Part shown: piece after piece, positions 1-64,000 of the stretch
How positions within the stretch are numbered: the first letter of the stretch is position 1
Layout of the letters: each line of letters starts with the position of its first letter
IMG/VR virus record: IMGVR_UViG_2844571421_000002
Span: 13,006 to 77,005 of that record
Source: a virus
Taxonomy: Duplodnaviria; Caudoviricetes
Strand: one strand, 5' to 3'
Length of the DNA: 64,000 nt
Notes under the pieces: generated by a model
The model's input: only the letters and a program-made list of their open reading frames with translations
Told to the model about the DNA's origin: nothing
The model's database searches: none
Made by a program: the position numbers and the translations under genes

Positions 1-363
1 GCTCCCGTCAGTGCCGACGTAGTTGGGGCTGCCTTCGTCCACCTCAATCAGCACGTAGCCCGCGGCATTCACGAGATGCAGCACGTCGAGGGCCGCGAGC
101 GCGAGCGCCTGTCCCTCTCTGAAGCTCTCACGCGCCGAGCGCACGCGGACCTGACAGGTGACAGTCCGGTACGTCTTGCGTCCCCCGCCGATGTAGCTCT
201 GCGGCGGCTCCCCTCCGGTTTGCAACACGAAGCACGCAACGTCCGGCACCGTGGCGTCGTCGTCTTCGAGCGTCGGGCCGAGAAACAGGTTGGCCCCGGC
301 GCTCAGGTTGAGGCCCCCAGCGGCGAGAATCGTCGCGAGGTCGGCAGCAGTGTCGCGGGCCAT
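1..363 (-). CDS. Tail terminator/completion protein (3' end outside window)
   Basis: Near-identical to 40521-40940; ATG overlaps upstream stop (TAATG); neck-gene position. Confidence 0.6.
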   Translation of the reverse strand, partial: MARDTAADLATILAAGGLNLSAGANLFLGPTLEDDDATVPDVACFVLQTGGEPPQSYIGGGRKTYRTVTCQVRVRSARESFREGQALALAALDVLHLVNAAGYVLIEVDEGSPNYVGTDGS

Positions 364-686
364 TAGAGCCAAACCTTCCGGTAGCGCAGGACGCCCGCCC
401 CGTCGACGTGCTCGTCAACGGCGGCAGGGCGACGGGCGTGGTTGAAGTCGGTGATGTCGTCGCCCTTGAACCAAAGCCGGTGGCGCAGGGTGACGGGTGC
501 TTCGGTGTAGACGACGAAGGAGGCGACGAACTCGGCGCCGTTGGCGTCGCGAATCAGCTTTCGACTCGGCTGGATGCGCGCGGGAGCTTCCTGGATGGGG
601 CCCAGCAGAGGAGTCCCCCACGCGTCGCGTCCGACGACTTCGGCGTAGCGGATGAGCTGCCGAAAGAGCGCGGCTGGCCCACTCAT
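363..686 (-). CDS. Head-closure (stopper) protein
   Basis: MSGPAALF..RYRKVWL, start chosen at TGATG overlap; position after adaptor; homolog at 40940-41263. Confidence 0.55.
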   Translation of the reverse strand: MSGPAALFRQLIRYAEVVGRDAWGTPLLGPIQEAPARIQPSRKLIRDANGAEFVASFVVYTEAPVTLRHRLWFKGDDITDFNHARRPAAVDEHVDGAGVLRYRKVWL

Positions 687-1342
687 CAACTCGCCCTCCA
701 CAGGACGTGCGGCGCGACGAGCAGCTCGGCGCGGGGACTGGCAAGCCGCTGGCCCGCGCTTCGCTCCCGGTAGCTCACGGACCAATCCCCGAGACTCTCG
801 CTGGACACGTCGGCATCCCGCCCCCGGCCCCGGTACAGCGCGCAGGCTTCGAGGATGGCGGCCTCTTCGACTTCGGAGGGCAGGGTCACGGGCCCCTGAG
901 ACGCGTCGAGGGCCACTTGCCCCGGCGTCACGTAGCCTCCTGTGTACGTCACGGCCAGCGCATCGGGGCGCCCCTGCCGCATCTCCACTGTCAGGGTGAC
1001 GAGTCCGCCGACGCGCGCCGTCACGGGCCACAATCCGGCAAGCCGGTAGAGGAGGCCCCCCGCCGCGAGGTCCCCGGCATGGGTATAGGCCGTGGCGTCG
1101 AGCAGCTCGCCCCCTTCCGTCACATGGAGGACTTCGACGAGCGGCGGGCGGCTCAGGAGGACGTAGGGGCGGCCGTAGCTGTCCGGGTACTCCGTCACCG
1201 TGGCCCGCTCGAAGGCCCGGCCGCACAGCCTCGCGATTGCACTGCTGGCGGCAGTGACGTAGCGCTCGACGTGCGAGTCGGAGGGCACGCCCAGGTCGGC
1301 GGCCACGGTGGCGGCAAGGCAGAGGTCAGTCGGGCGGGCCAT
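686..1342 (-). CDS. Head-tail connector/adaptor
   Basis: V.Y.GGY, LP.EVEEAAI and SESLGDWSVSY motifs typical of gp6/gp15-like adaptors. Confidence 0.65.
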   Translation of the reverse strand: MARPTDLCLAATVAADLGVPSDSHVERYVTAASSAIARLCGRAFERATVTEYPDSYGRPYVLLSRPPLVEVLHVTEGGELLDATAYTHAGDLAAGGLLYRLAGLWPVTARVGGLVTLTVEMRQGRPDALAVTYTGGYVTPGQVALDASQGPVTLPSEVEEAAILEACALYRGRGRDADVSSESLGDWSVSYRERSAGQRLASPRAELLVAPHVLWRAS

Positions 1343-1432
1343 GGAAGGGGCTCAGGACGGCGTAGGAACGACGAAGCCGGGGCCCCCAGGGGAAAGGGAG
1401 CCCCGGCCCGGGAAATGAGGCATGGCGCGGCG

Positions 1433-1846
1433 CTAGGTGGCGGGAATCTCGTCCGGCCCGCACAGGACAATCAGGCTGGAGGCGCCCAGGGTGGGAGACG
1501 TGCCCCCCGTGAGGGCCACCGTCTCGACGACTCGGAGGTAGCGCTGCGCCGTAGGGAGCCGGACGTTGACCCGGGCCACCGCGTTTGCCGTCGTCAGCGG
1601 CGCGATGGCGGCTTCGGACAGGTCCGTCCATCCGTTCTGGCCATCGGCGCTGTCCTGGAGCTTCGCAGCCAGCGACAGCGCTGTCGGGGCGCCCGTAGCT
1701 GCCCCCGTCGAGGCCGTCAGCACGCACGAGTCGAAGCTGAAGCGGTCGACAGCGGCACTGTTTCGCGTCCCCGCGCTCACTGCGGCGGGCACAGTCCCGG
1801 GGCGAATGCCGACGAGCACGCCCGCGTCGGTGGAATTGGCGTTCAT
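1433..1846 (-). CDS. Small beta-rich virion protein (head decoration/cement-like)
   Basis: Directly downstream of the major capsid gene; conserved at 42009-42422; function from position only. Confidence 0.45.
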   Translation of the reverse strand: MNANSTDAGVLVGIRPGTVPAAVSAGTRNSAAVDRFSFDSCVLTASTGAATGAPTALSLAAKLQDSADGQNGWTDLSEAAIAPLTTANAVARVNVRLPTAQRYLRVVETVALTGGTSPTLGASSLIVLCGPDEIPAT

Positions 1847-1857
1847 GGTGGGGCCTC

Positions 1858-2946
1858 TCAGGTGTAGGTGATGGAGCTGAACGCCTTCGGCTGGCGGACC
1901 TTGAAGTCGCCCTTCACGATGGCGCGAACCGTCGTCTCGTCGTACTCGGCGCGGACGTCGTGTTCCGACAGGATGAGGTCTTCGTCGATGCCGTAGATGA
2001 ACTGTCGCCAGTCCGCCGAGAAGGTGATGCGCGACACCGGCACGCGGGTCGTCATCACGAAGGGGAAGCCGCGAATCGTCCCCCGGTCGAGCATCTCCTG
2101 GCGGAACACCCAGACGCCGGAATTCTGGAGCTGAAGGAGCGCCGTCGCCCGCGTCGGGTGAAGCACCCACGCCGCGTTGCCCATGCGCACATGCGCCGTC
2201 AGCGGCAGTTCGACGGCCTTGTCGATGTCGGCCAAGTAGGCCGCTGCCGTCGTCCCAGTGGAAGCGAAGGTGTGCGCGGCGTCGAGCTGAGCGAAGAGCC
2301 CCTTCGGCGCGGCGCCCGTACCGTCCCCGTTGAAGCCCGCGTCGTCCAGGCCATCGGCCACCGTCGCCCGGATGTCCTCGCCGACGCCCGCGTCACCCAC
2401 GCCCGGCGTGCGCAGCAAGTCGTTGCTGATGTCGGTCAGCACCATGCCCTTGTGCGCCTTGAGGACAATCTTCCCGTACTTCGGCGCGCTCTTCGGCACC
2501 GTCTCGCCCTCCCCTACCCACTTGAAGACGGACGTCCCGGTCTGCTTGCCCATGTGCAGCTCGCCCTTGAATGTCTGGGTGCGCACGCCCAGCTTGAGCA
2601 TCGCCGCGTCGGGACGAAGGAACTCAATCACTTCGCCGCTCTGCTGGATGGGCACCAGCACACCGGCCGAGTCGAACTTGCTGAGCTGAACGGCCTTCTG
2701 GACGTCGGCGTTGCCGAAGCGCTTCGCGGCGTCGACCAGTTCGGCAGCTCCGGTGCGGCGGCCCGCCGCGATGACGCTCTTCGCGAAGGCACCGAAGTTC
2801 TCCGTGCTCGCGTAGACGCCAGTCCCGCGCGGCGCGTTGCCCGGCTCAGCCCGGCCCGGGGCGCTTCGAGCGGCGGCGTCCATCAGCTCTCGCGCGACCT
2901 CGGGGCCGAGCGCCTTCACCATCTGTGCGATTTGCTCGCGAGTCAT
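1858..2946 (-). CDS. Major capsid protein, HK97 fold
   Basis: AGVLVP..SGEVIEFLR, WVGEG..VP, ISNDLL, D.A.FNGDG motifs. Confidence 0.9.
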   Translation of the reverse strand: MTREQIAQMVKALGPEVARELMDAAARSAPGRAEPGNAPRGTGVYASTENFGAFAKSVIAAGRRTGAAELVDAAKRFGNADVQKAVQLSKFDSAGVLVPIQQSGEVIEFLRPDAAMLKLGVRTQTFKGELHMGKQTGTSVFKWVGEGETVPKSAPKYGKIVLKAHKGMVLTDISNDLLRTPGVGDAGVGEDIRATVADGLDDAGFNGDGTGAAPKGLFAQLDAAHTFASTGTTAAAYLADIDKAVELPLTAHVRMGNAAWVLHPTRATALLQLQNSGVWVFRQEMLDRGTIRGFPFVMTTRVPVSRITFSADWRQFIYGIDEDLILSEHDVRAEYDETTVRAIVKGDFKVRQPKAFSSITYT

Positions 2947-3776
2947 TCCTTCACTCCTCGGATGTAGCCCTTGAATGCCTCGACGAAGCTCTTCGCGGCG
3001 TCGGCGGCGTTGAAACCCTTCGTCTCGTCTTCGTCCTCGTCGGGCTCGCTCTTCTGCTCGTCCTCGACGTCTTCCTCACTCGTCGACTTCGATTCGTCCT
3101 CGACGTCTTCGTCGTCGGGCTCGCTCTTCTGCTCGTCCTCGACGTCTTCGTCGGTCGACTTCGCTTCGTCTTCGTCGGTCGACTTCGCTTCGGCCCGTGC
3201 GTCGAGCAGCTCGACAACGCGCGTCGCAATGCGTTCAACGAGGTCGTCGGGCGCTTCGTCCAGGGACTTCGAGCGCACGGCCCGCGAGTTTCCCGGAATC
3301 GTCACGACGGAGACTTCGAGCAGTTCCTGTGCGTCGCAGTCGTAGCCGCCGCGCTCGTTCTGCCGATACTGGCCAGGGAGCATGAGGTAACGGACGGAAA
3401 CGGCATTCAGGATGCCCTTTGAAACCTTGCGTTCGACCTTCTTCGCGAACTCGTCTTCGTCGTCGAATTCGATGTCCACCATCAGGGCGTCGCCCTCGAC
3501 GTAGACGCGCCCCTTCCCAATGGGCAACTGCGGCTCAGCGCCCGTCATCGCGGCGCTCGCCCCGTCATCGTGGTTGTAGAGGACGACGCCGTTCGCGTTG
3601 TAGCCGTCCACCCGCCAGCCTTTGACGTTCAGCCGGTCCGAGTAGCGGTCGAAGTCGCCGTCACTCGCTTTGAACTTGAAGACGCGTCGTCCGCCAATGG
3701 ACTCGACGGCGCTCAACGTCGCCGCGTCCTTTCGAACGGCGCTCAGCCGCAGGGAGCGTGTAATGGTTCCAGTCAT
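2943..3776 (-). CDS. HK97-family prohead protease with acidic C-terminal tail
   Basis: DRYSD, VLYNHD, LNAVSVRY, LLEVSVVTIPGN motifs; D/E-rich repeat tail. Confidence 0.87.
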   Translation of the reverse strand: MTGTITRSLRLSAVRKDAATLSAVESIGGRRVFKFKASDGDFDRYSDRLNVKGWRVDGYNANGVVLYNHDDGASAAMTGAEPQLPIGKGRVYVEGDALMVDIEFDDEDEFAKKVERKVSKGILNAVSVRYLMLPGQYRQNERGGYDCDAQELLEVSVVTIPGNSRAVRSKSLDEAPDDLVERIATRVVELLDARAEAKSTDEDEAKSTDEDVEDEQKSEPDDEDVEDESKSTSEEDVEDEQKSEPDEDEDETKGFNAADAAKSFVEAFKGYIRGVKE

Positions 3777-3783
3777 GCCCCCG

Positions 3784-3814
3784 GTAAATGCGTGCGACTT
3801 CTGCGGATGGCTCA
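3784..3814 (-). promoter_or_regulatory. 31-bp phage motif upstream of protease/capsid operon
   Basis: TGAGCCATCCGCAGAAGTCGCACGCATTTAC, 8 nt from CATTTA to ATG. Confidence 0.75.
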
Positions 3815-5170
3815 GCCGTCCTTCGTCGCCTCGGCATGCGCTTCCGCCGAGCTGCCCTCAACGGGCGTCGGCGTCTCTCCGGGCTCGTTGGGCTTCTGCC
3901 CCGGCAGCAGCTCCGCGAAGCCTTGCCGCTCCGGGTGAGGCTTGAACCCCGCTTCGACTCGCCACTCGTCGAAGGTGAAGGCGCTCGGGAGCGTCCCCAT
4001 CACCCGCAGCCGGTGCTCACGGTCGGCAGGCACGGGAGAGTCGTAGGAGAGAAGCACGTCGTCTTCGAAGCGGGGCGCCAGGTGCTTTTGCATCGACGCG
4101 AGGAAGACTTCGGCGCGCGGCTTCGTCGCCTGTTCGGCAAGGTGCTCGCGCGCTGCGTAGCTGGTCGCCTTGTTGCTGCTCGTCACGTCGCCCACAATCT
4201 CCGGCGGCACCCGGTAGACCATCCGCACGAAGTCCATGAGGAAGCGGCGCAGGTCGACGAGCTGCATGTCGCGGAAGGGCGTGTCGAGCCGGGCAAACGT
4301 CGTCCGGCCGCTCGTAATCATCACCCGGCCTGCGTTGGCGGGGCCCCCGTACTCACGCGCAAGCGATTCCTTGAAGGCCCTCGCGGGCCCGGCCTGAGAC
4401 TCGTTGAAGCCCTCAATCGCGATGACGGCGCCCGGAAGCATGTTGTTGAAGAAGGCGTTCTTTGTGAAGCGCGCCGCGTGCTCGTCGGTGTCGACCTCGT
4501 CGCCCAGGGCGTATGCGATGCCGATACCGCGGCCGAGTGGGTCAGCCGGGTTCAGACGCTTCACGAAGATGACGCTCGCCGCAGGGAGGAGGAACGTCCG
4601 TCCGCCAGCGGCCACCGTGTAAGTGCGCTCGGACTTCGGCTTGCTCAAATCTGGAAGCGCGAGGACGCAATCGGGCGGCACGGGCCACAGGCCCACGGGC
4701 ACGCCCGCCAGCTCTTCGACGACGGCGAAGAACTCGCCCGTCAGGTCGTAGTGCAGACAGAAGAGCTTCGCGAAGTCGCGGCCCGTCATGTAGTCGTTCG
4801 GGTCCGCCAGCAGCCGCAACAGGGGATGGTCGGGCAGCTCCACCGCGCCCCCCGTCTCGACGAGCGACTTCAACCGCTCCCGGCGAATGTCGCCACAGGC
4901 CCGCCGCAGCGACACGTCGACGAGCGTCTTCCGCGTCGTGGGGTCCTGCCGCGTGAAGGCCCGCCACGTCACGTCCGCGAAGGCATCGCCCACCGTGTCG
5001 ACGATAGTGCCGAGCCACGGCATCTCGGCGTAGGCCGCGAGCAGCGCGGGCACCTCCCGACGCGGCGGGGCCGACGCCCAACGGCTCAGCTCCAGCCCCG
5101 TTCCCTTGCGCTTGCCGCTACCGCGAAGCGCGGCGCGCATCCTGTCCAACATCCCCATGGAGAACCTCAC
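3812..5170 (-). CDS. Portal protein (HK97 family)
   Basis: NPADPLGRGIG, FFNNMLPGAVI, GGPANAG, VYRVPPEIVG motifs; lies between terL and protease. Confidence 0.9.
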   Translation of the reverse strand: MRFSMGMLDRMRAALRGSGKRKGTGLELSRWASAPPRREVPALLAAYAEMPWLGTIVDTVGDAFADVTWRAFTRQDPTTRKTLVDVSLRRACGDIRRERLKSLVETGGAVELPDHPLLRLLADPNDYMTGRDFAKLFCLHYDLTGEFFAVVEELAGVPVGLWPVPPDCVLALPDLSKPKSERTYTVAAGGRTFLLPAASVIFVKRLNPADPLGRGIGIAYALGDEVDTDEHAARFTKNAFFNNMLPGAVIAIEGFNESQAGPARAFKESLAREYGGPANAGRVMITSGRTTFARLDTPFRDMQLVDLRRFLMDFVRMVYRVPPEIVGDVTSSNKATSYAAREHLAEQATKPRAEVFLASMQKHLAPRFEDDVLLSYDSPVPADREHRLRVMGTLPSAFTFDEWRVEAGFKPHPERQGFAELLPGQKPNEPGETPTPVEGSSAEAHAEATKDG

Positions 5171-6582
5171 ACCGCGAAGAACTGTTCGACGAAGACCAGG
5201 TCATGCACGCCCCAGCAGAAGGCGTCGGCCCTGTCATCCCTTCGGCCGTTAATCCCCGTGAATTTGCTGAGCTGCGCTTCCAGCTTCGGGAAGGTGCCGA
5301 CGAACTCGACGCGGCCCGCTTCGGCCAGGGCGGACACCGGCTCGGCACGCTTGCTCTTCGCGCTCGTCGCCCGCACGGGCTTCACGTTGACGCTCACGCC
5401 CATTTCCCCGGCAACGGTGCTGATGAGCGTCTCCACCATCTCCCCGCCCGTGTTCACCTCGACGACGAGCGCGTCACAGGCCCATTCGAGATAGGCCCGA
5501 ATGGCCGTCGTCGCCCACTCGCGGGGACTGGCCCGGCGCGACAGGTCGGCCAGGACCGAAACCCGCTTGAGCGGGACACCGTCGGCCCCGAAGAGCGCGC
5601 TCGACTTGCAGCCTTCGACGATGATGCCCGTTTCGTCCGAGCCAGTTTCGCTCGTTGGGCTTGGGTCCACGCTGACGATGCGCCTGTCGAGCTGCTGCGC
5701 GTACTCGTGCGGGTCGGCGTCGACACGGCCCCACTTCGCCGAGCCAAAGATGGCCCCAGGCACGTCGAAGAGCAGGCGGCCGAGAACCTCTTGCTGCCCC
5801 CAGCGGGTGTTCGCCAGCGCCCGCATGTTCGCCACGGCCGACGGTGCCAGGTTCGCCGCGTTGCTGAGTGAAGAGCCCGTGCGAAGCACCACGCCCGGCT
5901 TGAGTTCCTGCGTCTCCGCGTTCGCGAAGAGCAGTTCTTCAATCTTCTTCAGCGGGCGCGGCGTCCCCGTCAGAAGGAGCTGCGGCGGGTCCTCTCGCGA
6001 GCCGATGCGCAACACGAGCGGGAGCTGATCGACCGCGGCCATGTCGTGTTTCCAGCTCGCAGGCTCGTCGCCCCAGCCCCATCCTGCATTCGGGCCGCGC
6101 AGCCGGTCGGGCTTATCCGCCGAGTAGCAGATGGCATAGACGCCGTTGGGCCACGTCACCCGGCGCTTGCTGGGCTCGTACTTGGGGGTAAACCAGGGGG
6201 GCGACAGGGCGAGGATGCCGGACGCGCCGCGAATCATGGTGTCGCGCACGTCTGCCGCAGTCGGGCCGATGAGGGCTCCGACGCTCTTCGCCTGCCACGC
6301 CTTTTTGATGACCCAACGCGCGCCGCACCACGTCTTCCCGAAGCCGCGCCCGGCCATGACGAAGCACGTCGAGAACTTGTCCGGGGGCGACTGCTCGCGA
6401 CGCGCCCAGAAGTCGAGGTCGTAAACGAGCAGCTCGACTTCCTTGTCGTCGAGCCCACCGAAGAGCTTCGCGAGCTGAGCGCGGGAACCGGCCGTTTGCA
6501 CCATCCGGGATGCGGGGGACTCGTGCGGCGCGAGCCCCTCGGCGAACTTCCCCCATGCGCCCTTCGACAGAAGGCTACGCAT
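5167..6582 (-). CDS. terL: Terminase large subunit
   Basis: Walker A GRGFGKT, Walker B WGWGDE, LLTGTP, nuclease VSVDPS..SDETG..DDRADA. Confidence 0.92.
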   Translation of the reverse strand: MRSLLSKGAWGKFAEGLAPHESPASRMVQTAGSRAQLAKLFGGLDDKEVELLVYDLDFWARREQSPPDKFSTCFVMAGRGFGKTWCGARWVIKKAWQAKSVGALIGPTAADVRDTMIRGASGILALSPPWFTPKYEPSKRRVTWPNGVYAICYSADKPDRLRGPNAGWGWGDEPASWKHDMAAVDQLPLVLRIGSREDPPQLLLTGTPRPLKKIEELLFANAETQELKPGVVLRTGSSLSNAANLAPSAVANMRALANTRWGQQEVLGRLLFDVPGAIFGSAKWGRVDADPHEYAQQLDRRIVSVDPSPTSETGSDETGIIVEGCKSSALFGADGVPLKRVSVLADLSRRASPREWATTAIRAYLEWACDALVVEVNTGGEMVETLISTVAGEMGVSVNVKPVRATSAKSKRAEPVSALAEAGRVEFVGTFPKLEAQLSKFTGINGRRDDRADAFCWGVHDLVFVEQFFAV

Positions 6583-7051
6583 CGCTGGCCCCCTTGTCCT
6601 CGAGTTGCTCGGACGGCGCCGCTTCGGCAGGCGGGGACGCTGGCGGCTCGTCCGGGAGGAACTTCCCCAGCCGGTCAATCAGTAGCTCGCGCAGCGCGGC
6701 AGTGTCGGCGGCCTGGTCCTCGGGGCTCTTCGCCTCGACGTTGTCGCGTCGGCCGTACAGCTCCGGGAAGCGGCGGCTCAAGAGCCACTGGACGTGCTTC
6801 GGGTTCGTCGTCGCGGCGGCCTGGAGAGTCTCTGTCGCCCCCTGCATGAACTCCGCTTCAGCCCGGTTCACCGCGACGAAGAACTCGCGGTAGAGCCCGC
6901 GCGCCTCGCTCGCGCCCCGGTGAAACCAACGGGAAACGGTCTGCTCGTCGACGCCTACGAGGCCCGCAGCCGCTCGACGGAAGAGGCCCGAGCGCAAGTG
7001 CTCGCAGATCTGCTGTTGAAGCTCAGGAGTGAGTTTGGTTGGTCGCGCCAC
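6575..7051 (-). CDS. terS: Terminase small subunit
   Basis: MARPTKLTPE N-terminus, HTH-like segment, WLLSRRFPELYG; overlaps terL start. Confidence 0.72.
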   Translation of the reverse strand: MARPTKLTPELQQQICEHLRSGLFRRAAAGLVGVDEQTVSRWFHRGASEARGLYREFFVAVNRAEAEFMQGATETLQAAATTNPKHVQWLLSRRFPELYGRRDNVEAKSPEDQAADTAALRELLIDRLGKFLPDEPPASPPAEAAPSEQLEDKGASDA

Positions 7052-7056
7052 ACCCG

Positions 7057-7087
7057 GTAAATGCGTGCGGTTTCGCGAAGTTTTTCA
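7057..7087 (-). promoter_or_regulatory. 31-bp phage motif upstream of terS
   Basis: ..GAAACCGCACGCATTTAC, 6 nt before GTG; upstream box degenerate. Confidence 0.7.
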
Positions 7088-7260
7088 GGGGAGCGCTCAA
7101 CAAAACGCATCGACCCACGGTTTTTCTCAGAATTTTTCGAAAGTGGGGGCGCTCCGAGCAAGCCTAGAATCCACCGCAGAAAGAAAATCCAGGCCGGGGG
7201 GCCACCACCGATAAACCGCTCAGATGGTAAGCCCGGCTCCTCTCGGAGTAGACTTCGACA

Positions 7261-7650
7261 ATGACCAAGTGGGCGAAGTGGAAACAGCGAGCACAAGAAC
7301 TCAAGCGCGAAACGGTGGTGCTCGTCATTGCCATGCGGCGCCCAGACGTGCCATGGCATGCGAAGTTGCTGGCCGCGCTGGTGGTGGCTTATGCGTTCAG
7401 CCCCATCGACCTCATCCCGGACTTCATCCCCGTCTTGGGCTATCTGGATGATTTGGTCCTGCTCCCGCTGGGCATTCTCCTCGTGCGAAGGCTCATCCCG
7501 CCGGCCGTCCTAGAGGAGTGCCGGGCGCAGGTTCAACGCGAGGAGGGCCGGAAGAAAACAAGCTGGGCGGCAGCCATTGTCATTATCCTGTTGTGGGTTT
7601 CACTGGGCATGTTCCTCGTCCGCTGGTGGCTGCACCGCCATCACGCATAG
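7261..7650 (+). CDS. YkvA/DUF1232-family membrane protein (cargo)
   Basis: PWHAK..AYAFSPIDLIPDFIPVLGYLDDL signature. Confidence 0.82.
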   Translation: MTKWAKWKQRAQELKRETVVLVIAMRRPDVPWHAKLLAALVVAYAFSPIDLIPDFIPVLGYLDDLVLLPLGILLVRRLIPPAVLEECRAQVQREEGRKKTSWAAAIVIILLWVSLGMFLVRWWLHRHHA

Positions 7651-7777
7651 ATAGGGGCCACCACTCATAATCTGCCAGACGGTCGACTCAGTCCCTCTCT
7701 GAGTGGGGACAATGGGCAGGCTGCTCGCTCTCCCATTTTCAAAGGGGAGCGGCAATCAGTTTCAGGATTCAACGTGA

Positions 7778-8074
7778 TCACTTGGCAATGATGCGTGCGT
7801 CACATGCCTGCACATCTGCACACCACGCCCGCCAGCGTCGCTGCCATGCCCCATCATCAGTGAGCCGCTCGTCGACCGTTAGCTCGCCGTGCCCACGTAA
7901 TAGGCGCAGGCCGCACAGGTCACACGGCATCGCGTACAGGTTCCGCCGTCGCGTCGCCTCCACGTCCGCGCATGCCATGTGACGAGCGCCAGTCGCGCGC
8001 TCGTAGGTGATGACCTCCCCTCGATCGATAGCGAGTGAGCACACGGCACAGGGGGAGCATCGCGAAGCCAGCAT
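7778..8074 (-). CDS. Small Cys/His-rich (Zn-binding) protein
   Basis: CxxC..HxxC and CxxC..C..C motifs; conserved at 49935-50243. Confidence 0.5.
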   Translation of the reverse strand: MLASRCSPCAVCSLAIDRGEVITYERATGARHMACADVEATRRRNLYAMPCDLCGLRLLRGHGELTVDERLTDDGAWQRRWRAWCADVQACDARIIAK

Positions 8075-8084
8075 GACGGGCACG

Positions 8085-8915
8085 CTACTGGTCCTGTCTG
8101 ACGAGCACCTCGCGCAGCTCAGCCAGCGCACGCGCGAGCATCCGGTCGACGCGACTCTTCGGCGCGCCCCATGCTTCCGCCACGGAGCGCACCGACTGCG
8201 CCGGGCGGTTGAGACCGAAGACGCGTGAAACAAGCTCCCGCTGCTCAGTGGCCAGCCGTCGCACGGCGTCGAACACGAGGGCTCGTCGCTCAGCCGCCAG
8301 CAACTTTGCCTCTGGCGTCTCTTCGTCGGCGTCCAGGCACGACATCTCGCGGAGTGCGGATTCCAACTCGTCGACCCATGAGGCATCGGCCGAAGCACCG
8401 TCCGAAAAATGAGACGGTATGTCCATGCGGTGGACTCGGACGACGTTGCGTTCGTTGCTACGGATTGAACGCACGGTGCGACGCTTGTGCCCGCCGTCGC
8501 TCAGGTGAACGTCGGTGCCGTGCAAGCGCGCGTACTGTTCGCAAGCAGCCCGCGCCCGGAAGTAGGCAACCTGGCCGAACGACTGGCGCCCCCTCGTGGC
8601 GTCGTACTTGGACACCGCGCGAAGCACCGCCATGGCGGCAACTTGCGCGAGGTCATCAGGCGACAGCGAGCCCGCGATGGGCAAGAGGGCCCCGACGATG
8701 CACCGGATGAGGGGTCTCATGGAGTCGATCAACTCAGCGGACAACCGTCGCTCCAGCACTGCGTTGCCGCCCGCGCGGGCCGACAGGATGCGGGACACGA
8801 GTTCGGATTGCCGGGCCGCCCGAAGGCCATACTCACCGTGTGAAACATGCTTTTTCGCACTACCCTTGCGACAAATGGCTGCGTGAGACATCGCCCCGAC
8901 AGGAGCATGCCGCAT
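8085..8915 (-). CDS. Phage sigma-70 family factor (start uncertain; open frame extends to 9152)
   Basis: Region 2 DDLAQVAAMAVLRAVSKYDATRG..F..AYF; region 4 HTH SVRSVAEAWGAPKSRVDRMLARAL. Confidence 0.88.
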   Translation of the reverse strand: MRHAPVGAMSHAAICRKGSAKKHVSHGEYGLRAARQSELVSRILSARAGGNAVLERRLSAELIDSMRPLIRCIVGALLPIAGSLSPDDLAQVAAMAVLRAVSKYDATRGRQSFGQVAYFRARAACEQYARLHGTDVHLSDGGHKRRTVRSIRSNERNVVRVHRMDIPSHFSDGASADASWVDELESALREMSCLDADEETPEAKLLAAERRALVFDAVRRLATEQRELVSRVFGLNRPAQSVRSVAEAWGAPKSRVDRMLARALAELREVLVRQDQ

Positions 8916-9020
8916 GCCGACAACGCTCGATTCACAGACAGTCTCAGACACGGTGATTGAACGCCTCGCCCGGAATGGGCCACACGAAGCTGGCCCTGCG
9001 GCACCACTGCCGCTCCCCCG

Positions 9021-9482
9021 GTAAATGCGTGTGGAATCCGTCAGCGGCTCACGCACGCTCGAAAGTGGCGGAGAAGGCGAGTCGGCATGCCCCGAGTAGA
9101 TGCGTGCGACTTCCGTGAACGGCGCAGGCATCAACGCCCCGTCATCAATCAAGCTCTCTTCCTATCCTCTCTCCTTCTTCTCTTTAGAAAAGATGGAGTA
9201 GTAGAAAGGAGGATAGGTAATAGAGAAGGCTAAGGATTTGGGGAACGCGCATTGGTGCCGCATGACGCCGGACGCCCTGACGCGACGCCTGAGCCATTCG
9301 CGAAATCCGCACTCATTTACCAGCGGCGGCGCGCACCACCTGCCGCATCCGCCCGGCTGACGATTCCGTGGGCCATTCGGAAAATCCGCACCCATTTACA
9401 GGGTGCCATGCACGTACCCCACACGCCTCCCGCCTCCATCGCACGCCTCACTGAGCCACTCGCAGAATCCGCACCCATTTAC
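9021..9482. repeat. Divergent array of five 31-bp motifs (9021-9051 and 9096-9126 on minus; 9290-9320, 9369-9399 and 9452-9482 on plus)
   Basis: Read directly; 75-83 bp periodicity; flanks an AT-rich tract. Confidence 0.85.
9127..9243. other. Candidate replication origin / cis-element (pyrimidine tract followed by purine tract)
   Basis: Identical to 51285-51401; CCTATCCT/AGGATAGG inverted repeat; upstream of primase. Confidence 0.5.
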
Positions 9483-11807
9483 CCAGGCATGAGCCACACG
9501 CCCGACACCACGCGCCTGCGCGTCCTTCGGCTGAAGGTCGCCTTCTACGCGTCCGCCCAGGACAACATCCCCCAGGCCGCTGAGCTGTCGTGGCCCGAAC
9601 TGTCAGCGAAACTCGTCTCACACCGTCGGAGTCAGTGCCCGACGTCGCCCTGTCCGCGAGGCTGCCCCGGCAAGAATGGCCCCGCATGGAGCCCTGTGGA
9701 CATCGTCGAGCGACGCCGCTCGGAGAACGTGCGCGCTGTCACGGTGGCGGTGTTCGACCTGGACCACCTCAACGCGCAACAGCTCTCGTTCCTCGACGCC
9801 GTCGAGCGCAACGGACTGGCCTATGCCCTCCACTCGACGCACAGCAACCGCCCGCCCGACGACTACTGCCTGCGGCTCGCCATGCCGCTGTCTCGGGCCG
9901 TCCTGCCCCGGGAATGGGCTTCGGTGCGCGAGGCGGCCATCCGCATGCTCAACTTTCCGGCCGACCCGGCAACGAAGGACTTGGCGCGCATCTACTACCT
10001 GCCCGACGCGCCCACGGGTGCGGAGCCCTACGCGGCCAGTGGAGACGGAGCGCCCCTCGACGTCGACGCGCTGCTCGCCATGTCCCGGGCTGGACTCCCC
10101 ACGATGGCGCCCCTGGTGCCGTCCGCGAAGCCCGAGGAACCAGCCGACCTGTACGGGCTGCGGGCCCTACTGCGGCGCATCCGCAAACCCGAGCACCTCG
10201 CCATCGTCCGCCGAGCCCTTGCCGGTGAGTCCCTGGCCCCCGTCGGCGAGCAGGACACGACACTGAACACGCTCATGTCGTGCGCCGCCTTCGTCCTGCC
10301 GCTGTCCACGCCCGAGGCCGTCGTCATTGAGCTGTTCCGCGCGTCCTTCGCTGCAACGGACTGGCAGGACGGGACGGAGCACCTGTGCGAGCAGGCCCTC
10401 TTGAAGCTGCGGCGTCACCGGGAGCGCCGGAAGGCTCGTGACGCGGGGCGGCTCGCCGACAACACGGCCATCTGGGAAGCCCTGGGCAGTCGCCCTCCTG
10501 ATCCCGCGTCGAGCGACGGGCCGGGATTCGAGGAGGACGCTCCCGACCCCGATGCGTGGATGAAGGAACTCTTCCTCGACATCACGAAGGACACCCGACG
10601 GCAGATTCGAAACTGTGAAGCGAACGTCGCCATCGTCCTCGGCAAGTCGCCCGAGTGGCGCGGCGTCTTCCGCTTCAACGAGGTCACGAAGAAGTTGGAG
10701 GTGGAGGGCGGCCCGCTCGGCCCCAACGTGGACATTGAGACGCTCGACGTCCTGGTGGCCAACTGGATTCAGCTCAGCAAGTACGGGCGGCTCGGGCTGA
10801 TGCCGAAGGCGCACATCGTCGCGCAGCAGCTCCTCGCCGTCGCGAAGCGCAACAGCTATGACCCGGTCGCCGACTACCTCGCGGGACTCGTCTGGGATGG
10901 AACGCCACGGCTCGACGGGATGCTCGCGACGTACTTCAGCGCCCAGGGGGATGCTCGATACCTCCGGGCCGTCGGCGCGAAGTTCGCCATCTCGGCGGTT
11001 GCGCGTGCCTTGCGCCCCGGGTGCAAGGTCGACACGGTGATGATTCTGGAGGGGCCGCAGGGCCTGCGAAAGTCGACGGCGTTCAGCATCCTGGGAGGCC
11101 GGTACTTCAGCGACGCGCCCATCGACGTCACCAGCAGGGACAGCGCCATGCTCGCCTCTCAGTTCTGGTTCATCGAACTGGCGGAACTGAGCACGTTTCG
11201 CAAGAGCGAGGACCAGGCGCTCAAGGCGTTCATCACCCGGACGGAGGACACCTACCGGCCGCCCTACGGACGCTCCAACGTGCAGGCCCCGCGACGCTGC
11301 GTCTTCGTCGGCACAACCAACGATGACGACTACCTGCGCGACCCCACGGGACAGAGGCGCTTCTGGCCGGTGAAGTGCAGCCGCATCGACACCGACGCCC
11401 TCAAGCGCGACCGCGACCAAATCTGGGCCGAAGCCGTCGTGCGCTTCCACCAGGGTGAGGACTGGTGGCTGAGCAACGAGGAAGCGGCCGGAGCCGAGCA
11501 GCAGGCCGCGCTTCGGATGGAGAACGTGGGGGACAGCCGCAAGGAGGTCATCCTGCGGTGGATTCTGGAGATGCCACCCGAAAAGCGACCCTCGGACGTG
11601 ACGCTTCTCCATGTAGGCATCGAAGCTTTCGCGCTCCACCAAGCGCAGGTTGACCACCGGATCTCACGGGAAATCGGCGCGGCCTTGAAGTCGCTGGGCT
11701 TCACCCGGGGCCAGCGCCGAATGGGAGACGGGAAGCGCCCGCTCGTCTACTACGTCCCGGACGAACTAAAGAACGCGCCCATGGAGAAGCGCGGCGAGCG
11801 ACAGTAA
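9408..11807 (+). CDS. Primase-helicase (N-terminal primase + VirE/VapE-family P-loop domain)
   Basis: AVFDLD, HSTHS, DPATKDLARIYYLP; Walker A GPQGLRKST; PRRCVFVGTTN..YL.DPTGQRRFWPV. Confidence 0.87.
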   Translation: MHVPHTPPASIARLTEPLAESAPIYPGMSHTPDTTRLRVLRLKVAFYASAQDNIPQAAELSWPELSAKLVSHRRSQCPTSPCPRGCPGKNGPAWSPVDIVERRRSENVRAVTVAVFDLDHLNAQQLSFLDAVERNGLAYALHSTHSNRPPDDYCLRLAMPLSRAVLPREWASVREAAIRMLNFPADPATKDLARIYYLPDAPTGAEPYAASGDGAPLDVDALLAMSRAGLPTMAPLVPSAKPEEPADLYGLRALLRRIRKPEHLAIVRRALAGESLAPVGEQDTTLNTLMSCAAFVLPLSTPEAVVIELFRASFAATDWQDGTEHLCEQALLKLRRHRERRKARDAGRLADNTAIWEALGSRPPDPASSDGPGFEEDAPDPDAWMKELFLDITKDTRRQIRNCEANVAIVLGKSPEWRGVFRFNEVTKKLEVEGGPLGPNVDIETLDVLVANWIQLSKYGRLGLMPKAHIVAQQLLAVAKRNSYDPVADYLAGLVWDGTPRLDGMLATYFSAQGDARYLRAVGAKFAISAVARALRPGCKVDTVMILEGPQGLRKSTAFSILGGRYFSDAPIDVTSRDSAMLASQFWFIELAELSTFRKSEDQALKAFITRTEDTYRPPYGRSNVQAPRRCVFVGTTNDDDYLRDPTGQRRFWPVKCSRIDTDALKRDRDQIWAEAVVRFHQGEDWWLSNEEAAGAEQQAALRMENVGDSRKEVILRWILEMPPEKRPSDVTLLHVGIEAFALHQAQVDHRISREIGAALKSLGFTRGQRRMGDGKRPLVYYVPDELKNAPMEKRGERQ

Positions 11808-11876
11808 GGAAAGAGACCCAAACACGGCCCAATCCCCTCTACGCTGAAGCTCTGCTTAAATTGACCGTGGATGCGA

Positions 11877-12704
11877 TCAGTCGTCACCGTCTTGCATATC
11901 AGCACCTTGAGACTGCTCGCTTCCAGCATCAACAAGACCATTGTATGCAGCCAAGAGATTCTTCTTTCCTAGATAATACTCAAGCATCGCTTCCGTCACT
12001 TGCTCGTCGGGATTCCCCACCTTGGCGCGCAGATGAGTTCGCAGGCAAAACGCCTTCTCCTTTGGATGCAAAGTCATGAGCCCTACGCCAAATCGTCCAC
12101 ATTCTGACAGCATCCGCTCGGCCCAACGCTCGAACCTGCCAGGATCCCATGGCAACCCATGCGCCCACTCCAAGATCAACCATGAGCGGTGAAACACAGC
12201 ACTATGGGCAGCGGCCTCAAACACACCCTTAATACTCCAGTCATGCCATGGCTTGACCTCATAACTGCTCACCTGAACAGCCTTCTGCCTAAGGAGGGGA
12301 CGCCGAATTATCGAAATCTGCATAAGATCAGGATTGGTCCATTGGCCGCGGCGCATTCTAAGCATGCTTGTATCAACAAACAGCGTCTCATGCGTCCCAC
12401 TACGCGCCTCCAAGGCTGTCTTTACAATAGGGTAAAGGCTCTTTTCCTCCCCCAACCCTTCATAGCTGTCAGAATCATCGTAGCCATCGAGGTAGGTCTG
12501 AATCCCTAGCTCGGTGAGGGCAACTCGGCCTCCCTGGCCTTTTCCTAGTGCAATCAGCCTTTCCCCTCTAAGCGCCTCCAATGTCGCCTCAAACGTTTCC
12601 TCGGTAATGCCCGTGATATCTCCCCGCAACTGAGGGCGCGACACCCACACCGCCGCAACGTAGAGCCGGGAAAGAATGCGCTTCCTAGTATCTCTGCCAC
12701 TCAT
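11877..12704 (-). CDS. wHTH + PD-(D/E)xK restriction-endonuclease-like protein (cargo)
   Basis: EKSLYP..GQWTNPDL..SYEVK..EA..GVGL; AT-richer than flanks; opposite strand. Confidence 0.6.
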   Translation of the reverse strand: MSGRDTRKRILSRLYVAAVWVSRPQLRGDITGITEETFEATLEALRGERLIALGKGQGGRVALTELGIQTYLDGYDDSDSYEGLGEEKSLYPIVKTALEARSGTHETLFVDTSMLRMRRGQWTNPDLMQISIIRRPLLRQKAVQVSSYEVKPWHDWSIKGVFEAAAHSAVFHRSWLILEWAHGLPWDPGRFERWAERMLSECGRFGVGLMTLHPKEKAFCLRTHLRAKVGNPDEQVTEAMLEYYLGKKNLLAAYNGLVDAGSEQSQGADMQDGDD

Positions 12705-12839
12705 GGCTATCCTTTCGAAATAGAGTCCGCTCTTTGCACGAACAGTTCCCGGATTGAAGGCACCTGCCCTGGGAGTGTTCCAGCCCTACCTATACTAGGC
12801 GCGCCAATGAATGGCTGCCCAGGAATTCATAGCGTCTAG

Positions 12840-12870
12840 CGCGCCACTCCTGAAATCCGCACCCATTTAG
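12840..12870 (+). promoter_or_regulatory. 31-bp phage motif upstream of Cas4-like nuclease
   Basis: GCGCCACTCCTGAAATCCGCACCCATTTAG, 6 nt from CATTTA to GTG. Confidence 0.7.
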
Positions 12871-12875
12871 AGAGG

Positions 12876-14201
12876 GTGACTCCCTCTCTCGACGCCCCCA
12901 CGAACAGCCCCTCGGTCATCGCCGGGGTCATCCAGCGGCTGAGCGTTTCCCAGCTCAAGCGCCACAAGCTGTGCCCGCGCGCATGGTTCTTTCAGAAGGT
13001 CATGCGCGTCCCCGAGCCCAGCACGGGAGCGCAGCAGGTCGGCACCGAAGGACACGCCCAGCTAGAGCATTTCCTAGTGACGGGTGAAGACGTCCTGGGC
13101 ACGTTCGCGAGGGCAGGCGCCCATCTTCTGCCCACGCCCGGTCCCGACCTGCTTATCGAGCAGCCCTTGAACGGTGAACCGTCGCTGATGGCTGGCGGCA
13201 TCCCCTTCACCGGATTCATCGACCTCGTAGACGCTCGACGGCTCGCCTCTGACGGCGTCCTTCGCATCACCGACCACAAGTTCACCAGCAACGTCGCGAC
13301 GAATGCCGCGAGCGCCGAACAGCTCACCGACGCCGACACCGAACCGGGCTTGCAGATGGTCGGCTATGGCGCGTGGGCGCTCAGCCAGGTTGAGCGATTC
13401 CCGGGGCTGCGCACGCTGGAGCTTGAACACCTCTACTACCAGACTCGGGGACAACGCCTTGCCGCGTCCGTCGTCGCAACGGTGCCCGCCGAGCACGTCG
13501 AGCGCGAGTGGCAGACAAAGGTCGAGCCCCAGGTCGAAGCGATGAAGGAGCACGCGCAAGCCGCCCGCGCTTCCGACGTGCCCGCGAACTACGGCCCCGC
13601 CTGCGGCAAGTACGGCGGATGTCCGTTCATGGCGAAGTGCCTCACAGGAGAGAACAAGACGATGTCCCTGCGCGACAAGCTGCTCAACAAGGCTTCCGAG
13701 TCCGCCCCCCTTACCGTTGCCGCGGTCGAGCGCAACGCCACGGAGCTGCCCGCCGTTCTTCCCCCAGACGCGCCCGCACCTACGCCCGTGCAGACGGCCC
13801 CAGAGGTCGCCCAGGCCACTGAGCAGCCCGCGCCGAAGCGTCGCGGTCGCCCTCGCAAGGTGGCCGAGTCCGAGCAGCCCAAGGGCGAAATGCGCGTGCT
13901 CTTCGTCGACTGCATCCCGACGACCTTCGACGGACCGACGCCCGAGTCGCTTACGAGCTACGTCGACACCATGCATCGCAAGGTGGCCGAAGCGGGCGGC
14001 GTCGACGACGTGCGCTTCGCGGGCTCCGACTCGGCGCTCGGGTTCGGCAAGTGGCGCGGGGCGCTGGCCATGGCGGCGCGCGCCGAGCTGCCCGCCCCCG
14101 GCAGCTACGTCGCGCTCGGGGTCGCCCAGTCGGAGCTGATGCAGGTCATCGTCGAGGCGCTCGAACCGGCGTTCGACGTGGTCGTTCGTGGCGTCCACTA
14201 A
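12876..14201 (+). CDS. PD-(D/E)xK Cas4/AddB-like exonuclease with C-terminal AT-hook-bearing extension
   Basis: LSVSQL..CPR, GFIDL..DHKF, C-terminal C..C..C cluster; PKRRGRPRK. Confidence 0.8.
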   Translation: MTPSLDAPTNSPSVIAGVIQRLSVSQLKRHKLCPRAWFFQKVMRVPEPSTGAQQVGTEGHAQLEHFLVTGEDVLGTFARAGAHLLPTPGPDLLIEQPLNGEPSLMAGGIPFTGFIDLVDARRLASDGVLRITDHKFTSNVATNAASAEQLTDADTEPGLQMVGYGAWALSQVERFPGLRTLELEHLYYQTRGQRLAASVVATVPAEHVEREWQTKVEPQVEAMKEHAQAARASDVPANYGPACGKYGGCPFMAKCLTGENKTMSLRDKLLNKASESAPLTVAAVERNATELPAVLPPDAPAPTPVQTAPEVAQATEQPAPKRRGRPRKVAESEQPKGEMRVLFVDCIPTTFDGPTPESLTSYVDTMHRKVAEAGGVDDVRFAGSDSALGFGKWRGALAMAARAELPAPGSYVALGVAQSELMQVIVEALEPAFDVVVRGVH

Positions 14202-14256
14202 TCGCTCGTCATCTGCCCCGTCGGCTTCGGCTGGCGGGGCTCCAGCACTCCCAAAC

Positions 14257-16104
14257 ATGAAACTTCTTCACCGGATTCACCCGGGCGCGGCGACCTTCGC
14301 TGAGCGCCCCGCCACCGCTGCGCCGACAGCTCTCGCGAAGCTCGCTGGCGACCGCTCGACTATCGCGAAGGGACAGCCCGTGGGCTGGTCGCCAGACCTC
14401 GCACGGGTGCTCAGCCTTCCGCGCCGCGACCTCGCGAGCACATACGGCGATGCCGACTTCGTCGCGCTGGAAGCCGCGCTGCGCGCCCCTGCCGACACGC
14501 GTTGCACTTGCGGGACGCTCGGGAAGCGGTGCCCGTCCTCGTTGCTCCCTATCCAGCGCCTCGCCCTCTTGGAAGCCGCGCGCGTGGGTGGATTGCTCGC
14601 TCCCATCGGCACCGGCCATGGAAAGGAGCTGACCTCCTTCCTCACCCCCATGGTGATGCCCGGCTGTCGCGTGGCAGTCCTCTTCATCCCCGCTAACCTG
14701 CTGCCGCAATTCGAGACTGAATGGGATTACTACGGCGCGCACTGGCGCCTGCCCAACCTCGCAGGGGGCCGCTGGTTTCGCGCGGGGCTGCCGGTGCTCC
14801 ACGTCGTCACCTACAACAAGCTCTCCAGTCAAGAAGCCACGGGCCTCCTAGAGCGCATCCGCCCGGACCTGGTAATCCTCAACGAGGCCCACAACCTCAA
14901 GGACCCGAAATCCGCGCGCACAGGGCGATTCCTACGTTACCTCGAGAAGCACCCACGGACGCGCCTCGTAGCACTCTCCGGAACCTTCGCCTCGAAGAGC
15001 ATCAAGGATTACGCGCACCTTTCGCGGCTGGCGCTCGGTGAGGGCTCGCCCCTGCCTCTGGCCCACCACGTCGTGGAGGAATGGGGGACAGCCCTAGACC
15101 CGGGCAGGGTGGTGGCCCCTCCTGGCGTGTTGGAGCGGCTGTGCGAGCCAGGGGAGCACGTACGCGAGGGCTACCAGCGCCGTCGCAACGCGACGCACGG
15201 TGTGGTGGCCACGAAAGAGAGCGCACTGGATAAGCCCCTCATCATCCGTCCGCGCTATCCGGGCCCGGTGCCCGCGCAGCTCCTCGCCCTCATCAAACTG
15301 GCTCACGCGGGGGAGCGCCCGGACGGGGAGCAGTTTCAAGAGCAGCTCCAGTCCGTGGCCTGCGCCCGCCAGTTGTCCTCCGGCTTTTACCATCGCTGGC
15401 GCTACCCGCGAGGCGAACCTCCGGAGTTGATCGAGAAGTGGTTCGCGCAGCGAAAGGCATGGAACAAGGAAGTCTGGGAGGAACTGAAGGGCAAGCGTCG
15501 TGAGCACCTGGATTCGCCAGGGCTGCTCACTAAGGCGGCCATCCGCGCGCATATGTCACCACCCTACGAGGGCGCTAAGCCCGTCTGGCACGCGGCGACG
15601 TGGCCGGAGTGGGCGGAAATTCATGCCGCCGTGCAGCCCGAACCCCAGGCCGTTTGGGTGTCGGACTTTCTCGTGAAGGACGCGGCGGAATGGGCTCGCT
15701 CGCGGGTGGGCATCGTCTGGGTTGAATATCCGGAGCTAGGTGAACGCATCGCGAAGGCGGCGGGTGTGTCGTTCTACGGAGGAGGAAAAGCAGCGTCCGA
15801 GGCCATCCTCAGTGAGACAGGAACGCGCTCCGTGGTGGCGAGCATTAAGGCACACGCCACGGGGAAGAACCTTCAGCAGTTCTTTCGAAGCCTCGTGGTG
15901 ACACCGCCCTCGGATGGCGCCACCTGGGAGCAATTGCTCGCGCGCACGCATCGCCCAGGCCAACAAGCCCCGTGCGTCGAGGTGGACGTGTGCCTACACA
16001 CTCAGGACTACGTGACCGCCTTCGCCACGGCCCAGGAGCGGGCGCGGTTCATCCAACAGACCGACGGACAGCACCAGAAGCTACTGCTCGCACACCCACA
16101 GTAG
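14257..16104 (+). CDS. SF2 (SNF2-like) helicase, allele with GKE/NEAH motifs
   Basis: GTGHGKE, ILNEAH, ALSGT, ATGKNLQ, WEQLLARTHRPGQ. Confidence 0.8.
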   Translation: MKLLHRIHPGAATFAERPATAAPTALAKLAGDRSTIAKGQPVGWSPDLARVLSLPRRDLASTYGDADFVALEAALRAPADTRCTCGTLGKRCPSSLLPIQRLALLEAARVGGLLAPIGTGHGKELTSFLTPMVMPGCRVAVLFIPANLLPQFETEWDYYGAHWRLPNLAGGRWFRAGLPVLHVVTYNKLSSQEATGLLERIRPDLVILNEAHNLKDPKSARTGRFLRYLEKHPRTRLVALSGTFASKSIKDYAHLSRLALGEGSPLPLAHHVVEEWGTALDPGRVVAPPGVLERLCEPGEHVREGYQRRRNATHGVVATKESALDKPLIIRPRYPGPVPAQLLALIKLAHAGERPDGEQFQEQLQSVACARQLSSGFYHRWRYPRGEPPELIEKWFAQRKAWNKEVWEELKGKRREHLDSPGLLTKAAIRAHMSPPYEGAKPVWHAATWPEWAEIHAAVQPEPQAVWVSDFLVKDAAEWARSRVGIVWVEYPELGERIAKAAGVSFYGGGKAASEAILSETGTRSVVASIKAHATGKNLQQFFRSLVVTPPSDGATWEQLLARTHRPGQQAPCVEVDVCLHTQDYVTAFATAQERARFIQQTDGQHQKLLLAHPQ

Positions 16105-16176
16105 GGCAAAATTTGTCGATGGAGAGCCCCCAAGCTAGGATTACAAAATTCACCTTTTCTTCAATTTTCCATCCCC

Positions 16177-17943
16177 ATGGCCAATACTGTCCGCTTCCAG
16201 GTCGACCCCCGCCTTGCAACCCTTCTAGGGGAGAACTACCGCTCAACTGAGCAAGCTCTCAAAGAGCTTATCGACAATGCATGGGATGCGGACGCCGAAG
16301 TTGTCCGCGTAACGATGCCAGATGAAGCAATCACTGCGGGGCCGATCGTCGTCGCGGACGATGGACTTGGGATGACCCATCGCGAAGTAGGTAGCGAGTA
16401 TCTACTGGTGGCACAGGATCGCCGGAGCCAACGTGGAAACGAATCTCCGCGATTTGGGCGCAAAGTCAAAGGTCGAAAAGGGATCGGTAAATTTGCAGGC
16501 TTGATGGTGGCAGACACAATGGTCGTCGAAACAAGGTCACGGGGAGACTACACCCGCCTTGAGATCCAGAAGGGCGACCTAAATACCAAGCGGCATCTCG
16601 AAAAGGTCGAACTCCCTTCGACGACAAAAACCTGCAATGCCACCGAACATGGCACCAAGGTCACCTTAACCAACCTAAACCAGAGACTCTCTGCCCCATC
16701 CACCGAAAAACTACGCCAATTGCTGGCAGCAGAATACGCACGCGCTCCCGGATTTAAAATCTTCATCAATGACACTCCTGTCAACATCACATCCATCCCC
16801 GGAAAGCCTTTCGAGAGAACGTTCAACACTCCGGACATCGGCACCATCGCCCTAAACCTACGCATCGCAAGTGGAGACAAGCCAACAAAGATTAAAAACC
16901 CAGGGATCTCTATCCGAGTAGGAGGGAAAATCGTCGGACGCCCCACGTTTTGCGGACTAGATTCCGACCCCACGATTCCACGCAAACTGCTCAACAGGGT
17001 CTTTGGTGAAGTCGAAGCTGATGGGCTCCTCGGCGACACAACCCCAGACTTTGGCGACTTCTTCGAGAATAGCCGAGCATATGCGCAGGTACAGAACATC
17101 ATTCAGGGGGCACTAAAGGAGCGACTCCAGAAGGAGTTCGCTCGCGAAATCAATCTCCTAAAGGCAAGGAACGCCAAAGAGATTAAAAAGGCTCTGGAAC
17201 GTCTTCCGGAGCATCGGAAGAAAGCGGCACACGAAGCAATCGAGCGGATTCTTACAAAGTTCTTCGGAGAGTCGGAGGAACGAATTACCTCCATCATCTC
17301 CGTAGCATTGGAAGCACTCGAACGCGATGAATACTGGGTGGTCTTGAACTCCATCCAAAAAGCCAAGCTGGGCGATGTCGCTGGCTTTGCCGATGCACTG
17401 GTTGACTTTGGCATAACGGACATGGCCTTCATGGCTCAACAAGCTCGAGGGCGTCTTGCCGTACTGCGGGAACTAACTGAGTTGATGCTAGATTCTGCAA
17501 CCGAAGAAAAGCAGATGCATGTCATCATCGAAAAGAACCTCTGGATCCTAGGGCCGACCTATGCGCTCTACGCATCCAACAAAACCCTATCAAGTATTCT
17601 TGAATCATTTATTGACCGCGCAGCCCTAACAGACAGGTGGAACAAAAGACCGGACCTCCTCATCTGCAACACCATCGACGAAAAGCACTTGCTGATTGAG
17701 CTCAAGCGCCCCTCACACTCGCTAACGCGTGACGACCAAAGTCAGGCAGAAAAATACCGAGACACACTCATTGCTCATTTCACGCCCCTTGAGATACTTG
17801 TCATAGGAGGAAAAACATCACCCCAAATGAACACAAACTACATGCCGACCGATCTCAAGGTCGCCTCGTACGCCCAAGTCGTCGCCCGCGCGGAAGCTCA
17901 ACTCAAGTGGCTCGTCACGCAAATCACAGATGACAAAGGTTAA
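16177..17943 (+). CDS. GHKL (MORC-like) ATPase fused to C-terminal PD-(D/E)xK nuclease (cargo)
   Basis: ELIDNAWDA, DDGLGM, GRKGIGKF, GTKV; C-terminal RPDLLI..IELKRP. Confidence 0.82.
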   Translation: MANTVRFQVDPRLATLLGENYRSTEQALKELIDNAWDADAEVVRVTMPDEAITAGPIVVADDGLGMTHREVGSEYLLVAQDRRSQRGNESPRFGRKVKGRKGIGKFAGLMVADTMVVETRSRGDYTRLEIQKGDLNTKRHLEKVELPSTTKTCNATEHGTKVTLTNLNQRLSAPSTEKLRQLLAAEYARAPGFKIFINDTPVNITSIPGKPFERTFNTPDIGTIALNLRIASGDKPTKIKNPGISIRVGGKIVGRPTFCGLDSDPTIPRKLLNRVFGEVEADGLLGDTTPDFGDFFENSRAYAQVQNIIQGALKERLQKEFAREINLLKARNAKEIKKALERLPEHRKKAAHEAIERILTKFFGESEERITSIISVALEALERDEYWVVLNSIQKAKLGDVAGFADALVDFGITDMAFMAQQARGRLAVLRELTELMLDSATEEKQMHVIIEKNLWILGPTYALYASNKTLSSILESFIDRAALTDRWNKRPDLLICNTIDEKHLLIELKRPSHSLTRDDQSQAEKYRDTLIAHFTPLEILVIGGKTSPQMNTNYMPTDLKVASYAQVVARAEAQLKWLVTQITDDKG

Positions 17944-18055
17944 AATCCCGGGCGCACGGAGTCTGGGTTAGATGGCCATTCGCTGGGGCAGGCTTTTCGC
18001 GACTACGCCTCGCCTCGCCTCGCCTCCTACGACTACCTACCTGGGCGCGTGCTAT

Positions 18056-18086
18056 CGAACCACTCCCAAAATCCGCACGCATTTAC
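18056..18086 (+). promoter_or_regulatory. 31-bp phage motif upstream of SSB-polymerase operon
   Basis: CGAACCACTCCCAAAATCCGCACGCATTTAC followed by GTCAGCG/CGCTGAC hairpin leader. Confidence 0.72.
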
Positions 18087-18141
18087 GTGGGGTCAGCGCA
18101 CTTCGCCGCTGACGTAACCCAAGTCGAAGGGCCCACGTAAC

Positions 18142-18672
18142 ATGAACAACGCACTGACGAAGATTGCCACCGCGCAGGCTGCGGCTGGCGGACGCTACCC
18201 GCGCTTCGGTCGCTACCTGCTCGAAGTCGAGGTCATCCGCACAAAGGAGGGCTTCAAGGGCGACTCGGCCATCGCCGAGCTGAAGGTTCGCGAGTCTGAG
18301 CCCCTCGCGGGTGACGAGACTCCGAGCCGACCGGGCGAGACGGTCGACTACGTCGAGAACCTGAGCGACCAGAAGAAGGGCGGCGGCGGACGCTTCAAGT
18401 CCTTCCTGATGACGCTCGTGGGGGCCGACGAGTACGAGTTCGCCAACCCGGCCGCCCTGAAGAAGTTCTTCGACGAGCGGCAGGCGGGCACCCACCTCCT
18501 GATTCGCTGCGAGGTCTTCCCGAAGCAGCTCCCTGCGAAGGAGGGCCACGCCGGGAAGGTCATCAGCGGCTATCGCTGGTCGCACGTCGAGCTGAACGAC
18601 GAGCAGCTCTCCCAGGCTGAGCACGCGCGCAAGGCGAGCAAGCTCCCCGCGCTCACCGACGCCCTCGCCTGA
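18142..18672 (+). CDS. Putative ssDNA-binding (OB-fold-like) protein
   Basis: Position before PolA; alternating beta-strand pattern; near-identical copy at 60583-61113. Confidence 0.45.
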   Translation: MNNALTKIATAQAAAGGRYPRFGRYLLEVEVIRTKEGFKGDSAIAELKVRESEPLAGDETPSRPGETVDYVENLSDQKKGGGGRFKSFLMTLVGADEYEFANPAALKKFFDERQAGTHLLIRCEVFPKQLPAKEGHAGKVISGYRWSHVELNDEQLSQAEHARKASKLPALTDALA

Positions 18673-18755
18673 TACCGGGCGGCGACTGACGGCGCGCTTC
18701 CGTCGGCGGCTGGCCCACGTCACGGGCCGCCTTCCCATTCCCAAAGGCAGCCTTC

Positions 18756-20765
18756 ATGAATGTCTGGTCCTTCGACACGGAAACGTGGCTGATTCAGCCC
18801 GGCTTGCTCGCGCCCCCTCTCGTGTGCGGCAGCATCGCGGCGGCAGCTCCAGGCAGTGAACGACTGCTCGACAAGGCTCAAGCCCGGCAGTTCTTTCGCG
18901 AGGCCATCACCTCACCTGACACGGACCTTGTCGGCGCAAACCTCGCCTACGACCTGGGCGTCATGGCGGCGGATGACCCGAGCCTCGTGGCGCTCATCTT
19001 CGCGGCGCTCGAAGCCGGCCGCCTGCATTGCGTCCAGGTCCGCGAAGCCCTCATCGACATTGCCCGGGGCCTGTACGGAGTGGACCCGTCGACAGGCCGG
19101 AAGCTCGACGATGACGAAGGCGCCCGCTACCCGCTCGCGCTTCTCGTGCAGCGCCATCTCGGGCTCGACATCAGCGAGGACAAGAAGAACCCGAAGGCAT
19201 GGCGCCTGCGCTACGCGGAACTCGACGGCGTGCCTGTCGAGCGCTGGCCCCAGGATGCGGCCGACTACCCGAAGCGCGACGCTCGCTACACGCTCGACGT
19301 CTTCTACCGGCAGGAAGCCGTAGCCCGGGAGACACCCAACGGCGGCAACCTGCATGCCGAAGCCGAGCAGATGCGCGCCGCCTTCGCGCTCCACCTTGCG
19401 TCCATCTGGGGACTCCGAACGAACGGTGACTCGGTCGCCGTGCTGCGGGAGCGGGTGGAACGGGAGTGGGGAGAGAACCGCGCCAAGTTCCAGGCGGCGG
19501 GCATCTACCGTGAGGATGGCACCAAAGACTCGAAGCGCCTCGCGGCGCTCGTGACTGCCGCCTACGACGGACAGCCGCCCATCACCGCGCCCAGCGACCG
19601 ATTTCCGGACGGCCAGGTCGCGACCGACCGTGACACGCTGCTCGGTTCGGGTGACGCGCTCCTCGAGGACTTGGGCAAGAGCGGGCGCGTCGACAAGTAC
19701 AAGTCGACCTACCTGGACGTCGTGGAAGCGGGCACCTCGCTCCCCATCAATCCGCGATTCAACGTGCTCGTCAGCACCACGCGCGTGTCGAGCGACTACC
19801 AGCAGCTCCCGCAGAAGGGCGGCATCCGTGAGGTCCACGAGGCGCGGCCCGGCTTCGTCTACTGCTCGGTCGACTACGGCGGGCTTGAGCTTCGCACCAT
19901 GGCTCAGCGGGCCATCTGGGAACTCGGCTTCTCGAAGATGGCCGAAGCGCTGAACAGTGGACTCGACGTCCACACCCTTGCCGCGGCTGAATTCCTCGGG
20001 GCGAGCTACGACGAGCTGCTTCCGAAGGTGAAGGCGAAAGAGCCCCTCGCGGTCGCCTTCCGCCAGCTCGCGAAGATTCTCAACTTCGGCAAGGGCGGCG
20101 GGATGACGGGCGGCTCGCTCGTCTACAACGCACGCGCGAAGGACCGGGTTTCCTTCTGCCTGCTGGCGAAGCGCGCAGACGTCTGCGGCATCGAGCGCGT
20201 CGTCATCACCGTGCAGCGCCAGCCGAAGATGGTCTGCCGGGCCTGCGTCGAAGTCGCCAAGGAACTGGACACGAAGTGGCTCAATGCGTGGCCCGAGCAG
20301 CGCGAGCTACAGCACCGGGCGAAGTCACGCACCTACGGGCGCGGGTTTGCCGACGTGATGATTCCGGGGGCCAACATCCTGCGCGGTGGGTGCGGCTACA
20401 CTCAGATTCTCAACACCCCATTCCAGGGGCTCGGCGCTGTCGGGTGCAAGCTCGCCATGTGGCGCGTCAGCCGCGAGATGTACGTCGACCGCCGCTCGCC
20501 GCTCTACGGCTCGCGACTCGTCCTCATGGTGCATGACGAGCTGATTAGCGAGCTACTCGCCGATGACGCCCAGCGGATGCACGACGCCGCCGAGCGCAAG
20601 GCGTACCTGATGCGCGAGGCGATGAAGGAGACGACTCCCGACCTGGCACCGGCAATCGAAGCCGAGCCCGCGCTGTCTCGCATCATGTCGAAGGACGTCG
20701 CCACCGTGCGCGATAGCTCCGAGCGGCTGCTCGTCTGGGAGCCACCAACAAAGCGCGCTGCCTGA
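18756..20765 (+). CDS. polA: Family A DNA polymerase with 3'-5' exonuclease
   Basis: ExoI FDTET, ExoII ANLAYD; motif A DYGGLELR, motif B RQLAKILNFG, motif C VHDE. Confidence 0.93.
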   Translation: MNVWSFDTETWLIQPGLLAPPLVCGSIAAAAPGSERLLDKAQARQFFREAITSPDTDLVGANLAYDLGVMAADDPSLVALIFAALEAGRLHCVQVREALIDIARGLYGVDPSTGRKLDDDEGARYPLALLVQRHLGLDISEDKKNPKAWRLRYAELDGVPVERWPQDAADYPKRDARYTLDVFYRQEAVARETPNGGNLHAEAEQMRAAFALHLASIWGLRTNGDSVAVLRERVEREWGENRAKFQAAGIYREDGTKDSKRLAALVTAAYDGQPPITAPSDRFPDGQVATDRDTLLGSGDALLEDLGKSGRVDKYKSTYLDVVEAGTSLPINPRFNVLVSTTRVSSDYQQLPQKGGIREVHEARPGFVYCSVDYGGLELRTMAQRAIWELGFSKMAEALNSGLDVHTLAAAEFLGASYDELLPKVKAKEPLAVAFRQLAKILNFGKGGGMTGGSLVYNARAKDRVSFCLLAKRADVCGIERVVITVQRQPKMVCRACVEVAKELDTKWLNAWPEQRELQHRAKSRTYGRGFADVMIPGANILRGGCGYTQILNTPFQGLGAVGCKLAMWRVSREMYVDRRSPLYGSRLVLMVHDELISELLADDAQRMHDAAERKAYLMREAMKETTPDLAPAIEAEPALSRIMSKDVATVRDSSERLLVWEPPTKRAA

Positions 20766-20813
20766 ACCACGGCCGAAATCCGCACCCATTTAGGGAGCAC
20801 ACGCACTCCCTAA
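20763..20813 (+). promoter_or_regulatory. 31-bp phage motif plus overlapping TTAGGGAG/CTCCCTAA hairpin
   Basis: Read directly; repeated at 63204-63254. Confidence 0.7.
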
Positions 20814-20825
20814 CAGGTGCAACGC

Positions 20826-20999
20826 ATGGCCAAGACAACCGACGCGCTCGAACAGCTCCCGCCCGCCCTCTGCCCGTATCTCGACGCGGACCTCGACGAC
20901 GCAGTCACCTTCGATGTCGCCGACTTCGACGAGCTGCGGCTGATGTCCGCGATTGAAGGTGAAGCGGCCTCCCCTCTCCTCATGCTTGCGGCCCGCTGA
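20826..20999 (+). CDS. Small acidic hypothetical protein
   Basis: Conserved in both prophages; TGATG coupling to the next gene. Confidence 0.45.
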   Translation: MAKTTDALEQLPPALCPYLDADLDDAVTFDVADFDELRLMSAIEGEAASPLLMLAAR

Positions 21000-21559
21000 T
21001 GCTGACGACTCGAAATCTACTCGTGGCGCTCGACCCCGGGCTTCGCGAGTGCGGCGTCGCAATCTTCGACCTGGACTCGGGCGAGCTGCTCGCGGCGGGC
21101 ATGCCCACGAATCCCGAGCGGAAGGCCCGTGGGCTTGCGGCATGGTCGCGCATGGCGGGAGGGGTCGCCGCGTTCGCTTCGTCGTTCCTGGAGCCTCTCA
21201 GGGCCGCTGGCGTGGCTGTTTCCGTCACCGTCGCGAGCGAGTGCCCCCAGGTCTACACGGCCGGGAAGAGCAAGGGCGACCCGAACGACCTGATTGAACT
21301 CGCGGGAGTCGTCGGCCGGGTTGCCGGTGAGCTTCGCGCGACGGGTGAGCGCAGCTTCCTGCCCCGCGAGTGGAAGGGAACGCTCGACGGTGACGTCATG
21401 GTCGAGCGCATCAAAGCGCGCCTCGGTGAGCGACCGCACGAATACCGGCGGGTGCAGCTCCCGCGTGCCCAGGACAAGCACCACAACGTTTGGGATGCCG
21501 TCGGCATCGGCCTTCACGTCGTCGGCCGACTCGCGCCCCGGAAAGTCTTCCCGAGGTAG
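20999..21559 (+). CDS. RuvC-like Holliday junction resolvase
   Basis: ALDPGL..GVA, SECPQ, PREWKG, HNVWDAVGIG (RNase H fold). Confidence 0.72.
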   Translation: MLTTRNLLVALDPGLRECGVAIFDLDSGELLAAGMPTNPERKARGLAAWSRMAGGVAAFASSFLEPLRAAGVAVSVTVASECPQVYTAGKSKGDPNDLIELAGVVGRVAGELRATGERSFLPREWKGTLDGDVMVERIKARLGERPHEYRRVQLPRAQDKHHNVWDAVGIGLHVVGRLAPRKVFPR

Positions 21560-21561
21560 CC

Positions 21562-21777
21562 ATGCCTGATAGCAATGAAGGCACTCCCGAGTTCCTGACG
21601 GTCGATGAGGCCGCAGCACTTCTGCGCGTGAACCGAAAGACACTCTACGAGTCGATTCGGCTGGGTCAGGTGCCGGGAGTCGTTCGCATCGGGAAAGCGC
21701 TGCGAATCCGGCATGCCGCGCTGGTAGAGTCCCCCTCCGGGAAGGGCCGCGATTCTGCGCTTTGGAGTCGACGATGA
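21562..21777 (+). CDS. xis: Excisionase (MerR/HTH_17-like)
   Basis: FLTVDEAAALLRVNRKTLYESI..G.VP..RIG; ATGA overlap with int. Confidence 0.85.
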   Translation: MPDSNEGTPEFLTVDEAAALLRVNRKTLYESIRLGQVPGVVRIGKALRIRHAALVESPSGKGRDSALWSRR

Positions 21778-22994
21778 GCGCCAGGTTGCGGAAGTGGACG
21801 ACGAAGGAAGGAAAGTCTGAGGAGGCGTGGCAAGTGGACTTCGTGTTTCAGCATGCGGACGGACGGAAACAGCGAGTCGTGAAGTTCTCGCCCGTCCAGA
21901 CCCGTCGGGGTGCTGAGCAATACGAACGCGAGCTGCGCAGCGCCTTGCTCAACGGGACTTTCGGAAAGGAGCAGTGCGGCGAGGAAAGCCCCATCACGCT
22001 TGCGGACTTCACTCCGCGGCTCCTCACCTACAGCGAGAACAACAACAAGCACTCAAGCGTCGACAGCAAACGACAGATTCTCAGAGACCATATCCTCCCC
22101 TTCTTCGGGAAGGTGGCGCTCGCGAACATCGGCTTGGCCGAAATCGAAGACTTCAAGGCGCACATGCGCAAGAAGAAGTCGGCAGCTCACAAGCGGAAGG
22201 ACTCCGCGTCAAAGCGAGCCATCCGGAAGCGGCAGCGTAGCGAACCCAAGCCCCTGAGTCTGAAGACCATCAACAACGTGCTGACTGTGCTTCACAAGCT
22301 CCTGACGCTCGCAGAAGAGCATGGGGTCATCCGGCAGGCGCCGCGCGTAAAGCCCTTCGGGAAGCTACCGAAGCCTCCCTTCGACTTCCTGAGCTTTGAG
22401 GAAGCGGATCAGCTTCTCGCCGTCGCTGAGCCCGAATGGCGCACGTTGCTGCGCGTCGCCATCAAGACGGGGCTTCGGCAGGGGGAGCTGATCGGGCTCC
22501 AGTGGCACGACCTGACCCTGACGCGGGGCCTGCTTCACGTTCGCAGGACCATTTGGCGCGGGATAGAGGGTTTGCCGAAGGGTGGGCGTGAACGGACGGT
22601 CGACTTGCCCGCCTCCGTGGTTGATGCGCTCAACGGCCACCGGCACCGTCGGGGGCGGTTCGTCTTCTGTCAGGAGGACGGGCAGCCACTCACCAAGGGC
22701 AAGATGGCGGCACCGCTGGGTCGCGCCCTCCGGGCGGCGGGCATCACCCGCGAAGTGGGGCAAATCGGCTGGCACGATCTGCGCCATACCTACGGCAGCC
22801 ATCTCGCGATGAGGGGTGTCCCGCTGAAGGTGATTCAGGAGCTGATGGGGCACGCGACCATCGAGATGACGAATCGCTACGCCCACCTGAGCCCCGACAC
22901 TCGGAGAGAGGCAGTCGCCGTTTTGGACCGGCCTCTCGCTCTGCCGTGCGACATACGTGCAACATGGAAGGAGGCCGCTCCTAACTGCACGTAA
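21774..22994 (+). CDS. int: Tyrosine integrase
   Basis: TGLRQGEL, HDLRH, MGHA, RYAH catalytic residues. Confidence 0.96.
   Translation: MSARLRKWTTKEGKSEEAWQVDFVFQHADGRKQRVVKFSPVQTRRGAEQYERELRSALLNGTFGKEQCGEESPITLADFTPRLLTYSENNNKHSSVDSKRQILRDHILPFFGKVALANIGLAEIEDFKAHMRKKKSAAHKRKDSASKRAIRKRQRSEPKPLSLKTINNVLTVLHKLLTLAEEHGVIRQAPRVKPFGKLPKPPFDFLSFEEADQLLAVAEPEWRTLLRVAIKTGLRQGELIGLQWHDLTLTRGLLHVRRTIWRGIEGLPKGGRERTVDLPASVVDALNGHRHRRGRFVFCQEDGQPLTKGKMAAPLGRALRAAGITREVGQIGWHDLRHTYGSHLAMRGVPLKVIQELMGHATIEMTNRYAHLSPDTRREAVAVLDRPLALPCDIRATWKEAAPNCT
22945..22965 (+). repeat. 11-bp-period direct repeat CGTGC(G/A)ACAT, putative arm-type site inside the int 3' end
   Basis: CGTGCGACAT-A-CGTGCAACAT read directly; arm role inferred. 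Confidence 0.5.
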
Positions 22995-23010
22995 TCATTG
23001 AACAATTCAA

Positions 23011-23096
23011 TGCACGAGCCGGGGATCGAACCCGGACGGCCCTTACGGGCCAGCGGATTTTAAGTCCGCTGCGTCTGCCAGTTCCGCCACTCGTGC
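23011..23096 (-). tRNA. trnL: tRNA-Leu (anticodon UAA); CCA not encoded; att site
   Basis: Acceptor stem GCACGAG/CTCGTGC, anticodon arm GCGGA-CTTAAAA-TCCGC, long variable arm, GGTTCGATCCC T-arm. Confidence 0.97.
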
Positions 23097-23103
23097 CCAG
23101 TGA

Positions 23104-23116
23104 TTTCAGGTGCTTA
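23104..23116 (+). promoter_or_regulatory. IHF-like site next to att/tRNA
   Basis: TTTCAG-GTGC-TTA versus WATCAR-N4-TTR (one mismatch). Confidence 0.4.
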
Positions 23117-23138
23117 CTGGCCCCCCTTGACCCTCTTC

Positions 23139-23186
23139 AGTAGGGAAATAGTAGGAACGAAAGCAGCTTCCTACGATGTCCCTACT
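23139..23186. repeat. Inverted pair of tandem AGTAGG(G/A)A repeats (arm-type sites or hairpin)
   Basis: AGTAGGGAAATAGTAGGAA-10 nt-TTCCTACGATGTCCCTACT (17/19 complementary). Confidence 0.6.
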
Positions 23187-23307
23187 CGCCCCGCCGCGAC
23201 AAAGGGGGCACTTCACTCCCAGTGACAACACCAGACCAGCCGGAGGATCCTGGACCGGCTCCGCGCCACCAGCAAGCCGAAAGCACCTGGGAGGGGAGGT
23301 CCTATGA

Positions 23308-24462
23308 CTAGGCCGTCGTCACGTCATCCGGCTTGCGCTTGCCGCGACCACGAGACGGCATGAGCACCATCGAATCCAGCGCCTCTTCTGCCTGAGCAGC
23401 CCGCGCCTTCAACTCGGTTGCGGCGTCGGACTTCGTGAAGGTGCCGCCAAGCCAGGCGCTCAGGTCGGCCGCCAGCTCCCCCGCCGACTGGTAACGCTCA
23501 CGAGGGGCAACCCGAAGTAGCCGGCTCAGCGTCACGCGTAGCCCCTGGGGAAGCCCCTCGGTCATCGCATCTACGTCCGCGGCCTTCAGGGTCGCCGCAC
23601 GCCAAATCGCGTCGGACACCAACGGCGGCGCCCCAGTGAGCGTGGCCCGCTTGATTGCCCGAGAGACCCGCCGACGCTTCTTCGTGGACAACGAGCCCAT
23701 GACTTCGGGCGTGATGTCGTCGGGGCAAAAGAGCAGGTTCTTCCCCGTCGCCAGTTCGAGCAGCACGACGCCCAGAGTGAAGAGGTCGGAGCGCGCATCG
23801 ACGCTCCCCCCTAGAAGCATCTCCGGTGACGAGTAGAAGTGGTCTCCCAACGGGCCGCGCGCGGATGAAGCGACTCGCCCCGGCAAGTCGGACAACGCGA
23901 GACCGAAGTCGGCGAGCTGAACCGTCCCATCCCAATTGACGAAGATGTGCTCAACGTCGACCGCCCGATGAACGATGTTGAGTGACCGTCCCTGCGCGTC
24001 CTTCGCGGCGTGCGCGTGCTCAAGGGCCGCTGCGACCTGGACACCGACATAGAGCACGAAGAGCGGCGAGAACCATCGCTGACTCTCACCGACGAGCGTC
24101 AGCAGCTCATTCAGGGAGTGGCCGTCCGGGTGCTCCGTGCTGACGTACCAATAGCCCTCGACCTTGTGCAGTCCATGAACCTTGAGGATGGCCGGGTGCT
24201 TGAGGAACGTCGCAAGGCGAACCTGCTCGTCGAGCTTCGCACGCGCACGCATGACCCGGTCGCCTTCCGTTTCCGATGGCGCCGGAACCGCCTTGAGCAG
24301 CACCTTCCCACGCGGCGCGCCGGACGTGGCCCGCAGCCGCGCTACGAACAAGGACATCCCATGGTGAGTCGGCCCCAAGTCCTCGCGGTACTCGTAGCCG
24401 ACCCCGCCCGCCGAGAAGAGGATCGCCCCCCGTGGGATCTTGAACTCGATTGCCTTCGACAT
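23308..24462 (-). CDS. Hanks-type Ser/Thr pseudokinase (cytoplasmic)
   Basis: VLLK, DFG and SPE..DARSDLF present; catalytic loop is HRAVDVEH and no Gly-rich loop; SD GAGGAG before ATG. Confidence 0.85.
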   Translation of the reverse strand: MSKAIEFKIPRGAILFSAGGVGYEYREDLGPTHHGMSLFVARLRATSGAPRGKVLLKAVPAPSETEGDRVMRARAKLDEQVRLATFLKHPAILKVHGLHKVEGYWYVSTEHPDGHSLNELLTLVGESQRWFSPLFVLYVGVQVAAALEHAHAAKDAQGRSLNIVHRAVDVEHIFVNWDGTVQLADFGLALSDLPGRVASSARGPLGDHFYSSPEMLLGGSVDARSDLFTLGVVLLELATGKNLLFCPDDITPEVMGSLSTKKRRRVSRAIKRATLTGAPPLVSDAIWRAATLKAADVDAMTEGLPQGLRVTLSRLLRVAPRERYQSAGELAADLSAWLGGTFTKSDAATELKARAAQAEEALDSMVLMPSRGRGKRKPDDVTTA

Positions 24463-24613
24463 GCCGTTGCTCCTCGTGTGCGAACTCGCAACCAACGCGA
24501 CGAGGAAAACGCTACCTGCGGCATCTGTTCGAGAGAACGCCTTCACAGGTCATGGGGTCGAAATGGCGTGTTCGCCCCGAAATCGTCCCCCTACCTATTA
24601 CGTACCCCAGCGC

Positions 24614-26407
24614 TCAGGGCCAGCGATCCACGACGTAGCCGCCCCCTGAGTTGAACGCCTTCACTCGACCGTCACTGTATCCTTCAGAGTGGGCCTCGAC
24701 GACGAAGCACACGGGGCGCTCATCCTGCCCCGGTAACCTCACTCGGTCGTAGCGGATGACCAGCGCGGGTCCGTCCGAGCGGCCCATTCGGTCAGATAGG
24801 TAATATGCCTTGCCGTAGAAGTGCGTCCCGGGCGGCGCGAACGCATTCTGGACCGAACGAACTCCCTTCGGAACCACCCCCACCACGTCTGCACCAGCAG
24901 TGAACCAAACAACGTCTTCCGGACCATGACGGGCATTGAGGGTGAGGCTGAACGATTGATTTACCTTCCAGCGGAGATCCTCCCGCATCGACTCTTCCGC
25001 ACCAGCCGGGCAAGTGAACGCCTCGGGCCGAATTTGGGCACTGGGGCAACCCGCCGCGAGAGCCGCAACGAGCGTCATCGTCGCGCAGTCGGCAGCTGCG
25101 GCAGCTTTCGTCCTCCCGCGTGACTGGCGTCCTTGGGGTGGGACCTCGGGTGACGGAGTCGTCTTCACGGTTGAACCTTCCTTCGGAGCGGCAGTTACAG
25201 GCCCCGTCAGCAGCACAGGCGGGGGGCTAGGAGGTGACATAGCAGGGGCAGACGACGTGAGCGGCGCCGAATAAGGAGGGCTCGGCGGGCGCGGCGCACC
25301 AGCGATGGTCTGCGACCCGGTCTCCGTGGGTTCCCCTCGGGCGAGCAAGAAGCCCCCGACTGCTACTAGCGAGATGAGAGTAGCCACTCCCGCCATGAGG
25401 CCCCTTCCAGTCCGCACAGGGCCACGCTCAAGGGCATCTGGCGAGTTCGGCACCTCTACGGCAGGGCGCACCGGCTCAGGTGCTTCCGGCTTCCGTTGCT
25501 CGGACGGCGGATGCACCGGGCATAGGAATTCCGCACTCGAATAGGCCAGGAGTTCGCCCAGCTCACGACGTAGAGCCTCTGAGTCGACGGGGCGCTTGGC
25601 CGGGTCACGCGACAGGATGCAATCAACGAGGTCGTTCAGCGCTTCTGGAACACGCACGTTCAACGCACGAGCAGGAGGCGGCTTCATGACGGTGCTGTTG
25701 AGCGTAACTCGCGCTTGAACCTCCGTCGGTCGGGGGTCAGTCAGCAACTCATAGAGCATTGCCCCGACGGCGAAAATCTCGTCCGCAACCTGGAAGGCGT
25801 ACTTCGCTCGCTGTTCGGCCTTGTGCTCCCGGAGCCATGTGAACTGTTCCGGCGCACGAAAGCGGTCAGTTCCCGGCGGCAAGCCCCAATCCGTCAGCTC
25901 TTCAGCCAACGAGTAGCTCGCACAGCTAAAGTCGATAACGACCGGCTCTCCATCGCTCTTCCGAATTAGAACGTTGGACAGCTTCAAATCCCGATGCAGG
26001 ACGCCACGGCCGTGCATGTACGAAAGCGCGGCGGAAACCTTATCGAAGACCTGCAAGACCTCTTGAACCGTGGGGTGTTTACGCTCTGCCCATTCGGCAA
26101 GGGTCCACCCCTCTACGTACTCGAGCGCAAGGTAGACATTCCCCTGTTCGGAGTATCCATACCCACGGTGCTTGACGATGTTCGGATGGTCCAGGAGGAG
26201 GAGTGCCGAAAGCTCCCGAAGCGTCCGCGCGTGAGTCTGCTTGTCGTCCCCACTCGAATCCCGGTGACGCGCCAATTTGAGCGCGCATCTGCGACCGTGC
26301 TTCTCGACGAGGTAGACGACGGCAAACCCTCCGTTTCCAAGCTCCCGAACAACACTCCATCCGTCGATGGTCGTACCAGGGGGCGGAAACAACGGAATGA
26401 CGTTCAT
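24614..26407 (-). CDS. Ser/Thr protein kinase - TM - Pro-rich linker - extracytoplasmic domain
   Basis: LGNGGFAVVY, ALK, HRDLKLSN, DFS, GT..APE; TM LMAGVATLISLVAVGGFLLA. Confidence 0.93.
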   Translation of the reverse strand: MNVIPLFPPPGTTIDGWSVVRELGNGGFAVVYLVEKHGRRCALKLARHRDSSGDDKQTHARTLRELSALLLLDHPNIVKHRGYGYSEQGNVYLALEYVEGWTLAEWAERKHPTVQEVLQVFDKVSAALSYMHGRGVLHRDLKLSNVLIRKSDGEPVVIDFSCASYSLAEELTDWGLPPGTDRFRAPEQFTWLREHKAEQRAKYAFQVADEIFAVGAMLYELLTDPRPTEVQARVTLNSTVMKPPPARALNVRVPEALNDLVDCILSRDPAKRPVDSEALRRELGELLAYSSAEFLCPVHPPSEQRKPEAPEPVRPAVEVPNSPDALERGPVRTGRGLMAGVATLISLVAVGGFLLARGEPTETGSQTIAGAPRPPSPPYSAPLTSSAPAMSPPSPPPVLLTGPVTAAPKEGSTVKTTPSPEVPPQGRQSRGRTKAAAAADCATMTLVAALAAGCPSAQIRPEAFTCPAGAEESMREDLRWKVNQSFSLTLNARHGPEDVVWFTAGADVVGVVPKGVRSVQNAFAPPGTHFYGKAYYLSDRMGRSDGPALVIRYDRVRLPGQDERPVCFVVEAHSEGYSDGRVKAFNSGGGYVVDRWP

Positions 26408-27267
26408 GGAGTTCCCCCGGAAGCAGCCTTTGGCAACCTCACATTGGGAATCGTGAGAGTGCGACCGTCCCCCACCACCTCCAGAGTAAAGACAGGGCTT
26501 GCACTCAACTTTGCTGTCTCGGCAACCACGAGAATTCGGCCGTATCCGCCTGAAGGCATTGCGCCCGAATCAACTGTTACGATGCGCGCCTTTAGCGGCA
26601 GTCCGACGCGTCCAGTCAGCGTGGCTACTCGCGGCACCCAAGGTGGTTGCCCGAGGTTGTTCCGTATCTCCGCATCCACAAGAACCCACCCCTGTCCGCG
26701 ATAGGCCACCGCGGACACTACAGCGAAGCCTTGTGCCGCATCTCCACGTCCCTTGATGAGCGTTGCCGTTACGCCCTCCTTGTCGACATACCCCAGCATC
26801 ACGAAGTCTTCAGGTCTGGGCATTCGCGGTTCGTCAACCGGGCATCCCTCGGCTGTCATCTCGGGGCGCTGAACATTGATCTGAATGTCCACTTCAGCCG
26901 GGTCCGTCACCAGCGAGAAGGCAGCTCGCGTGGGTGCCCTGCCATCCGCGAAGAAGACCCCAACTTCGTAGCGCTCACCTTCGGCAAGGTCTGCCACTGG
27001 CTGAACGATGACCGACCGTTCTCCGGCGTCTAGAACGCGAATCCGCGACTCGTCGAAGGTAAGGGTCTTCCGGTTGATGGGAGCGGGGAACAGGAAGAGC
27101 GTCGGCGTGTCGCGCGCCACTCGGACGACAGGATGTGGATCGGTAGGGCTGTTTGCAACGGACACCGCTCGGTCCCGCTTCGCTCGTTCCGCTTGTTCCG
27201 CCATGGCTGGCGTCGCAGCCCCCCACGCGAGAACTAGTGCAAGGGCCAATCTGACCGGTTGGATCAA
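26404..27267 (-). CDS. DUF2381 (TIGR02268 myxobacterial family) exported protein
   Basis: Signal peptide; TLFLFPAPI, F.DGRAP..AAF.LV..P.EVD.Q..V.R signature; ATGA-coupled to the kinase. Confidence 0.75.
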   Translation of the reverse strand: MIQPVRLALALVLAWGAATPAMAEQAERAKRDRAVSVANSPTDPHPVVRVARDTPTLFLFPAPINRKTLTFDESRIRVLDAGERSVIVQPVADLAEGERYEVGVFFADGRAPTRAAFSLVTDPAEVDIQINVQRPEMTAEGCPVDEPRMPRPEDFVMLGYVDKEGVTATLIKGRGDAAQGFAVVSAVAYRGQGWVLVDAEIRNNLGQPPWVPRVATLTGRVGLPLKARIVTVDSGAMPSGGYGRILVVAETAKLSASPVFTLEVVGDGRTLTIPNVRLPKAASGGTP

Positions 27268-27490
27268 GGGCGCATGACCTCCCAGAGCAGGAAGCTACCA
27301 TCGCGGATACTGGCGCAGTGGGCCTATTTCCTACAGGTCAGCACGCCCCGTGTGGTGAGCGGTCACCCTTGCCCCACTCTTGGCTTGTTGGTCCCGCCTA
27401 GGTATGAAGGCAGCCGGGCGGCTGTGGTGAGTACGTAGTTCACGGCGTCGCGAGGTCCCTGACCGACCGCGCCGCTTCCGCAGCCGCCCA

Positions 27491-27793
27491 CTATCGGTTC
27501 GCAAGCTTCGCAACGGCGAACCCGGCCCCAAGCCCAGCAAGCAGGGCCACGACGGCGACCGTGAAGGACACGTCCCCGGCCTGCTGGCGTAACGACTCGT
27601 TCTCGGCGCGCAGCCGCGCAATCTCCGAAGCGGTTCGAATGCAGCGGCTTTCCGACAGCCAGCAGCCGCCCTCCACCTCTACGGCTGCCGTGCCTCCATC
27701 GGGGAAGAGCTGCGCGCGCTCGACGCTGATGACCTCCGAGCCCGACGCGGGAAGCGCGAGCAGCACAGCCAGCACGAGCGCGCCGAGCTTCAC
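27491..27793 (-). CDS. Exported coiled-coil protein with C-terminal TM (lysis cassette, spanin-like?)
   Basis: Signal peptide, IARLRAENESLRQQ coil, C-terminal hydrophobic helix; last lysis gene. Confidence 0.45.
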   Translation of the reverse strand: MKLGALVLAVLLALPASGSEVISVERAQLFPDGGTAAVEVEGGCWLSESRCIRTASEIARLRAENESLRQQAGDVSFTVAVVALLAGLGAGFAVAKLANR

Positions 27794-28242
27794 TTGTCGC
27801 CCCGGGTGTCGAGCTGTTCCAGCACAGCAATCGCTGCGGCCTTCTCCGCGACCTGCCCAGCGGCAATCGCGCCCGCCAGCTCGGCGCGGGCAATGGCGGC
27901 GCTCCCGAACAGAATCCGCTTGAAGATGGTGAAGCCACCAGCGGCCGTCAGGGCGACTTGCAGCGCGGTCAGCATCAGGGCCAACGAGAACGGAGCCCCC
28001 GCAGCGAGCGCGTTCGCTACCGCTCCGGCGAGGGAGACGCCAAGCACGAGAACGGCGCCGCCCCTGTCGGTATTGAAGAACGGGACGAACCCGCCACCGA
28101 ACCTCCGCAGCAGGTAGACGAGCACCACCACCACCAGGGCGGCGAGTAGCGCGTAGTTCCTACTCGTCACGGCATCGAGAAGAAGGCGCGCGAACTCCTC
28201 GAACTGCTCGGGGTTCGGCCCGACTGCACCAGCGTCAACCAT
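27790..28242 (-). CDS. Multi-TM holin-like protein
   Basis: 3-4 hydrophobic segments; follows endolysin. Confidence 0.5.
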   Translation of the reverse strand: MVDAGAVGPNPEQFEEFARLLLDAVTSRNYALLAALVVVVLVYLLRRFGGGFVPFFNTDRGGAVLVLGVSLAGAVANALAAGAPFSLALMLTALQVALTAAGGFTIFKRILFGSAAIARAELAGAIAAGQVAEKAAAIAVLEQLDTRGDK

Positions 28243-28254
28243 GTTGCCTCCGGG

Positions 28255-28788
28255 TTAGAAGCCCAGCCGCTCCAGTTCGGCCGCGAGCTTCGGGTTTGCT
28301 GCACGCCACTTCGGCGACAGGCGCTCGGCATCGAGGCGAGCCCACACGTCGGCGAGGGAACTCTGTTGGACCAGGGTGCGAAGCGGCGTGAGCTGAAGCG
28401 CGCTCACGTAGCCCGGCCACTGCACATGGGGGGAGTCGCCGAACCTGCCGCCCCAGACGAGCCCCGCCTTCGTGGATTCCTCACCCAGCACGCGGTAAGC
28501 CGACTCGCGCCAATCCGGCTGCACGCCAGGTCGCGGGCTCGCGTCACAAACGAAGTCGAAGGCGAGGCCGTAGTTGTGCGCGGACAAGCCTGCGGATGAT
28601 GCCTTGCCGCCCATGCCCGCGAGGAAAGAGCGCCGCAGCTCAACCTGCTCTTCGAGGCTACGGAAGCCGTAGGTCGCGACATAGCTCGCGCCACGGGCAT
28701 CGCAACGCGCCACGACCTGAAGGGCGACCGACACGAGCGGCAGGTAGACGCGGTCAAGGTCGACCCGCTTGAAGTTGGCTCGGGTCAC
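28255..28788 (-). CDS. Endolysin, M15-family Zn peptidase
   Basis: GFRSLEEQ, SAHNYGLAFD, DSPHVQ; GTG start overlaps upstream TGA. Confidence 0.85.
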   Translation of the reverse strand: MTRANFKRVDLDRVYLPLVSVALQVVARCDARGASYVATYGFRSLEEQVELRRSFLAGMGGKASSAGLSAHNYGLAFDFVCDASPRPGVQPDWRESAYRVLGEESTKAGLVWGGRFGDSPHVQWPGYVSALQLTPLRTLVQQSSLADVWARLDAERLSPKWRAANPKLAAELERLGF

Positions 28789-29072
28789 CGGGAATCCCCC
28801 GACGCGGCCTGGGCCCTGCGAAGAAGCTCCAACTCCACCGTCTGCCGGACCTGAACAGGAAGACCGACGGCAAACTCGTCGCGCCACCGCCGCAAGGCAC
28901 CCAACTCCACCGCGAGGGCGTTGATGCGCTCGTCCTGGCGGGCGACCTTCTCGACGAGCGAGCGGATCTCCCCCACAAGGGACTTCGCGGCCCAGGTGAG
29001 GACACCGACTCCCGCCGTTCCGAGCAGGGAGCCGACTACGAGCTGAATGGACTGGGTCTCTTCTGCGGTCAC
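28785..29072 (-). CDS. Single-TM + coiled-coil lysis-cassette protein (holin/antiholin-like)
   Basis: N-terminal TM, coiled coil; first gene after the phage motif. Confidence 0.5.
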   Translation of the reverse strand: MTAEETQSIQLVVGSLLGTAGVGVLTWAAKSLVGEIRSLVEKVARQDERINALAVELGALRRWRDEFAVGLPVQVRQTVELELLRRAQAASGDSR

Positions 29073-29101
29073 GGCATCACCGGGGATTAGGAGTGCCCCA
29101 G

Positions 29102-29132
29102 GTAAATGCGTGCGACTTCAGAGCGTGGCCCA
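29102..29132 (-). promoter_or_regulatory. 31-bp phage motif upstream of lysis cassette
   Basis: TGGGCCACGCTCTGAAGTCGCACGCATTTAC. Confidence 0.72.
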
Positions 29133-29246
29133 TCGCGCCACAGGTGCGAAGCTCCGCGCCCAGTAACGGAGTCCTGCCCTACTCAACCCACACGACCTGT
29201 GATTAGCTTCCGAGAATAGCAAGGACGCCCCTTCGGCAAGCCCCTG

Positions 29247-30251
29247 ATGCCGCCAATACCCGGAAATCCCATGCCTTCAACATCCGCGATTCTAGAACTC
29301 CAAGAACTGGCGCGCTCCCAAACGAGTGTGACGGATCTGCTTCGGCACGCAAAGGCCGTCGCCTCAAAGCTTGGGCTCGACGAATTCGAGGAATGGATTC
29401 GACATGAGATGAATGGCTATCCAGACGCCATCAAAGTCCCTGAATACCGAACAATATCTTCCAAGTTAATGTCCACAGATCTTATCCAAGGAAGAATCCC
29501 CATCGCACTCAAGGATGATTCCCACCTAGTCGAATATTTCTCAAGAACTTCTCTTGCACACCCCATCAGCCAAATCCTCCATATACTACAAACAACTACC
29601 GGCCCGACATTCGAAAGCGAACTTAGTCCAAAAGAACAGGCAAAACTCCCCGAGGAAGTATCCCATAGGCTTCCACTCGTTCGGCGCTACTCCACCTCAA
29701 GCCTTGCATCAATCCCTGACGCCGTTCGAGACAACGTGCTCGACTGGGCGCTAAGGCTTGAGAAGCAGGGTGTCGCCGGAGAGGGGATGATATTTACACA
29801 GAAGGATCGTCAAATCGCCCAAATGGTTACCATCAACAACTTTGGCTCACTCATTCAAGGCGATCACGCCAATCTCGCCACGGCAAATAACTCACCGGGA
29901 GCAGCAGTGTCGGCAGCATCAGGCGACGCACGGACTCATCAGCGGCTTTTCAAGTCAATCGAAGCAGTCAAGAACAGCGATTCCCAGCTAGGCGAAGCAC
30001 TCACACAACTCGCAAATGCCATCTCCAGCAGCAAGACACTCGCCTCCGAAAAGAAGACCGAAGCCACCGAGCAACTAGCATTTGTAGCCGAGCAATGCGC
30101 TCTCCCGGCGGAGCAGCGCCAACCCAAAACTATCCACAGGCACATTCTTTGGCTATTGCGAGAGACATTGGGCCTTGGCGCTGACGTATTGCAGGTGTGG
30201 ACTACCTTCGGCCCGATGCTCTGTGCGGCACTCAGTGTGTCACTCTCCTGA
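29247..30251 (+). CDS. AbiTii-domain protein, copy 1 (likely start 29271)
   Basis: ILELQELA..SVTDLLRHAKAVASKLGL.EFEEWI..EMNGY...VPEYR. Confidence 0.72.
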   Translation: MPPIPGNPMPSTSAILELQELARSQTSVTDLLRHAKAVASKLGLDEFEEWIRHEMNGYPDAIKVPEYRTISSKLMSTDLIQGRIPIALKDDSHLVEYFSRTSLAHPISQILHILQTTTGPTFESELSPKEQAKLPEEVSHRLPLVRRYSTSSLASIPDAVRDNVLDWALRLEKQGVAGEGMIFTQKDRQIAQMVTINNFGSLIQGDHANLATANNSPGAAVSAASGDARTHQRLFKSIEAVKNSDSQLGEALTQLANAISSSKTLASEKKTEATEQLAFVAEQCALPAEQRQPKTIHRHILWLLRETLGLGADVLQVWTTFGPMLCAALSVSLS

Positions 30252-30705
30252 CAACTCGCATAGAACGCTCGACACTGTGGCCTTGGCCCCAAAACAGCAA
30301 ACGCAATATACTGATAGGATAGTCCCCGTGACGGCCTACAAAGCGACCGACACGAGCGGCAGGTAGACAGAGGCAGATAGACGCGGTCAATGTCGACCCG
30401 CTTGAAGTTGGAGAGAGCCATCGGGAATCCCCCGCCCCTGCCTGGGTCATGCGGAGCAGCTCCAGTTCGTCGGCCTGCCGGACCTGAATGGGAAGGCCGA
30501 CGGCGAACTCGTCGCGCCAACGCAGCAAGGCGCCCAACTCCACTGCGAGAGCGTTGATGCGCGCGTACTGACGGGCGACCTTCTCGACCAGGGAGCGAAT
30601 CTCACCGACCAGGGGCTTCGCGGCCCAGGTGAGGACACCGACGCTCGCCGATCCAAGCAGGGAGCCGACTACGAACAGCACGGACTGGGTCTCTTCTACG
30701 GTCAC
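30232..30705 (-). pseudogene. Duplicate of the 28785-29072 gene with lost stop (read-through)
   Basis: Same N-terminal ~95 aa; CGG TGA replaced by CGA TGG. Confidence 0.6.
30343..30421 (-). pseudogene. Frameshifted 5' remnant of endolysin
   Basis: MALSNFKRVDIDRVYLP, then a short internal duplication and truncation; matches 28724-28788. Confidence 0.75.
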
Positions 30706-30733
30706 AGCGCCACCGGGTCAAAGGGTGCCCCCG

Positions 30734-30764
30734 GTAAATGCGTGCGACTTCTGGAAATGACCCG
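30734..30764 (-). promoter_or_regulatory. 31-bp phage motif (duplicated lysis promoter)
   Basis: GGGTCATTTCCAGAAGTCGCACGCATTTAC. Confidence 0.68.
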
Positions 30765-30880
30765 CGCGGTCGGCCACTCACAACAAGGGCCTTTCCCCTC
30801 CGCCCTGCTCATGATTATATATCAAATCAGAAAAACAGAAACCACACAGCCAACCTCGACAATCCCGCAAGGAGCATCTC

Positions 30881-31864
30881 ATGCCGCCGAAATCAGCAAT
30901 TCTTGAACTCCAGGAACTCGCCCGCTCAGAAAAGACCAGCATAACAGAGCTACTGCGACACGCCAAAACCGTAGCATCCAAACTCGACCTCGACGAATTT
31001 GAAGCATGGATCAAGTACGAGATGAACGGCTATCCCAATGGAAATAGCGTTCCTGCATATCGGATTATCCCATCGAAATTGATGGCCAAGAATCCAGTCC
31101 GCGGAAACATCCCTGTCGATCTCGACGAAGTCCCCGATTTGGCGAAATATTTCGCTACAACTCCCTTACCCCAGCCCATTAGTCAAATTCTCCATATCGT
31201 CCAGACGAACAAGAACTCGACGCTTGAGGCACCACTTCTCACAGAGGAAATGACAGGCTTACTAAATGGCCTAACCATCAGATACCCGCTTATTCGGTGC
31301 TTCTCCAGATCCAACTTCGCCTCCGTACTTGATGCAGTCAGAGACACCGTCCTTGATTGGGCCCTTAAGCTTGAAAAGAAAGGAGTAACAGGAAAAGGCA
31401 TGGCCTTCACACAACAAGACCGCCAAACCGCTCAAGTATTGACAATTAACAACTTTGGCTCTCTCATCCAAGGCGACCACGCCAACCTAGCCACCGCTCA
31501 TAATTCGCCTGGAGCGGCTGTCTCCGCATCGTCTGGGATGGCCAAAACCCACCAACGCTTGAATAAGTCGATCGAAACTGCAGAAGCTCGCGACGTCCGA
31601 CTCGGCGAGGCGCTACGGCAATTGGCAACTGCAGTCACATCAAGCCAATCGCTTGAGTCTGGTCAAAAGCAAGAGGCGACCGAGCAACTCACATTCATAG
31701 CCGAACAGTGTGCGCTCCCGCCAGAGCAGCGCCAGCCGCTGACCATTCAGAAGGGAATCCTCGGGAATCTACGAGAGACACTCGGTCTCGGAGCGGATGT
31801 GCTGCAAGTCTGGACCACATTCAGTCCAGTCATCTACGCCGCCCTAATCAACACATTATCCTAA
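30881..31864 (+). CDS. AbiTii-domain protein, copy 2
   Basis: Paralog of 29247-30251 with the same N-terminal signature. Confidence 0.72.
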   Translation: MPPKSAILELQELARSEKTSITELLRHAKTVASKLDLDEFEAWIKYEMNGYPNGNSVPAYRIIPSKLMAKNPVRGNIPVDLDEVPDLAKYFATTPLPQPISQILHIVQTNKNSTLEAPLLTEEMTGLLNGLTIRYPLIRCFSRSNFASVLDAVRDTVLDWALKLEKKGVTGKGMAFTQQDRQTAQVLTINNFGSLIQGDHANLATAHNSPGAAVSASSGMAKTHQRLNKSIETAEARDVRLGEALRQLATAVTSSQSLESGQKQEATEQLTFIAEQCALPPEQRQPLTIQKGILGNLRETLGLGADVLQVWTTFSPVIYAALINTLS

Positions 31865-31980
31865 AGCGCCATCACACACACATGCAGATGCGGGACATAA
31901 ATATCTTGCGTCGCACTTCATTCAACCCCCACTTGTCGACTGGACATAGCCACGCCGTTATCCAAAACCCAACCGCCAGA

Positions 31981-34900
31981 TCATTCGCGAGGCTTTAGGT
32001 TATGCGCCAGTAGCCCTTGCACAACGTAGGTCCTGGCGAAGCGAACGGAGATCTTCATCACGTCGCCAGCGACCGCAGGTGCCACGCTCGCCACACGCCC
32101 CGGAGCGACACCGTCGATTGTCTCTCCGGAACGAAGATTGTCGGTGCGCGTCCAGCCACGCTCGAACGTCCGCCAGCGATGCTCCGGCGTCACGACGAGC
32201 ACACGCCCATCCGTCATGGTGAGCATGCAACGCGCTGCCTGATGCCTGCTGACGTGCGTCACCTCGAAGATGCCGCCATCTCTCTCGTGCTCGTGCATGG
32301 TGAGCACCTTCATCCCGGGACGAAGCATTTCGGCGGGCACTTCGGAACCATCGGCGAGCAACACCGGCTCCCACGGCGCGACACAGGTTCCGTGCGAGCC
32401 ACCGCCACCGCCACCGCCACCAGTTGGCGTTGATGCGGGCCCCGTCGAACTGCGGACCATGTTGACGTTGTAGCTGCTCGGCGGGAAGAACCATCGCTCG
32501 GCGCTGTAGCCGCTCGCGTTATGGAGCCGCACCTTCAGGTAAAGCAGCTTGTTCGTCATCGTGTCCCGCAGCCGGTTGAACCTGTCGCCATACATGAAGG
32601 TAAAGCCCGCGCTCGTCGCGTTGCTGGCATCGCCGTCGACCGCGCCGTTCTGATACTTGCGGTCAGCCAGCGGCACCGACGTCCCATAGAGCCACTGGGG
32701 CGCGTTGCTGTCGCTATACGCCCAGTAGAACCCCACCTCCATGAAGCGCAGCGCATCGAGGTTGTCGCTCACCGACTGGGGCTGGATGACGGCATGGTAG
32801 TGAGCCCAGGTGAAGTTCGCCGCGCCACCAGCAGCCCCGGCAATGGCGTACCCCTCAAGCACCTGGACGTTCAGCCGGTCGATGTTCGGAACGCCCTCGT
32901 TGTTGCCTCGGTAGTAGATGCGGCTTCCCGTGTCGGCGAGGGCCTGGACCGAACGGAAGAAGCCGTCGCTCAGGTAGTAGCGCCCCACCTGGACGTTGTT
33001 AGAGGCCACCTTGAGCGTCGTTCCGACGTTGTCGAGCTTCGCCCCGGCCGTGGGGATGCCGCTGCCGTCTTCGGCGTAGTTGGACGTCTTGAGGGTGTTC
33101 GCCGCGAGCAAGTCGAAGGTGACCATCTTCCGCATGGAGACGGCATCGAAGTAGAGCCGCTTCCCCACGTCGGCCGCCGCCACCTGGGTTTCCCAGAAGA
33201 GCTGAACCCCCGTGCAACCGGCCGGGCATGTACCCTTCACGGTGACACGCCGGTACGACGTTCCGAGCTGCCCCAAAAAGACGCCCGTATTCTGGCCCGC
33301 GTAGGCGCCGCTTCCGTCCTCCCACAGCAAATGAAGGGTTCCCATGCCCCCGACGGTGACGGACGACGCCTTGACGTAGACCTCGGCGAAGAAATCGTCC
33401 CCAGGGGAGCACTTGAGCCGCCCGCCTGGAACCTCCGAGCCGTACCCGCCCGTCCAGCTCAGCCCCGGCCACGCCCCCGTGTTCATCAGCTCCACCCGGC
33501 GCACCCAGCGGCCCACCCGGGCATTGACAGGGTCCTCAACGAGCCTGTCACCGTCGGGCGACTTCCCCACGGCGCGAATGCCCGCTTCGTTGTAGCCGTT
33601 CGGAATGAGGTTGTCGGTGGGCGGGTACAGCAGATGCTGGAAGCCGACCGCGGCATCGCTCAGCGACGCGCCCTCAAGCTGCTTCGGCGTGACGGCGAGC
33701 TGAGGCGACGCGTCCCCCCGGTTGCCGAAGCGGTCTCGAGGAACGACACGGACGAAGTAGGTCGTCCCCGGCATCAGGTCGGACACTCCGAATGCCGTTG
33801 TGTCGAACGTCCCGCGCAGGGTGGAGCTGCTCGGCGTGAAGCCGCTGGACGTCGAAACGTGCAGCTCGTACCCCGAAGCAACTGGGCCACTCGAAGCCGG
33901 GGTGAGGGACAGTGAGAAGCCATTCACGACGGCCGTCACGTTGATGTTCAGCGGGACATGCGGTGGGGACGTGTGCGCGGGCTCGCCCAGGCCGGGACGC
34001 GTGTCCATCTCCAGCCACATGGACACGCCGAAGGAGGGCTTCCCGCGCGTTGTAAGCGTGGTGCGTGCGTCTCCCTCTGAGGCGAAGACGTGGCGAAACC
34101 CGGTGACTGCCAGGTTCTGCGCTTCCGAGTAATGAACGCCGTTGGGGAGGAACCGGTAGAGGTCGCCCAGCTCCAACGGCAGGAAGAAGTCGAGGTCGAT
34201 TTCCTGGTCGGCGAGCGGCTCGCACAAGTCGGACAAAGCCGCTTCCGCCATCCTCCGCGCTTCAACGTCGCGGTTGATGTTGCTCGAAGCGTCCTCGGCG
34301 ATTTGCATGTAGCGAACGCCGTAGGCGGCCTGACTCGCGGCGTCTTCGACGACGACGCTCTTCGTTTTCGACTGCCCCGTGACGTCCAAGTCACTCGTGT
34401 CCGAATAGACGACCTCCACCTTGTTCCGAACGTCTGTCCTGCTCACCACGAGCTTCGCGACGTCGCGGTAGTCGTTCGGGCCGTAGGTCCACGCGAGCGG
34501 CGGATTTGTGCGGTTGGGCTCGGTGAACGTCAACGCGAATGTCCCGCTCGACTCGCGCCAGCGATAGCGCGCCTCCCAGCCAATCTGCTGAGCCAGGTCG
34601 CGAACGGCGTCGAGGACGCTCGCCTTTTTCTGCGCGTACTGACGGAGCCTCCACCCTGGGGACACCGGGGTATGGAGCGCCACGCCCGTCCCGTTGTCCG
34701 TCAGGATGGCCTGCATCACCGCTTCGACGGCAACGCCCTGGACGTCGTTCCCGTATGCCCGCTCAACCTCAATGAACGTGTCTTGGAGTCGGCCGCCCAA
34801 GTCACGCCCACGAAAGACGAGCTGCTCACCCGCGAAGTCGACTTCGTCGATGTCCCCATGAAACAGCGTGTGCCACTCGCTCTCGCTGGGCGACATGCCA

Positions 34901-35217
34901 ATGGGCGAAACCGCAGCCTCGACGACAAACTCTCTTCCCGGCCGGATGAGCTGCCCGTTTGCGGCATTCAGCTTCGAGTCGGCCCGGAGCGGGGCCACGC
35001 TGAAGAGTTCGATTTGCAGCTTGAGCGTCACCGTCGCGGCCGAAACGGGCTGGTCAACGTCCTCGTCCACCTCGACGGCGTCGAGAAAGTCGCGGCCCTC
35101 AAGCTGGCTCAGATTCCGCCACGTCCCCGCGTCGTCGAGCACCTTCACCCGAACATGGGAAGCGTGTCCGGCCGGGCTCGTGAGCGCCGCCAATCCCTGA
35201 GACGACATGCTGCGCAT
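31981..35217 (-). CDS. Tail tip/central fibre: hub - FN3 - CBM-like - RBP - Gly linker - C-terminal Hint domain
   Basis: FN3 (PPHVP..YEL..LMPGTTYFVRV), NLIPNG CBM-like; Hint C945, TPEH, HN. Confidence 0.85.
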   Translation of the reverse strand: MRSMSSQGLAALTSPAGHASHVRVKVLDDAGTWRNLSQLEGRDFLDAVEVDEDVDQPVSAATVTLKLQIELFSVAPLRADSKLNAANGQLIRPGREFVVEAAVSPIGMSPSESEWHTLFHGDIDEVDFAGEQLVFRGRDLGGRLQDTFIEVERAYGNDVQGVAVEAVMQAILTDNGTGVALHTPVSPGWRLRQYAQKKASVLDAVRDLAQQIGWEARYRWRESSGTFALTFTEPNRTNPPLAWTYGPNDYRDVAKLVVSRTDVRNKVEVVYSDTSDLDVTGQSKTKSVVVEDAASQAAYGVRYMQIAEDASSNINRDVEARRMAEAALSDLCEPLADQEIDLDFFLPLELGDLYRFLPNGVHYSEAQNLAVTGFRHVFASEGDARTTLTTRGKPSFGVSMWLEMDTRPGLGEPAHTSPPHVPLNINVTAVVNGFSLSLTPASSGPVASGYELHVSTSSGFTPSSSTLRGTFDTTAFGVSDLMPGTTYFVRVVPRDRFGNRGDASPQLAVTPKQLEGASLSDAAVGFQHLLYPPTDNLIPNGYNEAGIRAVGKSPDGDRLVEDPVNARVGRWVRRVELMNTGAWPGLSWTGGYGSEVPGGRLKCSPGDDFFAEVYVKASSVTVGGMGTLHLLWEDGSGAYAGQNTGVFLGQLGTSYRRVTVKGTCPAGCTGVQLFWETQVAAADVGKRLYFDAVSMRKMVTFDLLAANTLKTSNYAEDGSGIPTAGAKLDNVGTTLKVASNNVQVGRYYLSDGFFRSVQALADTGSRIYYRGNNEGVPNIDRLNVQVLEGYAIAGAAGGAANFTWAHYHAVIQPQSVSDNLDALRFMEVGFYWAYSDSNAPQWLYGTSVPLADRKYQNGAVDGDASNATSAGFTFMYGDRFNRLRDTMTNKLLYLKVRLHNASGYSAERWFFPPSSYNVNMVRSSTGPASTPTGGGGGGGGSHGTCVAPWEPVLLADGSEVPAEMLRPGMKVLTMHEHERDGGIFEVTHVSRHQAARCMLTMTDGRVLVVTPEHRWRTFERGWTRTDNLRSGETIDGVAPGRVASVAPAVAGDVMKISVRFARTYVVQGLLAHNLKPRE

Positions 35218-35223
35218 GGTTTC

Positions 35224-36000
35224 CTAAACCTCTCGCAAGGTGAATTCGAGCCGCTCGCCGATGACGCGCGCCCCTTCGTGGATGAATTCGACGAACTCGC
35301 CGTCCCGCACTTCGCCAAGCACCTTCGTCTCGCCGACGCGGAAGGCCCCGCCCGCAGTCAGGTACGGCAACGCGCTCCAGGCGCGAGCCGAGTGCCACAA
35401 GGCCACTTCCGGAACCCACGCGTCCGGCGCCATGAAAGGCAGCCCGACGACGTCGTCGAAGCGCCGCAGGTTGAGCGCCCCGGTCAAAGACAGTGAGCCA
35501 CTGGAGACGCTCAGCCCGCCCGCGCTCGCCGCAGCCGTCCCCTGAATCCAGCGCGCCCCATCGCTCCGGTTGATGACCTGGAGCCAGACGCCTCCCGTGG
35601 CATCGAAGAGATGGTGCAGCGTCGTCCAGCGGGGCCCGAGCTGCATCGCCCAGGAGCAAGACACGCCCAGGGGTAGTTCGAAGCCGCCACCGAAGCGCGC
35701 GCCTTGAAAGAGGCTCCCTGTCGCAATCGATGGGGCAAGCCCCCGACTCGTGAAGGTGTCGCCGTCGAACGCGAGTGCATGGCCGTCCCCGGCAATCAGC
35801 CCACGGAAGGCCAACGCCTCGACGGACGACAGAGGCCCCGTCTTGAACTCCCACTCTTGGCGCGTCGCGCGGCGCCCAAGCCGGTAGACGCCGCTGAATG
35901 AGCGCGAGTCGACGCCGATGCTCACCTGCCTACGCCGTCCCTCGACAACGGGCACGGTGATGCCATTCAAGCTCAGGAAGGGCATTTCAATACCTCCCAT
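35224..36000 (-). CDS. Distal tail (Dit-like) protein (likely start 35985)
   Basis: Lies between tape measure and hub; N- and C-terminal beta segments flank an inserted domain. Confidence 0.5.
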   Translation of the reverse strand: MGGIEMPFLSLNGITVPVVEGRRRQVSIGVDSRSFSGVYRLGRRATRQEWEFKTGPLSSVEALAFRGLIAGDGHALAFDGDTFTSRGLAPSIATGSLFQGARFGGGFELPLGVSCSWAMQLGPRWTTLHHLFDATGGVWLQVINRSDGARWIQGTAAASAGGLSVSSGSLSLTGALNLRRFDDVVGLPFMAPDAWVPEVALWHSARAWSALPYLTAGGAFRVGETKVLGEVRDGEFVEFIHEGARVIGERLEFTLREV

Positions 36001-38365
36001 TCAGCCACTCGCCATTGCCGCGACGTCGGCCCGCTTCGCGCTTCATTTCGATATAAACTTGTCGTGCTGTCTCGGCGGGGTCATGCGCGGCCTGAATCAC
36101 AATCTGCCCAACGCTGACGTTGCCGCCACTCACCGGGACAGCAGGGCTCGACGTGACGGGTGATGCACCATGCGGCCTCTGCGGCTGGCCAGAAACCGGG
36201 TCCTGTGCGTTGAACCTCGCGAGCGCCACCTTGAAGCCGGAGGGAACGTTGCTGAGCGCCTCGGTTGCCTTCTTCGTGGCGTTGGCGTTCTCCCACTGAG
36301 CGACAGCGGCGGCTGAGTTCGCGGCGGCTGACTCGTAAGTCGTATCTCGCAGCGTGTTCAACGCCCCGTCGACCTGGTCCATGGGGACTTTCATGCTGTC
36401 GAGGCCCCGCGCCATCTTCTCGAAGACGCCACCGACAACCGGAATCTTGCTGAGCGCGCGGAAGACACCGGCAATGAAACCGATGATGCCGTTCCACACC
36501 GTGCCTACGCCCTTCACGACGTAGAGGATGCCCATCGCCACGATGCGCACGACGGCGAAGAACGCCTTCATGATGGGGCCCGCGAGCAGCGCCAGCGGCT
36601 GAGTCAGCGCGACGAGAATCTGACCCAACACGCTGATGAGCGGGGCGAGTCCCTGGAAGAGCGTGCCAAGCACCTCCAGCACCGGGGCAATCGCCTGGAG
36701 CGGCGCGAGCAGCATTTCGAGCACCGGCACGATGGCGTCGAGCAGCGGCGCCACCATGTTGAAGGCGGACGCGAGGAGCGGCAGCACCGGGGCCAGCACG
36801 CGGCCGATGGCATCGGCAACGAACTGGATGAAGCTCGCCGTCATCTGAATCAACGTGGCGAACGTCGAGCTTTGCGCGAGCAGCTCGGCGACCACGGCGA
36901 TGACGCCGCCCCACACGCCCCCCACGAGCATCCCCTGCTCGAAGCGCTCGAACAGCTCGTAGAGCCCGCCCAGGGCCTGCGTGAATCGGCTCGTGAGGGA
37001 GCGCTTCGCTTCGTCGACAGCGCGAGCCAGCGCGTCCGCGAGTTCCTTCGCCTTCTTCCGGGCGACCTGTTCGATGACGGCAGCGACGTTGCCGACGCTC
37101 GTCAGGAACTCCTTCGCGTTGAAGTTCCCAATCTGGACGCGGCCCGCTTCGATTTCCGGCCCGGCGGACGGCGTGCGCAGCTTGCCCTTCGGCCCGCCGA
37201 GCATGTCGTCGAAGACGCCGCCGAACTTCTCACGGAGGAATGCCGCAGCGTCACCGCCGAGCAGCTTCACGCCATCGAAGGCGTAGCCCGCGCCATAGGA
37301 GACGTCCGCCCAAACAGAAGCGAAGCCGTCCTTCAACTCGCCGAGTGCGCCGTCGGCGAAGCCCTTCAGCCCGCCGAGCAGCGTGTCGCCGTTCAGGTCC
37401 TTCAACCCCTCAAGCGAGGCCGCGACGCCGTCGAGGTTGAGCGCGCGGGCCATAGGCGCCGCCATGCGTGCCAGGTTGCGCACCACGAAGGCGAACGCTT
37501 CGAGCTGCCCGCGTGCCCACGTCCCGACAATGGCCCCAAGCCCCGTGAAGAGTTCCCGGAAGAAGGCCACCGCGCGACCAGCAACTTCGGTGACGCCTCT
37601 CCAGGCCGACACGAACGCATCGCGCATCCCGAAGCTCGCGTCGTTCCACGCCTTGTAAAGCGTGCCCGCGAGCATCACTACGCCTGCAACGGCGAGCGCG
37701 ACAGCCGCCAGAGGCGCAGCCACCACGAGGATTCGCGCGGCGGCATTGCGGAAGGCGGCAGCAAAGCCCGCGTCGACCTGCTCAGCCCCCTTCGCCACTT
37801 TCTTCAGGTTGCCTTCAACAACGGGCGTCTCTCCACGGACGAAGCCGGAGAAGCGCACGACGGCCTTTCCCGCACCGTCCAGCGCAGGGACGACAACCGT
37901 ATTCACAATTTCGGCAGTGCTCTTAACGACGCCAGCGGCAGTCCCCAGCGCGCCACCCGCGAGCGCCGCCGCAGTCCCCCACACCAGCATTGTCCCGACG
38001 GACTGCTTCACCGACGGCTCAAGCCGCTGGAACCACCCGAGCGCATGTTCGAGGACTTCGGAGAGTCTCTCAATGTGCGGAAGGATGGCTTCGCCGATTT
38101 CAGCGAAGACGTTGGTGAAGATGAGCTTGATTCTGTCGAGCCGCTCGGTGACGCCGCTGTCAAATTCAGCCACCGCGGCAAGCGCGCGATACAGACCCAC
38201 GCTGAACAGCGCGCCGATTCCGCCAATCTTCTTCCCGAGCTTCTCGACTTTGTCGGCCGTCTGCGCAACGTCCGCGACAACGCGTCGCATGGACTTGGAG
38301 AACTCGCCGACGGCGGCCGTGACGACGACATACAAGTCGCCAACTTTCAAACCGCCGCCAGCCAT
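35987..38365 (-). CDS. Tape measure protein
   Basis: VGDLYVVVTA N-terminus, Ala/Gly-rich helices, ~11-residue hydrophobic repeats. Confidence 0.87.
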   Translation of the reverse strand: MAGGGLKVGDLYVVVTAAVGEFSKSMRRVVADVAQTADKVEKLGKKIGGIGALFSVGLYRALAAVAEFDSGVTERLDRIKLIFTNVFAEIGEAILPHIERLSEVLEHALGWFQRLEPSVKQSVGTMLVWGTAAALAGGALGTAAGVVKSTAEIVNTVVVPALDGAGKAVVRFSGFVRGETPVVEGNLKKVAKGAEQVDAGFAAAFRNAAARILVVAAPLAAVALAVAGVVMLAGTLYKAWNDASFGMRDAFVSAWRGVTEVAGRAVAFFRELFTGLGAIVGTWARGQLEAFAFVVRNLARMAAPMARALNLDGVAASLEGLKDLNGDTLLGGLKGFADGALGELKDGFASVWADVSYGAGYAFDGVKLLGGDAAAFLREKFGGVFDDMLGGPKGKLRTPSAGPEIEAGRVQIGNFNAKEFLTSVGNVAAVIEQVARKKAKELADALARAVDEAKRSLTSRFTQALGGLYELFERFEQGMLVGGVWGGVIAVVAELLAQSSTFATLIQMTASFIQFVADAIGRVLAPVLPLLASAFNMVAPLLDAIVPVLEMLLAPLQAIAPVLEVLGTLFQGLAPLISVLGQILVALTQPLALLAGPIMKAFFAVVRIVAMGILYVVKGVGTVWNGIIGFIAGVFRALSKIPVVGGVFEKMARGLDSMKVPMDQVDGALNTLRDTTYESAAANSAAAVAQWENANATKKATEALSNVPSGFKVALARFNAQDPVSGQPQRPHGASPVTSSPAVPVSGGNVSVGQIVIQAAHDPAETARQVYIEMKREAGRRRGNGEWLNGRY

Positions 38366-38371
38366 GACGAA

Positions 38372-38589
38372 TCACCTCTTGCGCAAACGCCGAATGGATT
38401 GCTGGCCCGGCTGCGACACGCCTGGGGCCTGTTGATTGGAAGAGCGCCTTTCGAGTTCGTCAGCCTCTCTTCGCGCATAGGCGACGAGCCCGACGACATC
38501 CTCATAAGGCATTTCACGGACTGCGTCGGGCGGCAGTTTCAGGAGAGAGGCAACCCCGTAGAGCAGGCTCGCTTCGGGGTCGCTGTCTA
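38372..38589 (-). CDS. -1 frameshift extension of tail assembly chaperone (GT-like)
   Basis: Open -1 frame after G-GGA-AAA (38590-38596): IDSDPEASLLYGVASLLKLPPDAVREMPYEDVV..RKR*. Confidence 0.72.
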
Positions 38590-38940
38590 TTTTCCCCGCA
38601 TCTTCTCTTCGCTGACGTTGAAGACATCCGTCAGGTCCGTCGCGAGGTCTTCAAGCCACGACTCATCGAGCAGCTCGTCGATGTCGTTGACGGAGAACAT
38701 CGGGCGGCCCGTCTCCGCATCGTGAAGCACGCAGACGGCGATGCGCCCCAGCATCCGCGCTCCGGCCCTGTCTCCCGTCGGCTCGTTCTTCTCCGTCATC
38801 TCCCCGGCCTCGCGGGCCTGCTCAATCAGCCGCAGCCGGTCGCCCATCGTCGGCTTGATGATGTTCACCTTGACGCCGTCCACCTCCACCGACTTCAGGA
38901 CGCGACGATTCTTCGCAAGCAGCTTGTGCTTGTTCGACAT
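38587..38940 (-). CDS. Tail assembly chaperone (G-like)
   Basis: Acidic ~117 aa; lies between tube genes and TMP; ends on a slippery heptamer. Confidence 0.75.
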   Translation of the reverse strand: MSNKHKLLAKNRRVLKSVEVDGVKVNIIKPTMGDRLRLIEQAREAGEMTEKNEPTGDRAGARMLGRIAVCVLHDAETGRPMFSVNDIDELLDESWLEDLATDLTDVFNVSEEKMRGK

Positions 38941-38971
38941 GGACTCTCCTTCAGGTGTGAAACGAGACTGC

Positions 38972-39634
38972 TCAGGGCGAGCCGTAGCCCCAGGCGAAAA
39001 CGGCGCCGTCCTCGGACTGGAAGGCGAAGCCGAGGAACTTCATGGTGTGCTCGTACAGGGCCCCGGGCGTCAGCTTGTGAGACAGCTCAGGCACCTTGAC
39101 CCACGCGCGGAAGACTTGAGCCCCGGATGCCTTGCCAACTTCGATGAGCAGCGGAGTCCCTTCGGCCAGTGCTTCAACCTCGAGCTCAGTAAGGGCCAGC
39201 CCCGTCAGCTCCCCCGAAAAGTCCCGGAGCGACACCGAACGCCGCTTGTAGGCGTCCCCCATGACTTGCAGCTCGACGACGTCGTTCGTCACCGTGAGGG
39301 AGATGGAGCGCACCAGGGCGAGCGGATGGACGGGCAACGCGTAGCCCGAGACGCGCACGAGGGCCGACGGGCCGGGAGCGCTGGCGAGTTGGACGTCGCC
39401 GAAGAGCGGGTCGACGTAGGCGTCGACAGGTGTCCAGGCGTCGGCATCCCCACTGGGGGAGACCTCGACGAACACGGGAGCGCCCGGATTGAGGCGGCGA
39501 AGCTCGGGGTCCGCGATTCGAAACTCGGTCCCCGTGAAGTCGGGCGCGGGCATGGGCACGGCTTCGGATTCGAGGAACTCGGCAGGCTCACCCGCAATAG
39601 ACAGCGAGCCGACATGCGCAGCGATGGCGGCCAT
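38972..39634 (-). CDS. Second tail-tube-like protein
   Basis: SISLTVTNDVVE..GDAYKRR..LRDFSGEL resembles the tube motif of the upstream gene. Confidence 0.55.
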   Translation of the reverse strand: MAAIAAHVGSLSIAGEPAEFLESEAVPMPAPDFTGTEFRIADPELRRLNPGAPVFVEVSPSGDADAWTPVDAYVDPLFGDVQLASAPGPSALVRVSGYALPVHPLALVRSISLTVTNDVVELQVMGDAYKRRSVSLRDFSGELTGLALTELEVEALAEGTPLLIEVGKASGAQVFRAWVKVPELSHKLTPGALYEHTMKFLGFAFQSEDGAVFAWGYGSP

Positions 39635-40059
39635 CAGACGGCCACCGGGGCGCCGTTGCCCAAGAGCTTGCAGGTGAACTCCACGACACCACCCGGGGTC
39701 AGCTTCTCGTCGTAGCTGTTGACGACCATCGGGATGCGCTTGCCCCTGGAGCCGGCCGATGCGTTGGGGTCGAAGATGAACGTCACGTAGACGGTGCTCC
39801 CGTCGTCGCGCGCGTCACGCAGCACGGACTGCGGCGCGTCGCCCTCCATGAAGTGTCCCGACAGGTCGGCGCTCGTGTCCTTCAGCGTCTGGACGCGGGA
39901 CTTGTAGCCCGAGCCGCCGAGGTAATTCGTCTCGACGAAGTCGCCCGTCTCGCTAAGCGACGCGTCCGTCAGGCCATCGACGCGGTCAGCGGACTGGGAG
40001 GCATTCGCGTCCGAGCGCACGGAAACACTGTCGAGGTGAGCAGCAACAGGGGTGGACAT
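39634..40059 (-). CDS. Tail tube protein
   Basis: SLSETGDFVETNYLGG..KSRVQTLKD.S..LSG; G.VEFTC.L.GNG.P. Confidence 0.7.
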   Translation of the reverse strand: MSTPVAAHLDSVSVRSDANASQSADRVDGLTDASLSETGDFVETNYLGGSGYKSRVQTLKDTSADLSGHFMEGDAPQSVLRDARDDGSTVYVTFIFDPNASAGSRGKRIPMVVNSYDEKLTPGGVVEFTCKLLGNGAPVAV

Positions 40060-40067
40060 GTGAATAC

Positions 40068-40484
40068 CTACCGGCTCGGGAAGAGCCGCGAAAGCGTGGC
40101 AAGAATTTGGGCGGCAACCGTCTTGCGGAACTTCGCGCGCCCCCGACGGGCGGGCTTGCGCAGGAAGTGGACCGGCGTGGCGAAACGTTGCTCGCCCCAG
40201 TGAAACCCTTCGTGAATGGGGCCCGCAGCGTCGTGGGCATACCCAGCCGTTGCGCTGACGCTCGCCTTCGCGTCGTTCAGCTCCGGGCCGTCGACAAACC
40301 CGGACGTGCTCAGCGGCGGCTTGCCGTCCGTGTCCCGCGCGCCCACAGGCACCAGGGCGCGACTCGCCTGAAGCACCGTCGACGCGTGTTCGCGAGTCAA
40401 AGGCGCCAGGTCGGCGAGTACGGGCCGCTCCACCTTCCGCAGCTTGTCGAGCAGCCTGAAATCAAGAGCAACTTTGAGTGGCAT
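40068..40484 (-). CDS. HK97 gp10-like tail completion protein
   Basis: SRALVPV..L..S, GY...A..IHEG..FL motifs. Confidence 0.65.
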   Translation of the reverse strand: MPLKVALDFRLLDKLRKVERPVLADLAPLTREHASTVLQASRALVPVGARDTDGKPPLSTSGFVDGPELNDAKASVSATAGYAHDAAGPIHEGFHWGEQRFATPVHFLRKPARRGRAKFRKTVAAQILATLSRLFPSR

Positions 40485-40492
40485 TGCCCCCG

Positions 40493-40523
40493 GTAAATGC
40501 GTGCGCTTTCTCGCCGTGGCTCA
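40493..40523 (-). promoter_or_regulatory. 31-bp phage motif upstream of tail operon
   Basis: TGAGCCACGGCGAGAAAGCGCACGCATTTAC, 9 nt from CATTTA to ATG. Confidence 0.75.
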
Positions 40524-40940
40524 CGCGCCCATGTCGATGAAGGAGGAATCGACGGTGAAGGTCCACCAATGCCGGTCGCTCCCGTCAGTGCCGACGTAGT
40601 TGGGGCTGCCTTCATCCACCTCAATCAGCACGTAGCCCGCGGCATTCACGAGATGCAGCACGTCGAGGGCCGCGAGCGCGAGCGCCTGTCCCTCTCGGAA
40701 GCTCTCACGCGCCGAGCGCACGCGGACCTGACAGGTGACAGTCCGGTACGTCTTGCGGCCCCCGCCGATGTAGCTCTGCGGCGGCTCCCCTCCGGTTTGC
40801 AACACGAAGCACGCAACGTCCGGGACGGTGGCGTCGTCGTCTTCGAGCGTCGGGCCGAGAAACAGGTTGTCACCGGCGCTCAGGTTGAGGCCCCCAGCGG
40901 CGAGAATCGTCGCGAGGTCGGCAGCAGTGTCGCGGGCCAT
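40521..40940 (-). CDS. Tail terminator/completion protein
   Basis: Neck-gene position; VQVRVRS-like and WTFTV segments. Confidence 0.6.
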   Translation of the reverse strand: MARDTAADLATILAAGGLNLSAGDNLFLGPTLEDDDATVPDVACFVLQTGGEPPQSYIGGGRKTYRTVTCQVRVRSARESFREGQALALAALDVLHLVNAAGYVLIEVDEGSPNYVGTDGSDRHWWTFTVDSSFIDMGA

Positions 40941-41263
40941 TAGAGCCAAACCTTCCGGTAGCGCAGGACGCCCGCCCCGTCGACGTGCTCGTCAAGGGCG
41001 GCAGGGCGACGCGCGTGGTTGAAGTCGGTGATGTCGTCGCCCTTGAACCAAAGCCGGTGACGCAGGGTGACGGGTGCTTCGGTGTAGACGACGAAGGACG
41101 CGACGAACTCGGCGCCGTTGGCATCGCGAATCAGCTTTCGACTCGGCTGGATGCGCGCGGGAGCTTCATGAATGGGACCCAGCAGAGGAGTCCCCCACGC
41201 GTCGCGTCCGACGACTTCGGCGTAGCTCACTCGCTGGCGGAAGAGAGAAGCGGGCCCGCTCAT
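40940..41263 (-). CDS. Head-closure protein
   Basis: Homolog of 363-686. Confidence 0.55.
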   Translation of the reverse strand: MSGPASLFRQRVSYAEVVGRDAWGTPLLGPIHEAPARIQPSRKLIRDANGAEFVASFVVYTEAPVTLRHRLWFKGDDITDFNHARRPAALDEHVDGAGVLRYRKVWL

Positions 41264-41919
41264 CAACTGGCCCTCCACAGGATGTGAGGCGCGACGAGCA
41301 GCTCGGCGCGGGGGCTCGCAAGCCGCTGGCCCGCGCTTCGCTCCCGGTAGCTCACTGACCAATCCCCGAGACTCTCGCTGGATACGTCCGAGTCACGCCC
41401 CCGGCCCCGGTAGAGCGCGCAGGCTTCGAGGATGGCGGCGTCTTCGACCTCGGCGGGCAGGGTAACGGGCCCCTGGGACGCATCGAGGGCCACTTGCCCC
41501 GGCGTCACGTAGCCGCCCGTGTACGTCACGGCCAACGCATCGGGGCGCCCCTGCCGCATTTCGACTGTCAGGGTGACGAGCCCGCCGACGCGCGCCGTTA
41601 CCGGCCAGAGGCCAGCGAGGCGGTAGAGAAGGCCCCCCGCCGCGAGGTCTCCGGCAAGGGTGTAGCTCGCCGCGTCGAGCAGCTCGCCCCCTTCCGCCAC
41701 GCTGAGGACTTCGACGAGCGGCGGGCGGCTCAGGAGGACGTAGGGGCGGCCGTAGCTGTCCGGGTACTCCGTCACCGTGGCCCGCTCGAAGGCCCGGCCG
41801 CACAGCCTCGCGATTGCACTGCTGGCGGAAGTGACGCAGCGCTCGACGTGCGAGTCGGAGGGCACGCCCAGGTCGGCGGCCACGGTAGCGGCAAGGCAGA
41901 GGTCAGTCGGGCGGGCCAT
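41263..41919 (-). CDS. Head-tail connector/adaptor
   Basis: Homolog of 686-1342. Confidence 0.65.
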   Translation of the reverse strand: MARPTDLCLAATVAADLGVPSDSHVERCVTSASSAIARLCGRAFERATVTEYPDSYGRPYVLLSRPPLVEVLSVAEGGELLDAASYTLAGDLAAGGLLYRLAGLWPVTARVGGLVTLTVEMRQGRPDALAVTYTGGYVTPGQVALDASQGPVTLPAEVEDAAILEACALYRGRGRDSDVSSESLGDWSVSYRERSAGQRLASPRAELLVAPHILWRAS

Positions 41920-42008
41920 GGAAGGGGCTCAGGACGGCGTAGGAACGACGAAGCCGGGGCCCCCAGGGGAAAGGAGCCCCGGCCCGGGAAATGCGGCGTG
42001 GCGCGGCG

Positions 42009-42422
42009 CTAGGTGGCGGGAATCTCGTCCGGCCCGCACAGGACAACCAGGCTGGACGCGCCGAGCGTGGGGGACGTACCGCCCGTGAGGGCCACCGTCT
42101 CAACGACGCGAAGGTAGCGCTGCGCGGTGGGGAGCCGGACGTTGACCCGGGCCACCGCGTTGGGGGCCGTGAGGGGGACGACTGCGGCATCGGGCAGGTC
42201 CGTCCAGCCATTCTGGCCATCGGCGCTCTCCTGGAGCTTCGCGGCCAGCGACAGCGCCGTCGGGGCGCCCGTAGCTGCCCCCGTCGAGGCCGTCAGCACG
42301 CACGAGTCGAAGCCGAGGCGGTCGACGGCGGCGCTGTTCCGCGTCCCCGCACTCACAGCGGCGGGCACAGTCCCGGGGCGGATGCCGACGAGCACGCCCG
42401 CGTCGGTGGAATTGGCGTTCAT
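42009..42422 (-). CDS. Head decoration-like virion protein
   Basis: Homolog of 1433-1846. Confidence 0.45.
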   Translation of the reverse strand: MNANSTDAGVLVGIRPGTVPAAVSAGTRNSAAVDRLGFDSCVLTASTGAATGAPTALSLAAKLQESADGQNGWTDLPDAAVVPLTAPNAVARVNVRLPTAQRYLRVVETVALTGGTSPTLGASSLVVLCGPDEIPAT

Positions 42423-42643
42423 GGTGAGGCCCTTCGTTTGGTAAAGAGGAAGCGAAAAACACACCAACCTTCGTGTCTGACAAAACTCATCTCGCCGACG
42501 CGCCGTTAGCTCACGCGTTAGGTTCGCGATCCTTAGAAGGAGCCAGTGTTGAACGCCCGCTCCGTCGACACCTGCTCGGAGTGGGCAGTTCTGCCAGGAA
42601 GAGATAAGCTGGAAAGCTGAACATCCAGCCTTATTGAGGGCAC

Positions 42644-43003
42644 ATGCCGAATCGGCAACTGAGTACCGATGAGTTGGCGCTCGCCAACAAACTTCTCGAC
42701 GAAGTGCGTTCCGAACTCAACCGGCTCGCAGGCGGAGATACGGATTTGCTCTTTGCCTTTCGGAGAAAGATCGCCAAGGAACTCACCTACGACGAAAGGG
42801 ACAAGCCAGGCCCACGGCGCGCCCTGAAGGCAAGGATGCGGGCATTGCAGAACAACATTTGCCCCCTCTGCAAAGGAGAACTCCCCGAAAGCTACTGCGT
42901 GCTGGATCGCTTCAACGCTCCGGACGGATACGTTGAAGCGAATGTCCGGCTGATCTGCGAGCCCTGCGACCGTCGCGTTCAAAAAGAGCGACGCTTCAAA
43001 TAG
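42644..43003 (+). CDS. HNH-like Zn-finger endonuclease (insertion)
   Basis: CPLC..LDR....GY..NVRLICEPC; absent from prophage 1; flanked by 21-bp direct repeats at 42406-42426 and 43009-43029. Confidence 0.7.
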   Translation: MPNRQLSTDELALANKLLDEVRSELNRLAGGDTDLLFAFRRKIAKELTYDERDKPGPRRALKARMRALQNNICPLCKGELPESYCVLDRFNAPDGYVEANVRLICEPCDRRVQKERRFK

Positions 43004-43036
43004 TGGCAGTGGAATTGGCGTTCATGGTGGGGCCTC

Positions 43037-44125
43037 TCAGGTGTAGGTGATGGAGCTGAACGCCTTCGGCTGGCGGACCTTGAAGTCGCCCTTCACGATG
43101 GCGCGAACCGTCGTCTCGTCGTACTCCGCCCGCGTGTCGTGCTCGGACAGAATCAAGTCCTCGTCGATTCCGTAGATGAACTGGCGCCAGTCCGCCGAGA
43201 AGGTGATGCGCGACACCGGCACGCGGGTCGTCATCACGAAGGGGAAGCCGCGAATCGTGCCCCTATCCAGCATCTCCTGACGGAACACCCAGACGCCGGA
43301 ATTCTGGAGCTGAAGCAGCGCCGTCGCCCGCGTCGGGTGAAGCACCCACGCCGCGTTGCCCATGCGCACATGCGCCGTCAGTGGCAGCTCGACAGCCTTG
43401 TCGATGTCGGCCAGATACGCCGCTGACGTCGTCCCAGTGGAAGCGAAGGTGTGCGCGGCGTCGAGCTGAGCGAAGAGCCCCTTCGGCGCGGCGCCCGTCC
43501 CGTCTCCGTTGAAGCCCGCGTCGTCCAGGCCATCGGCGACCGTCGCCCGGATGTCCTCGCCGACGCCCGCGTCACCCACGCCCGGCGTGCGCAGCAAGTC
43601 GTTGCTGATGTCGGTCAGCACCATGCCCTTGTGGGCCTTGAGGACAATCTTCCCGTACTTCGGCGCGCTCTTCGGCACCGTCTCGCCTTCGCCGACCCAC
43701 TTGAAGACGGACGTCCCGGTTTGCTTGCCCATGTGCAGCTCGCCCTTGAACGTCTGGGTGCGCACGCCCAGCTTGAGCATCGCCGCGTCGGGCCGGAGGA
43801 ACTCAATCACTTCGCCGCTCTGCTGGATGGGCACCAGCACACCGGCCGAGTCGAACTTGCTGAGCTGAACGGCCTTCTGGACGTCGGCGTTGCCGAAGCG
43901 CTTCGAGGCGTCGACCAGTTCGGCGGCTCCGGTGCGGCGTCCGGCCGCGATGACGCTCTTCGCGAAGCCGCCGAAGTTCTCAGCGCTCGCGTAGACGCCA
44001 GTCCCGCGCGGCGCGTTGCCCGGCTCAGCCCGGCCCGGGGCACTTCGAGCGGCGGCGTCCACCAACTCTCGCGCGACCTCGGGGCCGAGCGCCTTCACCA
44101 TCTGTGCGATTTGCTCGCGAGTCAT
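43037..44125 (-). CDS. Major capsid protein, HK97 fold
   Basis: Near-identical to 1858-2946. Confidence 0.9.
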   Translation of the reverse strand: MTREQIAQMVKALGPEVARELVDAAARSAPGRAEPGNAPRGTGVYASAENFGGFAKSVIAAGRRTGAAELVDASKRFGNADVQKAVQLSKFDSAGVLVPIQQSGEVIEFLRPDAAMLKLGVRTQTFKGELHMGKQTGTSVFKWVGEGETVPKSAPKYGKIVLKAHKGMVLTDISNDLLRTPGVGDAGVGEDIRATVADGLDDAGFNGDGTGAAPKGLFAQLDAAHTFASTGTTSAAYLADIDKAVELPLTAHVRMGNAAWVLHPTRATALLQLQNSGVWVFRQEMLDRGTIRGFPFVMTTRVPVSRITFSADWRQFIYGIDEDLILSEHDTRAEYDETTVRAIVKGDFKVRQPKAFSSITYT

Positions 44126-44934
44126 TCTTTCACTCCTCGGATGTAGCCCTTGAATGCCTCGACGAAGCTCTTCGCGGCGTCGGTGGCGTTGAAACCCTTC
44201 GTCTCTTCCTCTTCCTCGTCACCTTCCGACGGCTCGGCAGGCGGCGGCTCTTCCTCGTCGGGCTCGCTCTTGCGCTCGTCCTCGACGTCTTCTTCGTCCG
44301 CCGACTTCTCTTCGGGCTCGGCTTCCTCTTCGTCCGTCGACTTCGCTTCGGCCCGTGCGTCGAGCAGTTCGACAACGCGCGTTGCAATGCGTTCAACGAG
44401 GTCGTCGGGCGCTTCGTCCAAGGACTTCGAGCGCACGGCCCGCGAGTTGCCCGGAATCGTTACGACGGAGACTTCGAGCAGTTCCTGTGCGTCGCAGTCG
44501 TAACCGCCGCGCTCGTTCTGCCGGTACTGGCCAGGGAGCATGAGGTAACGGACGGAGACGGCATTCAGGATGCCCTTCGAAACCTTGCGTTCGACCTTCT
44601 TCGCGAACTCGTCTTCGTCGTCGAACTCGACGTCCACCATCAGGGCATCGCCTTCGACGTAGACGCGCCCCTTCCCGATAGGCAACTGAGGTTCAGCCCC
44701 AGTCAACGAGGCGCTCGCCCCGTCGTCGTGGTTGTAGAGGACGACGCCATTCGCGTTGTAGCCGTCCACCCGCCAGCCTTTGACGTTCAGCCGGTCCGAG
44801 TAGCGGTCGAAGTCGCCGTCACTCGCTTTGAACTTGAAGACGCGCCGTCCGCCAATGGACTCGACGGCGCTCAACGTCGCCGCGTCCTTTCGAACGGCGC
44901 TCAGCCGCAGGGAGCGTGTAATGGGTCCAGTCAT
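44122..44934 (-). CDS. HK97-family prohead protease
   Basis: Homolog of 2943-3776; different acidic tail. Confidence 0.87.
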   Translation of the reverse strand: MTGPITRSLRLSAVRKDAATLSAVESIGGRRVFKFKASDGDFDRYSDRLNVKGWRVDGYNANGVVLYNHDDGASASLTGAEPQLPIGKGRVYVEGDALMVDVEFDDEDEFAKKVERKVSKGILNAVSVRYLMLPGQYRQNERGGYDCDAQELLEVSVVTIPGNSRAVRSKSLDEAPDDLVERIATRVVELLDARAEAKSTDEEEAEPEEKSADEEDVEDERKSEPDEEEPPPAEPSEGDEEEEETKGFNATDAAKSFVEAFKGYIRGVKE

Positions 44935-44941
44935 GCACCCG

Positions 44942-44972
44942 GTAAATGCGTGCGACTTCTGCGGATGGCTCA
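44942..44972 (-). promoter_or_regulatory. 31-bp phage motif upstream of protease
   Basis: Same as 3784-3814; 8 nt to ATG. Confidence 0.75.
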
Positions 44973-46328
44973 GCCGTCCTTCGTCGCCTCGGCATGCGCT
45001 TCCGCCGAGCTGCCTTCAATGGGCGTCGGCGTCTCGCCGGGCTCGTTGGGCTTCTGGCCCGGCAACAGCTCCGCGAAGCCTTGCCGCTCCGGGTGAGGCT
45101 TGAAGCCCGCTTCGACTCGCCACTCGTCGAAGGTGAAGGCGCTCGGGAGCGTGCCCATCACCCGCAGCCGGTGCTCACGGTCGGCAGGCACGGGAGAGTC
45201 GTAGGAGAGAAGCACGTCGTCTTCGAAGCGGGGTGCCAGGTGCTTTTGCATCGACGCGAGGAAGACTTCGGCGCGCGGCTTCGTCGCCTGTTCGGCCAGG
45301 TGCTCACGCGCCGCGTAGCTGGTCGCCTTGTTGCTGCTCGTCACGTCGCCCACAATCTCCGGGGGCACCCGGTACACCATCCGCACGAAGTCCATGAGGA
45401 AGCGGCGGAGGTCGACGAGCTGCATGTCGCGGAAGGGCGTATCCAGCCGGGCAAACGTCGTGCGCCCGCTCGTAATCATCACCCGGCCTGCGTTGGCGGG
45501 GCCCCCGTACTCTCGCGCGAGCGACTCTTTGAAGGCCCTGGCAGGCCCGGCCTGCGCCTCGTTGAAGCCCTCAATCGCGATGACGGCCCCCGGGAGCATG
45601 TTGTTGAAGAAGGCATTCTTCGTGAAGCGCGCCGCGTGCTCGTCGGTGTCGACCTCGTCGCCCAGGGCATAGGCGATGCCGATACCGCGGCCAAGCGGGT
45701 CAGCCGGGTTCAGGCGCTTCACGTAGATGACGCTCGCCGCAGGGAGGAGGAATGTCCGCCCGCCAGCGGCCACGGTGTACGTCCGTTCCGACTTCGGCTT
45801 GCTCAGGTCCGGTAGCGCGAGGACGCAATCGGGCGGCACGGGCCACAGGCCCACCGGGACGCCTGCCAGCTCTTCGACGACGGCGAAGAACTCGCCCGTC
45901 AGGTCGTAGTGAAGACAGAAGAGCTTCGCGAAGTCCCGGCCCGTCATGTAGTCGTTCGGGTCCGCAAGCAGCCGTAACAGGGGATGGTCGGGCAGTTCCA
46001 CCGCGCCCCCCGTCTCGACGAGCGACTTCAGCCTCTCACGGCGCACGTCGCCACAGGCCCGCCGCAGCGACACGTCGACAAGCGTCTTCCGCGTCGCGGG
46101 GTCCTGCCGCGTGAAGGCCCGCCACGTCACGTCCGCGAAGGCATCGCCCACCGTATCGACGATGGTCCCCAGCCACGGCATCTCGGCGTAGGCCGCGAGC
46201 AGCGCGGGCACCTCCCGACGCGGCGGGGCCGAAGCCCAACGGCTCAGCTCCAGCCCCGTTCCCTTGCGCTTGCTGCCCCCGCGAAACGCGGCGCGCATCC
46301 TGTCCAGCATCCCCATGGAGAACCTCAC
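44970..46328 (-). CDS. Portal protein
   Basis: Homolog of 3812-5170. Confidence 0.9.
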   Translation of the reverse strand: MRFSMGMLDRMRAAFRGGSKRKGTGLELSRWASAPPRREVPALLAAYAEMPWLGTIVDTVGDAFADVTWRAFTRQDPATRKTLVDVSLRRACGDVRRERLKSLVETGGAVELPDHPLLRLLADPNDYMTGRDFAKLFCLHYDLTGEFFAVVEELAGVPVGLWPVPPDCVLALPDLSKPKSERTYTVAAGGRTFLLPAASVIYVKRLNPADPLGRGIGIAYALGDEVDTDEHAARFTKNAFFNNMLPGAVIAIEGFNEAQAGPARAFKESLAREYGGPANAGRVMITSGRTTFARLDTPFRDMQLVDLRRFLMDFVRMVYRVPPEIVGDVTSSNKATSYAAREHLAEQATKPRAEVFLASMQKHLAPRFEDDVLLSYDSPVPADREHRLRVMGTLPSAFTFDEWRVEAGFKPHPERQGFAELLPGQKPNEPGETPTPIEGSSAEAHAEATKDG

Positions 46329-47740
46329 ACCGCGAAGAACTGTTCGACGAAGACCAAGTCATGAACGCCCCAGCAGAAGGCGTCGGCCCGGTCATCTCTG
46401 CGCCCGTTGATGCCGGTGAACTTGCTGAGCTGTGCTTCCAGCTTCGGGAAGGTGCCGACGAACTCGACGCGGCCCGCTTCGGCCAGGGCGGACACAGGCT
46501 CCGCGCGCTTGCTCTTCGCGCTCGTCGCCCGCACGGGCTTCACATTGACGCTGACGCCCATTTCGCTCGCGACGGTACTGATGAGCGTCTCCACCATCTC
46601 CCCGCCCGTGTTCACCTCGACAACGAGCGCGTCACACCCCCATTCGAGATAGGCCCGGATGGCTGTCGTCGCCCACTCGCGAGGACTGGCCCGGCGCGAC
46701 AGGTCGGCCAACACCGAAACGCGCTTGAGCGGAACACCATCGGCCCCGAAGAGCACGCTCGACTTGCACCCCTGCACGATGATGCCCGTTTCGTCCGAGC
46801 CGGTTTCGCTCGTAGGGCTCGGGTCCACACTGACGATGCGCCTGTCGAGCTGCTGCGCGTACTCGTGCGGGTCGACCTCCACGCGGCCCCACTTCGCCGA
46901 GCCGAAGATGGCCCCGGGCACGTCGAAGAGCAGGCGGCCGAGAACCTCTTGCTGTCCCCAGCGGGTGTTCGCCAGCGCCCGCATGTTGGCCACGGCCGAC
47001 GGCGCCAGGTTCGCGGAGTTGCTCAGCGAAGAGCCTGTGCGAAGCACCACGCCCGGCTTGAGTTCCTGCGTCTCCGCGTTCGCGAAGAGCAGCTCTTCAA
47101 TCTTCTTCAGCGGGCGCGGCGTCCCGGTGAGGAGAAGCTGCGGCGGGTCCTCTCGCGAGCCGATGCGCAACACCAGCGGCAGTTGGTCAACCGCGGCCAT
47201 GTCGTGTTTCCACGAAGCGGGCTCGTCGCCCCAGCCCCATCCGGCATTCGGGCCGCGCAGCCGGTCGGGCTTATCCGCCGAGTAGCAGATGGCATAGACG
47301 CCGTTGGGCCACGTCACCCGGCGCTTGCTGGGCTCGTACTTGGGCGTGAACCACGGAGGCGACAGGGCGAGGATGCCGGACGCGCCGCGAATCATGGTGT
47401 CGCGCACGTCCGCCGCCGTCGGGCCGATGAGGGCCCCGACACTCTTCGCCTGCCACGCCTTTTTGATGACCCAGCGCGCCCCGCACCACGTCTTCCCGAA
47501 GCCGCGCCCAGCCATGACGAAACAGGTCGAGAACTTGTCCGGGGGCGACTGCTCGCGACGGGCCCAGAAGTCGAGGTCGTAGACGAGCAGCTCAACTTCC
47601 TTGTCGTCGAGCCCGCCGAAGAGCTTCGCGAGCTGAGCGCGGGAGCCGGCCGTTTGCACCATCCGCGATGCGGGCGACTCGTGCGGCGCGAGCCCTTCGG
47701 CGAACTTCCCCCATGCGCCCTTCGACAGAAGGCTACGCAT
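46325..47740 (-). CDS. terL: Terminase large subunit
   Basis: Homolog of 5167-6582. Confidence 0.92.
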   Translation of the reverse strand: MRSLLSKGAWGKFAEGLAPHESPASRMVQTAGSRAQLAKLFGGLDDKEVELLVYDLDFWARREQSPPDKFSTCFVMAGRGFGKTWCGARWVIKKAWQAKSVGALIGPTAADVRDTMIRGASGILALSPPWFTPKYEPSKRRVTWPNGVYAICYSADKPDRLRGPNAGWGWGDEPASWKHDMAAVDQLPLVLRIGSREDPPQLLLTGTPRPLKKIEELLFANAETQELKPGVVLRTGSSLSNSANLAPSAVANMRALANTRWGQQEVLGRLLFDVPGAIFGSAKWGRVEVDPHEYAQQLDRRIVSVDPSPTSETGSDETGIIVQGCKSSVLFGADGVPLKRVSVLADLSRRASPREWATTAIRAYLEWGCDALVVEVNTGGEMVETLISTVASEMGVSVNVKPVRATSAKSKRAEPVSALAEAGRVEFVGTFPKLEAQLSKFTGINGRRDDRADAFCWGVHDLVFVEQFFAV

Positions 47741-48209
47741 CGCTGGCCCCCTTGTCCTCGAGCTGCTCGGACGGCGCCGCTTCGGCAGGCGGGGACGCTG
47801 GCGGCTCGTCCGGGAGGAACTTCCCCAGCCGGTCAATCAGTAGCTCGCGCAGCGCGGCAGTGTCGGCGGCCTGGTCCTCGGGGCTCTTCGCCTCGACGTT
47901 GTCGCGTCGCCCGTACAGTTCCGGGAAGCGGCGGCTCAAGAGCCACTGGACGTGCTTGGGGTTCGTCGTCGACGCGGCCTGGAGTGTCTCCGTTGCCCCC
48001 TGCATGAACTCCGCTTCGGCTCGGTTCACCGCGACGAAGAACTCGCGGTAGAGCCCGCGCGCCTCGCTCGCGCCCCGGTGGAACCAACGAGAAACGGTCT
48101 GCTCGTCGACGCCCACGAGGCCCGCCGCCGCTCGACGGAAGAGGCCCGAGCGCAAGTGCTCGCAGATTTGCTGTTGAAGCTCAGGTGTGAGTTTGGTCGG
48201 TCGCGCCAC
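47733..48209 (-). CDS. terS: Terminase small subunit
   Basis: Homolog of 6575-7051; motif at 48215-48245 upstream. Confidence 0.72.
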   Translation of the reverse strand: MARPTKLTPELQQQICEHLRSGLFRRAAAGLVGVDEQTVSRWFHRGASEARGLYREFFVAVNRAEAEFMQGATETLQAASTTNPKHVQWLLSRRFPELYGRRDNVEAKSPEDQAADTAALRELLIDRLGKFLPDEPPASPPAEAAPSEQLEDKGASDA

Positions 48210-48500
48210 ACCCGGTAAATGCGTGCGGTTTCGCGAAGTTTTTCGGGGGAGCGCTCAACAAAACGCATCGACCCCACGTTTTTTCTCAGAATTTTTCGAA
48301 AGTGGGGGCGCTCCGAGCAAGCCGGAATTCCGCCAGTGAAAGGAAATCCACGCCGGGGGGCGGACAACAAAGCCCAGATATGCACATCTGCCCAGATCTA
48401 CCTACGTCTGCCGACACAGCCCCTCGCAGCAACCCGCAAAGCTAGACGCCCGCTCTTTAACCTTACGTAAAAGCGTCCCAGCGGATACTCTTGATCTCCT

Positions 48501-48845
48501 ATGAAGCTAACTACCGTGTTCTTTACCGGGCTCGCCGCCTACGTCGGGGCTCGCGCCCTTTTCAGCGAGCCTCGCAAGGCGAAGCGACGCCGCTCGCTCG
48601 CTGTGCCCGGGGTTTATCAGTTGGTAGGCCAGAACAATTGCGTTCGGTACGGACAAGCCGAGGACATCGAGCAGCGCGCCCGTGTCTCAGCCCGTAGTAA
48701 CGAAGCGTGTCTGGGACCTGCCCCTGAGATCAGGATCGTGCGGCGCGAGCCCAACAGAGCGAGGCGACTCAGACTTGAAAAACGCCTCATCCAGCGCCAC
48801 CGAGAGAGAGCCCCCGAGCAAGTATGCAACCGGGTCGACTGGTAG
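48501..48845 (+). CDS. Minimal GIY-YIG nuclease-like protein with N-terminal hydrophobic helix (cargo)
   Basis: GVYQL..RYGQAEDIEQR..LEKRLI..CN; TTG start. Confidence 0.6.
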   Translation: MKLTTVFFTGLAAYVGARALFSEPRKAKRRRSLAVPGVYQLVGQNNCVRYGQAEDIEQRARVSARSNEACLGPAPEIRIVRREPNRARRLRLEKRLIQRHRERAPEQVCNRVDW

Positions 48846-48872
48846 AGATCGAGTTTCAGATACGCCTGGACC

Positions 48873-49817
48873 GTGATTATGCCAACTGATCCCGAATGGG
48901 CTCCCTTCAAGGTAGGCAGACCCAGTACACGCCCGAATTGGGACGAGCCTGACTGCTTACCACTGCAACACGTTAGTCATGTGGCTCATCTCGCCTCGGG
49001 TTGGCGAATCGTGGAAAATCGATGCCTGCATGCTCATCTCGTGAGCGACAAGAGTCGACTGAATAGCAAGCGCATTCAAGTGGTCTGGCTTTCTCCCAAT
49101 CATTGGAATGATGGCTTTCGCTATGGAAATATCCGGTTCGACTTTGACTTGACTTCACTGCTGAAAAACAAACGCTTCTATTGGGTAGAGTCAGTTGCCT
49201 ACGGGGTGCCGGCTTGCCGCATTCTGATCACAGATCAGAATCGCGACGGCGAGCTTACGCCTTACGATCCATCAAAGCGCCAAGGCCCCTGGTGGCATGA
49301 CCAGTCGAGCGACCAACACTACTATAACGGCAAGTACTGCCTAGAGTTCATGTTGGAAGACGAGTTGCCAATTTCGTCATGCACCTCGGTCTCGTTCGTA
49401 CAACATCATAAGTATCAATGCTGCATCTCGCCCTCTTCATGCCCTGACCGTGGCCAGGGTGCTCAAGACAGTTCAGCGCGATTCCTTGCAGGAGTGGCGG
49501 GACGACTCTTACCTACCAAAGCGGATCTCTTGTTGCCCCAGTTTGATCTCCCGTTTGAGCGTTTCACTATTAGGGGCGCATGGACCTTAATGAAAGATGC
49601 AGTGAGCGACTGCGCACCTCTTTCAGGTCCACTTGATGTGGTCGATGATACAGCGGTGGCAGTCGCCCGAGCGGCATTGCGCGCAATCGGCGATCGCAGC
49701 ACGCCAGAAGCGCATCGCTTGATTCGGCTATTTCACTCTAAAGAGCGTGCTTTGGATGCAATGCAGCTTGTGCTGCTAAGGGCATTCAAGTCGATGGACG
49801 AGAAAGACTTTTCTTAA
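48873..49817 (+). CDS. Putative ADP-ribosyltransferase-fold protein (DarT/AbiGi-like topology; cargo)
   Basis: HVSH..I...L, VWLS, YG.I.F.FD, LEFML..LP...V.F strand pattern. Confidence 0.45.
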   Translation: MIMPTDPEWAPFKVGRPSTRPNWDEPDCLPLQHVSHVAHLASGWRIVENRCLHAHLVSDKSRLNSKRIQVVWLSPNHWNDGFRYGNIRFDFDLTSLLKNKRFYWVESVAYGVPACRILITDQNRDGELTPYDPSKRQGPWWHDQSSDQHYYNGKYCLEFMLEDELPISSCTSVSFVQHHKYQCCISPSSCPDRGQGAQDSSARFLAGVAGRLLPTKADLLLPQFDLPFERFTIRGAWTLMKDAVSDCAPLSGPLDVVDDTAVAVARAALRAIGDRSTPEAHRLIRLFHSKERALDAMQLVLLRAFKSMDEKDFS

Positions 49818-49934
49818 CCACTCGTGCCTTCGATGACTGTCCGTTTCGTATAAGGCCCCCACGAATGTTCCTGAGAAAGAGAGAGCGGCGGCTACGGTTC
49901 GACGAAGGCTCCTGGAGAGACAGTGAACGTAATT

Positions 49935-50243
49935 CTATCCACGGGACGTGATTCGGACGTCACATGCTTGCACGTCGACGCAGCGAGCCCGCCAGCTTCG
50001 ACGCCACGATCCGCCGTCCGTTAGACGCTCGTCGACTGCCAGCTCGCCTTGCCCTCGTAGTAGGCGCACGCCGCAAAGGTCGCACGGCATCGGGTACAGG
50101 TTGCGCCGCCAAGCTGCCTCGCGTTCTAAGCAGGCCAAGTGCCGAGCCCCGACGGTGCGCTCGTAGGTGGTGACCTTGCCCGGCTCAATGGGAAGGGAGC
50201 ACGCGGCACACGGTACGCGCCTCTTAGCGGTCAGGGTGGGCAG
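49935..50243 (-). CDS. Small Zn-binding protein (start unclear)
   Basis: Homolog of 7778-8074; open frame up to the sigma stop, no ATG at the equivalent position. Confidence 0.42.
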   Translation of the reverse strand: MPTLTAKRRVPCAACSLPIEPGKVTTYERTVGARHLACLEREAAWRRNLYPMPCDLCGVRLLRGQGELAVDERLTDGGSWRRSWRARCVDVQACDVRITSRG

Positions 50244-50244
50244 C

Positions 50245-51075
50245 TCAGCTCCCCCGCTCGCCCAGCATCAGGCGCAGGTCGGCTAGAGCACGCGCGAGCA
50301 TCCGGTCGACGCGACTCTTCGGCGCGCCCCATGCTTCCGCCACGGAGCGCACCGACTGCGCCGGGCGGTTGAGGCCGAACACGCGGGACACCAGCTCTCG
50401 TTGCTCGGGAGACAACTGCCGCACGGCCTTGAACACGAGGGCTCGACGCTCAGCCGCCAGCAGCTCCGCCTCGGGAGTGTCCCCGTCGGGCTCCAGGCAC
50501 GACATCTCGCGGAGTGCGGATTCCAACTCGTCGACCCACGAGTCATCGGCGGAAGCACCGTCCGAGAAATGAGACGGTATGTCCATGCGGTGGACTCGGA
50601 CGACGTTGCGTTCGTTGCTGTGGATTGAACGCACGGTGCGACGCTTGTGCGCGCCGTCGCTCAGGTGAACGTCGGTGCCGTGCAAGCGCGCGTACTGCTC
50701 GCAGGCAGCCCGCGCCCGGAAGTAGGCAACCTGACCGAACGAATGGCGCCCCCTCGTGGCGTCGTACTTGGACACCGCGCGAAGCACCGCCATGGAGGCA
50801 ACTTGTGCGAGGTCATCAGGCGACAACGAGCCCGCGATGGGCAAGAGGGCCCCGACGATGCGGCGGATGATGGGCCTCATGGAGATGAGCAACTCAGCGG
50901 ACAGTCGTCGCTCCAGCACGGCGTTGCCGCTCGCGCGGGCCGACAGGATGCGGGGCACGAGTTCGGATTGCCGAGCCGCCTGAAGGCCATACTCACTGTG
51001 TGAAACATGTTTTTTCGCACTTCCCTTGCGACAAATGGCTGCGTGAGACATCGCCCCAACAAGAGCATGCCGCAT
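50245..51075 (-). CDS. Phage sigma-70 family factor (start uncertain; frame open to 51246)
   Basis: Homolog of 8085-8915. Confidence 0.88.
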   Translation of the reverse strand: MRHALVGAMSHAAICRKGSAKKHVSHSEYGLQAARQSELVPRILSARASGNAVLERRLSAELLISMRPIIRRIVGALLPIAGSLSPDDLAQVASMAVLRAVSKYDATRGRHSFGQVAYFRARAACEQYARLHGTDVHLSDGAHKRRTVRSIHSNERNVVRVHRMDIPSHFSDGASADDSWVDELESALREMSCLEPDGDTPEAELLAAERRALVFKAVRQLSPEQRELVSRVFGLNRPAQSVRSVAEAWGAPKSRVDRMLARALADLRLMLGERGS

Positions 51076-51177
51076 GCCGACTTCGCTCGATTCACAGACA
51101 GTCTCAGCCACGGTGACTCTACGCTCTCGCGGTTGGGCTGCGCGTCGACGCCCCATCGGCACGCAGTCGTTCCCCGC

Positions 51178-51633
51178 GTAAATGCGTGTGGATTCCGGCA
51201 GCGGCTCACGCACTCTCGAAAAGTGGCGACGAAGGCGAGTCGGCATGTCCCGAGTAGATGCGTGCGACTTCCGCGAACGACTCAGGCATCAACGCCCCGT
51301 CATCAATCAAGCTCTCTTCCTATCCTCTCTCCTTCTTCTCTTTAGAAAAGATGGAGTAGTAGAAAGGAGGATAGGTAATAGAGAAGGCTAAGGATTTGGG
51401 GGAACGCGCTCCAGTGCCGCCTGACGCCCCGCCGCGACAGCCGAGCCATTCGCGAAATCCGCACTCGTTTACCAGGGACGGCACGACTACCTGCCGCATC
51501 CGCCCGGCTGACGATTCCGTGGGCCATTCGGAAAATCCGCACCCATTTACCGGATGCCATGCACGCACCCCACACGCCTCCCGCCTCCGTCGCACGCCTC
51601 GCTGAGCCATTCACAGAATCCGCACTCATTTAC
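51178..51633. repeat. Divergent array of five 31-bp motifs around the conserved tract 51285-51401
   Basis: 51178-51208 and 51254-51284 (minus); 51442-51472, 51520-51550 and 51603-51633 (plus). Confidence 0.85.
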
Positions 51634-53967
51634 CCAGGTATGAGCCACACGCCCGACACCACGCGCCTGCGCGCCCTTCGGCTGAAGGTCGCCTTCTACG
51701 CGTCCGCCCAGGACAACATCCCCCAAGCCGCAGAGCTGCCGTGGCCCGAACTGTCGGCGAAACTCGTCACTCACCGTCGGAGTCAGTGCCCCACGTCGCC
51801 GTGCGTCCGTGGCTGCCCCGGCAAGAATGGCCCCGCCTGGAGCCCGGTGGACATCGTCGAGCGGCGTCGCTCGGAGAACGTGCGTGCCGTCACGGTGGCC
51901 GTCTTCGACCTGGACCACCTGACGGCGGCGCAGCTCGCGTGCCTCGACGCCGTCGAGCGCCATGGACTCGCCTTCGCCGTCCACTCGACGCACAGCAACC
52001 GCCCACCCGACGACTACTGCCTGCGGCTGGTGATGCCGTTGTCCCGGCCCGTGCTCCCGCGCGAGTGGCCGTCCGTGCGCGAGGCCGCAATCCGCGTGCT
52101 CGGACTCCCCGCCGACCCGGCCACGAAGGACCTGGCGCGCATCTACTTCCTGCCCGACGCGCCCATGGGTGCGGAGCCCTACGCGGCCAGTGGAGACGGA
52201 GCGCCCCTCGACGTCGACGCGCTGCTCGCGATGTCCCGGGCTGGGCTCCCCACGGTGGCGGCCCCGGTGCCTTCCTCGAAGCCCGAGGCACCCGCCGACC
52301 TGTACGAGCTGAGGGCCCTCCTGCGTCGCATCCGCAAGCCCGAGCACCTCGCCATCGTCCGCCGCACCCTTGCCGGTGAGCCCCTGGCCGCCGTCGGCGA
52401 GCAGGACACGACGCTGAACACGCTCATGTCATGCGCCGCCTTTGTCCTACCGCTGTCCACGCCCGAGGCCGTCGTCATAGAGCTGTTCCGCGCGTCCTTC
52501 GCGGCAACGGACTGGCGAGAGGGCACCGAGCATTTGTGCGAGCAGGCCGTCGTCAAGCTGCGGCGTCATCGCGAGCGTCGGAAGGCCCGGGATGCCGCAC
52601 GGCTTGCGGACAACACGGCCATCTGGGAAGCCCTGGGCAGTCGCGCTCCGGAGTCCGCGTCGAGCGATGGCCCGGGACTCGAGGAGGACGCTCCCGACCC
52701 CGACGCATGGATGAAGGAACTCTTCCTCGACATCACGAAGGACACCCGACGGCAGATTCGCAACTGTGAGGCGAACGTCTTCACCGTGCTCCTCAAGTCG
52801 CCCGAGTGGCGCGGCGTCTTCCGCTTCAACGAAGTCACGAAGAAGTTGGAGGTAGAAGGCGGCCCCCTCGGCTCCAACGCCGATTTGGAAACGCTCGACG
52901 TCAACGTGGCCAACTGGATTCAGCTCAGCAAGTACGGGCAGCTCGGGCTGATGCCGAAGGCGCATGTCGTCGCGCAGCAACTCCTCGCCGTCGCGAAGCG
53001 CAACAGCTATGACCCGGTCGCCGACTACCTCGCGGGACTCGTCTGGGATGGAACGCCACGGCTCGACGGGATGCTCGCGACGTACTTCAGCGCGCAGGGG
53101 GATGCTCGATACCTCCGGGCCGTCGGCGCGAAGTTCGCCATCTCGGCGGTTGCGCGTGCCCTGCGTCCTGGGTGCAAGGTCGACACGGTCATGATTCTGG
53201 AGGGGCCCCAGGGCCTGCGAAAGTCGACGGCGTTCAGCATCCTGGGGGGCCGGTACTTCAGCGACGCGCCCATCGACGTCACCAGCAGGGACAGCGCCAT
53301 GCTCGCCTCCCAATTCTGGTTCATCGAACTGGCGGAGCTGAGCACGTTTCGCAAGAGCGAGGACCAGGCTCTCAAGGCGTTCATCACCCGGACGGAGGAC
53401 ACCTACCGGCCGCCCTACGGACGCTCCAACGTGCAGGCCCCGCGCCGCTGCGTCTTCGTCGGGACGACCAACGATGACGACTACCTGCGCGACCCCACGG
53501 GACAGAGGCGATTCTGGCCGGTGAAGTGCAGCCACATCGACACCGACGCCCTCAAGCGAGACCGCGACCAAATCTGGGCCGAAGCCGTCGTGCGCTTCCT
53601 CCAGGGTGAGGACTGGTGGCTGAGCAACGAGGAAGCGGCCGGGGCTGAGCAGCAGGCCGCGCTGCGCATGGAGAATCACGGGGACAGCCGGAAGGAAGTC
53701 ATCCTGAAGTGGCTGCTCGAAATGCCCACCGACAAGCGCCCGACGGACGTCACGCTTCTTCAGGTCGGCGTCGAAGCCTTCTCGCTCCACCAAGCGCAGG
53801 TTGACCACCGAATCTCACGGGAAATCGGCGCAGCCCTGAAGTCGCTGGGCTTCACCCGTGGCCAGCGTCGGATGGGCGACGGGAAGCGACCGCTCGTCTA
53901 CTACCTCCCGGACGAACTGAAAAACGCCCCTACAGAAATGCGTGGCGAACGGCGCGGAGCGATTTAG
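51559..53967 (+). CDS. Primase-helicase (VirE/VapE family)
   Basis: Homolog of 9408-11807. Confidence 0.87.
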   Translation: MHAPHTPPASVARLAEPFTESALIYPGMSHTPDTTRLRALRLKVAFYASAQDNIPQAAELPWPELSAKLVTHRRSQCPTSPCVRGCPGKNGPAWSPVDIVERRRSENVRAVTVAVFDLDHLTAAQLACLDAVERHGLAFAVHSTHSNRPPDDYCLRLVMPLSRPVLPREWPSVREAAIRVLGLPADPATKDLARIYFLPDAPMGAEPYAASGDGAPLDVDALLAMSRAGLPTVAAPVPSSKPEAPADLYELRALLRRIRKPEHLAIVRRTLAGEPLAAVGEQDTTLNTLMSCAAFVLPLSTPEAVVIELFRASFAATDWREGTEHLCEQAVVKLRRHRERRKARDAARLADNTAIWEALGSRAPESASSDGPGLEEDAPDPDAWMKELFLDITKDTRRQIRNCEANVFTVLLKSPEWRGVFRFNEVTKKLEVEGGPLGSNADLETLDVNVANWIQLSKYGQLGLMPKAHVVAQQLLAVAKRNSYDPVADYLAGLVWDGTPRLDGMLATYFSAQGDARYLRAVGAKFAISAVARALRPGCKVDTVMILEGPQGLRKSTAFSILGGRYFSDAPIDVTSRDSAMLASQFWFIELAELSTFRKSEDQALKAFITRTEDTYRPPYGRSNVQAPRRCVFVGTTNDDDYLRDPTGQRRFWPVKCSHIDTDALKRDRDQIWAEAVVRFLQGEDWWLSNEEAAGAEQQAALRMENHGDSRKEVILKWLLEMPTDKRPTDVTLLQVGVEAFSLHQAQVDHRISREIGAALKSLGFTRGQRRMGDGKRPLVYYLPDELKNAPTEMRGERRGAI

Positions 53968-54147
53968 GCCACCTCGCGCGCGTGAATGGCTTACAAAGCA
54001 ACTCTAGCGCACCAGCCTATTCCAACAACTCCCAATAACGTCACATCGGACTCTCGCCCTCGACGGCTGCACCATGTTATTGCGCCACCTCTGTGCTGAC
54101 AGCTTCAGGGGATGTAAGCGCAAAATCGGGGATGCACGATGGCACGC

Positions 54148-55137
54148 TCATCTTCTCGATTTCCGCAAACCTAGCGGATCATATCCCTCCGCTACAGGTA
54201 GTTGGGTGGCGAAGTAGTTGTTGAGTTCCACAAGCAATTGCGGGGAACTGGAAAAGTTATTTTCAAGAAATTTTCTCCAGGGCTGCCCTGGCAGCAATGC
54301 GCCTACCATGCGATTGAGGATACCTCGATCTATCAGCTCAATCCTCCACCCCAAAGCGGCAGCGACTTTCGCCTCCTTTTGGGCATAATAGGTGAAGTGA
54401 TCAGCTGTCGACACAATAACACCGTACTTTCGCTGCCGCAAAACCATCGCACCAAGAAGAGATCGCAACGTGGACACTCCTTCTGCGGCATCGACTTTCT
54501 CGCGCCGCTTAGCCTGAATTAGCCATTCATTCCCCCCAGATTCGATGAAAAGAACGTCAACCCCGCCATCGCCCGTTCTCCCAACGTGCAATGCCTCCGC
54601 ATTAGCATAGTTTGCCCTAAAAACAGCCGCAACCAATTGTTCCAGCCCTTTAGGGGAAAGCTCAGACCACCGCCCTGGCGTCATGTTTAATTGCCTAACG
54701 AGCTCTGCGTGGCATTCCTCTGGAAGGCGCTCTTCGTATCGCCTAAGCACCGAGGCGGCTGCTATAAGCTGGATCTCATATTCCTCGGCCGAAAACCACT
54801 GCCAATAGGCACATCGCAAGCACGCTGAGAGAATGTAAAATTCGTCACCATCAGGTGAGTACTCCGCAGCCCTGAGTTTAGAATTACAGTAAGGACAAGC
54901 TGTGCGCGTCCGGTGGACCTCCTCAACAAATCGATCAAACTCCGTAAGGTGCCCGTCGTCTCTTTCTAGGTCGGGGTCATGTGGCTCGTCTTCTCCCTCA
55001 ATGACCCAGTGCGCCTCAAGGCGACGTAGATAGGCTATGTCATAGGTCCCAACGTCCAATTCACGTACCTTGCCAGAGTGTTTTTCCCTATCGAGCGCCG
55101 GAGAAGAGTTGGAGGAAGCCCGTGGCGCCTTGGTCAT
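54148..55137 (-). CDS. Zn-ribbon + Mrr-like (type IV) restriction endonuclease (cargo)
   Basis: CPYC..CLRC; GRTGDGGVD..IQAKR..GV..YGVIVST..FT. Confidence 0.8.
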   Translation of the reverse strand: MTKAPRASSNSSPALDREKHSGKVRELDVGTYDIAYLRRLEAHWVIEGEDEPHDPDLERDDGHLTEFDRFVEEVHRTRTACPYCNSKLRAAEYSPDGDEFYILSACLRCAYWQWFSAEEYEIQLIAAASVLRRYEERLPEECHAELVRQLNMTPGRWSELSPKGLEQLVAAVFRANYANAEALHVGRTGDGGVDVLFIESGGNEWLIQAKRREKVDAAEGVSTLRSLLGAMVLRQRKYGVIVSTADHFTYYAQKEAKVAAALGWRIELIDRGILNRMVGALLPGQPWRKFLENNFSSSPQLLVELNNYFATQLPVAEGYDPLGLRKSRR

Positions 55138-55223
55138 GATGTGCCCTGCCTTTCAGGTGTACTCAGGATTAGTACCAGTGTGCCACAATCGACCTATGTA
55201 GGAACGTGTCCAGAAGCACCGCG

Positions 55224-55593
55224 AACAGCCTCTAACGAAATTCAGGGCTGGGCTAGTCGCCGGCAAGAGCCATCCCCTGATTTAGGGAAGGGGCATGGTC
55301 CGCGAACTCGTCCCCGACGCCGTTTGGCAACTCGTGGCTCCGTTGCGGCCTCCTCCCCCGTGGGGTGAGCCTGCGTCGCATCACCTCACGCATTGCCCGT
55401 CCAGGCGTCGAGTCCAAGGAACAACTAGGCCGCTACCGCTTGGTGGTCGAGCGAACCCTGGCCTAGAAGAGCCAACCCCGCCGACTTCGACTCCGCGACG
55501 AACGCAGGTACGATGCCCACTTCGGATTCCTCGTCCTCGGTTGCGGCCTCGTGCGCTGCTCTGCATCTGCCCTGACATTTGCTAGAGGCTGTT
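55224..55593 (+). mobile_element. Internally deleted IS5-family element (MITE-like)
   Basis: Terminal IRs AACAGCCTCTA/TAGAGGCTGTT, GCG on both flanks, transposase N-terminal (MVRELVPDA.W) and C-terminal remnants. Confidence 0.75.
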
Positions 55594-55623
55594 GCGTGCG
55601 GGGACTCTGAATCGAACGACGCC

Positions 55624-55654
55624 TGAACCACTCTCAGAGTCCACACCCATTTAG
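55624..55654 (+). promoter_or_regulatory. 31-bp phage motif upstream of Cas4-like nuclease
   Basis: TGAACCACTCTCAGAGTCCACACCCATTTAG, 6 nt to GTG. Confidence 0.7.
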
Positions 55655-55659
55655 GGAGG

Positions 55660-56985
55660 GTGACGCCTTCCCGCCACGCTCTCAGCCCCCCCTCGGTCAT
55701 TGCCGGGGTCATCCAGCGGTTGAGCGCCTCCCAGCTCAAGCGCCACAAGCTTTGTCCGCGCGCATGGTTCTTCCAGAAGGTCATGCGCGTCCCCGAGCCC
55801 AGCACGGGAGCGCAGCAGGTCGGCACCGAAGGACACGCCCAGCTTGAGCATTTCCTTGCGACGGGCGAAGACGTGCTGGGCACGTTCGCGAAGGCGGGCG
55901 CCCATCTCCTGCCCACGCCCGGCGCTGACTTGCTCGTCGAACAGCCCCTCGACGGTGAGCCGCCACTGACGGCGGGAGGCATCCCCTTCACCGGATTCAT
56001 CGACCTCGTAGACGCTCGACGGCTCGCCTCTGACGGCGTCCTTCGCATCACCGACCACAAGTTCACCAGCAACGTCGCGTCGAATGCCGCGAGCGCCGAG
56101 CAGCTCGCCGACGCCGACACCGAACCCGGGTTGCAGATGGTCGGCTATGGCGCGTGGGCGCTCAGCCAGGTTGAGCGATTCCCGGGGCTGCGCACGCTGG
56201 AGCTTGAACACCTCTACTACCAGACCCGGGGACAACGCCTTGCCGCGTCCGTCGTCGTCACGGTGCCCGCCGAGCACGTCGAGCGCGAGTGGCAGACAAA
56301 GGTCGAGCCCCAGGTCGAAGCGATGAAGGAGCACGCGCAAGCCGCCCGCGCTTCCGACGTGCCCGCGAACTACGGCCCCGCCTGCGGCAAGTACGGCGGA
56401 TGTCCGTTCATGGCGAAGTGCCTCACAGGAGAGAACAAGACGATGTCCCTGCGCGACAAGCTGCTCAACAAGGCTTCCGAGTCCGCCCCCCTTACCGTTG
56501 CCGCGGTCGAGCGCAACGCCCCGGAGCTGCCCGCCGTTCTACCCCCGGACGCGCCCGCCCCTACCCCAGTGCAGACGGCTCCAGAGGTCGCCCAAGCCAC
56601 TGAGCAGCCCGCGCCGAAGCGTCGCGGTCGCCCTCGCAAGGTGGCCGAGTCCGAGCAGCCCAAGGGCGAGATGCGCGTGCTCTTCGTCGACTGCATCCCG
56701 ACGACCTTCGACGGACCGACGCCCGAGTCGCTTACGAGCTACGTCGACACCATGCATCGCAAGGTGGCGGAAGCGGGCGGTGTCGACGACGTGCGATTCG
56801 CGGGCTCCGACTCGGCGCTCGGATTCGGCAAGTGGCGAGGGGCGCTGGCCATGGCGGCGCGCGCCGAGCTGCCCCCGCCCGGCGCCTACTTCGCGCTCGG
56901 GGTCGCCCAGTCGGAGCTGATGCAGGTCATCGTCGAGGCGCTCGAACCGGCGTTCGACGTGGTCGTTCGCGGCACTCGTTCCTGA
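55660..56985 (+). CDS. Cas4/AddB-like exonuclease with AT-hook extension
   Basis: Homolog of 12876-14201. Confidence 0.8.
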   Translation: MTPSRHALSPPSVIAGVIQRLSASQLKRHKLCPRAWFFQKVMRVPEPSTGAQQVGTEGHAQLEHFLATGEDVLGTFAKAGAHLLPTPGADLLVEQPLDGEPPLTAGGIPFTGFIDLVDARRLASDGVLRITDHKFTSNVASNAASAEQLADADTEPGLQMVGYGAWALSQVERFPGLRTLELEHLYYQTRGQRLAASVVVTVPAEHVEREWQTKVEPQVEAMKEHAQAARASDVPANYGPACGKYGGCPFMAKCLTGENKTMSLRDKLLNKASESAPLTVAAVERNAPELPAVLPPDAPAPTPVQTAPEVAQATEQPAPKRRGRPRKVAESEQPKGEMRVLFVDCIPTTFDGPTPESLTSYVDTMHRKVAEAGGVDDVRFAGSDSALGFGKWRGALAMAARAELPPPGAYFALGVAQSELMQVIVEALEPAFDVVVRGTRS

Positions 56986-57057
56986 GAGCACATCTTCGAA
57001 TGCGGCTGGCGCAGGCACTGGTGAGTGAGCCTACGCCACCGCACATTGCGCGCGGGG

Positions 57058-57234
57058 CTACTTCCTCAAGTACTCGTAGATCCTGTTCGGACTTAGATCA
57101 AAGCAATTGGCGATGTCCGCAACACGCATGCCTGCATCGCGCATCGCCTTCGCACAGATCGCCCGAATCTTCGTGTCCCTGCGGACCAACTCCTTCCACT
57201 GACCGGTCTTCGAGTACCAATTCTTTCCTTGCAT
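57058..57234 (-). CDS. 58-aa helix-turn-helix protein (not in ORF track)
   Basis: MQGKNWYSKTGQWKELVRRDTKIRAICAKAMRDAGMRVADIANCFDLSPNRIYEYLRK; SD AGGAGG. Confidence 0.7.
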   Translation of the reverse strand: MQGKNWYSKTGQWKELVRRDTKIRAICAKAMRDAGMRVADIANCFDLSPNRIYEYLRK

Positions 57235-57340
57235 TCGTCCTCCTGGGTTGGGTTCCGGGAGCCCTTAATCACTGGTGCCGCCAGCAGCACCACTAACGAG
57301 AGAGCCCCTTTTGGCGGCATAGCGGCGAAGGGACTTTCAT

Positions 57341-57382
57341 GCTCGCAATTTTGACGGGCGTTCATCCGTCAACATTGCGAGC
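57341..57382. repeat. 17-bp inverted repeat (one mismatch) between HTH gene and helicase
   Basis: GCTCGCAATTTTGACGG-8 nt-CCGTCAACATTGCGAGC. Confidence 0.8.
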
Positions 57383-57406
57383 AACTATTCAGCGGTCTCC
57401 ACCACA

Positions 57407-59332
57407 ATGAAACTCCTCTACCGGCTTCACCCGGGCGCGGCGACTTTCGCCGAGCGCCCCGCCACCGCTGCGCCCGCGTCTCTCGCGAAGCTCGCTGGCG
57501 ACCGTTCGACTATCGCGAAGGGGCAGCCCGTAGGCTGGTCGCCAGACCTCGCGCGGGTGCTCAGCCTTCCGCGCCGGGACCTCGCGAGCACCTACGGCGA
57601 TGCCGACTTCGTCGCGCTGGAAGCCGCGCTGCGCGCCCCTGCCGACACGCGTTGCACTTGCGGGACGCTCGGGAAGCGGTGTCCGTCCGCGTTGCTCCCC
57701 ATCCAGCGCCTCGCCCTGTTGGAAGCGGCGCGCACGGGTGGCGGGCTCTTTCCCATCGGCGTGGGGCACGGGAAGACGCTGGTCGACCTCTTGCTGCCGC
57801 TCGTCGTGCCCGGGTGCAAGGTCGCCGTCCTACTCCTGCCGTCCAACCTCCGCGCCCAGCTCATCGAGGTCGACTGGCACTTCTACGGCGGGCACTGGCG
57901 CTTGCCCAACCTCGCGGGCGGCAGGTGGTTCCGCCCCGGCCTGCCTGTCCTTCACGTCATCACCTACGAGAAGTTTTCGACCCAGGAAGGCACCGACCTA
58001 CTGACGCGCATCCGGCCGGACCTCATCGTCTGCGACGAAGCGCACAAGCTGAAGGACCGGAAGAGCGCCCGCACCGGCCGGTTTCTTCGCTATCTGGAGC
58101 TGAACCCCGAAACGCGTCTCGTGGCCCAGTCGGGCACGCTGGCGACGAGGACGGTCAAGGACTACGCCCACCTCGCGGAGTACGCGCTGCGTGACGGCAG
58201 CCCGCTACCGCTGAAGCAGCACGTCGTCGAAGAGTGGGCGTCGGCGCTGGACCCCGGAACTACCGTCGCCCCTCCGGGCGCACTCCTTCAGCTCGTTGAC
58301 CCGAAGCACTCACTTGCCCCACTTGAAGGGGAGAACGAAGCCGACTGTGAGCGCCGACGCGTGCGTGACGCCTATCGTCGGTGGCGCAACGCAACGCCGG
58401 GTGTCGTGGCCACGGACGAAAGCGCCGTCGGCATGTCGCTCGTCATTCGTACGCGCGACCCTGGGCAGGTCCCCGACGAGTTGCTCGCCCACATTCAGAC
58501 TGCGCTCGGCGGGCAACGCCCCGACGGCGAAGAGTTCGTCGACGAGCTGCAACGCGTCGTCTGTGCTCGGCAGCTCGCGAGCGGCTTCTTCCACCGCTGG
58601 CGCTACCCAGACGTCCAGGGCGTTCCGCAGGACCCCGCGCTGATCGTTCGGTGGTTCGCGCGTCGGCAGGAGTTCAACCGGGAGCTGCGCGAGCGACTCA
58701 AACGCCCCGCTGAGCATCTCGATTCACCAGGGTTGCTGATGCGCGCCGCGATTCGTGCGCACCAGTCCCCGCCCTACGACGGGGAACTGCCGACTTGGCG
58801 CGCGATGTCGTGGCCCTCGTGGGCTGAGATTTACAAACGCATTGTCCACGTCACCGAAGCCGTGTGGCTCTCCGACTTCATTATGCGTGACGCGGCGAAG
58901 TGGGCGCTAAGCAAGGGGCAGCCGGGAATCGTCTGGGTTGAGTTCCCGGAGCTTGGCCAGCGCATCGCAAAGGCGGCGGGCGTGCCTTTCTACGGCGGCG
59001 GCCCGGAAGCGTCGGCGACCATCATCCGGGAGAGTGGAAAGCGGTCCATCGTCGCTTCGCTACGCGCCCACGGGACGGGGAAGAACCTGACGATGTTCTC
59101 GCGGATGCTGTTTGTGAATCCACCTGCCGACGGCGCTGCGTGGGAACAGGCCATCGGCCGATGCCACCGTCAGGGGCAGCTCGCCGACGAAGTTGAAGTC
59201 GAGATGTACCAGCACACCGATGAGCTAGTCGGGGCCTTCCAGAAGGCCCGCGACTTCGCCCGGTTCATCGAACAGACGGAGGGCACACCGCAGAAACTGT
59301 GCTTCGCAAGCTATAATTCAGCCACCTACTGA
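57407..59332 (+). CDS. SF2 (SNF2-like) helicase, canonical GKT/DEAH allele
   Basis: GVGHGKT, VCDEAH, AQSGT, GTGKNL, WEQAIGRCHRQGQ. Confidence 0.83.
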   Translation: MKLLYRLHPGAATFAERPATAAPASLAKLAGDRSTIAKGQPVGWSPDLARVLSLPRRDLASTYGDADFVALEAALRAPADTRCTCGTLGKRCPSALLPIQRLALLEAARTGGGLFPIGVGHGKTLVDLLLPLVVPGCKVAVLLLPSNLRAQLIEVDWHFYGGHWRLPNLAGGRWFRPGLPVLHVITYEKFSTQEGTDLLTRIRPDLIVCDEAHKLKDRKSARTGRFLRYLELNPETRLVAQSGTLATRTVKDYAHLAEYALRDGSPLPLKQHVVEEWASALDPGTTVAPPGALLQLVDPKHSLAPLEGENEADCERRRVRDAYRRWRNATPGVVATDESAVGMSLVIRTRDPGQVPDELLAHIQTALGGQRPDGEEFVDELQRVVCARQLASGFFHRWRYPDVQGVPQDPALIVRWFARRQEFNRELRERLKRPAEHLDSPGLLMRAAIRAHQSPPYDGELPTWRAMSWPSWAEIYKRIVHVTEAVWLSDFIMRDAAKWALSKGQPGIVWVEFPELGQRIAKAAGVPFYGGGPEASATIIRESGKRSIVASLRAHGTGKNLTMFSRMLFVNPPADGAAWEQAIGRCHRQGQLADEVEVEMYQHTDELVGAFQKARDFARFIEQTEGTPQKLCFASYNSATY

Positions 59333-59406
59333 CAACCTCACCAACAAAGCAGCCCCCCAGCAGCCACAGGCAGATCAGCATCAGCAGGGAGCCTCAATTC
59401 GGCGCC

Positions 59407-60357
59407 TCACCCTGGAATCATACGCAAGAATTTCGCCTTAAACCCATCCGGCGGCACAAATTCCACAAAAAACACAAGCCTCTTCAAAAACCTATCTCTC
59501 TCAGCCATCCAGCCAGCAATTTTGAGCGCCTTGCTTGAGGTAGTCTTACTCGGAGGAATGAGAAATCTATCCTGCGGCATGCTCTTATTTTTATACAACT
59601 CATCCAACACATCAGCCATCGCGCCAGCAGCCAAATCCGGAACTGCAACCAAGTCCTCCAAATCCAGCTTACCCGTATCACTCTTCGTTGTCCCAAGCCG
59701 GAAATGCCCCATATTATGGGGACTATACCCGAGCATTTGAGTGCCAATTACCTTCGCCGCCCTATAATGTTGCTCCTTGTTCGGCGCGATTTCATCTTCG
59801 TCCGTAATCCACAGCACATCCTGATAAGGAGCAGACAAGCCACTCACAAGAAGTCCGCCAATATGACCAAGGAGGCACAATTTTTCGAATACTTTGGGGT
59901 TCCAGGTTTCTGGCGAAAGATTAGGGTCCTCGATCTCCTCAGGAGGAGTTTTCATAAAAACGGTCTTTATCCGTCGATCAATCAAGAACGTCGCCAACAC
60001 TCCAGGAATACAATCAGCAGACCGCAAAAATGGCACCAAAGCATCAGCTCGCCGTTTATCTCGCAGACTCTTAAATGCCATTCTTCTCAAATCCCTCAAG
60101 AACTGGCGGCGTACAGAGACACGCAAATCCTCCCAGAGACCACAACCCTCTAAATCAGCCACAAGAAAGCTAAGGCTCCTAAAAGAAGCCTTAGCGTGCT
60201 CCCCCCCGTAGTCGCTCGCCACCAATAACGTTTTTCCACCCCTAAGAGAGGTCAGAAGATCTGGATCCCTCCACTCCTCCTCCCGAATCATATCACTAAT
60301 GGAGTTCATCATTCCCATTTCCGGTCGATTCAGTGGGCGCCAATTTTTTGAGTACAT
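59407..60357 (-). CDS. DUF3800-like (RNase H-fold) hypothetical protein (cargo)
   Basis: VASDYGG, ITDEDE, EDLVAVPDLAAG acidic motifs; AT-rich. Confidence 0.45.
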   Translation of the reverse strand: MYSKNWRPLNRPEMGMMNSISDMIREEEWRDPDLLTSLRGGKTLLVASDYGGEHAKASFRSLSFLVADLEGCGLWEDLRVSVRRQFLRDLRRMAFKSLRDKRRADALVPFLRSADCIPGVLATFLIDRRIKTVFMKTPPEEIEDPNLSPETWNPKVFEKLCLLGHIGGLLVSGLSAPYQDVLWITDEDEIAPNKEQHYRAAKVIGTQMLGYSPHNMGHFRLGTTKSDTGKLDLEDLVAVPDLAAGAMADVLDELYKNKSMPQDRFLIPPSKTTSSKALKIAGWMAERDRFLKRLVFFVEFVPPDGFKAKFLRMIPG

Positions 60358-60496
60358 GCTTTCTCTACTCTCCGATCATCAAAACAAACTAGGACTGTTG
60401 CCGCCTCAAGTCTCTCACAACTATTGCTTAACAGCCACCCATCAGATCGCGACAGGAGGCCCTCTGCCTCGCTAAGGCAGAGCTGATTGCTGTCCC

Positions 60497-60527
60497 TGGT
60501 CCACTCCCAGAATCCGCACGCATTTAC
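60497..60527 (+). promoter_or_regulatory. 31-bp phage motif upstream of SSB-polymerase operon
   Basis: GGTCCACTCCCAGAATCCGCACGCATTTAC. Confidence 0.7.
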
Positions 60528-60582
60528 GTGGGGTCAGCGCACTTCGCCGCTGACGCAACCCAAGCCGAAGGGCCCACGTAAC

Positions 60583-61113
60583 ATGAACAATGCACTGACG
60601 AAGATTGCCACCGCACAGGCTGCGGCTGGCGGACGCTACCCGCGCTTCGGTCGCTACCTGCTCGAAGTCGAGGTCATCCGCACGAAGGAGGGCTTCAAGG
60701 GCGACTCTGCCATCGCCGAGCTGAAGGTTCGCGAGTCCGAGCCCCTCGCGAGTGGCGAGTCTCCGAGCCGACCGGGCGAGACGGTCGACTACGTCGAGAA
60801 CCTGAGCGACCAGAAGAAGGGCGGCGGCGGACGCTTCAAGTCCTTCCTGATGACGCTCGTGGGTGCCGACGAGTACGAGTTCGCCAACCCCGCCGCGCTG
60901 AAGAAGTTCTTCGACGAGCGGCAGGCGGGCACCCACCTCCTGATTCGCTGCGAAGTCTTCCCGAAGCAACTCCCTGCGAAGGAGGGCCACGCCGGGAAGG
61001 TCATCAGCGGCTATCGCTGGTCGCACGTCGAGCTGAACGACGAGCAGCTCGCCCAGGCTGAGCACGCGCGCAAGGCGAGCAAGCTCCCCGCGCTCACCGA
61101 CGCCCTCGCCTGA
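60583..61113 (+). CDS. Putative ssDNA-binding protein
   Basis: Homolog of 18142-18672. Confidence 0.45.
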   Translation: MNNALTKIATAQAAAGGRYPRFGRYLLEVEVIRTKEGFKGDSAIAELKVRESEPLASGESPSRPGETVDYVENLSDQKKGGGGRFKSFLMTLVGADEYEFANPAALKKFFDERQAGTHLLIRCEVFPKQLPAKEGHAGKVISGYRWSHVELNDEQLAQAEHARKASKLPALTDALA

Positions 61114-61196
61114 CACCGGGCGGCGACTGACGGCGCGCTTCCGTCGGCGGCTGGCCCACGACACGGGCCGCTCTCCCATTCCCAAAGGCAGCCTTC

Positions 61197-63206
61197 ATGA
61201 ATGTCTGGTCCTTCGACACGGAAACGTGGCTGATTCAGCCCGGCTTGCTCGCGCCCCCTCTCGTGTGCGGCAGCATCGCGGCGGCAGCTCCAGGCAGCGA
61301 ACGACTGCTGGACAAGGCCCAAGCCCGGCAGTTCTTTCGCGAGGCCATCGCCGCGCCTGACACGCACCTCGTTGGCGCGAATCTCCCCTACGACCTGGGA
61401 GTTATGGCGGCCGACGACACGAGCCTTGTTGCGCTCATCTTCGCGGCGCTCGAAGCCGGCCGACTGCATTGTGTCCAGGTCCGCGAAGCCCTCATCGACA
61501 TCGCTCGGGGGCTCTACGGTGTGGACCCTTCCACGGGCCGGAAGCTCGACGATGACGAAGGCGCCCGCTACCCGCTCGCGCTTCTCGTGCAGCGTCATCT
61601 CGGGCTCGACATCAGCGAGGACAAGAAGAACCCGAAGGCATGGCGCCTGCGCTACGCGGAACTCGACGGCGTGCCTGTCGAGCGCTGGCCGACGGAAGCC
61701 GCTGCGTACCCGAAGCGAGATGCCCGCTACACACTCGACGTCTTCTTCCGGCAGGAAGCCATAGCCCGGGAGACACCCAACGGCGGCAACCTGCATGCCG
61801 AAGCCGAGCAGATGCGCGCCGCCTTCGCGCTCCACCTCGCTTCCATCTGGGGACTTCGAACGAACGGTGACTCGGTCGCCGTGCTGCGGGAGCGGGTGGA
61901 ACGGGAGTGGGGAGAGAACCGGGCCAAGTTCCAGGCGGCGGGCATCTACCGTGAGGATGGCACCAAAGACTCGAAGCGCCTCGCCGCGCTCGTGACTGCC
62001 GCCTATGACGGACAGCCGCCTATTACCGCGCCCAGCGACCGATTCCCCGATGGCCAGGTCGCGACCGACCGTGACACGTTGCTCGGTTCGGGCGACGCGT
62101 TGCTTGAGGACTTGGGCAAGAGCGGACGCGTCGACAAGTACAAGTCGACTTACCTGGACGTCGTCGAAGCGGGCACCTCGCTCCCCATCAATCCGCGCTT
62201 CAACGTGCTCGTCAGCACCACGCGCGTTTCGAGCGACTACCAGCAGCTCCCGCAGAAGGGCGGCATCCGGGAGGTCCACGAGGCCCGTCCCGGCTTCGCC
62301 TACTGCTCGGTCGACTACGGCGGGCTTGAGCTTCGCACCATGGCTCAGCGGGCCATCTGGGAACTCGGCTTCTCGAAGATGGCCGAAGCGCTGAACAGCG
62401 GGCTCGACGTCCACACCCTTGCCGCGGCCGAATTCCTCGGGGCGAGCTACGACGAGCTGCTTCCGAAGGTGAAGGCGAAAGAGCCCCACGCGGTCGCATT
62501 CCGGCAGCTCGCGAAGATTCTCAACTTCGGCAAGGGCGGCGGGATGACGGGCGGCTCGCTCGTCTACAACGCCCGTGCGAAGGACCGGGTTTCCTTCTGC
62601 CTCCTGGCGAAGCGCGCAGACGTGTGCGGCGTCGAGCGCGTCGTCGTCACCGTGCAGCGCAAGCCGAAGATGGTCTGCCGGGCCTGCGTCGAGGTCGCGA
62701 AGGAGCTGGACACGAAGTGGCTCAACGCGTGGCCCGAGCAGCGCGAGCTACAGCAGCGAGCGAAGTCGCGCACCTACGGGGGCGGGTTCGCCGATGTGAT
62801 GATTCCGGGCGCGAACATCCTGCGCGGCGGGTGCGGCTACACGCAGATTCTCAACACGCCATTCCAGGGGCTCGGCGCTGTTGGGTGCAAGCTCGCCATG
62901 TGGCGCGTCAGCCGCGAGAGGTACGTCGACCGTCGCTCGCCGCTCTACGGCTCGCGACTCGTCCTCATGGTGCATGACGAGCTGATTAGCGAGCTGCTCG
63001 CCAATGACGCCCAGCGGATGCACGACGCCGCCGAGCGCAAGGCGTACCTGATGCGCGAGGCGATGAAGGAGACGACTCCCGACCTGGCACCGGCAATCGA
63101 AGCCGAGCCCGCGCTGTCTCGCATCATGTCGAAGGACGTCGCCACCGTGCGCAACAGCTCCGGGCGGCTGCTCGTCTGGGAGCCACCCACAAAGCGCGCT
63201 GCCTGA
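61197..63206 (+). CDS. polA: Family A DNA polymerase
   Basis: Homolog of 18756-20765. Confidence 0.93.
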   Translation: MNVWSFDTETWLIQPGLLAPPLVCGSIAAAAPGSERLLDKAQARQFFREAIAAPDTHLVGANLPYDLGVMAADDTSLVALIFAALEAGRLHCVQVREALIDIARGLYGVDPSTGRKLDDDEGARYPLALLVQRHLGLDISEDKKNPKAWRLRYAELDGVPVERWPTEAAAYPKRDARYTLDVFFRQEAIARETPNGGNLHAEAEQMRAAFALHLASIWGLRTNGDSVAVLRERVEREWGENRAKFQAAGIYREDGTKDSKRLAALVTAAYDGQPPITAPSDRFPDGQVATDRDTLLGSGDALLEDLGKSGRVDKYKSTYLDVVEAGTSLPINPRFNVLVSTTRVSSDYQQLPQKGGIREVHEARPGFAYCSVDYGGLELRTMAQRAIWELGFSKMAEALNSGLDVHTLAAAEFLGASYDELLPKVKAKEPHAVAFRQLAKILNFGKGGGMTGGSLVYNARAKDRVSFCLLAKRADVCGVERVVVTVQRKPKMVCRACVEVAKELDTKWLNAWPEQRELQQRAKSRTYGGGFADVMIPGANILRGGCGYTQILNTPFQGLGAVGCKLAMWRVSRERYVDRRSPLYGSRLVLMVHDELISELLANDAQRMHDAAERKAYLMREAMKETTPDLAPAIEAEPALSRIMSKDVATVRNSSGRLLVWEPPTKRAA

Positions 63207-63234
63207 ACCACGGCCGAAATCCGCACCCATTTAG
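63204..63234 (+). promoter_or_regulatory. 31-bp phage motif after polA
   Basis: Identical to 20763-20793. Confidence 0.7.
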
Positions 63235-63266
63235 GGAGCACACGCACTCCCTAACAGGTGCAACGC

Positions 63267-63440
63267 ATGGCCAAGACAACCGACGCGCTCGAACAGCTCC
63301 CGCCCGCGCTCTGCCCGTATCTCGACGAGGACCTCGACGACGCGGTCGCCTTCGATGTCGCCGACTTCCACGAGCTGCGCTTGCTGTCCGCGCTGGGTGG
63401 TGAAGCGACATCCCGTCATCTCCTGGTGGCGGCCCGCTGA
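63267..63440 (+). CDS. Small acidic hypothetical protein
   Basis: Homolog of 20826-20999. Confidence 0.45.
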   Translation: MAKTTDALEQLPPALCPYLDEDLDDAVAFDVADFHELRLLSALGGEATSRHLLVAAR

Positions 63441-64000
63441 TGCTGACGACTCGAAATCTACTCGTGGCGCTCGACCCAGGGCTTCGCGAGTGCGGCGTCG
63501 CGATCTTCGACCTGGACTCGGGCGAGCTGCTCGCGGCGGGTATGCCCACGAATCCCGAGCGGAAAGCCCGTGGGCTCGCGGCATGGTCGCGCATGGCGGG
63601 AGGGGTCGCCGCGTTCGTTTCGTCGTTCCTGGAGCCTCTCAGGGCCGCTGGCGTGGCTGTTTCCGTCACCGTCGCGAGCGAGTGCCCCCAGGTCTACACG
63701 GCCGGGAAGAGCAAGGGAGACCCAAACGACCTGATTGAACTCGCGGGCGTCGTCGGCCGGGTTGTCGGTGAGCTTCGCGCGACGAGTGAGCGCAGCTTCC
63801 TGCCGCGCGAGTGGAAGGGAACGCTCGACGGTGACGTCATGGTCGAGCGCATCAAAGCGCGCCTCGGCGAGCGCCCCCATGAACACCTGCGGGTGCAACT
63901 CCCTCGCGCCCAGGACAAGCACCACAACGTTTGGGATGCCGTCGGCATCGGCCTTCACGTCGTCGGCCGACTCGCGCCCCGGAAGGTCTTCCCGAGGTAG
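63440..64000 (+). CDS. RuvC-like Holliday junction resolvase
   Basis: Homolog of 20999-21559. Confidence 0.72.
   Translation: MLTTRNLLVALDPGLRECGVAIFDLDSGELLAAGMPTNPERKARGLAAWSRMAGGVAAFVSSFLEPLRAAGVAVSVTVASECPQVYTAGKSKGDPNDLIELAGVVGRVVGELRATSERSFLPREWKGTLDGDVMVERIKARLGERPHEHLRVQLPRAQDKHHNVWDAVGIGLHVVGRLAPRKVFPR

Follow-up and report, generated by a model that had tools for sequence, protein, structure and literature searches.

A 31-bp asymmetric element recurs 23 times in the 64,000-nucleotide window (the whole stretch of DNA analysed here), which holds two tandem Myxococcus prophages (unit A and unit B, identity 89-95%). The element has a fixed bipartite geometry, is restricted to prophages, and both co-occurs and co-varies with a sigma factor encoded by the prophages. 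We consider it probable that the element is the promoter of a regulon private to the phage.

Layout of the 31-bp element

The first-pass annotation had given 23 coordinates for the motif, each with a strand, and a site-by-site check found all of them right (23/23). The consensus written there did not hold up equally well: several bases were missing from it, and a literal search with it therefore returned 0 matches. The consensus of the sites is TGAGCCAYTCNCNGAANYCGCACNCATTTAC, with a length of 31 bp and no indels. A search matrix was built from the 23 window sites themselves and applied to the 77-kb record, where it returned 25 sites, namely the 23 listed and 2 in the 13 kb upstream of the window. 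All 25 scored at least 35 bits and the range of 5-35 bits was empty of others, while neither the reversed sequence nor five Markov resamples gave anything above 10 bits.

A fixed gap of 18 nt between GARCC (positions 2-6) and CATTTA (25-30) had been proposed, and it was present at every site. When the first box is taken as GAGCCA (2-7), the same gap becomes a 17-nt spacer, which was free of indels at 25/25 record sites and at all 222 non-redundant sites from related prophages. Such a layout would fit the canonical -35/17 bp/-10 geometry of a sigma-70-type promoter, for which an optimal spacing of 17 +/- 1 bp is given by a citation within PMC12340547. Position 26 was A in 221 of the 222 sites (and in 48/48 sites of the variant motif described below); this second-position A of the downstream box would be -11 in sigma-70-family promoter numbering. 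The edges of the conserved block were sharp at positions 1 and 31 across the 222 sites. For a sigma-70-type promoter it is unusual to have invariant bases in the spacer, here AA and CGCAC, and this counts against the promoter reading. As had been claimed for the orientation of the copies, each site points the same way as the next gene (25/25 record sites), and the same rule along the divergent arms is obeyed by 149 sites in 17 related proviruses.

Sites and genes in the two prophage units

According to the gene that follows each site, the motif does precede head, packaging, tail, lysis and replication operons, all of which had been named as its targets. In the minus-strand arm of unit A, the TGA of the site at 3784-3814 doubles as the portal gene stop codon, and an ATG 7 nt past the site begins the gene for the prohead protease (2943-3776), with the capsid gene next. 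The site at 7057-7087 (minus) has a deviant first box (TGAAAAAC), which recurs at the matching site of the second sigma clade (genome G301); a GTG 5 nt past it starts the small-terminase-like gene (6575-7051), with the large terminase and portal genes behind. The sigma-70-family gene of unit A (8085-8915, minus; 276 aa if the start is MRHAPVG) is preceded by a tandem pair of minus-strand copies, the first at 9096-9126 and the second at 9021-9051, and is followed, 10 nt past its stop, by a conserved Cys/His-rich ORF of 98 aa (7778-8074, minus).

Three tandem plus-strand copies (9290-9320, 9369-9399 and 9452-9482) head the replication arm of unit A. An ATG 8 nt past the second shares the frame of the primase-helicase gene (799-aa form), and an ATG 6 nt past the third starts this VapE-type gene at 9489-11807. 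Further along the plus strand, the site at 12840-12870 is followed 5 nt on by the GTG of a PD-(D/E)XK nuclease gene (12876-14201) and then by a helicase gene; that at 18056-18086 has a 55-nt leader with a hairpin and stands before a 176-aa ORF and the family-A DNA polymerase gene; and that at 20763-20793, whose TGA is the polymerase gene stop codon, lies upstream of a 60-aa ORF, a 186-aa ORF and the integrase gene.

Unit B has a minus-strand copy at 29102-29132 ahead of its lysis cassette, with a 29-nt leader before a 95-aa ORF and an endolysin-like gene (28255-28788). Another minus-strand copy (30734-30764) lies in a duplicated lysis-promoter segment, with a 28-nt leader and then a 157-aa ORF. 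At 40493-40523 (minus) the motif supplies, with its TGA, the stop codon for the gene at 40521-40949, and an ATG 8 nt past the site opens a 138-aa ORF heading the tail genes. The minus-strand sites at 44942-44972 (portal stop, protease start 7 nt on) and 48215-48245 (small terminase, GTG 5 nt on) are the unit B equivalents of 3784 and 7057. The sigma gene of unit B (50245-51075, minus; 276 aa from MRHALVG, with the frame open to 51246) again has two minus-strand copies before it, the first at 51254-51284 and the second at 51178-51208. The Cys/His-rich ORF after it (49935-50228, minus) has no ATG, GTG or TTG near its 5' end. The plus-strand replication arm starts with 51442-51472, where CGTTTA replaces CATTTA, followed by 51520-51550 (ATG 8 nt downstream) and 51603-51633, and an ATG 6 nt past the last opens the primase-helicase gene (51640-53967). 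The remaining plus-strand sites are 55624-55654 (GTG 5 nt on, nuclease gene 55660-56985), 60497-60527, which is the equivalent of 18056 and has a 55-nt leader, and 63204-63234, the equivalent of 20763, which overlaps the polymerase stop. The divergent control region of unit B has a low-GC centre (51285-51441; unit A equivalent 9127-9289) that includes an imperfect inverted repeat of 22 nt (51319-51340 / 51354-51375).

The sigma gene, its neighbour and their co-variation with the motif

The first-pass annotation had also posited a sigma factor of the prophage's own, and such a gene is indeed present behind two motif copies. NCBIfam TIGR02937 matched the unit B protein with 53.1 bits (cut-off 42.9), and 50/50 best Foldseek matches of the AlphaFold2 model were sigma factors. 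The model contains sigma2 and sigma4 domains (confident helical spans 83-190 and 258-332) joined by a disordered linker (192-255), with residues 1-82 also disordered. Sigma3 and sigma1.1 are absent, so that the protein consists of sigma2 and sigma4 only, as in ECF-type (group 4) sigma factors. The two upstream motif copies are found in both units and in relatives, while clade 2 has one copy 100-200 nt upstream. The sigma start codon lies probably about 100 nt past the second copy (105 nt beyond the 9021 site in unit A, 102 nt beyond the 51178 site in unit B) and not 7 nt past the first. The ATG 7 nt past the 9096 site is out of frame with the sigma of unit A. No sequence relationship of the protein to phiEco32 gp36 and no phage match were seen. 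The family is small, divergent and two-domain, and both family and motif appear undescribed; the literature searched reported no transcription signals for these Myxococcus prophages. A search of the 77-kb record for a T7-type polymerase (PF00940) gave none, which is weak evidence because the control genomes likewise gave no match.

The core pattern gave 13, 24 and 25 matches on few contigs of three host genomes, against 0-1 with the reversed control, and it was present in 18 of 121 Myxococcaceae genomes, with a control of 0 in every one. An equal frequency in host DNA had been named as a refuting outcome, but the motif occurs in related host genomes (9-12 Mb) only in prophage-sized clusters. 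The sigma gene was present in 9/18 motif-positive genomes versus 2/103 motif-negative ones (Fisher p = 2e-7), and in 4/4 genomes with at least 7 motif sites. Sigmas of a second clade (33-39% identity) are flanked by a variant motif with unchanged layout (…GYCCCCATTGAA), in which YCC replaces CAC at positions 21-23, G replaces T at position 29, and position 31 becomes A or G. This variant is associated with the clade-2 sigma (Fisher p = 3e-17), and in genome G003, which holds both sigma/motif pairs, each type of motif shares a contig with its matching sigma. Both the co-occurrence and the co-variation with the sigma clade support the proposal of a sigma-read promoter, and they point to the phage sigma as the likely reader of the motif.

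In both clades the sigma gene is followed without exception, after a gap of about 10-60 nt, by the gene of a Cys/His-rich, zinc-type protein of 95-98 aa, in which 8 Cys/His positions are invariant. Its conservation equals that of the sigma, and it likewise co-varies with the clade; hence the reading of the motif cannot be credited to the sigma alone. The zinc-type protein could share in motif recognition and is a candidate sigma partner, either an anti-sigma factor or a co-factor. It gave no anti-sigma family match and no significant fold match, of DNA-binding or other type (best Foldseek E = 0.04), and it lacks both the HxxxCxxC anti-sigma signature and a transmembrane segment.

Start codons, alternative readings and known systems

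Starts 6-9 nt past CATTTA, which correspond to 5-8 nt past the last motif base, had been noted at many sites, and long frames begin there at 14 of the 23 sites in the window, a set made up of 7 kinds of junction. Among the 222 non-redundant sites, the first long-frame start falls 5-8 nt past the motif in 124 (56%) and at 9-12 nt in none; the variant motif has a start codon 5-8 nt on in 26/48. At the start-adjacent sites there is no Shine-Dalgarno sequence between the -10-like box and the ATG or GTG. These distances would fit transcription that starts just past the motif, which would give leaderless mRNAs. Two features count in the other direction. A G-rich tract stands directly past the motif (positions 34-37) at leaderless and leadered sites alike and often pairs with a C-rich tract downstream; this pairing would need read-through RNA, or RNA starting at or before the motif end, and so counts against the promoter reading. 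Start codons that lie 5 nt past the motif are mostly GTG, on which leaderless initiation is poor in E. coli, and this counts against the leaderless reading. In Deinococcus, a -10 box adjoining the ORF was found by experiment to lead to leaderless expression (PMC12340547).

In the mechanism that we propose, the prophage sigma, with its ECF-like sigma2-linker-sigma4 architecture, would bind the host core RNA polymerase and recognise TGAGCCA (-36 to -30) through its sigma4 domain and CATTTA (-12 to -7, with the A at -11) through its sigma2 domain. The conserved AA (-22/-21) and CGCAC (-18 to -14) may provide extra contacts, either with the sigma or with the small zinc protein. A single promoter class would head both divergent arms and recur inside operons, covering the nuclease/helicase, polymerase, integrase, packaging, head, tail and lysis genes, with three copies for replication and two for the sigma gene. 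Because two copies precede the sigma gene, positive feedback would be expected. Transcription would start 6-9 nt past CATTTA. At more than half of the sites this point coincides with the ATG or GTG or precedes it by 1-3 nt, so that the mRNAs made there would lack a leader and their translation would not involve a Shine-Dalgarno sequence. Only tentatively do we extend this to the whole temperate life cycle running on one private promoter class. The lysogeny switch might then be a bistable self-activating sigma loop instead of a CI/Cro pair, with the zinc protein (as anti-sigma or gatekeeper) and perhaps the palindromic control-region centre as brake; leaderless messages might tie translation to initiation; and the two sigma/motif pairs might be orthogonal, letting prophages coexist without cross-induction.

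From the sequence by itself, the sites would provide a Myxococcus prophage family with a complete map of its promoters. They point to a temperate phage with all of its replication, packaging, head, tail, lysis, integrase and regulator genes on one phage-encoded sigma, which raises the question of how lysogeny is maintained without a classical repressor. The two matched sigma/promoter pairs might be put to use for orthogonal gene expression in myxobacteria, and the prophages may offer a clean system for leaderless translation outside actinobacteria and Deinococcus-Thermus.

Other explanations of the motif were weighed against the same data. Stoperators of Cluster A mycobacteriophages are 13-14 bp asymmetric sites bound by a phage-encoded immunity repressor, and the motif could by analogy be an asymmetric operator at which a phage repressor, possibly the zinc protein, blocks transcription in the lysogen, with promoters elsewhere. 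The likeness lies in many asymmetric copies in short intergenic gaps, co-oriented with transcription; the clusters of two and three at the divergent control region and the co-variation of the zinc protein with the motif variant would also agree. We nevertheless regard it as unlikely. The present site is 31 bp long, bipartite and co-varies with a sigma, and an operator would need neither the two-box layout nor the 17-bp spacer nor the A at -11, and would not account for start codons standing at a constant 5-8 nt. No sigma-70-consensus promoter that could feed the arms was found in 47500-56000, which holds the unit B control region, and no significant fold match was obtained for the zinc protein. 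No CI-type, Xre-type or HTH repressor was found among about 45 ORFs scanned, which sets the motif apart from stoperators; the same result calls for another silencing route, and to that extent favours an operator. It is likewise improbable that the element is a promoter whose specificity comes mainly from the zinc protein, acting as activator or second sigma subunit with a phage or host sigma, like phiEco32 gp79 with gp36 or the Ogr-type zinc-finger late activators. The conserved spacer bases do require some reader, the invariant Cys/His positions and the place of the gene behind the sigma are compatible with such a role, and the small phiEco32 partner attaches to the sigma of that phage and makes the open complex more stable (PMC12276001). 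But neither fold nor family match points to DNA binding, the motif boxes are located where sigma4 and sigma2 bind, and the gene position is equally typical of an anti-sigma factor.

An element acting in RNA, be it a start-associated sequence replacing the Shine-Dalgarno sequence, a translation-factor site or a processing site in polycistronic transcripts, would account for the tight start-codon distance, for the copies that fill an entire stop-to-start gap with the motif TGA as stop codon, for the purine-rich tract after the motif, and for the covarying hairpins that take in the nuclease-site start codon (e.g. AGAGGG/CCCTCT versus GGAAGG/CCTTCC). Yet 98 of the 222 sites (44%) lie away from a start codon with their motif intact; among them are the first copies of both arms and those with leaders of 20-58 nt. 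There is no covarying structure within the motif, no Rfam family overlaps its sites, and the purine tract abuts the start codon too closely for Shine-Dalgarno pairing. The co-variation with the sigma factor would be left without reason, and such an element is very unlikely in our view. Cluster K start-associated sequences, which include a Shine-Dalgarno sequence, stand immediately upstream of start codons; like stoperators they are 13-17 bp long without a -35/-10 layout. An element of this type was rejected, as only 56% of the sites abut a start and the motif has no Shine-Dalgarno-like run.

The sigma-read promoter that we favour belongs to known kinds, since phage sigma regulons and leaderless phage promoters have been described. 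phiEco32 gp36 is a phage sigma with middle/late promoters and the partner gp79 (PMC12276001). Like gp36, the present protein is a very divergent two-domain phage sigma predicted to bind the host core polymerase, to read phage-specific promoters via sigma2-like and sigma4-like domains, and to have a small phage protein as partner. phiEco32 is lytic, with early genes on host sigma-70 and a short AATGTA box centred at -11.5, whereas the present phage is temperate and its signal spans 31 bp with four conserved blocks, preceding early and late functions and the sigma gene itself. ECF (group 4) factors, with auto-regulated promoters and an anti-sigma gene next to their own, share the sigma2-linker-sigma4 architecture, a TIGR02937 match above the cut-off, a GA(A/G)CC-like first box and motif copies before the sigma's own gene; the small zinc-type protein encoded directly after the present sigma would be a candidate counterpart of their anti-sigma factor. 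Unlike them, the present sigma has a long linker (about 65 residues) and a second box CATTTA instead of a CGT-like one, its zinc protein is without HxxxCxxC and transmembrane segment, and its regulon would be the whole phage genome.

Leaderless promoters of Deinococcus-Thermus also have a -10-like box a few bases before the start codon, but they are largely -10-only and read by the host primary sigma (PMC12340547). The present signal differs in being fully bipartite, apparently a phage sigma's, and in Myxococcota. Thermus phage phiYS40, studied by Sevostyanova in 2007, is said to be a related case of -10-adjacent leaderless mRNAs. Sigma-like late-gene activators of temperate or defective phages include Xpf of B. 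subtilis PBSX and the RinA/ArpU family (PMC3152322). There, as is proposed here, a temperate element uses its own sigma-like factor for packaging, head, tail and lysis genes. The Xpf/RinA/ArpU factors serve one or few late promoters under a CI/Xre-type repressor, whereas each genome here has about 12 putative promoters, including those of the replication genes and of the factor's own gene.

The repeated element and the prophages that carry it

All 23 copies of the 31-bp asymmetric motif listed by the first-pass annotation were found on the strand assigned to them (23/23), and their consensus is TGAGCCAYTCNCNGAANYCGCACNCATTTAC. The consensus written in that annotation gave zero matches in a literal search because it omits the spacer bases, although its coordinates were right. 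A scoring matrix derived from the 23 window sites was applied to the entire 77,005-bp IMG/VR provirus record, of which the window makes up bases 13006-77005, and it recovered these sites together with 2 further ones upstream of the window. All 25 scored at least 35 bits and no match fell between 5 and 35 bits, while the reversed sequence and five Markov resamples gave no score above 10 bits. The copies contain no insertions or deletions, and every site points the same way as the next gene, as had been proposed. The motif's TGA doubles as the upstream gene's stop codon at three junction types: between portal and protease, between the head-tail gene and the first tail gene, and between polymerase and the ORF that follows it.

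Self-comparison resolved two prophage units, A and B, lying in tandem at an offset of ~41 kb with 89-95% identity across most of their length; low-GC variable cargo genes sit between the conserved blocks. Unit A terminates in an integrase gene (21762-22994) adjoining a tRNA-Leu gene (23011-23096), and unit B continues past the record end. Each unit has two divergent arms. The leftward arm carries the genes for a sigma factor, small and large terminase, portal, prohead protease, capsid, tail and lysis, and the rightward arm those for a VapE-type primase-helicase, a PD-(D/E)XK nuclease, a helicase, a family-A DNA polymerase and the integrase.

Close relatives of the sigma factor are present in genomes of several Myxococcus species, and the window contains DUF2381 and Ser/Thr kinase genes, which we take to be typical of myxobacteria; the host was therefore assigned to Myxococcus. 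Deposited phage genomes gave no DNA or protein match. Mx alpha was considered as a possible identity; the papers on it describe units of ~80 kb and do not touch on sigma factors or promoters, and in the literature searched on Myxococcus phages and Mx alpha we found no mention of this sigma family or of a comparable motif.

The 18-nt core RAANNCRCACNCATYTAS gave 13, 24 and 25 matches in three Myxococcus genomes of 9-12 Mb, always on few contigs, against 0-1 matches for its reversed control. Among 121 Myxococcaceae genomes the core was present in 18 and the control in none. The core matches in these genomes form clusters of prophage size, in which minus-strand sites occupy the left part and plus-strand sites the right part. 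An equal frequency of the motif in host DNA is thereby excluded in these relatives, in keeping with the private phage motif first suggested.

The phage sigma factor and its association with the motif

The ORF behind two leftward motif copies (8085-8915, minus strand, in unit A; 50245-51075, minus strand, in unit B) gave weak Pfam matches to sigma-70 regions 2 and 4, matched the sigma factor family PHROG 351, and scored above the NCBIfam TIGR02937 cut-off. Weak sequence matches to solved SigA, FliA and RpoS chains were also obtained. An AlphaFold2 model of a 333-aa form contained confident helical domains at residues 83-190 and 258-332, with a disordered linker between them and a disordered N-terminus ahead of the first, and the best 50 Foldseek matches to the model were all sigma factors. 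The family is small, with 52 members at E <= 1e-10 among 1.84 billion representatives. Unless annotated shorter, as are homologues P0002-P0012 (219-241 aa in the database annotations), its members are 268-287 aa long.

The 333-aa form, which would start 7 nt past the first motif copy, was rejected as the likely product: its residues 1-82 are disordered and unconserved. The homologues measure 268-287 aa, and in unit A the ATG 7 nt past the first copy is not in frame with the sigma gene, so the true start is probably MRHA..., ~100 nt past the second copy. Alignment and the structure model together suggest a conserved protein of ~268-276 aa.

When sigma presence was called at E <= 1e-10, 11 of the 121 Myxococcaceae genomes were positive, and 9 of these 11 also carry the motif (Fisher p = 2e-7); all four genomes with at least 7 motif sites have the sigma factor. 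The two sigma-positive, motif-negative genomes encode a distant clade with 33-39% identity (clade 2; the window type is clade 1). The surroundings of 13 clade-2 genes yielded a variant of the motif that shares its 31-bp layout, TGRRCCA-N6-GGAA-NN-YGYCC-CCATTGAA. It keeps positions 1-7, 14-16, 25-28 and 30 but changes CAC to YCC at 21-23, T to G at 29, and position 31 to A or G, so that the downstream box reads CATTTAC at clade-1 sites and GYCCCCATTGAA at clade-2 sites. A start codon follows at 5-8 nt in 26 of 48 variant sites.

The variant core was found two or more times in 14 of 401 genomes sampled from the phylum, and 11 of these 14 encode a clade-2 sigma (Fisher p = 3e-17), whereas genomes with clade-1 sigma only have 0-1 matches. 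One genome (G003) carries both clades, each motif type lying on the same contig as its own sigma. A natural second pair of sigma and putative promoter exists. The sigma2 helix equivalent to regions 2.3/2.4 reads FGEVAYFRARTACEQYAR versus FxTWvxWRARRAIMDQIR between the clades, a difference that would be in line with the motif change in and beside the -10 box. Three variant-core matches of the GAAGAAGCCCCCATTGAG type lie within 900 bp in genome G112 (contig C1, 96568-97443), where neither sigma clade was found; this cluster may be a third variant or a remnant. At the small-terminase sites (7057-7087 and 48215-48245) the first box is the deviant GAAAAAC, and the matching clade-2 site (genome G301) is deviant too; such a box may mark a deliberately weak or late promoter.

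Motif anatomy and the candidate promoter

Related prophages and IMG/VR proviruses supplied 222 non-redundant sites, in which conservation sets in sharply at position 1 and ends sharply at position 31. Four blocks are conserved, namely TGAGCCA (1-7), (G)AA (14-16), CGCAC (19-23) and CATTTA (25-30), and a weaker G-rich tract follows at positions 34-37. If CATTTA is taken as -12 to -7, the spacer measures 17 bp, GAGCCA would fall at -35 to -30, and the -11 adenine would correspond to the near-invariant A26.

That start codons follow closely was borne out: the first long-frame start lies 5, 6, 7 or 8 nt past position 31 at 50, 17, 24 and 33 sites, respectively (124/222), and at none of the 222 does it lie 9-12 nt past. 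Starts in the 5-nt class are mostly GTG and those in the 6-, 7- and 8-nt classes mostly ATG; given a 6-nt discriminator, +1 would coincide exactly with the codon's first base at a distance of 5 nt. At the remaining 98 sites the leader measures 13-58 nt or the next 60 nt contain no long-frame start, and both the complete motif and the G-rich tract are retained, so the motif is not tied to translation starts as such. In 17 related proviruses (L110-L126), G occupies position 24 (-13) at 84% of sigma/structural-arm sites but at only 43% of replication-arm sites, most of which have C or T; the difference may mark a class of sites or tune promoter strength.

Based on this sequence evidence, we regard the motif as the likely promoter of the phage sigma factor. 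Leaderless or near-leaderless mRNAs for the motif-adjacent genes are slightly favoured. The proposed long four-block promoter would head essentially all operons of a temperate phage, including that of the sigma gene itself. Phage sigma factors with private promoters are well known from SPO1, T4 and PBSX. Phage phiEco32 also encodes its own sigma, gp36 (PMC12276001), and it is in this that the present system, with its proposed private promoters, resembles it. Leaderless mRNA from a -10 box adjoining the ORF is established in Deinococcus-Thermus (PMC12340547). What would be new here is a small, apparently undescribed sigma family combined with a long four-block promoter abutted by start codons.

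An operator, similar to the stoperators mentioned in the first-pass annotation, appears improbable. It would leave both the -35/-10 geometry and the fixed start-codon distance unexplained, and no repressor gene was found among the ORFs scanned. A role at the RNA level is very improbable, since 44% of the sites are not beside a start codon; the first sites of each arm, the co-variation with sigma and the failure to find a sigma-70-like promoter in the unit B control region to make such RNAs also speak against it. No Rfam family overlaps the motif sites, and an internal hairpin (GCGG/CCGC) was rejected because its pairing is not kept in other copies.

The G-rich tract after the motif often pairs with a downstream C-rich tract. 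At the nuclease sites (12871-12890, 55655-55675, and loci L001, L002 and L004) it pairs with the first codons of the gene, leaving the GTG start in the loop, and compensatory changes across lineages (e.g. AGAGGG/CCCTCT versus GGAAGG/CCTTCC) are synonymous in the protein. These hairpins may count against the proposed transcription start, as they need read-through RNA or an earlier start. In general, the sequence after the motif shows just a mild enrichment of RNA structure (mean z -0.4 versus +0.25 in controls), and this was left out of the evidence.

Other known promoter types were rejected as well. The GG and GC dinucleotides are not, by eye, at the spacing required for sigma-54; the host primary-sigma promoter is matched at 3/6 TTGACA and 2/6 TATAAT positions, without the T at -7; and no T7-type polymerase gene was found in the 77-kb record, in a search that gave no match in its control genomes either.

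The zinc protein, control region and cargo

In both clades, an ORF of 95-98 aa lies ~10-60 nt after the sigma stop (window 7778-8074 and 49935-50228, both minus strand). Its product has eight invariant residues (C7, C10, H30, C33, C49, C52, C83 and C89), and we refer to it as the zinc protein. Pfam and PHROG searches assigned it to no family, fold searches returned no significant match, and the ESM Atlas cluster to which it belongs is unnamed, with most members from Myxococcota. It may act as an anti-sigma factor or, by analogy, as a helper comparable to phiEco32 gp79, a protein that attaches to that phage's sigma (gp36) and makes the open complex more stable (PMC12276001). Because this protein co-varies too, reading of the motif is not assignable to sigma alone. 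No ATG, GTG or TTG occurs close to the 5' end of the unit B copy (49935-50228), which may therefore be translationally coupled or use another start.

In four lineages, the start codons behind the second and the third copy of the rightward motif triple share one reading frame at a distance of 81 nt (window 9408-9491 and 51559-51642). As each start lies behind its own copy, the primase-helicase could be made in two nested forms from separate promoters. A CT-rich/AG-rich imperfect inverted repeat (51319-51375; ~9161-9217 in unit A), with 22-nt arms that are 77% complementary, lies in the low-GC middle of the divergent control region. Three copies of it are present in a M. dinghuensis relative (L002), and in other relatives the sequences differ but are similar in style; the repeat may be a switch-setting site or an origin.

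The segment with the putative lysis promoter is present in two copies of 85% identity (28736-29119 and 30369-30751), one on either side of an AbiTii gene; another AbiTii gene comes next. Further cargo comprises a Mrr-like nuclease (54148-55137), a HATPase/Shedu-like gene (16177-17943) and a DUF1232 gene (7261-7650). Like the AbiTii cargo of the lysis segment, these are all low in GC and each lies just upstream of a motif copy.

Follow-up and report, generated by a model that had tools for sequence, protein, structure and literature searches.

A candidate sigma-factor loop with private promoters in tandem Myxococcus prophages that lack a detectable repressor

Each of two tandem sibling siphovirus prophages from Myxococcus appears to be run by a single phage-encoded factor of the sigma-70 family. 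About a dozen near-identical promoters per genome would serve lysis, morphogenesis, packaging, replication and probably also xis and int, and roughly half of them are predicted to start transcription on the start codon or immediately beside it, so that these mRNAs would be leaderless. Given some sigma, the factor would amplify its own synthesis and thereby turn the whole genome on. Host RNA polymerase would not read these private promoters, leaving the prophage silent by default and concentrating the decision on the amount of sigma protein that is made or active. The leader of the sigma gene may be the gate, either by occluding translation or by binding some factor, a step of low certainty; a co-transcribed zinc-ribbon protein is a candidate accessory brake where it is present. 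As a whole, this reading (a self-activating phage sigma, private promoters, default silence and a leader gate) is assigned a probability of roughly 0.55.

The prophages lie in an IMG/VR provirus record (IMGVR_UViG_2844571421_000002) of 77 kb, a provirus fragment without attached host genome. The window analysed here is a 64,000-nucleotide stretch of that record (positions 13,006 to 77,005), and all coordinates are given in its numbering. The two prophages, copies A and B, are 89-95% identical to each other and repeat with a period of ~40 kb; copy B is truncated by the contig end. An IS21 transposase is found at the left end of the record. Both prophages carry a full siphovirus module, and in both the genes evolve under purifying selection, which suggests functional elements. 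Their core genes are laid out in two divergent arms, all of them behind copies of the promoter motif described below, and only variable cargo genes fall outside this pattern. About 25 relatives of these sibling prophages were found, and the sigma locus was compared across 27 related loci, including a main group of 18 loci and a divergent group 2 (L023, L024, L037, L038 and L041); the leader alignment comprised 19 distinct sequences. Genomes of M. xanthus encode relatives of the sigma factor, and a metagenome scan added one extra locus only, which was near-identical. No match to sigma was found by tblastn in 50,697 phage records, and the large terminase reaches only ~38% identity at best to sequenced phages.

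The sigma gene product is a member of the sigma-70 family, with regions 2 and 4 in that order. Its two copies match TIGR02937 at 54.4 and 53.8 bits (cut-off 42.9, residues 61-270), and the protein also matches PHROG 351, 'RNA polymerase sigma factor'; the Pfam matches to sigma regions 2 (20.7 bits) and 4 (16.3 bits) each fall under their own cut-off. When the family profile was compared with structures, FliA was matched over residues 65-265. The sigma2 and sigma4 domains of an AF2 model are confident (pLDDT 86-96), and a PDB fold search with this model returned sigma factors as 50 of its top 50 matches. Between copies A and B the gene has a dN/dS of 0.29, and its recognition regions are identical at the DNA level and strongly conserved family-wide. 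The program-made open reading frame at 8085-9152 was rejected as the coding region because it is over-extended: the conserved start is the ATG at 8891 (M-S/F-H), and the stretch from ~9013 down to 8892 is therefore an untranslated leader. An N-terminally extended sigma was also rejected, since the leaderless ATG after the distal promoter P2 is in frame in copy B and out of frame in copy A, where it encodes a 15-aa peptide. The mapped features are collected in Table 1.

Table 1. Control sites, operon promoters and associated genes in the window
Feature	Coordinates	Strand	Remarks
Protease/capsid operon promoter	3784..3799	-	ATG 7 nt downstream
terS-terL-portal operon promoter	7057..7072	-	GTG start 5 nt downstream
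Zn-ribbon ORF	7778..8074	-	98 aa; begins 10 nt past the sigma stop codon
Phage sigma factor gene, copy A	8085..8891	-	268 aa; sigma2-sigma4 core, disordered ~50-aa linker
Sigma leader	8892..9013	-	~120 nt from predicted P1 TSS; non-coding
Leader hairpin GGCAYG-N3-CRTGCT	8904..8918	-	Six pairs; 13 nt upstream of sigma ATG
Leader box CACCGTGNCTGAGACTGTCTGTGAA	8931..8955	-	25 nt; dyad core AGAC-T-GTCT; once per prophage
Proximal promoter P1 of sigma	9021..9053	-	TGAGCCG ... TTCCACACGCATTTAC; predicted TSS ~9013
Distal promoter P2 of sigma	9096..9128	-	Weaker -10 variant CATCTAC; present in 12/27 loci
AT-rich purine/pyrimidine inverted repeat	9161..9217	.	22-nt arms; between divergent promoter sets
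Three tandem sigma-type promoters, primase/VapE operon	9288..9482	+	
PD-(D/E)XK nuclease/helicase operon promoter	12855..12870	+	GTG 5 nt downstream
Promoter of 176-aa ORF + DNA polymerase A operon	18071..18086	+	55-nt leader, hairpin at its start
Promoter upstream of 60-aa ORF + RuvC-like gene	20778..20793	+	
xis + tyrosine integrase int, copy A	21562..22994	+	xis ~21562-21777 (HTH_17, 41 bits); int 21762-22994; next to tRNA-Leu
tRNA-Leu(TAA), copy A att site	23011-23096		
Sigma factor gene, copy B	50245..51051	-	Promoters 51178-51193 and 51254-51269; Zn ORF 49941-50234

The putative private promoters share a bipartite motif of ~33 nt, TGAGCCA-N10-ATCCGCACNCATTTAC. Its parts are a -35-like TGAGCCA, a conserved spacer and extended -10, ATCCGCAC, and a -10-like CATTTAC, and its two boxes are spaced ~17-18 nt apart. 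The window contains 23 copies of the core ATCCGCACNCATTTAC, where 0.70 would be expected; none of 100 shuffles reached that count, and the 77-kb record has 25 motif copies. These are always oriented along the direction of transcription. A copy heads every co-directional block of core genes, and sites almost never fall inside operons. At 12-13 of the 25 sites, about half, only 5-8 nt separate the end of the motif from a start codon, a distance that points to leaderless mRNAs. For example, the second and third promoters of the primase/VapE operon end 8 and 6 nt, respectively, before in-frame ATGs. The remaining sites have leaders of 23-55 nt that begin with hairpins. Host genomes of 9-12 Mb contain 1-16 matches each to the 13-mer core, compared with 0-1 for a control pattern, and these matches are clustered on prophage contigs. 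In 7 genome loci and 18 IMG/VR loci, sigma and motif occur together, at sigma identities ranging between 95% and 46%. The promoter anatomy is read from the DNA itself; that sigma recognizes the motif and directs RNA polymerase to it is inferred from circumstantial evidence, the motif being found alongside the gene in every related element and not outside these elements.

The sigma gene stands behind its own motif. The initial annotation had described a sigma gene preceded by two copies of the motif that also heads the lytic operons, and this arrangement is seen in both prophages; in copy A the two upstream cores occupy 9096-9111 and 9021-9036 of the minus strand. The self-targeting arrangement holds up and is conserved: 25 of the 27 related loci carry one or two motif copies at -133 to -225 from an intact sigma ORF, which argues for self-activation as a conserved design, and the proximal copy sits at -141 to -146 from the sigma ATG throughout the main group (18 loci). 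A sigma gene behind promoters of its own type would be expected to amplify itself once some sigma exists, and such a feedback loop is suggested by an architecture that is conserved across relatives. Cross-induction of the sibling prophages, which had been predicted from their shared motifs, is likewise a fair expectation, given the same motifs and the DNA-identical recognition regions of the two sigma copies. The inverted repeat between the divergent promoter sets is 100% identical in copies A and B and is triplicated in L002; it is possibly an origin or an architectural site.

No repressor of a recognizable type was detected alongside this loop. The initial annotation had reported the absence of an XRE/peptidase-S24 repressor, and a six-frame HMM search of the whole 77-kb record bears it out: none of PF01381, PF00717, PF13560 and PF12844 matched anything at E<=10, whereas positive controls were recovered. 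Nothing credible was found in the six frames of the record for HTH_3, HTH_31, HTH_19, Peptidase_S24 or RHH_1, the last of which (PF01402) gave one 12.8-bit noise match under the cut-off, within an AbiTii cargo gene. Among the unassigned ORFs, scans with Pfam, NCBIfam and PHROG turned up no repressor, and the sole HTH in the record is that of Xis. A consensus scan of positions 6900-9700 for a sigma-70-type promoter found none. With no host-type promoter and no CI-, Cro- or LexA-like repressor detectable, the prophage is most likely silent by default. The initial annotation had concluded that silence must be imposed post-transcriptionally; the prophage may equally be kept silent by a repressor of novel fold or by a host factor, or simply be off by default. 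The strictest form of the idea, a repressor-free lysogeny in which silence comes only from promoters invisible to host RNA polymerase and leader-gated ignition of the sigma loop decides, is a tentative proposal to which we give a minority share of belief.

The integration module appears to be drawn into the same regulon. In copy A, xis and int come after the RuvC-like gene and are co-oriented with it; no additional motif copy precedes them, and Int and Xis would seem to rely on the sigma-type promoters as well. A search for att repeats found no second copy of the tRNA-Leu segment within the record. Kinases linked to the att site had been suggested to control sigma. This suggestion finds no support: the kinases lie beyond the tRNA-Leu, hence outside copy A and its attR, and nothing links them to sigma.

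The long sigma leader, pointed out previously, is confirmed by comparison with relatives. No other first gene of the regulon has a long leader like that of sigma, whose length is conserved, varying within ~3 nt across the main group, and blocks of this leader remain invariant while the sigma protein falls to ~60% identity. The leader is judged non-coding because copies A and B are separated in it by indels and non-periodic substitutions. An Rfam search found the tRNA alone, the leader matching none of its RNA families, and the sigma AUG has no Shine-Dalgarno sequence. Conservation of the leader box and the hairpin is confined to the main group; group-2 loci have different leaders, without the main-group hairpin and with other hairpins instead.

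The leader box hardly varies among the 19 distinct leader sequences. It was ruled out as a host-regulon site, since its occurrences in four host genomes are only at these prophages. It does not appear to fit the M. xanthus LexA box, and a UV/LexA transcriptome study mentions no phage genes. The box could be bound by a repressor of unrecognised fold, encoded by phage or host, that blocks read-through from P1 and P2 and so silences the genome. Such an operator would agree with the near-invariance of the box, its dyad, its fixed distance between the promoters and the ATG, its single occurrence per prophage and its absence elsewhere in the host genomes, and several core ORFs without family assignment leave room for a hidden repressor. 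However, that repressor would need to be expressed in the lysogen, and the conserved unknown ORFs all lie behind sigma-dependent promoters, so that no expression is expected from them in a silent lysogen. Those genes that are placed for expression in a lysogen are variable cargo, differing between the siblings. Nor does the Zn-ribbon ORF co-vary with the box, being present in the box-less loci L023 and L024 and absent from many box-bearing ones. A box-bound repressor is, in our judgement, rather unlikely.

The Zn-ribbon ORF is a genuine gene and belongs to an orphan Myxococcota family, the only family recovered in searches of Pfam, NCBIfam, PHROG, the ESM Atlas and a collection of 5.8 billion proteins. 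Its invariant ligand candidates are C9-x2-C12, H32-x2-C35, C51-x2-C54, C85 and C91, and its two copies differ with a dN/dS of 0.22 and a dS of ~1.0, compared with a dS of ~0.2 for the neighbouring genes. In the AF2 model (pLDDT 75) a zinc-ribbon-like beta-hairpin is joined by helices, and a fold search of the PDB with this model gave no match at E<=0.001. The ORF lies 10 nt downstream of sigma in 18 of the 27 loci and is absent or disrupted, with sigma intact, in the other nine; an HNH endonuclease gene takes its place in L009, and a stop codon interrupts it in L007.

These properties bear on whether the Zn-ribbon protein is an anti-sigma, made 1:1 with sigma and freed by a signal such as thiol oxidation of its Cys/His cluster. 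The classical anti-sigma position (closely downstream of sigma and co-oriented with it), the eight invariant Cys/His residues and the purifying selection are all consistent with that role, and so is the raised divergence between siblings, which is often seen in specificity modules. The ORF is also kept in 11 of 12 two-promoter loci, while a single promoter is found in eight of nine Zn-less loci, a pattern that is suggestive only, as the loci are related. Nonetheless, residue alignment and the AF2 model reveal neither the ZAS motif HxxxCxxC nor a helical anti-sigma fold, no family in Pfam, NCBIfam or PHROG claims the protein, and the PDB offers no counterpart. The initial annotation's proposal of the adjacent Zn-binding ORF as an anti-sigma is therefore not supported as an obligatory function: with motif and fold missing, and the gene lost or broken in a third of relatives whose sigma is intact, the protein would be at most an accessory brake. 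We consider an anti-sigma that itself sets the switch unlikely.

The hairpin just upstream of the sigma ATG admits another explanation for how the loop is lit. Its Y/R pair covaries as UA 12, UG 5 and CG 2 with zero mispairs, a result based on a single pair position and a small number of independent changes. The sigma-54 promoter consensus is TGGCACG-N4-TTGCW. In the 19 distinct leaders CGGCAYG-N4-RTGCT is invariant, its GG-N10-GC keeps the same 13-nt distance ahead of the ATG despite a variable spacer, and a sigma-54 start would fall ~2 nt before the ATG, in keeping with the leaderless habit of the phage. A host sigma-54 promoter, worked by a host enhancer-binding protein, could thus supply the first sigma transcript and hence the induction signal. 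Yet the same bases form the covarying hairpin (UA, UG, CG), whose tolerance of wobble pairs explains the conservation without sigma-54, the GG-N10-GC element is missing from group-2 relatives, and no enhancer-binding protein (PF00158) is encoded in the record. These points make a sigma-54 trigger quite improbable. It is highly improbable, finally, that the motif is a repressor operator like the stoperators of mycobacteriophage L5 and not a promoter: stoperators share its asymmetry, many copies, orientation with transcription and position at operon starts, but the box spacing and the fixed distance to start codons fit a promoter that sets the mRNA 5' end, the element has a sigma factor of its own and no DNA-binding repressor was found, and motif sites are almost never within operons.

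Among known systems, the circuit closest to the proposed sigma loop is SigN of pBS32. In Bacillus subtilis, SigN (ZpdN) of the plasmid/prophage pBS32 is an element-encoded sigma-70-family factor with a self-dependent promoter and positive feedback (Burton et al. 2019, PMC6751061). Common to it and the Myxococcus prophages are an own-type promoter before sigma, a regulon confined to the element and control in which no CI-type switch is invoked. The loop of pBS32 is triggered from PsigN1, a SigA promoter under LexA repression, alongside a weak constitutive promoter (PMC6751061), whereas no host-type promoter or LexA-like site was identified in the Myxococcus prophages. SigN promoters largely avoid the prophage structural genes of pBS32 (PMC6751061). 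Here, in contrast, every block of core genes in what looks like an intact temperate siphovirus begins with the motif, and the predicted mRNAs are leaderless for the most part. No sequence relationship was found between SigN and the prophage sigma, which has no tblastn match among the 50,697 phage records.

The defective prophage PBSX also has a sigma-like factor, which is the positive master regulator of its late genes, and its XRE-family repressor, Xre, controls xpf. A prophage-encoded, sigma-like master regulator would thus be shared with the Myxococcus prophages, but the present record holds no HTH_3 protein, and its sigma would also serve the replication genes and its own gene. Pairs of ECF sigma and zinc anti-sigma factors of the SigR-RsrA type are encoded in a self-activated operon, with a small Cys-rich protein directly downstream. 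The Myxococcus locus resembles them in its apparently self-activated sigma operon with a small Cys-rich ORF just behind, yet differs in that this ORF is without HxxxCxxC and the helical fold and that a third of relatives do without it. The sigma factor itself departs from ECF sigmas in its ~50-aa disordered linker and in having FliA-type factors as its best sequence match.

Temperate-phage biology is built around repressor-operator switches. With the lambda-type CI/Cro design the Myxococcus prophages have in common divergent arms about a central control region and tRNA-gene integration with xis-int, but no XRE HTH, S24 peptidase, Cro-like protein or gene oriented for lysogen expression was found in them. 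Mx-alpha of Myxococcus xanthus, like the present record, consists of tandem prophage-like units with unit-specific cargo; its units measure ~80-100 kb as against the ~40-kb repeat here, and the two are likened by description only (PMC6070905, PMC12390754). These accounts of Mx-alpha mention no sigma factor, repressor or promoters (PMC6070905, PMC12390754).

In this apparently functional family of Myxococcus siphophages, the whole genome can be read as one private sigma regulon. If its silence stems from promoter orthogonality combined with a gated leader, lysogeny would here rest on a different design principle, and the family would represent a class of temperate-phage switch based on promoter orthogonality in place of operator-bound repression. 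Such a system would also amount to a natural, compact orthogonal expression system. The proposal lends itself to testing, as the host genus is genetically tractable, sequenced Myxococcus strains include carriers of close relatives and the positions of the cis elements are defined to the nucleotide. Finally, a sigma loop of this kind may have a bearing on the quiet state of the tandem prophage-like regions of M. xanthus.

The open reading frame initially annotated as a self-targeting sigma gene encodes a true sigma factor in both tandem sibling prophages of the record (copies A and B). Both copies pass the NCBIfam model TIGR02937, scoring 54.4 and 53.8 bits where the cut-off is 42.9, and match PHROG 351; a family profile finds FliA structures across residues 65–265. 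The AF2 model contains confident sigma2 (∼residues 26–132) and sigma4 (∼200–275) domains with a disordered linker of ∼50 residues between them, and the top 50 matches in a PDB fold search were all sigma factors. The gene limits first proposed required correction: comparison of both copies and their relatives places the start at ATG 8891 (M-S/F-H), upstream of which the substitution pattern has no codon periodicity, indels are present and in-frame stops appear in some relatives. The recognition regions are DNA-identical between the siblings and strongly conserved across the family. Cross-activation of the siblings through sigma is therefore plausible, and a reasonable inference from sequence.

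A repeated promoter-like motif stands at operon starts. Its core, ATCCGCACNCATTTAC, is present in 23 copies in the window, where 0.70 would be expected, and in 25 copies across the whole record. In context the motif is bipartite, with TGAGCCA followed after ∼10 nt by ATCCGCAC-N-CATTTAC, and the 17–18-nt gap between its two hexamer-like boxes fits promoter geometry. All copies are oriented along the direction of the downstream genes. At 12–13 of the 25 sites, the start codon of a real gene (for example terS, the protease gene, a tail-block gene, primase or nuclease) lies 5–8 nt past the motif, leaving no space for a ribosome-binding site and thus predicting leaderless mRNAs. The other sites have leaders of 23–55 nt that begin with a short hairpin. 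These GC-rich hairpins, such as GTCAGCG-N8-CGCTGAC, sit at the predicted mRNA 5′ end where no start codon follows immediately, and may serve as 5′ stabilisers.

The sigma gene is preceded by two motif copies in each prophage, and the primase, on the opposite strand, by three in tandem. Each of two in-frame ATGs in primase lies 6–8 nt past a promoter copy of its own, and N-terminal isoforms differing by 27 residues could arise from two leaderless mRNAs. The divergent promoters of sigma and primase flank an AT-rich, purine/pyrimidine-rich stretch that includes a 22-nt inverted repeat. Copies A and B are 100% identical over this stretch, with variable flanks; it is tripled with its flank in the related locus L002, and may be a replication origin or an architectural site.

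Relatives of the sigma factor at 46–95% identity were collected from species genomes (7 loci) and IMG/VR (18 loci), with further loci from a survey of the order, in which 9 of 151 genomes carried the gene. In every collected locus the motif and its layout are the same. The 13-mer core has only 1–16 copies in each of four complete host genomes (9–12 Mb), clustered on prophage contigs, against 0–1 for a control pattern; the motif is therefore not a host promoter class. The sigma ORF is intact in all 27 analysed loci (263–269 aa), with one or two motif copies upstream in 25, and in the main group of relatives the proximal copy holds a fixed place, −141 to −146 relative to the sigma ATG. The motif thus belongs to the phage, and the predicted self-targeting of sigma is, on sequence grounds, a conserved design.

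The earlier claim that no CI/Cro switch is recognisable also withstood an all-frame search. Across the whole record, six-frame HMM searches returned no match to HTH_3, Peptidase_S24, HTH_31 or HTH_19 at E ≤ 10, only sub-threshold noise for RHH_1, and a single HTH_17 match, the excisionase adjoining int. Scanning every unassigned ORF against Pfam, NCBIfam and PHROG turned up no regulator. A 58-aa HTH_7-like ORF was rejected as a weakly matching cargo gene present in copy B only. The gene layout points the same way: all conserved genes lie behind a motif copy, whether in the two divergent arms or in the sigma operon, and the only genes positioned for expression in a silent lysogen are cargo that differs between the siblings. 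Within reach of profile searches, there is no CI/Cro-type switch.

The long sigma leader proposed at the outset is real and distinctive. With the start fixed at ATG 8891 and the upstream region non-coding in pattern, sigma alone, of the genes that come first in the regulon's operons, has a long leader, ∼120 nt from the proximal promoter P1 and ∼195 nt from the distal promoter P2. The length of this leader is constant within ∼3 nt in the main group of relatives. An ATG lies 7 nt past the distal promoter. In copy A it starts an ORF of 15 codons, and in copy B and the related locus L009 it shares the sigma frame (333–334 aa); it probably represents either a fortuitous reading frame or a small uORF without a leader. 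When 19 distinct leaders were aligned without gaps, two blocks proved (near-)invariant, while the sigma protein itself falls to ∼60% identity. The first, located at −61 to −41, is a 25-nt box, CACCGTGNCTGAGACTGTCTGTGAA, with the dyad AGAC-T-GTCT; it is found once in each prophage and at no other site in four host genomes. The second, GGCAYG-N3-CRTGCT at −27 to −13, is followed by 12 variable nt and the ATG, with no Shine-Dalgarno sequence before it. This block folds as a 6-bp hairpin whose Y/R pair is never mispaired: UA is seen in 12 leaders, UG in 5, CG in 2. Its GG-N10-GC spacing is also of sigma-54 type, at the right distance for an mRNA start beside the sigma ATG, but a sigma-54 promoter is improbable here: covariation that tolerates wobble pairs points rather to an RNA hairpin, the element is missing from a divergent second group of relatives, and the record lacks a gene for an enhancer-binding protein. 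In that second group, other hairpins take the place of the second-block hairpin.

The remaining suggestions, an anti-sigma role for the Zn-ribbon ORF and control by the att-linked kinases, fared less well. The original interpretation is partly supported: the autoregulatory layout and the distinctive leader stand, but the ORF is not an obligatory anti-sigma. Nothing connects the kinases to sigma. The Zn-ribbon ORF begins 10 nt past the sigma stop codon, shows a dN/dS of 0.22, carries eight invariant Cys/His residues and belongs to an unnamed orphan family restricted to Myxococcota without a Pfam domain. It lacks an HxxxCxxC motif, and its model (pLDDT 75) has no helical anti-sigma domain and no PDB match. 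The ORF is missing in 9 of 27 loci with intact sigma and is therefore not a universal lock. In L009 its slot holds an HNH-type homing-endonuclease-like ORF beside a 5′ remnant of the Zn ORF, and in locus L004 a reversed 305-aa cargo ORF. Together with the last sigma codons it shows a dS of ∼1.0, five times that of neighbouring genes (∼0.16–0.26), which suggests exchange of the module by recombination. Its presence goes suggestively with two sigma promoters (11 of 12 two-promoter loci keep it; 8 of 9 loci without it have one), a lead rather than a result because the loci are related to one another.

Self-comparison of the 77,005-base IMG/VR provirus record, of which the window covers bases 13006–77005, resolves two elements with a core 89–95% identical and a period of ∼39–43 kb. 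The core is a complete siphovirus gene set: small and large terminase, portal, protease, major head protein and head-tail adaptor; major tail protein, tape measure and J-like tip protein; M15 endolysin; primase/VapE protein, PD-(D/E)XK nuclease, helicase, DNA polymerase A and RuvC-like protein; and HTH_17 excisionase with tyrosine integrase. Differences between the copies are mostly synonymous (dN/dS 0.02–0.29), so both look functional. Homologues indicate Myxococcus and relatives as host. A tRNA-Leu(TAA) adjoins the copy A integrase with its 3′ end toward the prophage, and the record contains no second copy of this att segment. Directly left of copy A, a 544-aa IS21-family IstA-like transposase ORF is cut by the contig end. 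Cargo between core blocks is AT-richer and differs between copies, comprising DUF1232, two AbiTii genes, an Mrr-like gene and a low-GC GHKL ATPase (HATPase_c_3) gene that, with its weak SduA_C/restriction-N-terminal-like C-terminus, looks like a defence gene.

Coordinates of the features discussed (window positions unless stated)
Feature	Copy A or single location	Copy B	Strand
Prophage extent (self-comparison)	∼11.3 kb before window start to ∼23.1 kb	27,578 to contig end	
Sigma gene	8085–8891	50245–51051	−
Zn-ribbon ORF and last sigma codons	7781–8074	49941–50234	
ATG past distal sigma promoter	9086–9088	51244–51246	−
Inverted-repeat stretch	9161–9217	∼51320–51380	
Primase ATGs with own promoters	9384–9491		
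Motif copies with 5′ hairpin	12871–12900, 18087–18125, 20794–20815		
Motif copy with 5′ hairpin		29060–29101	−
GHKL ATPase cargo gene (copy A only)	16177–17943		
HTH_7-like ORF		57058–57234	
IstA-like transposase ORF	record bases 1–1636 (13,004 to 11,370 nt before window start)		−
HNH-type ORF	L009:10945–11535		

The nearest described circuit is SigN of the Bacillus subtilis plasmid pBS32, which is triggered from a LexA-repressed SigA promoter and then locked on by a SigN-dependent promoter, with a regulon limited to the element (PMC6751061). Both systems share a self-activating, element-private sigma factor. In three respects the Myxococcus prophages are different: a host-type trigger could not be identified, a single promoter type governs all blocks of a complete temperate phage (the structural and lysis genes among them), and the design is leaderless. 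The papers cited here on Mx-alpha, the tandem prophage-like region of M. xanthus, mention no sigma factor, repressor or promoters (PMC6070905, PMC12390754).

PBSX (Xre/Xpf) has an XRE repressor, which is missing from the Myxococcus prophages. In the mechanism we propose, the phage sigma factor would read the motif and act as master activator of the entire genome and of its own gene, forming a presumably bistable loop. The default state would be off because host polymerase would not read the private promoters. The decision would then turn on sigma synthesis or activity, with the conserved leader as the likeliest gate on the loop and the Zn-ribbon protein as a possible accessory brake. The silencing mechanism of these prophages is easy to test.

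Follow-up and report, generated by a model that had tools for sequence, protein, structure and literature searches.

A prophage-borne Myxococcaceae kinase module with predicted VirB9- and VirB10-like periplasmic folds

Three adjacent genes within a 64,000-nucleotide stretch of viral DNA (the window) are, on balance, probably a Myxococcaceae signalling unit that joins a VirB9/VirB10-like periplasmic pair to a cytoplasmic kinase/pseudokinase pair, carried here as prophage cargo. An open reading frame check confirmed the three-gene, same-strand unit described in the initial annotation, with all members on the minus strand: a DUF2381 gene (26404-27267), a Hanks-type kinase gene (24614-26407) and a pseudokinase gene (23308-24462).

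The first gene encodes 287 amino acids and matches both Pfam DUF2381 (E = 6e-58) and TIGR02268 (E = 6e-79). Its product begins with a Sec-type signal peptide ending in AMA, and model m4dbf829c9215 contains two β domains (residues 31-133 and 167-277) at a pLDDT of 68.8, a value reached in only one of five models; both features agree with the exported two-domain β protein proposed earlier, and we predict an exported protein with a VirB9-like fold. The DUF2381 stop codon and the kinase start overlap by four nucleotides (ATGA), a coupling already noted for this locus and shared by 34 of 42 related loci.

The membrane Ser/Thr kinase that follows is 597 amino acids long. Catalytic motifs are intact in its cytoplasmic kinase domain (residues 18-280; 25568-26356; Pkinase E = 2e-36), and 90 of 91 relatives preserve Lys44, HRDLKxxN (138-145), DFS (159) and APE (185) without change. 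The sole transmembrane segment spans residues 337-356 (25340-25399), where the 19-residue Kyte–Doolittle profile peaks at 2.29, with the runner-up (1.56) at residues 435-436. Next comes a periplasmic linker, rich in Pro and poorly conserved (residues 357-408; 25185-25339), defined from the translation and from comparison with the related provirus L068: identity to L068 is 69-73% over 25302-25601, in the bins holding the transmembrane segment and the start of the linker, climbs to 87% over 25152-25301, and is 90-97% in the kinase domain. The C-terminal domain (residues ~455-597) has no match in Pfam. The earlier description of an intact Hanks kinase with one transmembrane segment, a Pro-rich linker and a C-terminal domain is borne out by the motifs and the single hydrophobic segment.

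The soluble protein encoded downstream, which has a partial Pkinase match, was rightly called a pseudokinase: its catalytic loop reads HRA-x-D-x-x-H, compared with the canonical HRD-L-K-x-x-N. HRA replaces HRD in 120 of 121 relatives and His replaces Asn in 97 of them; the Gly-rich loop is degenerate, and the β3 Lys, DFG and SPE are invariant. Because these relatives are ~382-384 amino acids long, the true start is probably ATG 24462, which gives 384 residues, rather than GTG 24546.

The C-terminal domain of the kinase (residues 455-597; 24617-25045) was modelled as a β-barrel (m1b0f6c36973a; pLDDT 84.7) and is predicted to resemble the C-terminal domain of VirB10/TrbI. VirB10 C-terminal barrels alone head the results in three structure libraries. 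The best 16 Foldseek matches in the PDB all belong to the VirB10 family (E = 2e-3 to 5e-2; best 1.8e-3), as do the best 7 in a wide VIA-align search, in which the next unrelated chain falls to Z 3.6, and the nearest neighbours in the ESM Atlas beyond the domain's own family are TrbI clusters (TM 0.53-0.54). These barrel matches are middling, and the best VIA-align alignment, to TraF (Z 7.4, rmsd 3.5, 106 amino acids), falls within the range that VIA-align calls common. For DUF2381, structure searches place only VirB9 relatives at the top (TraK, DotH, TrwF and CagX), and the best 7 Foldseek matches in the PDB are all of that family (TraK 7spb_C1 at E = 2e-8, DotH, Xanthomonas citri VirB9 and TrwF). 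In VIA-align, its N-domain aligns with DotH at Z 11.9 (rmsd 2.9, 104 amino acids) and with the N-terminal domain of TrwF at Z 10.3; a protein-language-model search gave weak leads to CagX and TraN/DUF4138. Both models were built on shallow alignments of 24-28 sequences from their own families only. VirB9 and VirB10 are neighbouring, interacting proteins of the outer core of type IV secretion systems (T4SSs), and here two adjacent genes each independently recover these proteins, in the matching gene order.

It is rather unlikely, but conceivable, that this is an ordinary receptor Ser/Thr kinase whose resemblance to VirB10 and VirB9 reflects convergence or common β architectures, without T4SS ancestry or assembly. 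Similarity to VirB9 and VirB10 is not significant at the level of sequences and profiles, as this explanation would have it: Pfam TrbI and CagX models gave no significant match, a profile search of PDB sequences returned 0 matches, and hhalign profile–profile comparisons gave E values of 0.11 and 0.087. It also fits the 'common' range of the barrel scores (Z 5-7.4), the many unrelated Ig-like β sandwiches that match the DUF2381 C-domain at Z 8-9, about as well as VirB9 does, and the absence from the barrel model of the VirB10 antenna helices, which form the outer-membrane pore of a T4SS. However, the T4SS pair ranks first for both proteins in every library searched, and the DUF2381 N-domain covers VirB9 N-domains almost entirely (98-104 amino acids, rmsd 2.9-3.8); the genes are ordered and tightly coupled as in virB9-virB10, and the transmembrane segment, Pro-rich linker and barrel reproduce the VirB10 layout, as the initial annotation had proposed. 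Its two claims of kinship, a VirB10 pattern in the kinase C-domain and a VirB9/TraN-like DUF2381, survive as predicted folds (for DUF2381 most clearly in the N-domain) but not in the HMM and profile comparisons or in the antenna helices, and the kinship of the periplasmic parts to VirB9/VirB10 is supported by the models at the fold level only.

The two predicted folds of the module match those of the T4SS cores with which it was compared (TraO/TraF of pKM101, TraK/TraB of F, TrwF/TrwE of R388, CagX/CagY and DotH/DotG), as do the tightly coupled VirB9-then-VirB10 gene order and the VirB10 plan of a cytoplasmic N terminus, one transmembrane segment, a Pro-rich periplasmic linker and a C-terminal barrel. 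Unlike these cores, the module has a Hanks kinase at its cytoplasmic end, occurs in 5-50 paralogous copies per genome and lacks detectable sequence similarity, modelled antenna helices, the VirB4, VirB11 and VirD4 ATPases, pilin and relaxase. The absence of VirB4 noted earlier extends to the whole viral record and to three carrier genomes, in which Pfam models for VirB4, VirB9 and VirB10 found no match. The lipid anchor is supplied by VirB7 in T4SSs and by a lipobox of the barrel's own in the module.

That lipobox belongs to a second signal nested in the kinase gene. A lipoprotein-signal-like stretch between the linker and the C-domain had been omitted from the initial annotation. The stretch (25046-25165, minus strand), recognized in alignments, has a basic n-region and a hydrophobic LVAALAAG segment and ends at the lipobox Cys454 (25048-25046); the lipobox and Cys454 are invariant in alignments A1 and A3. 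Immediately upstream lie an internal ribosome-binding site, GAAGGAAGG (25184-25176), and an in-frame GTG (25168-25166), together spanning 25166-25184 on the minus strand. This Shine–Dalgarno sequence and NTG start are kept at synonymous positions in 36 of 36 related loci: the Glu codon of the ribosome-binding site is GAA in 35 of 36, compared with a GAA usage of 31% in these genes, and the Val/Leu codon of the start is GTG in 23 and TTG in 13, with 0 cases of any other synonym, against backgrounds of 42% (GTG among Val codons) and 12% (TTG among Leu codons). Stand-alone homologues of the barrel carry an N-terminal lipoprotein signal peptide whose Cys aligns with position 1 of the C-domain. As read from these sequences, the barrel family is natively lipoprotein, and the conserved internal start probably allows the barrel to be made on its own, as a lipid-anchored protein, as well.

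The gene-neighbourhood survey suggested earlier found the three genes together widely. In 42 of 43 loci from Myxococcaceae, the kinase–barrel gene directly follows DUF2381; every one of the 36 loci of sufficient extent has the barrel, and the pseudokinase comes next in 29 of these. Barrel matches adjoin a DUF2381 gene in 5 of 5 cases in one genome (G002) and 8 of 9 in another (G001). Another 8 of 8 DUF2381 genes precede a gene for a stand-alone barrel lipoprotein (~163-180 amino acids), with no kinase nearby, an arrangement that recurs at 27% identity on a metagenome contig. Judged by gene content, the DUF2381–barrel pair is the core unit. The module is specific to Myxococcaceae, in which it forms a large chromosomal paralogous family (DUF2381 alone has 13-50 copies per genome).

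The sequences fall into two co-varying pairs: DUF2381 with the barrel, both hypervariable, and the kinase domain with the pseudokinase. Across 29 modules, mean pairwise distances are 0.41 for DUF2381, 0.42 for the barrel, 0.26 for the kinase domain and 0.32 for the pseudokinase. Partial correlations in the same set are 0.63 between DUF2381 and the barrel (permutation p = 5e-4) and 0.57 between the kinase domain and the pseudokinase, and approximately zero between the barrel and the kinase domain, despite their sharing one polypeptide. In a comparison with the sister provirus L068, identity is 89-99% across the flanks, kinase domain and pseudokinase, but 73-82% in the barrel and, for the most part, 59-75% in DUF2381. 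The co-variation of DUF2381 and the barrel can instead come from shared periplasmic selection, rather than binding.

The copy in the window sits at the end of a tandem prophage of Mx-alpha-like type, which carries it as cargo; most copies are chromosomal. The prophage end beside the module is marked by a tRNA-Leu(UAA) gene (23011-23096, minus strand; ARAGORN) at the junction of two tandem prophage units, next to the integrase of the neighbouring unit (21762-22994), and the same tRNA follows the module at locus L002. The initial annotation envisaged a role in defence, phage sensing or the prophage switch. That the prophage copy is mainly an anti-phage or lysogeny device, which senses adsorption or envelope damage and triggers abortive infection or controls induction, seems improbable to us. 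Its position beside the att-site tRNA, two AbiTii genes ~2 kb away across a lysis cassette, and periplasmic parts as variable as an arms race would predict are all consistent with such a device, as is the match of the kinase domain to PADLOC profiles for PD-T4-6, Stk2, mad6 and PglW (E = 1e-46 to 1e-19). This likeness is limited, however, to the generic kinase fold: DUF2381 has no match in PADLOC, and those systems lack DUF2381 and the barrel. The genes of this prophage are missing from most of the 43 genomic loci and are shared by only 4 of 44 other loci (lysis-gene synteny at L001, L002 and L068, and the integrase at L031). DUF2381 was found in only one other IMG/VR contig and in no isolated phage, and published expression data tie paralogs to yellow/tan phase variation rather than to phage (PMC3986340). 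With 5-50 chromosomal copies per genome, any such specific role of the module is unsupported.

Polymorphism in the periplasm could also point to a cell-surface or kin-recognition pair, in which barrel lipoproteins reach the outer membrane and the kinase versions report contact with non-matching variants, although we regard this as very improbable. Myxococcus is known to pass lipoprotein toxins between cells by outer-membrane exchange (PMC8546572), the barrels are lipoproteins, and each genome has many divergent paralogs with fast-evolving periplasmic parts. In 16 of 43 loci, the same-strand genes immediately upstream encode a lipoprotein with a C-terminal DUF6310 domain and a DUF5953 protein, which look like a toxin/immunity pair, and an AHH nuclease gene is found close to one stand-alone DUF2381–barrel pair. 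Such neighbours occur in a minority of loci, with functions guessed from architecture, and the window has none. A functionless, decayed remnant of a conjugative or type IV secretion element, as the presence of only two T4SS-like parts without VirB4 might imply, is effectively refuted by the conservation pattern: intact frames, synteny, coupling and motifs are kept in more than 40 loci from several genera, the catalytic residues of the kinase are invariant, and canonical T4SS genes are absent from the three carrier genomes.

Gene clusters of this kind have precedents in Myxococcus xanthus DK1622, in which Dziewanowska et al. (2014) described DUF2381/TIGR02268–Ser/Thr kinase–'PKc-like' clusters at MXAN_1232-1234, about 2175-2177, 3181-3183 and about 4839-4841 (PMC3986340). 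They share gene family and order with the module, including a kinase of ~597 amino acids followed by a kinase-like gene, and MXAN_1232 is 78% identical to the DUF2381 of the window, although the window copy is prophage-borne and from another strain. The last gene of these clusters drops 35-46-fold in tan-phase cells; that study presented them simply as kinases whose role was unknown, and reported neither fold, lipoprotein isoform nor prophage location (PMC3986340). PknB/Stk1 kinases with PASTA repeats have a similar plan (N-terminal cytoplasmic kinase, single transmembrane segment, extracytoplasmic sensor), and activation in both probably proceeds through sensor-driven clustering. In the module, by contrast, the role of sensor would fall to a VirB10-like barrel, which depends on, or co-evolves with, a VirB9-like partner exported on its own; the locus also encodes a dedicated pseudokinase, and the kinase gene itself probably gives a second, kinase-less sensor isoform.

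We therefore return to the signalling unit. Its periplasmic pair would consist of the Sec-exported, VirB9-like DUF2381 protein and a small barrel resembling the VirB10 C-terminal domain, and its cytoplasmic pair of the kinase domain and the product of the downstream gene, a catalytically degenerate kinase. With a Hanks kinase, a single transmembrane helix and a Pro-rich linker fused ahead of the barrel, the full-length protein would have the bitopic, periplasm-spanning layout of VirB10, with the kinase replacing the cytoplasmic tail; the internal start would add a kinase-less, lipid-anchored barrel isoform. We infer that a DUF2381–barrel complex, presumably near the outer membrane, would read a variable envelope or surface cue and alter the clustering or conformation of the tethered kinase, which may then signal together with, or via, the pseudokinase. 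The gene clusters were already in the literature, though without their folds (PMC3986340); new here are the probable internal lipoprotein start, the two-pair co-variation and the cargo copy at a prophage end. Because VirB9/VirB10-like predicted folds are coupled to a kinase and a pseudokinase, and not to a secretion system, the models suggest that the shell of a secretion machine has been re-used as an envelope sensor.

ORF calls, profile matches and motifs bore out the three-gene anatomy described in the initial annotation. The first gene of this minus-strand module, DUF2381 (26404–27267), matches PF09544 (E = 6e-58; 196.8 bits, cut-off 29.2) and TIGR02268 (E = 6e-79; 265.5 bits, cut-off 76.15) and encodes a protein with a Sec-type signal peptide; its stop codon overlaps the start of the kinase gene by 4 nt, an arrangement shared by 34 of 42 related loci. 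The kinase (24614–26407, 597 amino acids; Pkinase, 125.9 bits by hmmscan) contains K44, HRDLKLSN, DFS and APE, invariant in 90 of 91 relatives, and on these motifs it is a Hanks-type Ser/Thr kinase with an intact catalytic core. A single strong transmembrane segment (residues 337–356) is followed by a proline-rich stretch (357–408) and then by the C-terminal domain (455–597, hereafter the barrel). The predicted topology has the bitopic layout of VirB10, with a cytoplasmic N terminus, one transmembrane segment, a proline-rich periplasmic region and a C-terminal domain.

The third gene (23308–24462) encodes a predicted pseudokinase, in which HRD has become HRA (120 of 121 relatives), the catalytic-loop Asn has become His (97 of 121) and the Gly-rich loop is missing (no GxGxxG). 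It may have residual or atypical activity, because three motifs (the β3 Lys, DFG and SPE) never vary among the relatives and there is a conserved Asp two residues after the HRA position. Translation probably begins at the ATG at 24462, as relatives are about 383 amino acids long. In one related locus (L008:9842-13370) about 2.4 kb, perhaps an insertion, separates two pieces of the pseudokinase match, and in another (L041:3174-4336) the match is broken by a frame change; seven loci either lack the pseudokinase or have another kinase pair in its place (36% identity).

Pfam and NCBIfam scans gave no family match for the barrel. Its modelled structure (residues 440–597, from an alignment of 24 family members; pLDDT 84.7, pTM 0.78) was compared with structure libraries. 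Foldseek against the PDB returned no match under E = 1e-3, and ranks 1–16 were all VirB10-family C-terminal domains (E = 1.8e-3 to 5e-2, probability 0.93–1.0), including CagY, X. citri VirB10, TrwE, TraF, ComB10 and the Dot/Icm dome. A Foldseek-independent structure search (VIA-align) of 48,161 chains placed VirB10-family chains in all of the top seven positions, the lowest being ComB10 (Z = 5.0) and the next unrelated chain scoring Z = 3.6; TraF (3jqo_A) matched at Z = 7.4 (r.m.s.d. 3.5 over 106 amino acids), and 6gyb_c and F-plasmid TraB (7okn_A) at Z = 7.3 each. TrbI clusters were also the first neighbours outside its own family in the ESM Atlas (TM 0.53–0.54). Judged by its model, the domain has a VirB10/TrbI-type C-terminal β-barrel fold. 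It is shorter, at 144 amino acids compared with about 190–205, and about 106 residues of the 176-residue TraF range align; the antenna helix pair with which VirB10 forms its outer-membrane channel was not found in the model, which has only a 6-residue helix (79–84) at that place.

The DUF2381 model, with two β-domains, is weaker than that of the barrel (pLDDT 68.8). Its best seven Foldseek matches are all VirB9-family proteins (E = 2e-8 to 2e-6; TraK at 2e-8, DotH, X. citri VirB9 and TrwF among them), and generic two-Ig proteins first enter the list at about 3e-4. With VIA-align, the N-terminal domain matched DotH at Z = 11.9 (r.m.s.d. 2.9, 104 amino acids) and CagX and the TrwF N-terminal domain at Z = 10.3 each. 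For the C-terminal domain many unrelated sandwiches match equally well, and the VirB9 match is not specific. A language-model search gave weak leads to CagX and DUF4138/TraN. The protein is thus modelled as exported, with two β-sandwich domains of which the N-terminal one is of VirB9 type.

The initial annotation had proposed VirB9- and VirB10-like folds for these two proteins, and both do retrieve type IV secretion families first (with Foldseek and VIA-align, and for the barrel, outside its own family, also in the Atlas). Each fold match on its own carries moderate weight; the case gains from the fact that the two genes, adjacent and translationally coupled, retrieve proteins that are themselves neighbours and partners in a single machine, with the order preserved. 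In 42 of 43 loci, the VirB10-type gene is immediately preceded by DUF2381. Homology at the level of sequence did not emerge by any of the methods used (hmmscan, TrbI and CagX HMMs, a PDB profile search and hhalign). The kinase has no TrbI match (PF03743) by hmmscan at E ≤ 1, nor does PF03743 match anywhere in a carrier genome with nine barrel copies (G001). CagX (PF03524) found no match to DUF2381 in hmmscan or when its HMM was run on the carrier genomes, and a DUF2381 family profile had no matches among PDB sequences at E ≤ 10. Comparisons by hhalign with Myxococcota alignments were not significant, either for VirB9 (E = 0.087) or for the VirB10 C-terminal domain (E = 0.11, probability 0.5%). 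In these comparisons, the only segments aligned were a P-x-W-x-P motif and the PPGT..YG..RYDRVKLPG motif indicated in the initial annotation; both are suggestive at most. In agreement with the initial annotation, PF03135 detected no VirB4 ATPase in the provirus record, nor did it in three carrier genomes (G001–G003). Because no sequence method links the families, and neither the antenna nor VirB4 was found, we do not file DUF2381 or the barrel under CagX or TrbI. The modelled folds of DUF2381 and VirB9, and of the barrel and VirB10, are alike, and common ancestry is possible. A literature search found no link of DUF2381–kinase clusters to VirB9 or VirB10.

The co-occurrence of the three genes, which the initial annotation had made a matter for a neighbourhood survey, was upheld across genomes. 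With one genome taken per species, we found 43 DUF2381 loci in Myxococcus, Corallococcus, Pyxidicoccus, Hyalangium and related metagenome-assembled genomes. In all but one of these (42 of 43) a kinase directly follows DUF2381. Every one of the 36 loci that reach far enough has the barrel, and the pseudokinase comes next in 29 of the 36. A barrel profile matched 13 of 151 sampled Myxococcota genomes, each of 8.4–9.9 Mb, and only 80 proteins among 1.84 billion representatives; the matches examined among those 80 were its own relatives, with no bridge to TrbI. Genomes carry 13–50 DUF2381 genes and 5–21 recognisable barrels, and nearly all barrel matches adjoin a DUF2381 gene. All eight further DUF2381 genes inspected in two carrier genomes (L069–L076; G001 and G002) have a stand-alone barrel of 163–180 amino acids about 10 nt downstream; these barrels carry a classical lipoprotein signal peptide, no kinase is encoded close by, and the same arrangement recurs on a metagenome contig (27% identity). 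Since nearly all barrels sit beside DUF2381 and kinase-less pairs occur, the conserved core is, on gene order, the DUF2381–barrel pair, to which the kinase–pseudokinase pair is an addition in one branch.

The flanks of the stand-alone pairs were mostly empty in Pfam scans; one pair has an AHH nuclease gene in its vicinity (L069:2480-3778). Directly upstream of DUF2381 in 16 of the 43 loci (for example, L016:5139-6823) are two same-strand genes, for a lipoprotein (lipobox VVSAC, C-terminal DUF6310) and then a DUF5953 protein. By analogy with the SitA/SitI cassettes of myxobacteria, these look like a lipoprotein toxin and its immunity protein; the pair is absent from the window.

The stand-alone lipoproteins have a probable counterpart inside the kinase gene. 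Across 36 related loci, the sequence AAG GAA GG(T/A) NNN NNN (G/T)TG AAG is conserved within an otherwise poorly conserved linker. Its Glu codon is GAA in 35 of the 36, GAA making up 31% of Glu codons in these genes, and the Val/Leu codon is GTG in 23 loci and TTG in 13, with no other codon used (GTG accounts for 42% of the Val codons and TTG for 12% of the Leu codons); the loci are related, so these counts are not independent. If the codon were not used as a start, it would be hard to explain why Val and Leu replace each other only through start-capable codons. Downstream are basic residues and a short hydrophobic stretch, and then LAAG-Cys, which is invariant; the same Cys terminates a real N-terminal lipoprotein signal peptide in the stand-alone homologues. 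The putative nested isoform thus carries a predicted lipoprotein signal (basic and hydrophobic segments, lipobox L-[AS]-[GA]-C). We consider it likely that the kinase gene yields two products, the full-length kinase–barrel and a prolipoprotein of about 184 amino acids; the predicted mature form of the latter would be the barrel alone (144 amino acids), with Pro or Thr at position +2.

The hydrophobic stretch at residues 441–453 could instead be read as a second transmembrane segment, which would leave the barrel in the cytoplasm. We reject this: the hydrophobic part is only about 12–13 residues long, its Kyte–Doolittle value is 1.56 versus 2.29 for the transmembrane segment at 337–356, basic residues lie upstream of it, and the stand-alone homologues have a cleavable lipoprotein signal there. 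Because the stretch has neither the length nor the hydrophobicity to span the membrane, the barrel of the full-length kinase should also be periplasmic.

The module also divides in two by rate and pattern of change. Among 29 complete modules, divergence is faster in the periplasmic than in the cytoplasmic parts: DUF2381 and the barrel have mean pairwise distances of 0.41 and 0.42, the kinase domain and the pseudokinase 0.26 and 0.32. The pairwise distances of DUF2381 and barrel show a partial correlation of 0.63 (permutation p = 5e-4), those of kinase domain and pseudokinase one of 0.57, and those of barrel and kinase domain one of about 0, despite their sharing one polypeptide; these values split the module into a DUF2381–barrel pair and a kinase domain–pseudokinase pair. 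This co-variation lends indirect support to an interaction between DUF2381 and the barrel, but shared selection without binding can also produce it. The only other IMG/VR contig with DUF2381, a sister provirus (L068), has a tail-fibre gene, lysis cassette and module in the order of the window. Identity between the two is 89–99% for the flanks, the kinase domain and the pseudokinase, compared with mostly 59–75% for DUF2381, 69–73% for the transmembrane segment and adjoining linker and 73–82% for the barrel, a pattern that fits the swapping, or selection, of the periplasmic parts as a whole unit.

The window, part of a 77-kb IMG/VR provirus record, covers roughly 1.5 units of a tandem prophage: positions 1–23000 are repeated at 40578–64000 with 88–98% identity and a period of about 40.6–43.2 kb. 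The two tandem copies represent the right half of the prophage and resemble the polyploid element Mx-alpha of M. xanthus; the record stops inside the second copy. At the end of the first unit are genes for a family-A DNA polymerase, a tyrosine integrase (21762–22994) and a tRNA-Leu(UAA) (23011–23096), directly beyond which the module lies on the minus strand. At rising coordinates beyond the module are small ORFs, an M15 endolysin, two AbiTii genes and a tail-fibre-like gene (1078 amino acids). The end near att and opposite the integrase is the usual site of prophage cargo, and the position of the module, directly after the tRNA and opposite the integrase, therefore places it at the att-proximal end of the second unit. 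In Myxococcus dinghuensis (L002:10170-10256) a tRNA-Leu(UAA) likewise follows the pseudokinase, so the module–tRNA junction is conserved between lysogens; that locus and the window have lysis genes in common and not the integrase. No DUF2381 was found in the isolated phages of INPHARED, and a promoter and terminator scan of window positions 23000–28400 gave no usable result.

The tail-fibre gene and the lysis cassette are separated by the two diverged AbiTii genes (29247–30251 and 30881–31864). Because neither was matched by ORFs at the same position in the sister provirus (L068:4137-6195; no match covering at least half the length at E ≤ 1e-8), the two genes appear to be variable cargo. The role in defence or in a prophage switch proposed in the initial annotation has as its basis only the adjacency of AbiTii and a generic kinase similarity to PD-T4-6 and mad6, and we consider it unlikely. 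Most copies of the module are chromosomal and without the genes of this phage. We rather favour an envelope-sensing unit that feeds a kinase–pseudokinase pair, carried in the window as prophage cargo.

In the literature, clusters of this kind are described solely as paralogous kinase gene sets. In four paralogous clusters of M. xanthus DK1622, expression of the last gene is down 35–46-fold in tan-phase cells, with no change in the kinase gene upstream of it (PMC3986340). According to a 2026 preprint, the authors of that study proposed that STPK–DUF2381 clusters regulate phase variation; the preprint also reports that spores were enriched for insertions in MXAN_3182 and MXAN_4374 (bioRxiv 10.64898/2026.08.28.747804). 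The ‘PKc-like’ proteins MXAN_1234, MXAN_2177, MXAN_3183 and MXAN_4841 are given as 596–597 residues (PMC3986340). The lengths of the membrane kinase and the ‘PKc-like’ gene appear to have been swapped in that text, because 596–597 residues suit the upstream membrane kinase, pseudokinase relatives are about 383 amino acids long and MXAN_3182 is listed as a Ser/Thr kinase (PMC3222651). The present analysis adds four things: evidence for a nested start, the co-variation in two pairs, the stand-alone lipoprotein pairs as the core and the mosaic, prophage-borne copy.

A more far-reaching reading, which we put forward only tentatively and think rather unlikely, is that the DUF2381–barrel pair descends from the VirB9–VirB10 outer core of a type IV secretion system and became a large, fast-diversifying family of envelope receptors. 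The VirB9-like protein, the inner-membrane kinase–barrel and the outer-membrane-lipidated barrel from the nested start would then form a ring or bridge across the periplasm, coupling events at the outer membrane to the activation of clustered kinases.

Myxobacterial kinomes are very large and their inputs mostly unknown. The envelope-sensing reading, if correct, would make the module the first known instance in which parts of a type IV secretion core serve signalling instead of transport; it would also offer a structural way into dozens of orphan kinases of these bacteria and give DUF2381 and the unnamed barrel family a testable role. The expression shifts of the paralogues (35–46-fold) and the effects of insertions on spores put phenotypes within reach in a laboratory strain. 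The nested gene, if correctly read, would be a clean example of two products that share one domain in different membranes, and the module suggests how, in a Gram-negative cell, a cytoplasmic Ser/Thr kinase may be connected with the outer membrane.
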